Assembly (NCBI RefSeq): GCF_001194135.2
Contig: NC_068990.1
Coordinates: 83,814,629 to 83,849,954, forward strand
From: Octopus bimaculoides
Lineage: Eukaryota
Reading direction: 5' to 3'
DNA length: 35,326 nt
The first letter of the stretch is position 1; every line of letters begins with the position of its first letter. Of the stretch, positions 1 to 35,326 are shown piece by piece. Under the pieces are notes generated by a model. That model was not told the origin of the DNA. It ran no database searches and saw only the letters and a program-made list of their open reading frames with translations. The position numbers were made by a program, and so were the translations under genes.

Positions 1-107
1 TAGCTCCAAGGTTAACACTGGTACAGCAGAACTATGGCCAAAGATGCTGGAGTGTGCTTTGAGGGAGATCTGGCTGCTATTTCAAGCAAGTCGGACTACT
101 GCAATGC

Positions 108-420
108 AACTGTATGTGTGTGTGTGCATGCATTGTGCGTGCGTGTGAGTATGTGTGTGTATATGCGAGCATGCATGTGTGTATGTGATATGTGTGCGTG
201 TGTGTGGGTATATGTGCGAGCGTGTGTGTGTGTGAGAGTGTATGTGATGTCTGTATATGTGATATATGTGTATGTGCAGGTGTGTGTATGTGTGTGTATG
301 CGCGAGCGTGCATGTATATGTGCATGCGTGTGCGTGCATGTGTATATGTGTACGTGCGAGCGTGCATGTGTATGTGATGTCTGCGTATGTCTATGTGATG
401 TCAGTGTATGTGTGCGCACG
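108..420. repeat. Degenerate (TG)n/(TATG)n compound microsatellite
   Basis: Continuous GT/AT dinucleotide-derived sequence; explains the overlapping Cys/Val and His/Thr ORFs. Confidence 0.95.
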
Positions 421-1772
421 TGGGAGGGGGAGGAGAGAGAGATTTGGGTGTTGAGAATCTCTGTTTAATGTCGGACATGAAATAATCGCTGAATCAGTGA
501 ACCTGTAAAAGAGAGCGCGATACAAAATAAAATGCATACAAGACAACACTACATTTGTTGTGGGTTTTGTCCAGTCAGTCCCTAATCCATCGCACCCCTT
601 TTTTTTCGGAACATTGCTTATATAAGATTACATTATCCAGCGTGTCATTTTACCCTTTTCAAGACGTTATAGTGCAACTTGAGACATTCGGCTGCTATTT
701 CTAGCAAAAAAGAGCAACCACGTAACGGTAAAGCTTGCCGAGTTCGCTTCTGAACTCGCACGCGCGAACGTATGGATAGATGTGTTTGTTGTTGTTGTTG
801 TTTGCACCCAGGTCAACTTCTAATATACCCATGCCTACCCATGCCGTCACACTTGTTTATTTAAACTTCATTTTTTCCTCCCGAGCTGTGGATGTTATTT
901 ATATATCAGACCCCACGATCGCGTGATAGATCCCTTAAAGTACAAGTGTGTGTGTGTGTGTGTGTGTACGGCTGTAAAAAAATGTGTTGATGTTCACATA
1001 TTTAGTTGTGGATTCTATGTGTTTATGAGCAGTGTGATTCATGTTTTGTAATTGGATATTTATGTTTATCAAAATTTAGTCAGCTTCTCTCTCACGTAGC
1101 TAGATGTATATATGACAACATTTATACATTCAGACATACATGCATACATGTGAAACAAACACATGTATTTAGGAAGATCATTTGTCCACGAAACTCACGT
1201 ACTGGTTTTATCCCACTTCTTTTTACTATTATTTGTCAACTAGTTAATTGATAAACCTGTTAACTAATTAACTACTTTAATAATGATAATAATAACAACA
1301 GCAAAAAGTGAAATAGAGTTAGTGCGTGTGCTTTTTTAATCGAGGAAATGACCCTCCCACGAGCTTCAATACACGAATTTGCAATAGGAATCTTCTAATA
1401 CAAATATAGACACGAAAAGGGAAATGCACTTTATGTAAATTTATCCTGTAGAAATACTTAAAACCATCATTATCTGTTGGGATACGAGACTGTGTGATGT
1501 CCATGTCTTTCTCATATTGTCGTGACAAAATTCAATTTGGATTATATAACAAAAGATCCATGTTGTTTTATTACATTTTATAACACATGGAAACAAACAA
1601 AATGAAAGGAAAAAAATTTGGCCATCAAACCATCGTATGAGTGAGATGGGGGTATCGCATACGATACGATCGGAAGGTACCCAAATCGTAGAGAAGCCCG
1701 TTTGACAGCTGAAGTTGGGAATGTTCCTCATGCCAAATATAATAATTATGAATGTGTGTGTGTGTGTGTGTA

Positions 1773-1813
<41 letters not shown>

Positions 1814-2107
1814 CCACATGGCAAAACGTACCAGTATCTATGATGTAATTATTAATGTGTACATACACACACACACACAAACAAATAGCCCCTGATAACT
1901 TCCTCGTAGAATTTTTGCAGGAGATTACAAAAGTGGTTTTCTCTTGTTTTTGGTGGATATATTTTACAAGGAATCATGCAACCGGTTTAATATAATCATG
2001 TCCGTCACACCTGCCTAGGCATTACGAACATAAAGAAGCGGACCATTATCGCAAGGTTCAAACTGTTCTGCTAGTTTACCGCCCTATGCATAATAGCATG
2101 TGTATGT

Positions 2108-3015
2108 ATACTAATCTCCCAGACTTTGTGTACGCGCGCGTGAGTGAGTGAGTGAATGAATGAGTGAGTGTGTGCGTGTGTTCTCCAGGAACCTCATTCA
2201 TTCATTATGAACTAACGAAAAGATCCGCTAGAAATAGCAACTAAATTGTTTCCAAATTACACTCGAGAATCTTAAAATTAAAAGACGAACGGGCATGTGA
2301 AAATACACATCACATGCCTGCTTAATATAATCCTCCTAAGAAAACAGTGTGTAGGACGATAAAATGTGGAATGGTCATGACTGAACCGTTAGTAAATTAA
2401 CTGTTGTTTAGTCCCAGTAAGTTACTGGCACTAAACAACAACAGCTAATTTCACAATAACTACGATATTTCTTTAACAAAAACAAACGAGTAATTCTCTC
2501 TACTTCTTCACTGGAGTTTATAGAAACAGAACGAAATACCTTGGAAACTGTACCCTTCTGTCTTAAAATAGAAACATACCAATAGATAATGTAACTGTAA
2601 GTACATTGTGTCGGCACAAAAGCTTGGATGATCACAACTGGAATGCTCCTGAACAAAGTTTTGTTCGATCGAAGCTGATTCGGGGCTAAACAACACATTC
2701 CTTAAAATCCGAAGTGTAATATAAAGAAAGGATAAATGAAATAAAATTAAAACGAACACATGGTCGAAATTAGAGAAGAGATGGATATAAAAACAAACCT
2801 TCAGCTTTAAGAAGACCCCTGAGTTGAGAATCCGTTTCTGTAATATCGAGGTAATTAGAACCATCATCTTCTACACCAGACAGCATTGTCATGGAGAGAC
2901 AGACAGAGAAAGTGAGCGAGAGAAGAGAGAAACTGCAAGCTGAGATGGATGCTTGATAAAGTGTTAAAGGAATGTAACAGTTTCCTTGTAGACGTTTTTC
3001 TCACTCTTTAAATTC
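2108..3015 (+). repeat. Left arm of ~0.9 kb inverted duplication
   Basis: Reverse complement matches 8063-9044 along its length; ORFs 2408..2698(-) and 8441..8731(+) differ by one residue. Confidence 0.95.
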
Positions 3016-3657
3016 CTCTAGTCCAACAGCTTACCGATTCCAGTGTCGTCATCTTCGCCCACTTTTCTGACTTCCATCGTTGCATCTAGACGTTGAGAAT
3101 TAGTAGTGAGTGTGTGAGAGAAGGAGAGGAAAAAGAGAGACGGAGGAAAGGAATTAATGAAAGCGAGAGAGAGTTACTGCAAGCCGACGTGTTGCCGTGG
3201 TTCGAGAGAAGTTACTACTGTCACTAGGAGCAATATTTATGAGCACTCCCGACTTGCTAAAAATAGCAGCCACATTTCCCTTGAATATCCTGACCCACCG
3301 TTCTAAAATACGAGAAGGTTTCGTTAGGTAATATATCCGAGATATCTCTAAAATTGGTTGGCCACGACTAGAAAGTCTTAATCACAAGTCTGACCTGGGT
3401 TAAACAAAAATTGTCAGTTCTATGTTTACATGCAGAAACATACATACTGAAGAAATAATACCGCACAAAAGCAGTGTCTTCATTATAGGCATGTAGCCTC
3501 ACAGTTCACAGATGAACTGCGAAGGCCATGGGCACTGTCTTTTCCACACCAAACAAGTGTGTCTGTGTATACATATACACACACGCCATTGACATCAGTT
3601 TAATTACAGCGTTGGTTAAATCAGTCAATACAAAGTGAGTATTGATCTTTGAATCGA

Positions 3658-3748
3658 AATGTATACAACGTTGAACTGAGAGGAAATTTCAAACGGAAGT
3701 ATGTATTGAGTACTATAAACAATATAAATAACACATACACAGAAATGG
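3658..3748 (+). repeat. ~90-bp direct repeat, copy 1 (copy 2 at 5485-5577)
   Basis: Shared core ttgaa(c/t)tgagaggaaatttcaaacggaag...tactataaacaatataa. Confidence 0.85.
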
Positions 3749-3824
3749 ATATAATGAAAACATATATCCGTTAACTAGGATTGGTTTAATTTTTGTATAA
3801 AAGTTTTATGTATATGTATATATG

Positions 3825-3855
<31 letters not shown>

Positions 3856-4877
3856 AATTATGTGTATTTCTTCTATCTTAATGAATAAAAATTCTTCTGA
3901 AAGAATAAATGGGTTAATAGAAACCAATGTAGCAAAGAACACAAAATAACTGTGGTTAGCTCCTGTTTTTAAGGCAGGAACTCCTTGAAATTTTGGGTAT
4001 TTGAGTATATTTAAGAGTTTAAGGATTGGAGAAAACGCATGTTATAATTGCATACTTTATTCCTACATATGTTTCAAAGGATTACAACCTGTGTGATCCA
4101 TAGGGATCTTTGATATTAAAATTGTAACCTTCTCATCAGGGAAAGCATGGGAATCATCTTAAACGTAAGACANNNNNNNNNNNNNNNNNNNNNNNNNNNN
4201 NNNNNNNNNNNNNNNNNNNNNNNNNNNNNNNNNNNNNNNNNNNNNNNNNNNNNNNNNNNNNNNNNNNNNNNNNNNNNNNNNNNNNNNNNNNNNNNNNNNN
4301 NNNNNNNNNNNNNNNNNNNNNNNNNNNNNNNNNNNNNNNNNNNNNNNNNNNNNNNNNNNNNNNNNNNNNNNNNNNNNNNNNNNNNNNNNNNNNNNNNNNN
4401 NNNNNNNNNNNNNNNNNNNNNNNNNNNNNNNNNNNNNNNNNNNNNNNNNNNNNNNNNNNNNNNNNNNNNNNNNNNNNNNNNNNNNNNNNNNNNNNNNNNN
4501 NNNNNNNNNNNNNNNNNNNNNNNNNNNNNNNNNNNNNNNNNNNNNNNNNNNNNNNNNNNNNNNNNNNNNNNNNNNNNNNNNNNNNNNNNNNNNNNNNNNN
4601 NNNNNNNNNNNNNNNNNNNNNNNNNNNNNNNNNNNNNNNNNNNNNNNNNNNNNNNNNNNNNNNNNNNNATTTCGAATGATTAGAGAAATAAATAAATAAT
4701 TGTTAATGTTTACATTTGTGGGAGTGCTTATACATATATTTTATTTCATATAATTATACGTGATAGATGGTTATTTGTGAAAAAGAGTTTTCAGTCGTGA
4801 GTGGATTTTCCAGTCGAAGATGACGTATAATCGTTCAGCTTTTCCCAAGCGTCCTGCACAAAGAATTTGTTTATAGC

Positions 4878-5036
4878 AGTGCTCTGCAACCTTTTTTTCA
4901 CTTGCGGTACACTTATATTCTTTTCAAAATTCGGTGGCACACCTGAACTGAAAATATAACTAAAAGGGAGAAAAATTTCCTAGCATCGTCTCTTGGCTCA
5001 CCAGTGTGCCGCGGCATACCATTTTTCGGAGCATTG
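4878..5036. mobile_element. hAT-type MITE, 159 bp
   Basis: TIRs CAGTGCTCTGCAA and RC CAATGCTCCGAAA; exact 8-bp TSD GTTTATAG at 4870-4877 and 5037-5044. Confidence 0.85.
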
Positions 5037-5699
5037 GTTTATAGTGACCAAAATGTTCGTGCCGCACATTAGCTCGCTCCCTCCTGCCATCAAATTGATG
5101 TTGTCTGAACTGGGGCGCTGTGTACCACGTGTCGGGTGTCGAAGTGGCCGAAGGGAAACGTGAGATGAAGTGCTTTGATCAAGAACACAATGCATCACCC
5201 AGTCTAGATATTGAAACTACGATCTAGCGATCGTGAGTGCAACACCCTAACCACTAAGCCATGCACCCTCGCACACACACACACACACACATCTATATGT
5301 ATATGTACACGCGCGCGCAAATTGTATACATATGATAGACTATGCACATGTATACATCTATGACAAGTAGATGTATATACACGTGTTTTGTGTGTGTGTG
5401 TGTTTGCGTGTGAGTGTATATTCTTCGGACGTAAGTTAACTGAATCATGTATCATTTGAACTGGAGATTTTCAAGTGGTTTTTGAATGTATATAACATTG
5501 AATTGAGAGGAAATTTCAAACGGAAGCATATATTGAATACTATAAACAATATAAGTAACACACACAAACACAAATGGTTATTACGTAAGCGTCAATCTAA
5601 GAGAAAAAAAATGTGTACATATTTGCATGTGTGTAGGTCGTATGCATATAGAATACTATATACATACAGACACCTTCGCTCCAAGAAGCATTGATTTAT

Positions 5700-6924
5700 C
5701 ATGGCAGATATTTATGGAGATTGTCACAAACATATGTGAATACCCCCTGCGGTTCATGAACAAGACAAAATACGGACTAACACATCCCAGAAAATCACTC
5801 ATACGAAAAATAAAGAGAACGAATTTGAGAATCAACCGGCTAAAATATTGCCAGCTACAATACTTCCACATGGCGGATATAGACACGCCAGAATCAAGGA
5901 AACACCATCTCCAAAACTGTTTGAAAAAATGTTATTGACGATCAAAGAAAAGCAGAAGAGAAATGGGCCATTTATAAAATAAAAGCCAACGCGAAAGTGT
6001 TCTTCTCATTCGCTAAAAAGCATAAGGTTGCAGTCTCGTCTATTGGACCTCTCATTGATGAAAACAACACACTGCAAAGTGGTACAGAGGACATGGTCGA
6101 GATTCTGCAGAAGCAATGCTACTCCGCTTTTAGATATCCGAATATGATTAATCTGAAAAGCATTGACGAATCAAACCCTAAGCACACCCTGTGTGATATA
6201 TCATTTGGTGTGCAAGATATCAGAGCAGCTATAAATCAAATTACAAATAACTCAGCTGCAAATCCTGACAGATTCCCCGCTAAAGACCTGAAGGAATGCC
6301 GTCACCACCTCGCATTCCCCCCTAGCCATTCTCTGGAGGAAATCACTAGACGCTGGCTATATTCCTGATGGTTTCCTTTCTCAGTCGATCGTTCCAGTCT
6401 TCAAAAAGGGCAGCAAGTCCCAGGCAGTGAAATACCGACCTATCTCTCCCTTCTCATGTCATCAAATTATTCGAGAGAGTGGTGCGATCTAGGGTGACTC
6501 ACTTCCTGGAAAACAACAATCTGCTGGTTCCCAAGTAGCATGCCTCTCCGCAATGGCAGGGACTGTCTTACACATCTCCTGCATCACTTCGACGATAACC
6601 CCTAAGGCCCTGGGTGAGGGAACCAATGCAGATGTCATATCTTCACTTCAGCAAGGCCTTTGACGAGGTTGACCACAACATCTTGTTAAAAAAGCTCTCC
6701 AGCATTGGAGCGCAAGGGAAGCTTCTAAAGTGGTTTAAATCCTTTCTGGTGAACAGAACGCAGCATGTGGTGATCAATGGTGTTCGATCAAGCACAGCAA
6801 AAGTCATCAGTGGTGTCCCACAAGGCACTGTGTTAGGCCCACTCCTATTCCTTATCTACATAAATGACGTCATAAATGACATCATCAGGGTTATTAAATA
6901 CAGTAATATAAAAATTTTCGCGGA
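5700..6924 (+). mobile_element. Decayed non-LTR retrotransposon ORF2/reverse transcriptase fragment (CR1/L2-type)
   Basis: Frameshifted pieces: VFFSFAKK..IGPL, IVPVFKKGSK...[46 protein letters not shown]; several stops and frameshifts. Confidence 0.93.
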
Positions 6925-7332
6925 ACTTTCCAGGAAGTAATTCTCCGCTCTGAACTTTCCAGGAAGTAATTTACCCCCCCTCGGAAATTTCCATGAAGTA
7001 ATTTATCACCCCTCCCTCGGAACTTTACAGGAAGTAATTCCTCCCCTCACTCGGAACTTTTCAGGAGGTAATTCCTCCCCCGTCGGAACTTTCCAAGAAG
7101 TAATTCGTCCCTCGGAACTTTCCAGTAATTCCTCCCTTGGAAAGGGTGACGAAGGGGAGGAATTACTTCCTGGAAAGTTCCGAGGAGGGATGAATTACTT
7201 CCTGGAAAGTTCCGAGGAGGAGGACGAAGGGGAGGAATTACTTCCTGGAAATTCCGAGGAGGGGGAGGAAGGGGCGGAATTACTTCTTGGAAAGTTCCGA
7301 GAGGAGGAGTAATTACTTCCTGGAAAGTTCCA
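6921..7332. repeat. Fold-back minisatellite: 7 forward and 5 reverse units of CGGAACTTTCCAGGAAGTAATT plus C-rich (or G-rich) spacers
   Basis: Forward cores near 6921, 6951, 6982, 7018, 7052, 7084, 7113; reverse cores near 7161, 7194, 7236, 7278, 7311; orientation flips at ~7140. Confidence 0.95.
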
Positions 7333-8062
7333 AGGAGGGGGAGGAAGGGTGCACACAGTGTATGTCAGTAAAGGAAAACGGAAAAAGTGATAGTAATATG
7401 ATCCTCCTGAAACAGAAGGGCACGTAGAGCTTTTCGGGGAACCCCCACCATCCAGGATCTTCCTGAACACCATGCGCAATTGCCCTCTCCAATTCTTGTT
7501 CTCCGACACAAAGGTCCACAATTTCATTTTACATTCGCAAATGTTTATGTGCTTTTTTCAATGTAATTACTATTTAAAATGCAATTATTGCGTATACATA
7601 ACTGTAATTGATGGTTTCGTTCTTATAAATTTCTGATCTTATGCTAGTGTGTGAAATCGTTACTACAAACTGAATTTGCACCTGTCTCCTGTTACATTTT
7701 TATCCGTACATCACATTTTATTACTCTCTAAATAGTGTTGTCTTGCAAATGAACACCTATGTGGCAAAAAAAGATTTAGATGTTCTCACATAACAAGTCA
7801 ACAGCTTGCTTGATACAAGTAACCCCCACTGACTCCATTAGCTTTTTTTACCGGCAGAAAGAGAAAAACTGAGGATAGAAGTTAGGAAAACTAGAAAATA
7901 AAGATTAAGCTGGAATTTTTAATAAAAAACGGCGGTCGTGTCAAATAGGCATCTTGTATTTTTTAAATATTTGTTTTCAAAAATTTTCTTCGAATTTCTG
8001 TTTTTAACAACAAAGATTATAATTTTTATCAAAAAGAAAATAATAAAGGCATTAAATAAGAA

Positions 8063-9044
8063 GAATTTAAAGAGTGAGAAAAACGTCTACAAGGAAACTG
8101 TTACATTCCTTTAACACTTTATCAAGCATCCATCTCAGCTNNNNNNNNNNNNNNNNNNNNNNNNNNNNNNNNNNNNNNNNNNNNNNNNNNNNNNNNNNNN
8201 NNNNNNNNNNNNNNNNNNNNNNNNNNCTTTCTCTGTCTGTCTCTCCATGACAATGCTGTCTGGTGCAGAAGATGATGGTTCTAATTACCTCGATATTACA
8301 GAAACGGATTCTCAACTCAGGGATCTTCTTAAAGCTGAAGGTTTGTTTTTATATCTATCTCTTCTCTAATTTCGACCATGTGTTCGTTTTAATTTTATTT
8401 CATTTATCCTTTCTTTATATTACACTTCGGATTTTAAGGAATGTGTTGTTTAGCCCCGAATCAGCTTCGATCGAACAAAACTTTGTTCAGGAGCATTCCA
8501 GTTGTGATCATCCAAGCTTTTGTGCCGACACAATGTACTTACAGCTACATTATCTATTGGTATGTTTCTATTTTAAGACAGACGGGTACGGTTTCCAAGG
8601 TATTTCGCTCTGTTTCTATAAACTCCAGCGAAGAAGTAGAGAGAATTACTCGTTTGTTTTTGTTAAAGAAATATCGTAGTTATTGTGAAATTAGCTGTTG
8701 TTGTTTAGTGCCAGTAACTTACTGGGACTAAACAACAGTTAATTTACTAACGGTCCAGTCATGACCATCCCACATTTTATCCTCCTACACACTGTTTTCT
8801 TAGGAGGATTATATTAAGCAGGCATGTGATGTGTATTTTCACATGCGCGTTCGTCTTTTAATTTTAAGATTCTCGAGTGCAATTTGGAAACAATTTAGTT
8901 GCTATTTCTAGCGGATCGAATGATTACCCAAGTCTTTTCGTTAGTTCATAATGAATGAACGAGGTTCCTGGAGAACACACGCACACACTCACTCATTCAT
9001 TCATTCACTCACCCGCGCGTACACAAAGTCTCTGAAATTAGTAT
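8063..9044 (-). repeat. Right arm of ~0.9 kb inverted duplication (includes gap 8141-8226)
   Basis: Starts gaatttaaagagtgagaaaaacgtc (RC of ~2990-3015) and ends attagtat (RC of 2108-2115); has an extra ~17-nt insertion near 8918-8935. Confidence 0.95.
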
Positions 9045-10237
9045 GTCTGTATATATGTATGTATGTATGTATGCTTGCCTGTTTCTATGTGAAATAATAG
9101 TTTCACTTTAATAGCTTCAGTATTAAAGTGAAACTATTAAAGTGAAAATATCTGACATTACAATAGAGAGATGTTATTGTTTCACTTTTGACACGTAACA
9201 CTGAAATAATGGAGGAGATATGATATTGCTCTGGGCTTTGCACTAGGCAAGAAGTTTTTAAGAAATGGCCTATGACACTACATAGACTCTAAGTAAGGCA
9301 TGTGTAAAATTTGAATGAAATTGGTTGTGTAGTTCTCAAGTTTTAGGGATTCACACAGACACAAATTCTCATCTTTATGCATATAGATATATATAGGGAG
9401 AGAGATAGAGAGAGAGAGAATTTGATATTGATATAAGTATATATACATGCATGTATATATGTAGGGATACACACACATGCACATTTAGACACACAGACAC
9501 ACACGCTTGCAGGTAAGTGTGCAGAGAACAGATATTCTTTATATAACTGTCCTAGTTTTTACTTTTTTATCAAGGACTTTTCAAAGTTTTGTTTGAAGAG
9601 CAATTTGATACCAAATGGATCTGCTGAGATAAACCAGTGGGAGACATTGCAAACAATGTGCTGCATCAGGAGAAATAGGAATGGAACATGGTCAGACTCA
9701 GCGAGATAAGGGCCTGACTAAGAAGATAGTTTCTCACCTCTGGGTGGGCGGGTGGAGTGCTTTATTTAGTTACCAATTTACAATACACTCAGTACATTAA
9801 TACCAGGAGCAAACTGCCTGATTTCTACACATTGCCTGCAGTCACCAAGAACGAGGTGAATATTTCAGGCATCCTCAGAGCTGGCNNNNNNNNNNNNNNN
9901 NNNNNNNNNNGTCACCAAGAACGAGGTGAATATTTCAGGCATCCTCAGAGCTGGCACTAGTAATCTCAGTTCCATGCAGGTAGGGTTAGATTAAAACCCT
10001 TTGAGGCCCCTAAGCCTTTAAAAGATTTTGGTGCCACCATATATATGTACTTCAAAATTTAAACAATAATAAGCCATAAATTGACTTTTTTTGCATTTTC
10101 TTTTTTGCTTTTCAAAATGAAACAAAAGTAATAGTAAGACGGGAGAAAATGTTTATTTTTATCTTTTTATGCTTCCACTTTATATTTCAAAACTTTTCTC
10201 CTACTTTTTCCTAATTGTAAATCCTTCGATCAAATCC

Positions 10238-10645
10238 TCACCATGATACTGATTGAAAAGAAACTGATTGCAGTGATTGTAGTGAAAGCAGAGACAGTAT
10301 TGACGATGACGATGGTCCAGTATGGGAGGAGGATAAAATAGTATCGGTAGTTATAACAGCGACAGGAGTGGTGTGATGCTGAGGTGATGGTGGTAATAGT
10401 GGTGTTGATGATAGTGTTAATTGTGTAATGGTAGCATTGTAGTGGTTATACTGGTTGTAGTGGTGAAAGTGACTGTCAAGGTAACCATCATGATAACGTT
10501 GATGGCGGTGAATGTGGTTGAAGTGGAAGCAATGACAATGCTGCTGATGATGATGTTGGTGGTGGTGGTGGTGGTGGTGGTGATAGTAGTAGGATAGTTG
10601 TGGTGGTGATTGTGATATGGTGGTAGTGGTGGTCGTCATCATCGT
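10238..10645. repeat. Degenerate trinucleotide (GGT/GAT/AGT) low-complexity tract
   Basis: Mixed triplet repeats; source of the His/Thr-rich ORF. Confidence 0.85.
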
Positions 10646-10768
10646 AGTGCTGCTCCTGCTGGTTTGGCGGAGGTCTGCGCTTTCCGAGTGCTTTTCTAGT
10701 TTGATTAGCTACGACTTAGAGCTACACAACATAAGCAGGACATTTGTAAGGTAGCTTAATATTTTAGC

Positions 10769-10779
10769 TTTATTTTATT
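10769..10779 (-). promoter_or_regulatory. Candidate polyadenylation signals (two overlapping AATAAA) for the aGPCR; another AATAAA at 11068-11073
   Basis: TTTATT twice on plus; a GT-rich stretch (ttatgttgtgt) follows further downstream on minus. AATAAA is common in AT-rich DNA. Confidence 0.35.
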
Positions 10780-11141
10780 GCTTTTTTTTTTTTTCATTTT
10801 GTAGTATTCACTTATGATGTATAAAACATAGTTAGTAAAAGATAGTTTTTTTTCAAGGGTAATTAATTACCATAAGCAAATAGTTCAATAGATTATAGTT
10901 CAAAAAGTTAAAACAGATGTTCAATAGACAAATTACATGAAGCACTCTTATTTTCTTTTTTTTTTTTGTTTTTGTTTTGTACAAGAATGATATCCATTGA
11001 TTTTACACACAGTGTTGGATTTCTAGTTTTAAGTTAAATTCTATTTGTTTTGCAAGAAAGCTTAAGATTTATTATGATAAAAAAATTTGAATACATGATT
11101 GCATGAAAAAGGAAGCTTTTAAGTAATTATTTAACGAGGTT

Positions 11142-11221
11142 TTACAGTCTTGTATTCATTTTGTCCCCATTTGAACTGGTAACCTTTGAACTCACTGCTC
11201 CACTACTAGAATCTGAATTAT
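11142..11221 (-). CDS. aGPCR terminal exon (NSDSSSGAVSSKVTSSNGDKMNTRL*)
   Basis: Strong acceptor tcttttccgtttttcag|AT, phase 1, TAA at 11144-11142; Ser-rich tail followed by AT-rich UTR-like sequence. Confidence 0.75.
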
Positions 11222-11455
11222 CTGAAAAACGGAAAAGACAAGAAATGAGTAATTAGAAAAAATGTTAAATTTATGAATTTTATTCCAACAGGCACAGGAG
11301 TGGCTGTGTGGTAAGTAGCTTGCTCACCAACCACCTGGTTCCGGGTTCAGTCCCACTGCATGGCATCTTGGGCAAGTGTCTTCTACTATAGTCTCGGGCC
11401 GACCAAAGCCATGTGAGTGGATTTGGTAGACGGAAACCGAAAGAAGCTCGTCGTA

Positions 11456-11517
<62 letters not shown>

Positions 11518-14500
11518 TGTATGTTTGTGTGTCTGTGTTTGTCCCCTAGCATTGCTTGACAGCCGATGCTGGTGTGTTTAATGTCCCCGTCACTTAGCAG
11601 TTCGGCAAAAATGACTGATAGAATAAGTACTAGGCTTACAAAGAATAAGTCCTGGGGTCGATTTGCTCGACTAAAGGCGGTGCTCCAGCATGGCCGCAGT
11701 CAAATGACTGAAACAAGTAAAAGAGTAAAGAGTTGCATAATGTAACTTCGAATACAGCTTTTCCATGCATCACTGCCTTGTTTCCATATGGTAAAGGAAC
11801 CGGAGCTATGATTTTGACTGCTTATCATTAGATACACCTTATTGCATTCAAATCCTTTGTTTATCTGATAAATATAGCAAAATTAATATAAATCTATCAC
11901 AAAGAGAAAATTATTTTTGGGAAAAGATAATGTCTCAAAAAATCAATTGAATATGATTGTCATCTTGTTTAGCACTTCAGCCGTCAGATTACTTTGTCAA
12001 ATGTAAAGTTTATTTATCCAAATTATTTTCAATTAATCATTTATCATTTTGTGGCTTTGAAACATTGATGATGTATTTGTTTATATTTTGAATGACATTG
12101 TAAGACAGGTGTGAAAGGCTAAATCTGAGCACTCTGAACATAAAACAGGAAGACGGCCATGTATAGGTCTGGCTGTGTCTGCCACAAGTGCTTTCCACCA
12201 CACAGGAAGTGCGGCGTAGACAATGCAATGGAGTGCAGTGGCGGAGACCGTGCAGGGAAGCCGACTCCCATTGGCTGAAGGCATGACTGCCCACGAGCAC
12301 GAACAAGGTTGCTCGCTGCTGTGGTGATGGCCAGAAAGGTGTCTGGGAAGCGGAGTCTGACACCAATGCTACAGCCTTGTATCAGTCTGCTGCTTTGCAC
12401 GGTGACATGCAAAGCAAGGCATTCTCTCTTTGAGTGAAGAGTAGATTATATAACAGGTACATATAAATGTTTCGTGGTAACGAAAGTGGTGTAAGATAAT
12501 GACCATCAAAATGGAGCACCACATCAAGTACGGAGGTTCTTTTACTGTTACTTGTTTCAGTCACTTGACTGTGGCCATGCTAGAGAACAGCCTTAAAGGA
12601 TTCATTCAAAGAAATTGAACCCAGGACTTATTCTTTGTAAGCCTAGTACTTATTCTATCTGTCTCTTTTGCTGAACCACTAAGTTACAGGTATGTAAGCA
12701 CACCAACATCGGTTATCAAGCGCGATGGTGGTGGGGTAAAACACAGACACACACATAATTATGTACATAGATACATGACAGGCTTCTTTCAGTTTCCGTC
12801 AACAAAGTTCATTCACAAGGCTTTCGTTGGCCTGAGGCTATAGTCGAAGACATTTGCCCAAGATGCAATGCAGTGGGACTGAACCTGGAACCATGTGGTT
12901 GGGAAGCAAGCTTCTGACCACACAAAAAAATTATATGCCTTGCATATAATTAGAAATAAAAAAGGAGAAGACATATAGAGTGTGTTAAAGAAAGTGAGAG
13001 TGAGAAATAAAGAGAGTGATAGATACAATACAAAGCAATAATTAACTTACAAAAGTTTTGTTTGGCTAACATCTTTCCTTCAGATGAATCTTGAGTATCT
13101 AACGAGGGAACAGACATAAAAGAAGTTATCAGTTTTGTGGTATTGACGCAGGAAACAAAATTTACGATATTGATGTTGGATAAATGAGTTACTGCAAACA
13201 TATGTATGCATGCATGCATGCATGTATGTATGTATTTCTGTATGTATGCGTGTATGTATGTATGTTGAGATAAAGGATAATATTGATGAGAAAGACGGTA
13301 GCAACAGCAGTGAAAGATTACAAGCATTATGACAGTGGCAATGGTGGTGGTGGTGGTGGTGGTGGTGGTGGTGGTGGGTTTTGGGTGTTTNNNNNNNNNN
13401 NNNNNNNNNNNNNNNNNNNNNNNNNNNNNNNNNNNNNNNNNNNNNNNNNNNNNNNNNNNNNNNNNNNNNNNNNNNNNNNNNNNNNNNNNNNNNNNNNNNN
13501 NNNNNNNNNNNNNNNNNNNNNNNNNNNNNNNNNNNNNNNNNNNNNNNNNNNNNNNNNNNNNNGGTGGTGGTGGTGGTGGTGGTGGTGGTGGTGGGTCTGT
13601 GGTAACTATGTGGTGCTATAAAAAATATTCACCTACTTGTTTTATATTTGGTGTTACTCTTCGAATCTTCTTTCTTTTGTATGCATAAATACATGCAGAT
13701 GACATCTCTAGCATCTTTCTTGTATAGACAGTAGAATATGAAGATAAACAATCCTTGAAGCGTATTGAAGATAGCAAAGAGGTATTTAAACACCAAAGCT
13801 GCCTCACCAAATGTGAAGAATGCTAATATCCAAGAGAGGCCAAGTAGGAAAAACACGCCAACGATTCCAAAAAGCCGTAATTTCCTTGCTTTGTGTTCAA
13901 ATTTCTTGTCATTTTTCATTGAAATAAGGCGCCCAAGAATGAGAGAAAATATGGTAAGATTGAAGAGGAGAACAGCCACCACTGGAAACAGGAAAGCAGC
14001 ATAGAAAGATGTCTGGGATAACCAACAACTAGAAAGAAATGGGAAAACAATTAAAAACAAAATCTAGAACATGTTTTTTTCAGGAGAGTTGAGTGATTAC
14101 AATGATGAAGTGTATTCAATCCCAAAGAATTTATGATTAAATCCTGATACTGGAAATGGGAATAAACAAGTAAGTATCCAAGCAACACAGCATCCATGAC
14201 TTTTGTAAACATTTTCTCAAGCTCAGAATTGCTTAAGCATGGAATAAACTACCTGCTTCAAGTTGTTAGCTGTCGAGACACTACATCTTTCAAAACTTCC
14301 ATGCTTCCCTGCAGATGAAATGGCCTTGACCTTCTTTGGAGCATATGAGGAGGAGTATTTCCACTGGATGGATTGTCTCTTTTTCTCTGGCTCAAAGTAA
14401 TGAAGCCAACACTCATCTTGGGTTAGGAAACCAGCTGCATCTGTCTCAAACAAGGTCAGATTTTCTTGTGATGCAATCAGCTGATGTGGCACCCTCTAAG

Positions 14501-15197
14501 CAGAAGCTTTCATCAAGCCAAGTTCATTGTGCAGAGTATTCTCAACTCTCTCACAGGATAATGCTAAGAGCATTGGCTATTTGATTTACAATAAATCACC
14601 TGTCACCATTACCATATGGTGAACACAATCAATGTTTTCCTCGGTGATGACAGTTGAAAGACATCCAAATTTTGGTTCTTCTTCAAGACTCTCCCTTCCC
14701 CTCCTAAATCCAACCACCTACTTCTGTACTGCTGATAAAGCTGGACTGTCATCCCCTTAAGTAGCAAGCATATATGAACAAATCTCTTTGGGGGCTAAGC
14801 CATTTTTCTGCAGATACTTGATAAGACTATGATGCCAAATTTTCTCCAATTTCAAGAGAAATCACTGCAAATTACTTTTGAAGTCAGATGTCAGTTAAAC
14901 AAGAAAGAAACAATGCAATTATCAATAACAAGAGTTGAAATTAATGTATGCAAGATTCTTCAGCTCTAGCATCACTCCTTCATAGTCAGCCTATGGACTT
15001 TCCAGCCCACCCTCAATGAAAGTATGTGAAGATGGGTTGTAGCTAATTGTTTGTGAGCTTGTGTTGTATTTTTGTATATGTTGCAACAATATTATTGAAA
15101 GAAGAAATTTCAAATATACTTACACCTCTGCAATTCTGATGTAGTTATTTGTGTTGTTGATAATCAGAGTAAGGATGACTATTATTGCTGGAAGACC

Positions 15198-15243
<46 letters not shown>

Positions 15244-18200
15244 TATAATAATAATAATTAGTAATTGACGCTCTTAGAAGTGTAGGAAAATGTGATTTGC
15301 ATTTGCTGGGTGCTTCACAAGTCCATACATAGTTCATGGAAGGAAAAAGGTTAAATGAGTACAAGTGCCAGAACCGGTAGAAGGTTTAAGAGAAGATTTT
15401 ATTGATAAGTAAACATGTATGTCTGTGTGTGTGAGTGCGACATGTAAACATAATAATAGACAAGCCTTCATGTAAACAAAGTGTGTGTGTATGCAAACAT
15501 GGATGTGTGCGTGTGCGATAAGTAGAGAGCATAGAAAAGAGTCTATAATGAAGTTAGAAGAATGTCCAGACTCAAGGATGATAAAATACCAGTTTGTATT
15601 CAAGGTACACGGTGATTGAGGTGCTGTAACAAGAAGTTGATGCGCCATTCATTTGATGTGCCATTTACTATCATAATAAAACTGTCGGCATTTTTAACGA
15701 ATGGCTTATGCTAGTGTATAAAACTATATAAAACTGGTTTAGAAAATAAAAACAGCAAGCAACCAGAAGACTGAGCTTCATATGACATATAACCATACGC
15801 ACGCGTGTACACTTATCTTGAGTTGCCTCCCCTAGTTGCCAGACCGCTAAAAAGTGTTGATTGATCTCCCTTGGTCTACTAAATTGATGTGCTACAGTTA
15901 TTGCGTACATGAATATTGTTAGTTTTGTCAATGAATGCTCTACAGAATAATCTCTCATTGTTTTAATAATAATCCTTTCTTTATGCTTGACGAAATAATA
16001 TAAAGGAGAATCTACTATAATTGGCAGAAGAAATGCTGCTAGTTTACGGAGATAAGTACTGCTTGTTTAGATAGTGGTATGTATGTTGAGGAAGATCACT
16101 AATGTTGATCTCTAAAAATCTGTTAGCTTCTAAAGTAAAAATAATAACTCTTAAAGAGACAGAATGACTGTGTTTTATGTAGAAAAAAAGCAGTTAATAT
16201 CGATGAAGAAATAACTGTAAAATTATGCAGGGTTGTGGGGCTACGATTAACCAATTCTTTAATCTGATCACGGTGTCCTGTTATCGATGGGAGGAAATTC
16301 TACCTGTTTTTGCAGATTAATTGTTCAATGCTCCCAGAAAAAATACCTCAACACTAATTCAGCTGTTGTTTTTATATGGCTGGTGTCTCTTGATCACTCT
16401 GATTATTTTATTTTCTAAAATATTTCTACAGATATTGATTCTCCTTCAATACGTGGAGCAACAGATGTGTTTCGATTGAACCGTTCGAGTGTTTAAATAG
16501 AGATAAAAGAAGCTACTTAAAGTGACACAAAATGATCACAAATAGACGGTGTTTATACATACCCCAAGCAATTACTGTACTCTTCAGCATGTAGTGGCTC
16601 ATGTATTTATTGAATACAACAACCACAGCTAAATAGATATGAGACGCTTCAACAGCCATCCACATGATGGAAACCGTAAGGAAGTAGTGTAGTAGAGCTG
16701 CTACTGCCTATAATAATAATAATAATAACAACAACAACAACAACAACAACAACAATAATAATTATCACAATAATGATATGTACATAACAGCAAATTGGGT
16801 CATTGGGTTCCTCATAAACTTTCTGTGTCTAATTGTGTGCAGGATGTGAATGTGCATTGTTTGTTTTTGATTTTGTCAACTATACAGTATAGTAGGGTCA
16901 GTTGGGCGGGCACTGTCCATGAGAAAATCAACACCATGACGCAATAGACTATGCCAGAAATTTAGAAACGACATGCTGTACTGCTTGGCATTCACACCAG
17001 AATCTCCAATATGAACATTTCAGAGTGTTTTGGTGTGAATCTGAGGACATGTATCGAGAGTGATAAAAACCAAACATCCAGTCAACATCATGGTATTTGG
17101 AGTGATCAGTAGTGATGGTGACGTTATGCCTCCAATCATCTTCTCATATGGTCTAAGACTCAACACGAAGGCCTACATCAAGTGCCTGGAGGAGGTAATG
17201 CTGCCCTGGGTCAAGAGGGTGGCTGCTGGAACACCCTACGTCTGGCAACAGGACTCTGCACCATGCCACAGAAGTATTTTCAAGATATTTCAAGATATCT
17301 TCAAGTAATTTTGGTAAATATATCTGTTAAAATGAGATGTCAGTGTTATTTTTATTTTTATGTAATTCAGATGACAATATATTCACCTGGTGTGCCCTTG
17401 GCAGTTGGGGGTGACCAAGATGTGTGGGGTGCCTGGTTGGCTCTGAGTGGAACTCCCTTCTATAATTATCTGACAGGGTTTCAACAAGTGGAACAACACT
17501 TGATCAGCTAAGAGAGTAACACACATGTCCATGCATGCATGTGCATGTGTACATGTTGTATTTGTGTGTATGTGTGTGTGTCATCGTCATCATCATCATC
17601 ATCATTTAACATCTACTATCCATGCTGGAATGGATTGGACTGTTTGACTGAAAACTGGTAAGTCGGAGAGCTGCACCAGGTTCTGATCTGATTTGGGAAG
17701 GTTTCTATAGCTGGATGCCCTTCCTAATGACAACGACTCTGAGAGTGTAGTGGATGCTTTTTATGTGCCACCGGCACTGGTGCCATTAATCTGACACTGG
17801 TATCAGCCTGTTATGGTCTCACATGTCCACACAAGCAAGGTTCGTAAAGAATAATATATTTGTATGTGTGCACTCACTTTACAAGCAATCATATTCTTCG
17901 TAGCATATGGACGCATCCCAACAAGAAATATGAAATTTGCTACAGCCAAAGCAATGCAAAGATTTATTAAAATTTTTGAAAAAAGTCCTTTTCGTAAAGT
18001 TCTGAAAAAAATGGAAAAGCAATGTTTGTTTTACTGAAACATGAAACTTAACATATGAAATACAGTAATAACTACAATTTTGGATAAGAATGGTGTTTGT
18101 TAGGAAATATAAATATCTTTAAGTTATACATGAAATGTATTTGTATGTAGTAAGTAGTTTGTTTACCAACCACATGGTTCCAGGTTCAGTTCCACTGCAT

Positions 18201-18288
18201 AGCACCTTGGGCAAGTGTACTCTATAGCCTCAGTCCAACCAAAGCCTTGTGAGTGGATTTGGTAGATGGAAATTGAAAGCTCATTGTA

Positions 18289-18319
<31 letters not shown>

Positions 18320-19795
18320 GATATATGTGTGTATGTATATGTATGTGTGTCTGTCTCCCCCACCATTGCTTGACAACTGATGTTGGTGGATTTACATCCC
18401 CGTAACTTTGCGGTTCGGCAAAAGACCCAAATAGAATAAATACTAGGCTCACAAAGAACAAGTCCTGGGGTCGATTTGTTTGACTAAAGGTGGTGCTCCA
18501 ACATGGCATATCAAGACATGTCATATGTGATGATAGCAGATGTAGGGAGAGAGATGGGCCCTTCCAGGTCTAAAAATGTCTAAAAATATCAAGATGTGCC
18601 ATATGTGATGATAGCAGATGTAGGGAGAGAGATTGGGCCCTGCCAGGTCTAAAAATGTCCAAAATTATAAAGACATGTCATATGTGATGATAGCAGATAT
18701 GGGAAGAGAGATTGGGCCTTGCCAGGTCTAAAAATGTCCAAAAATATCAAGACATGCCATGTGATGATAGCACCCTTACAGCAGTATCAGGGCATTAAGG
18801 GTTAATGAGATAGCTTATTATAATTTTTTTTTTTGTTTCCTTCAAGAGAAGTTCAACCTCGGACAGGAAGTCAATTACTTCCATATCATTTCCTCACTTT
18901 TATCATTGCTTCCACTTGTGATTTACTGATTTTACATAACTGAAATTGTATACATTACATGCATGTGTGTGTATATATATATATATATGAATATATTTAA
19001 GCGTGTAAACATGTATGTATGCACATGTATGTGTGGTAAGTGTGGGCATATACATATATAAATTTGGGTGTGTGCTTTTAGGCCAAAGTTATTTGTAAAA
19101 TTTTAGTTGTTTCATGGTGAAGTAAACATCATAGAACAAAGCAACTGTTTAAAAATAATAATTCTGAATTAAAATGCTTACTTGGAAGAAACATGAACTA
19201 TAATTGTGAGTATGAGACAGACAATCGAAATTCCACATCCAATGCTAGATATAATAGATATTGATTTAACATCAACATCCTTTTCATTTCCATAAACATC
19301 CTGCAATAGAAACAAGCAACATAATAACTTCTTTTCTATATTTAAATGTTTGTCAATCTTATATAAACCACTAGTGCCTTACTTGATAATGGTAGGGTTG
19401 CTCTGTGTGTGTATGTGTTTGTATATGTATGTATGTATATGATGTTTTTCAAATAACTTGCACATGCAAGTGCTACCAGTTGAGAACTCGGCATACTGGA
19501 AGCCAACAAATGTATGGGGTCATCAGGAGAGAATGATGCCTACCTCTCAATGGCATCAATGCATACCGGCCCCACTGACTGATATGAGGCCCTGCTTAGA
19601 ACTGGTTATCAAATAAAGATCAATATGTATATGTTAGGAAGGGCATCCAGCTGTAGAAACTCTGCCAAATTAGATTGGAGCCTGGTGTTGCCATCCGGTT
19701 TCACCAGTCTTCAGTCAAATCGTCCAACCCATGCTAGCATGGAAAGCGGACGTTAAACGATGATGATGATGATGATGATATATATGTATGCATGA

Positions 19796-19827
<32 letters not shown>

Positions 19828-22800
19828 GTATGCATGAATATATATATATATATGTATATGTATATATATGTATGCATGAATATATATATATATATGTNNN
19901 NNNNNNNNNNNNNNNNNNNNNNNNNNNNNNNNNNNNNNNNNNNNNNNNNNNNNNNNNNNNNNNNNNNNNNNNNNNNNNNNNNNNNNNNNNNNNNNNNNNN
20001 NNNNNNNNNNNNNNNNNNNNNNNNNNNNNNNNNNNNNNNNNNNNNNNNNNNNNNNNNNNNNNNNNNNNNNNNNNNNNNNNNNNNNNNNNNNNNNNNNNNN
20101 NNNNNNNNNNNNNNNNNNNNNNNNNNNNNNNNNNNNNNNNNNNNNNNNNNNNNNNNNNNNNNNNNNNNNNNNNNNNNNNNNNNNNNNNNNNNNNNNNNNN
20201 NNNNNNNNNNNNNNNNNNNNNNNNNNNNNNNNNNNNNNNNNNNNNNNNNNNNNNNNNNNNNNNNNNNNNNNNNNNNNNNNNNNNNNNNNNNNNNNNNNNN
20301 NNNNNNNNNNNNNAGTCAATTCAAACATGAACAAGCAAGAAAAAAACGCAAAAAAAAAAAACAACGCGAGGACGTGGAATAAGTACAGTGTTATTGGACG
20401 CTCAGGAAAGGAAACACACATATATACACAAATACAAGAAGAGAGGGAGATAGGAGCTATTATTTCCGTGCATGTTGAAAAATAGATATTTTAATGAAAC
20501 TTTGACTATACTTTGTGATTCGAATAGTGACCATTGATAATACTTTTGGCTTGCTTTCTGGTTTGTGGCTACTAGAGTAGGTACAACAGCTACAGTCACA
20601 GCACTGACCACATATTATAACTGTGGAAGATACCACATCATAACAATTACATTATATTTTAATATATTTATATTATATACTTTAGCTGTAAGCTACATGA
20701 AGACAATGAAGCGTCTCAGTATTTTGACATATTTACTAGCAAACTCATCAATGTATAGTTTATTATGCATCAAAACATACGTAACAAGAACAGCACTAAT
20801 CTTTCACTTAGTATAACACCTTACATATTTACTGAGATACTCAATAACATACATTTTAGTTGGTACATTATTATACAACTCTTTAAAACTGGCCTAACAT
20901 ACATAGCATTTGTTATAATATTGGTTTCAAATTTTGGCTCAAGACCAGTAATTTTAAGGGTAAGGACAAGTCAAACACATCAACTTGTGCTTATTCTATC
21001 GACCCTGAAAGAATGAAAGATAAAGTCAACCTTAGAATTTGAACTTAGACCATAGACGTATAAAATGCTGCTAACCATTTTACCCAGCATGCTTATTAGT
21101 CTACCAGCTTATTATCTAAGCATTTGTCATAATATTACCAACCATTAGTAGTGCAAAACTTGTAAGATGGTTACAGGAACAAGATATTCTTTCTCCTGGT
21201 ACAATGTTGTATATATTACAGCCTTTTGTTGACCAATGAGGATCCTGTCCAGAGGTGTCATCCCAGTAAACACACCGTGGGTTAGTACCATTCTGAAAAC
21301 AAATTAAAAAATTAGAATTAGCATTCTAATACATAAAATGGTTACTTAAGAAGATTGCTTTCGAATCATCTCAAATTACACTTACTGCCAAAGAAATGTC
21401 CTATCTCATAGATGTTATCTTGCCTTCAGGTACAAAATGAAAGTAGCTCATTCACCTGAGCCATAATCACCACTTCACCAACCTTTCAACAAACTTACAG
21501 AGTGCATGACCTTCCTCTGATGAGGAAATCACTGAAGAAGAAAATGTCTGACCTCAGACCTTTTAATCTTCTCCACAATATTACATCATTCACCATACCC
21601 ATCAGACAGAGGAAGACTATGAGGTGATATCAAAAGTTCCCGGACTAGTTCTGTAGTGTGCCAACAGATAGCAGCACATGGTTGTGTGTGCAGTGAGAGC
21701 TAGCAGTGACCTTCATGTGGCAGTGTGCCAAATGACATCATTGTATTTACTTCACAAGTTGTGAAATTTGTGTTCCTGTGACCACGTGTATGTTGTAGTC
21801 TGTGATTTTGTCATGGGCAGGAACAAAGAGCCAACATGAAATTTTGCGTTAAACTTGGTAAGTCTGCTACAGAGACATTGAGCATGCTTCAGCAAGCTTA
21901 TGACAATAAGGCGATGGGTCATATGCAATGTGGTACAGTAAGGTACAAGATAAGACACTAAATGAATCTGTTAAACCAACAACTATGGGATTTTGACATC
22001 CAAGGAGATGGCAATATCAGCAATAAGAAATACATAAATAGAAATATATTACCTTATGTATTAAACTGAAAGACACGGTAATTGGTTTATCAAGGTTGGT
22101 TATTTGAATATTAGGAATATTGGCTGCAATAATTTGACTGTTGACAAACTGTTCGAGTACTTCCATCTTTTTTTTAAGAGGTTTTTGAATTACCTATAAA
22201 ATGAGAAGTTGTTATGTAAACAAACTTATTTATTCAATGGGAGTCCTTAATATATTGTTAAAGTTTACAAATAAATTCAAAATCTTTGTAATGTATGAAC
22301 ATATCTTTTTATTCAATGGAATGTTGTGGAAGCATTGCATACAGCTCCTAGTATATTTTTGTTTAATGTGGGTGAGGTATGTCTGCATTGTTTAGTTTGA
22401 TGCTTGGTTATATTTGAAGTTCTCTGATGATGTTGGTGATGCGAAAGGGTGACAGGTGACTTTTGTTGGTGTTGATATAAATCTGTTGTTTTTGAAGCAG
22501 GTTTTAAGGTAACTAATGAAGGGGTTATTGTGCAATTTGTATTTGAAGTGTGATGGAAGGAGTGTGTAAGAATAAGCAAAAAAAAAAAAAAAAAAGAGAG
22601 GGTGAACTGATGATCTTTGAGATATACCATTTGGGAAATTGCAAGTTCTTTTAATTGTTGTTTGCATGCAATATATCAGCCTAGCAACCAGGCTGATAGA
22701 TAAATTGTTTCTTGATATGGTGTTAATTATTTTCTGCAAATTGGATAATGGGAAGTAAGTAGAGTTGAAAGCTTTAATTCATGTTTAAAGTATTGAAGAC

Positions 22801-24717
22801 TGTAAGCATATCAATTGTTTTTGTTGTGGATACTGCTGTTGTATATCTTCTGTTTTAGGTTTATGAGAAGTGTGATGGTTTAGCCTACTGGCCTGAATTC
22901 ATGTTCTAGAAAGAAGTTATAGATGTAGATGAGCACAGTATAACTTTAGGCTCTTACTGTTTCAGATATATGCTGGGTAGTATAATAGCAGGACATTTTT
23001 GATGTGATCCATGTTTGACTGAAGTATACAAATATTTGTTTAGAGAGAAGTGTTTGGTAGAAGGAACATGTCCATTATTTTTATTTTAAGTTTTGTTGGT
23101 AGAAAAGAAAAAAAATATCAATAACTCAATTACTACTTAAAGCTCTGCAAGTAACCTATCTAGAAATTAGCTGCCATAAAGTAGGTTCAACAAACCATGA
23201 ATTTGTTGGACTATCGTGATATGAGATTAGGTATCTATTGATCAAGCAGACTCAAACAGCTGAAGTATAATTCTTGGTGGTGGCAGACTGGCAGAATTGT
23301 TAGAGCATCAGACAAAATGATTTGCAGAACATCTAACTCTCTACATTCTGGTTTCAAATCCTACTGAGGTCATCTTCGATTTTCATTCATCCAAGGTCCA
23401 TAATATTGAGTACCAGGGAAGCAGCAGGATCAATGGTGTCTCCTACCAAAACTCCCAGCATTGTGCAATTATTCATGGGATAGTGACTCTTTTTCTGTCG
23501 GGAGATGATATTCGGCTGGGCATTATTTTACGTCTATACAAGGCAGCAAACTAGCAGAATCCTTAGCATGCCAGACAAAAGGTTTAATGGTAATTCATCT
23601 GTCTTTACATTCTGAATTTAAATGTTGTGAGGTTGACTTTACCTTTCATTCTTTCAGGGTTGATGAAATAAGTACCAGTTGTGCTTTGGGGTTGAAGTAA
23701 TTGACTAACTCCCTCCCACAAAATTTCAGGCCTTGAGTCTATAATAGAAAGGATTATTTTACTCCTATAGGCACCGATCTACTCTCTTATAAGGTATTAT
23801 AATGGTTCTAAATCTTGTAACATGTTAGGTTTACTGGATCTATTCAATTTGATGGTATAATAACTTTAACACGAAATAACTTCTAAAATACAAATTTTTG
23901 TCCAAAACGTTACGAGTAAACCCTGTTATCTGTGACACATTCTACTAGTATCCGAAGTTTCAAAGCGTTTAGTTAAAAAAAATTAAGTAAAACATCTGGC
24001 CGTCAAATTGAATAGATCCCTGGATTTTCCGGCGTGTATTGGTTATTTACAAGTCAGACAAACGGGGGGGCGGGGTAATCCATCTCATGAAAGGGTTGTC
24101 TTCCCTTTAGAAGATTTATCTCCCCTGAGATTGTTCTGTGACAAATGGCTGTCGGTTTGTATAGCTCCCAAGAAGAATGTGCATGCAAAACAGAAAGAGA
24201 AGGAAGAAATAAAAAAGAAAAGAAGAGAGTGTGTAGAGGAAAAGGAATGCAGGAAATATAGAGAAAGAAGAGTAATGAAGCAAAATATAAAATAAACAAA
24301 ATAAAGAAAAGTAATACAAAGAGGTCAGGACCAAGGTAGAAATCCTGCAGAATAACACAAGAGAGTTGTTAATTAATATACAGTATATATAACAGATGAT
24401 TCAGTTGTGTTAATGGTTGGCTGTTAATACTTGGGTCAATACTTGGTTGTTAAACATTGTACATACCCTATATAGCTTATCAGTCCGAAGAGAATGGAAT
24501 GAAACCCTTGAAATCCTTAGAAGTTCTTTGCTTTTCAGACGTTTTAATAAACTGTTAGGTAATGAGATGAAGTCCATCACCATCATATTTTCTAGTTCAG
24601 AATATGAAGCATTATATATCTGGTGGGAGGAAAGAAAAAAAAGAAAGGCATTGAAAAGTTATATGGGATACAACAAGAAAAATGGTAAACTTTCTACCAC
24701 TGCTGTTGCTATTGCTG

Positions 24718-24783
<66 letters not shown>

Positions 24784-27327
24784 AAGTGGGTTTGGTGCTG
24801 CGACATAAGCCACATCTATTTATTTGAACTTTTTGAAAATCAGTGTAAAAAGTGAAACCGGTTAAAGCTCCAGATATATTAATANNNNNNNNNNNNNNNN
24901 NNNNNNNNNNNNNNNNNNNNNNNNNNNNNNNNNNNNNNNNNNNNNNNNNNNNNNNNNNNNNNNNNNNNNNNNNNNNNNNNNNNNNNNNNNNNNNNNNNNN
25001 NNNNNNNNNNNNNNNNNNNNNNNNNNNNNNNNNNNNNNNNNNNNNNNNNNNNNNNNNNNNNNNNNNNNNNNNNNNNNNNNNNNNNNNNNNNNNNNNNNNN
25101 NNNNNNNNNNNNNNNNNNNNNNNNNNNNNNNNNNNNNNNNNNNNNNNNNNNNNNNNNNNNNNNNNNNNNNNNNNNNNNNNNNNNNNNNNNNNNNNNNNNN
25201 NNNNNNNNNNNNNNNNNNNNNNNNNNNNNNNNNNNNNNNNNNNNNNNNNNNNNNNNNNNNNNNNNNNNNNNNNNNNNNNNNNNNNNNNNNNNNNNNNNNN
25301 NNNNNNNNNNNNNNNNNNNNNNNNNNNNNNNNNNNNNNNNNNNNNNNNNNNNNNNNNNNNNNNNNNNNNNNNNNNNNNNNNNNNNNNNNNNNNNNNNNNN
25401 NNNNNNNNNNNNNNNNNNNNNNNNNNNNNNNNNNNNNNNNNNNNNNNNNNNNNNNNNNNNNNNNNNNNNNNNNNNNNNNNNNNNNNNNNNNNNNNNNNNN
25501 NNNNNNNNNNNNNNNNNNNNNNNNNNNNNNNNNNNNNNNNNNNNNNNNNNNNNNNNNNNNNNNNNNNNNNNNNNNNNNNNNNNNNNNNNNNNNNNNNNNN
25601 NNNNNNNNNNNNNNNNNNNNNNNNNNNNNNNNNNNNNNNNNNNNNNNNNNNNNNNNNNNNNNNNNNNNNNNNNNNNNNNNNNNNNNNNNNNNNNNNNNNN
25701 NNNNNNNNNNNNNNNNNNNNNNNNNNNNNNNNNNNNNNNNNNNNNNNNNNNNNNNNNNNNNNNNNNNNNNNNNNNNNNNNNNNNNNNNNNNNNNNNNNNN
25801 NNNNNNNNNNNNNNNNNNNNNNNNTGTGTGAAAATTTTTCAACAGGGTTAAATGATTGTTTAGTAGAACACAACTATCCATTACCAAGCCCACAAGAAAT
25901 ATTTTCGCTATTAATTGGAGGAAAAAATTTTCTCGTAAAAAAAATAAATAAAAATCAAAAATCAAAAAAAATCAAAAAAGAGGGGTGGGGTGAATAAAAC
26001 GAAATAAAATTACTTGCTTTCCAAAAAAAAAAAAAAAGAAAAAACTAGAAGGGAAGATGTCGCAGTGGAAATGGTGCACCTCTCCCACAGGACAAGTGGT
26101 TTGAACCAGACGCTGTAAAGTGAGACGATGCCAACCAGTACAGAGACTCGTGTGTCAGTCATTGTAGAGTCAGTGTACAAGTTCTCCGTTGGAGTTAAGT
26201 GTCAGTTACATGTTATAGTCGAGTTTGAGTCACAGTCAAGGTAGACGGTTCAATTTCAGTGTCTTGCAGAGCTACCAGCGACAGCAAGATAGAAGAAGTA
26301 ATGTATCTCTTCTATTCCAGTATAGAAGAGATACACTGTATCCGATACCAAGAAAATATTGTGGCTACTAGAGTAGGTACAACAGCTACAGTCACAGCAG
26401 TGACCACATATTATAACTGTGGAAGATACCACATCATAACAATTACATTATATTTTAATATATTTATATTATATACTTTAGCTATAAGCTACATGAAGAC
26501 AATAATTTATTTAGCAATAAAATAGTGTATTTCAGTCTACTGTACTGTACTAGCTGAGGTGTTTAGACAACAGGATTAATAACAGTGTAATCTCAAGATA
26601 GCATTGTACCGTATTAATTTTTTTGGTTCCATTCTTTTCAGATTCAATTGCATAGGTAAAACCATCGAAGTTGTCCTTATCTACTGTGCTAACACCAATG
26701 CCAAGATTGGAATATAAAACTGTTAGTTGCAGCTCTTCCAGGAAAACTTCATTTGGGATTCTCTCTATGACGGCCAACATTCTGTGAAAAATATAAAAAC
26801 AAGAAAACAACACTGAAATTTGCATATTCTCATTATGTTAACAGCTAAACTTGCACATATAGGTGTAGGAGTGGCTGTGTGGTAAGTAGCTTGCTTACCA
26901 ACCACATGGTTCCAGGTTCAGTCCCACTGCGTGGCACCTTGGGCAAGTGTCTTCTACTATAGCCTCGGGCCGACCAAAGCCTTGTGAGTGGATTTGGTAG
27001 ACGGAAACTGAAAGAAGCCCGTCGTATATATATATGCATATATGTGTGTGTGTGTGTCTGTGTGTATGTTTGTGTGTCTGTGTTTGTCACCCCAACATCG
27101 CTTGACAACCAATGCTGGTGTGTTTACGTCCCCGTAACATAGCGGTTTGGCAAAAGAGACTGATGGAATAAATACTAGGCTTACAAAGAATAAGTCCTGG
27201 GGTCGATTTGCTCGACTAAAGGCGGTGCTCCAGCATGGCCGCAGTCAAATGACTGAAACAAGTAAAGAGTAAAAGAGAATATACACTTGTGATGAACTAT
27301 ATTAATTCACTAATGCTGTAGTAGCCA

Positions 27328-27361
<34 letters not shown>

Positions 27362-27392
27362 CACTACTATTGCTGCTACTGCCACTACCACC

Positions 27393-27446
<54 letters not shown>

Positions 27447-28323
27447 ATTACTACTATTATGTTTGTATTACCCATTAGCACTCTGGTTTGACTCTTGTGC
27501 AATAACCAATACGTCTTCTGGAGCATCGATCATGTTATTCACGCTTTGAAGTATATTATTCGTTGTTATATTAGTAGATATATCGGGTATCAACGGCATC
27601 ATTTTTTCTAAAATGTCTGTAGACAACACAACATCGATTTCTTGGAAATATTTAGCATTCTTCGAGATACCTAGAAGTTTTTGTGAGTTTTTCTCAATAT
27701 TATCTGCAAAAAGAAAAAAAGAGAGAAAACATATTAAGTTAATATGCATAATATTTCTGTTAATTTTGAATGCTCTAATAAAAGTACAACACATGTAGGT
27801 GCAGGCATGATTATAAGCAAGCGCATAGATGAGTGGTAAGGAGCTTGCTTCTCAACCATATGGTTCTGGATTCAGCCAGATAGGTTGTAGTAGTCACTCA
27901 GTGTATAAAAAAATGTATTGTGCTGCGACTACTACTACTACCTCGCAAGCCATGACAGACAGAAAAGATGTGCTCGAAGCCAAGAATTTGAGTTTACGGA
28001 GACGATATTTATACATCACCTGAGGAAACACAACGAGATCGATCTCATAATGCAGGGAAACGGTTACATAACCAAATACCTGCGAGCCTGGAGAACTTCG
28101 TTGCATGGAAACAATTGTAGTGATTACAAATAAAGGTCCAACTGTACTCCTTTTTGTTGACTCTAACTTATTCAATTGTCCATTCGGACACTAAGAAAGC
28201 CCCAATGCAAACCTGGCAGTACATATAATACTACTACTGGATAGCACAGGGTGAAAACTGAAGGTGAACGAGCTTATACTATACTCTACTATGTTCTTAA
28301 CAGGAAATAACCTATGTGTATAA

Positions 28324-28367
<44 letters not shown>

Positions 28368-28766
28368 CACACATGCACACATAATATTAATACAAGAATA
28401 TGGACTGAACAGGTTGTATAACANNNNNNNNNNNNNNNNNNNNNNNNNNNNNNNNNNNNNNNNNNNNNNNNNNNNNNNNNNNNNNNNNNNNNNNNNNNNN
28501 NNNNNNNNNNNNNNNNNNNNNNNNNNNNNNNNNNNNNNNNNNNNNNNNNNNNNNNNNNNNNNNNNNNNNNNNNNNNNNNNNNNNNNNNNNNNNNNNNNNN
28601 NNNNNNNNNNNNNNNNNNNNNNNNNNNNNNNNNNNNNNNNNNNNNNNNNNNNNNNNNNNNNNNNNNNNNNNNNNNNNNNNNNNNNNNNNNNNNNNNNNNN
28701 NNNNNNNNNNNNNNNNNNNNNNNNNNNNNNNNNNNNNNNNNNNNNNNNNNNNNNNNNNNNNNNNNN

Positions 28767-28797
<31 letters not shown>

Positions 28798-31700
28798 GTG
28801 TTTGTGGTTGTCCCCCTACCATCGCTTGGCAACCAATGTTGGTGTGTTTAAGTTCCCATGACTTAACAGTTCAGCAACCAAGACCATGGCTTCTTTCAGT
28901 TTCCGTCTACCAAATCCACTCACAAGGCTTTGGTCAGCCCGAGGCTATAGTAGAAGACACTTGCCCAGGGTGCCACGCGGTGGGATTGAACCTGGAACCA
29001 TGTGGTTCATAAGCAAGCTACTTACCGAGACTTTAAATCTCAGACAGGCTTTGATCTGGATCGTATATTATACACTCTGTTCTACAGTAACAACAGCAAT
29101 TAGGTCTACTATCACCTGAACCAATTAATTGTTGCTCACTTACTTTCATCAAAATCAGAGCTGCTGATATTCTGCAATGCTTGTGTAATCCAATCCATAT
29201 CATAACAATGGGACAGATCTGGGTCTTCCCACATACTGGCACCAAAACGTGGGAAAGGATTTTCTTGAAAAAGGTTATTTGGAAACTCATTTTCTCTTGT
29301 GATACTGGAAAACAAAATTAAAATATTCTGATTACTTTAGTCCAAGATGGACAGTTTCAAACATAGACAGTATTTGACATCATAATGCTTCTTGTGATAA
29401 ACTGCTACTTATTATCAATTGATAAAACAGTAGTTGAGCTTTCATAACTGCTCAACCAGCAAGAAATAATGGCAAAATTTCTTTCAGATCACACACATCC
29501 ATCTTGAAAAAGATGACATTTTGATAATTACTCTATGTAACCATATATCAGAGAAGGGATGATGAATAGATGTGTGTCACACAGGCCTGCTGGTGTCTGG
29601 AAATGGCTTGGTATCATGTGAAGCACACTCACTGCATACGAGTTAAGTTGGTTTTCTACCTCAAGTGTATGCTGAGGAAAAGAGAAGACTCGCAAAGCAA
29701 ACAGTAAATGAAATGGTAGAAGGCCATGGCACAATAACAGTAGTTTGACAGAACTTGCTGAACATTTCATTTCAAGCGGCTGCAATTTTGAAGAAGACTT
29801 GAAAGTGCATATTCTCAGAAAAGTTTAGACAGCTCCTACCTCTGTTGGGTAACTAAGGGTCTCTCCCTCAGAGTGAAAGGCAGATTATATGATACCTGTG
29901 TGTGAACAGCCATGCTACACGGCAGTGAAACATTGGTGTGACTGCTGAGGACATGCATAGGCTTGAGCGAAATGAAGCTAGTATGCTTCGCTGGATGTCG
30001 ATGTCAACGTGCCTATATGACAGAGTGTATGCATCTTGAAAGAAAAGTTGGGCATAAAATGCATCAGATGTGGTGTGCAAGAGAGACGACTGTGCTGGTA
30101 TGATCATGTGATGTGTATAGATGACAACAGCTGTGTAAAAAAAGTGCCGATCCCAAATTGTGGAGGGAACCAGTGGAAGAGGTAGACCCAGGAAAACATG
30201 GGACAAAGTGGTGAAACATGATCTTTGAATGTTGGACTTCACGGTGGCAGCGGCAAGTGACTGAGACTTTTGGCAATATGCCAAGCTTGAGAAGATTCAT
30301 CAAACCAATTGAAATCGTAGTTGTGGTTGATGCCGGTGTCACACATAACTGACATATGTGCTAGTGGCACATAAAGAGCACCTATCACACTCTTGGAGCG
30401 ATTGGTGTTATGAAGAGCAACCTGCTGTAGAAATTATGCCAAATCAGACTGGAAACTATACCAAATCAGACTGCAGCTCTCCAGCTTGTCCAAGAAGTAA
30501 AGCTTCCTTCAAGGCAGAGCTAAAAATGCAATTGTCAAGTGAGTAAGAGGTTTTAAACAGGAACGAAATATTCAAAATTGGTAAAACTAAAAATTGTCGA
30601 GGATAAATTAAATTTATCATTGTTACTGAATATGTTAGTGTTATTTAATTTCTGAACGGTTTCGCTGCCGTTTGTTTATGTAGTTTGATTTCTTTATCCT
30701 TCAATTTCTACTAAGATAGAGACGCGAGTAAAATTTAAAATAGAGAAACGAAAATAAAACTTTGGAAACAGCAGCGTGCTTTTGAGGGAGATAATCAGAG
30801 AAAAACTTGAAAGTCTGTAAGATCGTAATACTTCATGTAAAGTAAATATAACAAGTAATCCAGAATCCTTGTTTGGAACTGGATCGATACCAAAATCTAA
30901 TCAACTCATGCCCATCATGAGGCCAAGCAGCCCTGAAAGTTTCATCCGAATCCATCCAGAGGAACTAGAGATATTTTGTCCACGGACAAACGAACAAACA
31001 AACAAACACAACTGAAAACAATACCTCCGCCTTCGCCAAGGCGGAGATAATAAAAGTATATGCAGCGTAAGATGTAAAATTCCAGTTTAAGTAATGTGAA
31101 CTTAGGAACATTAATTATATCACTTTAATCTTGTTCTGTATTTTATTTTCCTATACTATAAAAATATGAAACTGATGGTTTTAAGAAAATTCAGAAGTAA
31201 AACAATAGAAACAAACCATTTTCTTGTTGCCTCAGCATCATTTTCATGACATGGGAGCCTCACAGTAGTTCTACCACTTGTTGTTGGCCAATGAAACGAA
31301 CCTTTTTTACTCGATGTTGTTTCTTCATTGCAAAGCACTTGAAAATATAACATGGATATGGTATATGTATTAAAGCAAGCATGGACATTGTGTAGGTATT
31401 ACAAATTACAGATACACATTTTACATACATGAAATATACAGCTGTGATGTAATATATTACGATATACATGAACATGACTTATATGCTAACTAGAAGAAAA
31501 GTGGACATGGTATTTAATATTGTGAATATTTTTGAAACAACATATATAATATTTACATATTAGATGGCACAGGGATATGTTTCATGTGCTAAAAACAGAA
31601 ATTCTTACTACATTAAGAAAGACTATGATAGCTTTCATATGTTAGAAAATAGCGAAATATCATCTGCATGTTATAAAATATATTTGATTCATAATTTACA

Positions 31701-32359
31701 AGTGAGAAATATTTCAGTAAAGTTAAAATAATGGTAGTGTATATGCTTTATATATGTCATCTATTTCTGATTGTTCCATACTACGATTTTTTTGTTCTTT
31801 TATACAGACGTTTTGTAGATAAGATTCAATAATGTGTCCTCTTTGACACTTTTTGTATAGGATTCAATAATGTGATCTCTTTCTAAGATGACAAGAGACA
31901 AGCATCTTCTTTTACAACTTAAATGTAATATGAATGTAAAATGCATGACAGTTGAAAAGAAAGTGGCTGGGCATTGAATGTTGAAGGTATTGGCAATTAT
32001 GTTAAATCAAAGAAATACTTGCAGATGAGTAAGTTAATCGGACCTGAAAAACAATAGGTTTTGCATGGGAGGAGAATGATATTTTAAAAAAGTGGAAAAG
32101 TTACTATGTTACAAATGTTTCCAACACATGTCAGAAGTGGACAATGCTGACAAGATGACTACAACAATGACAACAGAAACAACTGTATAATGATAATAAA
32201 TTGTAATAATGTTAGTTTCGTCAAGATCTTCATTAGTGTGATCCCAACATTCAGTATTGTATTGCTAGCTTTCACCATGTTACTTTGGTATGCAACAGCA
32301 ACCGATAATAATGACAATGATGCCTCTGCCGCTGCCACTAATGATGACGATGCTTGATA

Positions 32360-32390
<31 letters not shown>

Positions 32391-34406
32391 CGATGACGAT
32401 AGCAAAGGTGATAACAAATACATATGACTGCTTACCTGCACTAGTTAATTTCATGGTGTCTCGTTCAATGTCTAGGTGATCCATAGTTTTTGATGAATTC
32501 AGTATGTTGTAAATATTATACCAGACTTCTACTTCAGAGATATGTATTAGAACTGTGCAGTAGATACTTATATATGCTGTTACTCGGGGATGTCTTTGAG
32601 GAGAGAAAATTTTTTTTTTTAAATATTAGAATATTAAAAAAGGTGTTTATTAACAGCTTAGAAAGGAAAGAGTCTTTGCTATGTGCAGCACATATCTAGT
32701 TTGAAGAAACATTTATTTGGTATTAATAGCAAAAATTGTAAAAGTAATTATGAAATGCTTCGTGTAAGTATCAACCATTTTGTAAACTAATTGTGGTCGC
32801 CTATAAAAACTTAAATTTTTGCAAATATGAGATGGAAAAATAACATGAAACAAGTCTGTTTTTCTGTAAAACAATTAGATTAGTGTGCTACATGGTTCAA
32901 TCACTCTGATATTCTGTATCATCAAATTTAGTTTTATATCCTCCCAAGCCGAAGTAATCAAAGCTCGCAGCAGCAACAACAATAACAGCAGCAACAGCAA
33001 CACTCATCATCATCGTCGTTTAACGTCTGCTTTCCATGCTGGCATGGGTTGGACGGTTTGACTGAGGGCTGGTAAACCAGAAGGCTGTACCAGGCTCCGA
33101 TCCGATCTGGCAAGTTTCTGTAGCTGGATGCCCTTCCTAACGCCAACCACTCTGAGAGTGTAGTGGGTGCTTTTTATATGTCACCAGCAGGGGTGCCAGT
33201 TACAAAACTCTAGTCTCAGCCATGACTACAATCTCACTTGGCTTGACAGGCTTCCTCAAGCTCAGTATATTGCTAAAGGCCTCGGTCCCTTGTCACTGCC
33301 TCCGCGAGGCCCAACATTTGAAGGGTGCCATGTATACAACACTGGCATCTGCCATGACTATGATTTCACTTGGCTTGACAAGTCTTCTCAAGCACAGCAT
33401 ATCACCCAATGTGCCACTGGCACAAGTGACAGTTACGCTGGGTCAGCGGTACAGATGTAGGCGGCTACAGAAATATCTTTTAATCATACAAGTTTAGTTT
33501 GGTTAAAATTAATAAGTGTTCACAACTCACCTGAAATATCTTACTTTAACAATGTAGGTCCCATGCAATTTTGAAAATTCCTCTTCTAGCTGTAAATAAA
33601 AGCATTAAAAAAATTGCAACAAAAAAAAAAGAACGAATTTTACTTCACAGCCAATTATCTAATAAGAAATTATTTATAGCAATAAATTATTTTGCACCTC
33701 TGACCTATATACTGTGGAACATCAACAAACTTCTCAGTTTCCGTTCCTTTCCCTGTTAAGTATATCAATCCTTCAGCTTCTCTGCTGGCTTCCTGGTACA
33801 TTTCTCTGCTGTCCATTTTCTTTCAGTATTATGAAGTCTCTTCTCTTAATTATATTGCTCTATCTAACTCAGTGTTTCACAACAATGCCACCTTTACTCT
33901 GGCTGGAACACTGGACCAGTAATTGACTTGGTTTGTAGCTTTCAGTCGCTTGTCTTATTGGAACTTCTATTTTACCTCTATGCTGTAAATCTGAATCTCA
34001 TCATCATACATTTTAACAAGTATTTTTCTTAATTTTTGACTACTCAATAAATCTTGAAACTTCTATGTCTTCCTTTTTCAAATTGGTTTCTACTTCAGAG
34101 TCCACCTAGCTCGAACAACCTACCTACGTTAGGTTGTATATTCCTCACCAGAGAAGGGCTTCTCAGGAAGAATGAAATCTATCTGGTTTGTATGTTCTTC
34201 AGATTAAAAAGTGATCAGGTGGCTGACTGGTTTCCTAGGGATAATGTTGTAGATGACAAAGTCATTAACGTCACAGAATTCCAGCAACTTTGTTTCCTTC
34301 TTGATCTTTGAACCAAGGTCAAAGCCTCGGTTCTCTCCCACAGAATCCACTAGAGTGATGCACAACATCTCCATTTAGATCACAAGTTAGAATGAAAATA
34401 TAAGAC

Positions 34407-34475
<69 letters not shown>

Positions 34476-35170
34476 ATGGAAAAAGCTGACAACCATGTCT
34501 AGGCTCTCTTGCTCATATTGCATGGTGCAGAGTCCTGTTGCACATCCTCCCCCCGGGCACTTGATGTAGGCATCCATGTTGAGTCTGAGACCATTTGGAA
34601 ATGGAGGCATAACGTCACCATCACTAGTGATCACTCCAAACTCCATGATGTTGACTGGATGTTTGATTTTTATCACTCTCGTTACATATCCCCAGATTGA
34701 CATTGAAACATTCTGAAATGTTCATGCTGGAGCTTCCGACGTGAATGCCAAGTAGTATCGCATGTCATTTCCAAATTTTTGGCTGAGTGAATTGCATCAT
34801 GGTGCAGTCTTTCTCAAAGAGAGTGCCCCACTGACCCTACTATACTGTGTAGTCAACAAAATTATGAGCAAAAATGTGCGTGCACAAAATAAAAAATATA
34901 AAATGGTGACAATCTACCCATCACACCCTGTATGTGTGTGTGTATATATATGTGTGCGCGTGCTTCTGCACGCGCATGTGTGAATATATATATATATGTG
35001 TGTGTGTGCATATGCGTACATTAATTGAGTTTTAGAAAAACAGTTACTCACAATCCTCGATATGTTTTTAGCCAAGTCATGGTATTCTTTTGATCTCGTA
35101 TTTACGAGGTCCTTAGAAAAGTCTTTACTCACTGTAAACGTCAGGTTAAACAGAAATGAATGCGTCCAAC
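11142..35170 (-). CDS. Adhesion G protein-coupled receptor (class B2), SEA-HormR-GAIN/GPS-7TM, ADGRG6/GPR126-like architecture; 5'-partial, 17 coding exons
   Basis: Manual join (minus): 35052-35170, 33531-33589, 32436-32593, 31217-31337, 29144-29304, 27472-27703, 26610-26781, 24467-24619, 22053-22193, 21143-21292, 19182-19300, 17878-18001, 16563-16707, 15124-15196, 13637-14028, 13051-13098, 11142-11221. All introns GT..AG, all phases match, 2447 nt, no internal stop. Motifs: GPS CVYWD..WSTKGC..CSCNHLTSFALLM; TM3 LLHYFLTVSIMWMAVEA; TM7 FAIFNTLQGLFIFIFYC; about 10 N-X-S/T sequons in extracellular parts. Confidence 0.93.
11290..11732 (+). mobile_element. tRNA-head SINE (family A), near full length with internal (TA)n(TG)n
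   Basis: Head GGAGTGGCTGTGTGGTAAG..GGTTCAGTCCC (A/B-box-like), CTTGGGCAAGTG core, tail AAGAATAAGTCCTGGGGTCGATTTG..CAAGTAAAAGAG; repeated elsewhere in window. Confidence 0.9.
12540..12923 (-). mobile_element. SINE family A, inverted copy
   Basis: RC of tail (cttgtttcagtc..ccaggacttattctttgtaagcctagtac) and head (gcccaag..gggactgaacctggaaccatgtgg). Confidence 0.9.
13051..13098 (-). CDS. aGPCR exon 16: 48-nt tail exon (TQDSSEGKMLAKQNF)
   Basis: Acceptor gttccctcgttag|AT, donor TTTT|gtaagt, symmetric phase 1 to 1. No homology support, so it could be optional or spurious. Confidence 0.6.
13637..14028 (-). CDS. aGPCR exon 15: ECL2 Cys, TM5-TM7, helix 8 (CWLSQTSFYAAFLFPV...FYCLYKKDARD...KYKT)
   Basis: Acceptor ccatttctttctag|T, donor ACAA|gtaggt, 392 nt, phase 2 to 1; ORF 13629..14060. 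LLGLSW and FNTLQGLFIFIFYC motifs. Confidence 0.95.
14190..14900 (-). mobile_element. Decayed mariner-family transposase fragment
   Basis: FLTQDECWLHYFEPEKKRQSIQWKY...PKKVKAISSAGK (first catalytic D region), plus upstream HTH-like YLQKNGLAPKEI..GFRRGRESLEEEP with stops. Confidence 0.88.
15124..15196 (-). CDS. aGPCR exon 14: TM4-ECL2 (G-LPAIIVILTLIINNTNNYIRIAE-V)
   Basis: Acceptor attattag|GT, donor GAGGT|gtaagt, 73 nt, phase 1 to 2. Completes WGLP. Confidence 0.92.
16563..16707 (-). CDS. aGPCR exon 13: TM3-ICL2-TM4 start (AVAALLHYFLTVSIMWMAVEASHIYLAVVVVFNKYMSHYMLKSTVIAW)
   Basis: Acceptor attattatag|GCA, donor TGGG|gtatgt, phase 0 to 1. LHYF...WM..EA..Y motif. Confidence 0.95.
16860..17290 (+). 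mobile_element. Internally deleted Tc1/mariner-superfamily (maT-like) transposon, copy 1
   Basis: KTKHPVNIMVFGVISSDGDVMPP..LRLNTKAYIKCLEEVMLPW..YVWQQDSAPCH. Confidence 0.88.
17581..17810 (-). mobile_element. RTE-type LINE 3' tail
   Basis: RC of GTTAGGAAGGGCATCCAGCT..AACCCATGCCAGCATGG..AAACGATGATGAT tail. Confidence 0.8.
17878..18001 (-). CDS. aGPCR exon 12: ICL1-TM2-ECL1 (TLRKGLFSKILINLCIALAVANFIFLVGMRPYATKNMIACK)
   Basis: Acceptor ccattttttttcag|A, donor AAA|gtgagt, phase 2 to 0. KILINLC TM2 motif and ECL1 Cys. Confidence 0.94.
18152..18507 (+). mobile_element. SINE family A, 3'-clipped
   Basis: Same head, core and tail blocks; ends at ctccaacatggc where the 79-bp array begins. Confidence 0.88.
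18509..18771 (+). repeat. 78-79-bp tandem repeat, ~3.3 copies
   Basis: aagacatg-type starts at 18513, 18591, 18670, 18749. Confidence 0.95.
19182..19300 (-). CDS. aGPCR exon 11: Stachel end and TM1 (DVYGNEKDVDVKSISIISSIGCGISIVCLILTIIVHVSS)
   Basis: Acceptor tttctattgcag|GAT, donor CCAA|gtaagc, phase 0 to 2. IGCGIS TM1 motif. Confidence 0.94.
19633..19778 (+). mobile_element. RTE-type LINE 3' tail ending in (GAT)n
   Basis: gttaggaagggcatccagctgtagaaac..ccaacccatgctagcatggaaagcggacgttaaacgatgatgat. Confidence 0.82.
20563..20707 (+). repeat. 145-bp direct duplication, copy A (copy B at 26359-26503)
   Basis: ttgtggctactagagtagg...ctacatgaagacaat; 2 mismatches seen between copies. Confidence 0.95.
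20927..21110 (-). mobile_element. SINE family B, decayed
   Basis: RC of the GGTTGACTTTATCTTTCATTCTTTCAGGGTCGATAGAATAAGCAC block seen at 23540-23757. Confidence 0.7.
21143..21292 (-). CDS. aGPCR exon 10: GPS motif (NGTNPRCVYWDDTSGQDPHWSTKGCNIYNIVPGERISCSCNHLTSFALLM)
   Basis: Acceptor tttgttttcag|AAT, donor ATG|gttggt, 150 nt. Canonical GPS cysteines and tryptophans and the H-L/T autoproteolysis triad. Confidence 0.96.
21618..21945 (+). mobile_element. Mariner 5' end (TIR remnant and N-terminal HTH)
   Basis: tatgaggtgatatcaaaagttcccggact TIR-like start; ANMKFCVKLGKSATETLSMLQQAY. Confidence 0.82.
22053..22193 (-). CDS. aGPCR exon 9: GAIN B (VIQKPLKKKMEVLEQFVNSQIIAANIPNIQITNLDKPITVSFSLIHK)
   Basis: Acceptor ctcattttatag|GTA, donor AAG|gtaata, 141 nt, phase 0 to 0. 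NSxII-A..I.NL..P-I-x-V-x-F GAIN motif. Confidence 0.9.
23280..23757 (+). mobile_element. Two tandem decayed SINE family B copies (~23280-23460 and ~23540-23757)
   Basis: Shared ggcagaatt/ccttagcat..agacaaaa head and gaggt(c/t)gacttt..ctttcat..agtacca core. Confidence 0.7.
23833..24022. mobile_element. MITE with ~20-bp TIRs (probably Tc1/mariner-derived)
   Basis: GGATCTATTCAATTTGATGG (23836-23855) and CCGTCAAATTGAATAGATCC (24000-24019), 1 mismatch; TSD degraded. Confidence 0.75.
24467..24619 (-). CDS. aGPCR exon 8: GAIN subdomain B (IYNASYSELENMMVMDFISLPNSLLKRLKSKELLRISRVSFHSLRTDKLYR)
   Basis: Acceptor tctttcctcccaccag|ATA, donor AGG|gtatgt, 153 nt, phase 0 to 0. I-x-LP-x-SL motif. Confidence 0.9.
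24715..24783. repeat. (CTA)n microsatellite
   Basis: Near-perfect triplet run. Confidence 0.95.
26359..26503 (+). repeat. 145-bp direct duplication, copy B
   Basis: Matches 20563-20707. Confidence 0.95.
26610..26781 (-). CDS. aGPCR exon 7: GAIN (MLAVIERIPNEV...KNGTKKINT)
   Basis: Acceptor atatttttcacag|A, donor ACG|gtacaa, phase 2 to 0; inside ORF 26550..26825. Confidence 0.88.
26861..27278 (+). mobile_element. SINE family A, near full length
   Basis: Highly similar to 11290-11732 throughout. Confidence 0.9.
27320..27460. repeat. Compound (CTA)/(CTG)/(CCA) microsatellite next to the exon 6 donor
   Basis: Direct reading. Confidence 0.9.
27472..27703 (-). CDS. aGPCR exon 6: GAIN subdomain A helices (NIEKNSQKLLGISK...QESNQSAN)
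   Basis: Acceptor tttctttttgcag|AT, donor AATGG|gtaata, 232 nt, phase 1 to 2; inside ORF 27468..27794. Confidence 0.88.
28795..29027. mobile_element. SINE family A chimera: plus-strand tail piece (28795-28878) fused to minus-strand head (28889-29027)
   Basis: gttgtccccctaccatcgcttggcaacc.. followed by cttctttcagtttccgtctaccaaatcc..caagctacttacc. Confidence 0.8.
29144..29304 (-). CDS. aGPCR exon 5: HormR C-part and GAIN start (ITRENEFPNNLFQENPFPRFGASMWEDPDLSHCYDMDWITQALQNISSSDFDE)
   Basis: Acceptor tttgttttccag|T, donor GAAA|gtaagt, phase 2 to 1. W-x-x-P-D-x-S-x-C motif. Confidence 0.9.
29810..30480 (+). mobile_element. RTE-clade LINE, ORF2 C-terminal region plus 3' UTR remnant
   Basis: FRQLLPLL..KGLSLRVKGRLYDTCV*TAMLHGSET..AEDMHRLERNEASMLRWM, followed by tail motifs. 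Confidence 0.88.
30860..31050 (+). mobile_element. Helentron/HINE (DINE-1-like) non-autonomous element end
   Basis: aaagtttcatccgaatcc core, (CAAA)n microsatellite, then aaaacaatac and hairpin CTCCGCCTT-cgcc-AAGGCGGAG (31025-31046). Confidence 0.6.
31217..31337 (-). CDS. aGPCR exon 4: hormone-receptor (HormR) domain N-part (VLCNEETTSSKKGSFHWPTTSGRTTVRLPCHENDAEATRK-C)
   Basis: Acceptor atattttcaag|TG, donor AAATG|gtttgt, phase 1 to 2. C..G.F.WP.T..G....LPC..A.R.C HormR signature. Confidence 0.9.
32436..32593 (-). CDS. aGPCR exon 3: SEA C-half (HPRVTAYISIYCTVLIHISEVEVWYNIYNILNSSKTMDHLDIERDTMKLTSA)
   Basis: Acceptor ttttctctcctcaaag|A, donor GCAG|gtaagc, 158 nt open, phase 2 to 1, bridging exons 2 and 4 exactly. 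Confidence 0.8.
33005..33430 (-). mobile_element. RTE-type LINE 3' tail
   Basis: Same tail motifs as 17581-17810 and 19633-19778, with additional upstream UTR sequence. Confidence 0.82.
33531..33589 (-). CDS. aGPCR exon 2: SEA middle (LEEEFSKLHGTYIVKVRYF-R)
   Basis: Acceptor tttatttacag|CTA, donor TTCAG|gtgagt, 59 nt, phase 0 to 2. Confidence 0.82.
33715..34360 (-). mobile_element. RTE-type LINE endonuclease-region fragment
   Basis: Minus translation KLLEFCDVNDFVIYNIIPRKPVSHLITF*SEEHTNQIDFIL, then EMYQEASREAEGLIYL. Confidence 0.75.
34408..34474. repeat. (TAG)n microsatellite
   Basis: Perfect triplet run. Confidence 0.95.
34480..34931 (-). mobile_element. Internally deleted Tc1/mariner-superfamily (maT-like) transposon, copy 2, retaining a terminus
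   Basis: IKIKHPVNIMEFGVITSDGDVMPPFPNGLRLNMDAYIKC; terminus TA-CAGGGTGTGATGGG at 34931. Confidence 0.88.
35052..35170 (-). CDS. aGPCR exon 1 in window: SEA-like domain N-half (WTHSFLFNLTFTVSKDFSKDLVNTRSKEYHDLAKNISRI)
   Basis: Acceptor ttttccgcgagcag|G, donor ATT|gtgagt, phase 1 to 0. F-x-L-x-F...F-x-x-D-L-x-N-x-x-S-x-E-Y-x-x-L pattern typical of SEA domains. Confidence 0.85.
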
Positions 35171-35326
35171 CTGCTCGCGGAAAAGTAAAAGAGAGTGACG
35201 TCATGGTGATAACGCAATAGACATATAGCAAAACAATACATAGGGGACAAATAATAAGATAAACATCATTACAGCATACATGTATATATATATTTATTAT
35301 GTGTATATATATATATATATATATAT

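What the first reader, a model, noticed from the sequence alone, without database searches (positions are those of the whole stretch)
11142..35170. Largely hidden 17-exon SEA-HormR-GAIN adhesion GPCR
Only a few exons show in the ORF track, but a phase-consistent ~815-aa product can be assembled. SEA directly followed by HormR, GAIN and 7TM matches the membrane-proximal order established for vertebrate ADGRG6/GPR126, a mechanosensing receptor. The Stachel TSFALLMDV and TM motifs are ADGRG-like, but the ectodomain is very divergent. Inference: a member of a lineage-specific, probably cephalopod, aGPCR expansion and a candidate mechano- or matrix sensor. Orthology is not established and the upstream domains lie outside the window.
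Basis: partly seen in the sequence, partly recalled or inferred. Interest (0 to 1): 0.72.

Follow-up and report, generated by a model that had tools for sequence, protein, structure and literature searches.

The report
Unannotated octopus-type adhesion GPCR gene
The minus strand carries an apparently intact, many-exon gene for an adhesion G-protein-coupled receptor (SEA, hormone-receptor-like, GAIN/GPS and seven-helix domains) that belongs to an already described octopus-specific expansion of ADGRG-like receptors, so it is a real but fairly ordinary new family member.

Summary
On the minus strand, 35170 to 11142, I rebuilt a phase-consistent gene fragment. It has 16 exons (not 17), all introns are GT-AG, and it encodes 798 aa (not about 815) ending in TAA at 11144-11142. 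The 5' end lies outside the window.

All four N gaps in the finding lie inside introns. No exon contains an N, and homologue residues run on without loss across each gap.

7tm_2 (E 7e-41) and GPS (E 6.5e-14, HL|TSFALLM) are certain. HormR+GAIN align to the zebrafish Gpr126 ectodomain 6V55 (E 6.6e-12). SEA is moderately supported: a marginal Pfam pass, SEA topology in a paralogue model, and 6V55 as top fold hit.

It is not an ADGRG6 orthologue. It sits on a deep branch within a monophyletic Octopus clade (best identity 47%), and that clade groups with vertebrate ADGRG2/G4/G6 together. Paralogues carry LRR N-termini rather than CUB-PTX.

The octopus-specific adhesion-GPCR expansion is published (Ritschard 2019). 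The likely mechanism, inferred by homology, is GAIN autoproteolysis followed by tethered-agonist activation. Verdict: a new member of a known kind, of modest interest.

The parts
35052..35170 (-). Exon A (first exon inside the window; phase-1 acceptor): first third of the SEA domain, WTHSF...NISRI
   Evidence: Acceptor gcag|GT and donor ATT|gtgagt. The raw frame hits Pfam SEA at 32.1 bits. The equivalent exon of the P0004 gene has the same boundaries.
33531..33589 (-). Exon B: middle of SEA, LEEEFSKLHGTYIVKVRYF(R)
   Evidence: Weak family-HMM hit. Strong acceptor ttatttacag| and donor CAG|gtgagt. A paralogue exon at the same position and phase is found in L002 at 11628-11678.
32436..32593 (-). 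Exon C: last third of SEA, HPRVTAYISIYCTVL...KLTSA
   Evidence: tblastn with paralogues. Family HMM E 1.3e-10. Phases match L002.
31217..31337 (-). Exon D: HormR first half (C114, W128, C141, R150)
   Evidence: tblastn. Family-invariant Cys/Trp columns. Aligns to the 6V55 HormR.
29144..29304 (-). Exon E: HormR second half (C152 formed across the splice junction, W177, C185) plus linker
   Evidence: The TG|T junction makes the conserved Cys. Aligns to 6V55.
27472..27703 (-). Exon F: GAIN subdomain A helices
   Evidence: tblastn E 1e-15 to 1e-17. Aligns to the 6V55 GAIN. Weak Pfam GAIN hit, E 0.023.
26610..26781 (-). Exon G: GAIN A/B
   Evidence: tblastn. Aligns to ADGRG2 and 6V55.
24467..24619 (-). 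Exon H: GAIN B
   Evidence: The donor AGG|gtatgt is identical in position to paralogue L001.
22053..22193 (-). Exon I: GAIN B (VIQK...SLIHK)
   Evidence: The acceptor tatag|GTAATTCAA is identical in position to L001.
21143..21292 (-). Exon J: GPS motif with four Cys, cleavage site HL|T and start of the tethered agonist (TSFALLM)
   Evidence: Pfam GPS E 1.8e-15 and 6.5e-14.
19182..19300 (-). Exon K: end of Stachel (DVYGNEK) and TM1
   Evidence: tblastn, hydropathy, Pfam 7tm_2.
17878..18001 (-). Exon L: TM2 and the ECL1 Cys
   Evidence: Donor AAA|gtgagt. Alignment.
16563..16707 (-). Exon M: TM3 (LHYFL...WM..EA..IYL)
   Evidence: Pfam 7tm_2 E 2.7e-7 on the raw frame.
15124..15196 (-). Exon N: TM4
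   Evidence: tblastn, 60-80% identity. Hydropathy.
13637..14028 (-). Exon O: ECL2 CWL, TM5-TM7 and the proximal tail. If not spliced at 13637, the frame reads on to TGA at 13631-13629.
   Evidence: Pfam 7tm_2 E 3.9e-14. tblastn E 1e-47.
11142..11221 (-). Exon P (probable): Ser-rich C-terminal tail NNSDSSSGAVSSKVTSSNGDKMNTRL plus TAA
   Evidence: Strong acceptor ccgtttttcag|. A phase-1 intron and a small terminal exon are conserved in paralogues L001 and L002. AATAAA lies 69 nt downstream. The tail itself has no significant similarity to anything.

Best explanation
The window holds the 3' 16 exons of an apparently intact gene for an adhesion (class B2) GPCR. It belongs to the octopus-specific 'ADGRG6-like' expansion and is not present among annotated proteins.

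The encoded part runs from outside to membrane as follows: a non-cleaving SEA-like domain, a four-cysteine HormR domain, a GAIN domain with a canonical GPS (HL|T), the tethered agonist TSFALLMDV, an ADGRG-type 7TM and a short Ser-rich tail.

Likely mechanism, inferred from homology and not shown here: the GAIN domain cuts itself at HL|T during maturation, and the N-terminal fragment stays non-covalently attached. Binding or pulling on the distal adhesion modules then exposes the Stachel. By analogy with paralogues those modules are LRR plus a Cys-rich module, encoded upstream of the window. The exposed Stachel inserts into the 7TM pocket and activates a G protein, as solved for ADGRG2, G4 and G6.
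For: - Gene model: 16 exons, all GT-AG, phase-consistent, with no stop, frameshift or N in any exon. Junction positions and phases are shared with two gap-free paralogue loci.
- Domains: Pfam 7tm_2 7.1e-41, GPS 6.5e-14, and the SEA segment at 27.3 bits against a 26.4 cut-off.
- PDB sequences: ADGRG2 6.4e-72, ADGRG6 8.3e-64, and 6V55 covering HormR+GAIN at 6.6e-12. The SEA segment aligns to the ADGRF1 SEA at 1.5e-3.
- Family conservation: C114, W128, C141, R150, C152, W177 and C185 are nearly invariant. Pfam HRM passes its threshold in relatives P0018 and P0028 at the homologous position.
- Fold: the AF2 model of paralogue P0004 shows beta-alpha-beta-beta-alpha-beta, then a small beta module, helical GAIN-A, beta GAIN-B and the 7TM. 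Its top Foldseek hit is 6V55 at 2e-21 over 545 columns, against about 390 for HormR+GAIN-only structures. The 7TM gives TM-score 0.8-0.85 to ADGRG2, G4 and G6.
- Motifs: seven hydrophobic helices, four GPS Cys, HL|T and nine N-glycosylation sequons in the ectodomain.
- Family placement: the top 25 hits are all Octopus at 47% identity or less. The NJ tree nests the protein in the Octopus clade. The expansion is published.
Against: - There is no expression or splice-junction evidence, so a recently inactivated copy cannot be excluded.
- The N-terminus (signal peptide and distal domains) is outside the window, so completeness is unknown.
- SEA support by sequence is marginal.
- Pfam HRM and GAIN do not hit the window protein.
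- Terminal exon P rests on gene-structure analogy only, and donor 13637 (CAA|GTAGGT) is mediocre.
- Autoproteolysis, Stachel agonism and G-protein coupling are inferred, not tested.
- The NJ tree has no bootstrap support.
Confidence: 0.85

Rival explanations
1. It is the one-to-one orthologue of vertebrate ADGRG6/GPR126, with the same function.
For: NCBI names the paralogues 'ADGRG6-like'. The SEA-HormR-GAIN order and the four-Cys HormR pattern resemble Gpr126.
Against: The NJ tree puts the whole Octopus clade, together with other mollusc sequences, beside vertebrate G2+G4+G6 jointly, which is a many-to-many relation. By sequence score the 7TM is nearer ADGRG2 than G6. Paralogues carry LRR and a Cys-rich module upstream, not CUB-PTX. 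Dozens of Octopus paralogues exist.
Confidence: 0.03
2. It is an unexpressed or decaying duplicate (a young pseudogene) of the expansion, which would explain why no annotated protein matches it.
For: There is no exact or close (>60% overall) match among 5.8 billion proteins, including three annotated Octopus genomes. The introns are loaded with SINE-like, transposase-like and simple repeats. The terminal donor is weak.
Against: All 16 exons are open, with canonical splice sites and conserved phases. Every family-invariant Cys and Trp, the HL|T site and the TM motifs are kept. Its SEA segment is closer to the Pfam consensus than those of annotated paralogues. The lack of a match may simply mean that the source genome is unannotated or absent from the database.
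Confidence: 0.1
3. The model is a scaffolding chimera: exons on opposite sides of one or more N gaps belong to different tandem paralogues.
For: Four gaps interrupt the gene. The family is reported to form tandem clusters (PMC6408891). A 145-bp segment is 98.6% identical between introns J/K and G/H, near gaps.
Against: Exon order, orientation, phases and residue continuity are exactly those of the gap-free paralogue loci. Identity to paralogues follows a smooth domain gradient, with no block matching one paralogue much better than the others. The gap flanks are microsatellites, which are typical of unresolved simple repeats.
Confidence: 0.04

Closest known systems
Octopus-specific adhesion-GPCR expansion ('group 3' of Ritschard et al. 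2019, PMC6408891; NCBI 'adhesion G-protein coupled receptor G6-like' of O. sinensis, O. bimaculoides and O. vulgaris, e.g. P0001-P0011)
   Same: The exon-intron structure has the same positions and phases. The domain order downstream of the Cys-rich module is the same. The GPS HL|TSFA(L/I)LM, the 7TM motifs and the Ser-rich tail on its own terminal exon are shared. The window protein nests inside this clade.
   Different: Identity to the nearest member is only 44-47% overall (about 35% in SEA/HormR and about 62% in the 7TM), with no one-to-one partner. Its SEA segment reaches the Pfam threshold whereas the paralogues' do not. It lacks one Cys that the paralogues have in the HormR loop. Whether it has LRRs upstream is unknown.
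Vertebrate ADGRG6/GPR126 (zebrafish ectodomain structure 6V55; Leon et al. 2020, PMC6954182)
   Same: The membrane-proximal order is SEA-HormR-GAIN-7TM. HormR+GAIN align by sequence (E 6.6e-12). It is the top structural match of the paralogue model. The HormR has the same four-Cys pattern. The SEA lacks the GS autoproteolysis motif, as in Gpr126.
   Different: It is not an orthologue. There is no evidence of CUB-PTX, and paralogues have LRR plus a Cys-rich module instead. It has no (R/K)-X-K-R furin site, only the minimal R-x-x-R motifs RYFR and RHPR at residues 56-62, whose location relative to the beta2-beta3 loop was not determined.
Vertebrate ADGRG2/GPR64 and ADGRG4/GPR112 (7WUI, 7XKE, 7WUJ)
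   Same: ADGRG2 is the best sequence match for GAIN-B plus 7TM (E 6.4e-72). The paralogue 7TM superposes with TM-score 0.8-0.85 at 36-38% identity. The Stachel type, T-S-F-(G/A)-x-L-(L/M)-D, is the same.
   Different: Those receptors have no SEA-HormR pair. Their ectodomains are mucin-like (G2) or PTX-containing (G4); this statement is from general knowledge and was not tested here.
ADGRF1/GPR110 SEA domain (7WXU, 8HC0)
   Same: It is the only solved structure that the window's SEA segment finds by sequence (E 1.5e-3). The alignment runs through F..F..DL.N..S..Y and the FR-xx-xVxxY strand.
   Different: ADGRF1 has the GS(I/V)V autoproteolysis motif; the window has HPRV at that place, so no SEA autoproteolysis is expected. 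The 7TM is much more distant (E 1.3e-35).

Membership tests
Adhesion GPCR (class B2) | Secretin-type 7TM (Pfam 7tm_2) with seven helices | tested here: met
   7tm_2 E 7.1e-41, residues 501-737. Seven hydropathy peaks. All top PDB hits are aGPCRs.
Adhesion GPCR (class B2) | GPS motif directly before TM1, with conserved Cys/Trp and the H-L-S/T site | tested here: met
   GPS E 6.5e-14, residues 443-487. The sequence is C445...W458...C463...C476-x-C478-N-H-L|T.
Adhesion GPCR (class B2) | GAIN domain fold (helical subdomain A plus beta-sandwich subdomain B) | tested here: inconclusive
   Pfam GAIN gives no significant hit for the window protein. However, residues about 206-490 align to the GAIN of 6V55 and ADGRG2, and the paralogue model has the fold at pLDDT about 85-90, matching GAIN structures. 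The fold of the window protein itself could not be predicted.
Adhesion GPCR (class B2) | Actual autoproteolysis and tethered-agonist activation | not testable with these tools
   Only the motif HL|TSFALLMDV is shown. Cleavage and agonism need experiments.
ADGRG subfamily (group VIII), G2/G4/G6 cluster | The 7TM is closest to ADGRG members and groups with them in a tree | tested here: met
   PDB ranking is G2, G6, G4, G3, then L3, D1, E5, F1. In the NJ tree the mollusc clade sits beside vertebrate G2/G4/G6 (no bootstrap; only hits of this search were included).
ADGRG6/GPR126 orthologue | One-to-one phylogenetic relation to vertebrate ADGRG6 | tested here: not met
   The window protein nests in a large Octopus-only clade that is related to G2+G4+G6 jointly.
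ADGRG6/GPR126 orthologue | CUB-PTX at the N-terminus | not testable with these tools
   The upstream exons are outside the window. Paralogues have LRR_8 and a Cys-rich module instead.
SEA domain | Sequence match to the SEA profile | tested here: inconclusive
   The isolated segment scores 27.2-27.3 bits against a 26.4 cut-off, covering profile positions 2-92 of 106. In the full protein it scores 23.3 bits, below the cut-off. None of six paralogues hits. The family profile finds no SEA in the PDB. There is a weak match to the ADGRF1 SEA at 1.5e-3.
SEA domain | Ferredoxin-like beta-alpha-beta-beta-alpha-beta sandwich | tested here: met
   Met for paralogue P0004: strands 134-145, 178-187, 190-200 and 227-235, helices 148-172 and 205-224, pLDDT about 70-80. 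The top Foldseek hit, 6V55, extends about 150 columns beyond HormR+GAIN. This carries over to the window protein by colinear alignment and shared exon structure. It was not tested on the window protein itself.
SEA domain | G|S[VI]V autoproteolysis motif (present in only some SEA domains) | tested here: not met
   There is no GS[VI][VA] motif. HPRV lies at the aligned position. This is not required for membership; Gpr126 lacks it too.
HormR (HRM) domain | Conserved Cys/Trp framework and a match to HRM | tested here: inconclusive
   Pfam HRM gives no hit on the window segment. However, C114, W128, C141, R150, C152, W177 and C185 are nearly invariant in the family. The segment aligns to the HormR of 6V55. 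HRM passes its threshold in relatives P0018 (30.4 bits) and P0028 (33.2 bits) at the homologous place. The paralogue model matches the HormR+GAIN structures 4DLO and 8OEK.

The most novel reading that the evidence does not exclude
This locus is a deep-branching, so far unannotated member of the octopus ADGRG-like expansion that has kept the most canonical SEA sequence of the family. Together with the hemichordate and bivalve relatives, it would indicate that a SEA-HormR-GAIN-7TM core was already present in the bilaterian ancestor of ADGRG2/G4/G6. On that reading, lineages swapped only the distal adhesion modules (LRR plus a Cys-rich module in octopus, CUB-PTX in vertebrate G6), and octopuses then multiplied this core for peripheral sensing in suckers, skin and the axial nerve cord.
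Probability: 0.4. Interest if true: 0.45.

Novelty: new member of a known kind. Interest (0 to 1): 0.3.

Why it matters
The gene adds one more, apparently intact and rather divergent, receptor to an octopus-specific adhesion-GPCR expansion. That expansion has been linked by expression to the axial nerve cord, suckers and skin (PMC6408891).

Two points have some value. First, such genes can be missing from protein sets, so receptor counts for the expansion may be underestimates. Second, the membrane-proximal SEA-HormR-GAIN arrangement, first recognised structurally in vertebrate Gpr126 in 2020, seems to be shared by these molluscan receptors with different distal domains. That is useful for reconstructing how ADGRG ectodomains evolved, and for choosing constructs for cleavage and Stachel assays.

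It does not open a new mechanism or settle a long-standing question.

Tried and rejected
I used paralogue P0004 instead.
- A profile of SEA segments (window plus six paralogues) against PDB sequences gave no SEA hit; the best was an unrelated domain at E 0.037.
- hhalign of that profile against the amphioxus relative with a Pfam SEA domain (P0051) gave nothing.
- A longer exon H ending at 24431 or 24443, joined to a weak acceptor at 22148, was suggested by tblastn read-through and by my first alignment. I rejected it after the paralogue DNA showed the junction at DKLY(R/T)|VIQK.
- Frame 0 for the second HormR exon, picked automatically, was wrong. The correct frame gives the conserved Cys across the junction.
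- Ending the protein at TGA 13631-13629 (786 aa) was kept only as an alternative. Donor 13633 joined to the exon P acceptor also gives ...KTSR and then a stop (reasoning).
- Other candidates for exon B (33822-33751, 34374-34207) had no splice signals or homology.
- Pfam on the transposase-like intronic ORFs gave no hit; only the RT fragment at 6614-6940 was confirmed.
- No second family member or other gene was found elsewhere in the window.
- I could not identify the source species. No protein of the window is in the database, and repeats are shared with O. sinensis at only 75-87%.

Full report
**Layout and gaps.** The window is 35,326 bp at 37% GC, with seven N runs; four of them fall within the finding. 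The ORF list and a stop-to-stop scan of the minus strand showed recognisable receptor pieces in descending coordinates. These were a SEA-like piece near 35.1 kb, Cys/Trp-rich pieces near 31.3 and 29.2 kb, `CSCNHLTSFALLM` near 21.2 kb, and TM segments from 19.3 to 13.6 kb. Scanned as raw frames, before any model was built, they already hit Pfam: SEA at 32.1 bits, GPS at E 1.8e-15, and 7tm_2 at E 2.7e-7 and 3.9e-14.

**Gene model.** A search with a rough concatenation found 153 relatives. The top 25 are Octopus 'adhesion GPCR G6-like/G2-like' proteins, at no more than 47% identity, and no protein in the database is identical to one encoded by the window. tblastn with those proteins placed the exons. 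I then listed all in-frame acceptors and donors and chose phase-consistent pairs.

- Exon B. The small middle SEA exon was found from a weak family-HMM hit and from excellent splice signals: `ttatttacag|CTAGAAGAG ... TTTCAG|gtgagt`.
- H/I junction. Two of my early choices were corrected using paralogue DNA. The O. sinensis locus L001 shows the H/I junction at DKLY(T)|VIQK, matching the window's strong sites at 24467 and 22193.
- C-terminal tail. L001 encodes its last 16 residues on a separate phase-1 exon.
- SEA exons. The O. vulgaris locus L002 splits its SEA region into three exons with the same boundaries and phases as my exons A, B and C.

The final model has 16 exons, all introns GT-AG, and 798 codons plus the stop. 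Exon A starts with a phase-1 acceptor, so at least one exon lies beyond the window. P0004 has three exons upstream of the equivalent point.

**The N gaps.** The gaps lie in these introns: 28424-28766 in E/F, 24885-25824 in G/H, 19898-20313 in J/K and 13391-13562 in O/P. No exon contains N, so 'in frame across the gap' does not arise. Several observations support continuity:
- Homologue residue numbers run on without loss at E/F, G/H and J/K.
- The gap-free paralogue loci have no additional exon in these introns.
- Three gaps are flanked by microsatellites on at least one side: (GGT)n on both sides of 13391-13562, and TA-rich repeats beside 19898 and 28766.
- Each inter-gap block is about equally distant from a changing set of paralogues: 33-37% for A-E, about 50% for F-G, 55-61% for H-J and 60-63% for K-O. 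This argues against a join with a known paralogue.
A join between two unknown paralogues of the same genome cannot be strictly excluded.

**Domains: 7TM and GPS.** On the full model, 7tm_2 (E 7.1e-41) and GPS (E 6.5e-14) are unambiguous. Seven hydrophobic helices are present, together with the ECL1/ECL2 Cys pair, the CWL motif, `WM..EA..IYL` in TM3 and `FNTLQGLFIF` in TM7. The cleavage site is `C-S-C-N-H-L|T-S-F-A-L-L-M-D-V`.

**Domains: GAIN and HormR.** Pfam's GAIN and HRM models do not hit the window protein. Four other lines of evidence support these domains:
- Residues 125-449 align to HormR+GAIN of the zebrafish Gpr126 ectodomain 6V55 (E 6.6e-12), and residues 281-449 align to the ADGRG2 GAIN.
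- C114, W128, C141, R150, C152, W177 and C185 are invariant or nearly so across 36 relatives.
- HRM passes its Pfam threshold at the homologous place in P0018 and P0028.
- The four-Cys pattern `HWP...LPC...TRKC...W.DPD...C` mirrors that of Gpr126, `RWP...VPC...SRTC...W.LPD...C`.

**Domains: SEA.** The evidence is mixed, and I rate the domain as moderately supported.
- For: the isolated 111-aa segment scores 27.3 bits against a cut-off of 26.4, over profile positions 2-92 of 106. It also aligns to the ADGRF1 SEA (E 1.5e-3), with `FR-HP-RVTAY` opposite `FR-NG-SIVAGY`.
- Against: in the full protein the score is 23.3 bits; none of six paralogue segments hits SEA; a family profile finds no SEA among PDB sequences; and hhalign to an amphioxus SEA-bearing relative found nothing.

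**Fold test.** It is 45% identical and colinear with the window protein, and has the same exon structure. The model has mean pLDDT 71.5. It shows strand-helix-strand-strand-helix-strand over residues 134-235 (pLDDT about 70-80), which is the SEA topology described for Gpr126 (PMC6954182). This is followed by a small beta module, a helical GAIN-A at pLDDT about 90, a beta-sandwich GAIN-B and the 7TM.

Its best structural match in the PDB is 6V55, the full Gpr126 ectodomain (E 2e-21), over 545 alignment columns. HormR+GAIN-only structures give 388-392 columns (4DLO, 8OEK). The match therefore extends about one domain further towards the N-terminus. The 7TM superposes best on ADGRG2, G4 and G6, with TM-score 0.8-0.85 at 36-38% identity. 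The tool does not print residue ranges, so the SEA-to-SEA superposition is inferred from the alignment length rather than seen directly.

**Family placement.** The PDB sequence ranking is ADGRG2 (246 bits), G6 (220), G4 (184-193), G3, L3, D1, E5, F1. A neighbour-joining tree of GPS+7TM (53 sequences, 333 columns, no bootstrap) puts the window protein inside a monophyletic Octopus clade, on its own deep branch. That clade sits beside other mollusc 'G6-like' proteins, and then beside vertebrate G2+G4+G6 plus hemichordate sequences. The gene is thus ADGRG-like but not an ADGRG6 orthologue. Paralogues carry LRR_8 repeats and a Cys-rich module ending `CC..NLCNK.DF.G` immediately before the SEA exon, not CUB-PTX.

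Ritschard et al. 2019 already described an octopus-specific adhesion-GPCR expansion, with GPS, 7TM and LRR in some members, some genes co-localised on the same scaffolds, and expression in axial nerve cord, suckers and skin (PMC6408891). The window shares SINE-like and transposase-like repeats with the O. sinensis locus at 75-87% identity, which fits an octopod genome. I could not name the species.

**Mechanism.**
- Shown: the gene fragment is intact; the domain order holds; HL|T and a Stachel of ADGRG type are present; and there is no `GS[VI]V` motif in the SEA.
- Inferred from the solved ADGRG2, G4 and G6 complexes and from Gpr126 work: self-cleavage in the GAIN domain; a non-covalently held N-terminal fragment; Stachel exposure after ligand binding or force on the distal modules; and G-protein activation.
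- 'Mechano- or matrix sensor' is a reasonable guess by analogy. No evidence here bears on it.

**Rivals.** A true ADGRG6 orthologue is rejected by the tree and by the paralogue architecture. A silent young pseudogene cannot be excluded without transcripts, but nothing in the sequence suggests decay. A scaffolding chimera is unlikely for the reasons given under the N gaps.

**Verdict.** This is a new member of a known kind, and interest is modest (0.3).

Noticed in passing
window 2108-3019 and 8059-9044, with RT ORF at 6614-6940 (+) between them: Two arms of about 0.9 kb form an inverted repeat: 95% identity over 822 bp, plus 98.8% over 82 bp, interrupted by the N run 8141-8226. They flank about 5 kb that contains a reverse-transcriptase fragment (Pfam RVT_1, E 1.9e-12). 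This could be a retroelement with inverted terminal repeats, or an inverted duplication or assembly artefact.
   Followed up: partly
window 11296-11729, 12538-12928, 18146-18507, 26867-27273, 28888-29026: At least five copies of a SINE-like repeat of about 400 bp lie in both orientations in introns and downstream sequence, at 72-96% identity to each other. The same family occurs in the O. sinensis paralogue locus (L001 26304-26511) at about 82-87% identity.
   Followed up: partly
window 16850-17274 (+) and 34547-34951 (-): Two transposase-like remnants lie in introns L/M and A/B, with ORFs such as KHPVNIM.FGVI.SDGDVMPP. They are 81% identical to each other and 77-80% identical to L001 42531-43006. 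From memory they resemble mariner/Tc1 transposases, but Pfam gave no hit at E<0.01.
   Followed up: partly
window 20563-20707 and 26359-26503: A 145-bp segment is 98.6% identical between intron J/K and intron G/H, each copy lying a few hundred bases from an N gap. It may be a young repeat copy or a local assembly duplication.
   Followed up: no
window 9846-9950 (N run 9886-9910): The 25-N gap is flanked on both sides by the same sequence of about 35 bases (CAAGAACGAGGTGAATATTTCAGGCATCCTCAGAG). This looks like an unmerged overlap, so the gap may really have negative length.
   Followed up: no
window 13351-13390 and 13563-13605; also 19858-19897 and 28767-28800: The N gaps inside the gene are bordered by microsatellites: (GGT)n on both sides of 13391-13562, and TA/TATG repeats at the other two. 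The gaps are therefore most likely unresolved simple repeats.
   Followed up: partly
L002 3879-4070 (O. vulgaris paralogue P0004, residues 69-132); equivalent segments in P0001 and P0003-P0010: Paralogues have a Cys-rich module ending CC..NLCNK.DF.G on the exon immediately upstream of the first SEA exon. From memory, the CCxxxLCN ending is the signature of Ly6/uPAR three-finger domains. Pfam did not report it, and the model's pLDDT there is only 50-70. An LRR / three-finger-like / SEA / HormR / GAIN ectodomain would be an unusual combination for an adhesion GPCR.
   Followed up: no
window protein residues 56-62 (exon B/C junction, about 33540-32580): Two overlapping minimal R-x-x-R motifs (RYFR and RHPR) lie where ADGRF1 has its GS autoproteolysis site. 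Human GPR126 is cut by furin in the loop between beta-strands 2 and 3 of its SEA domain. They are not the (R/K)-X-K-R consensus, and their position relative to that loop was not determined.
   Followed up: no
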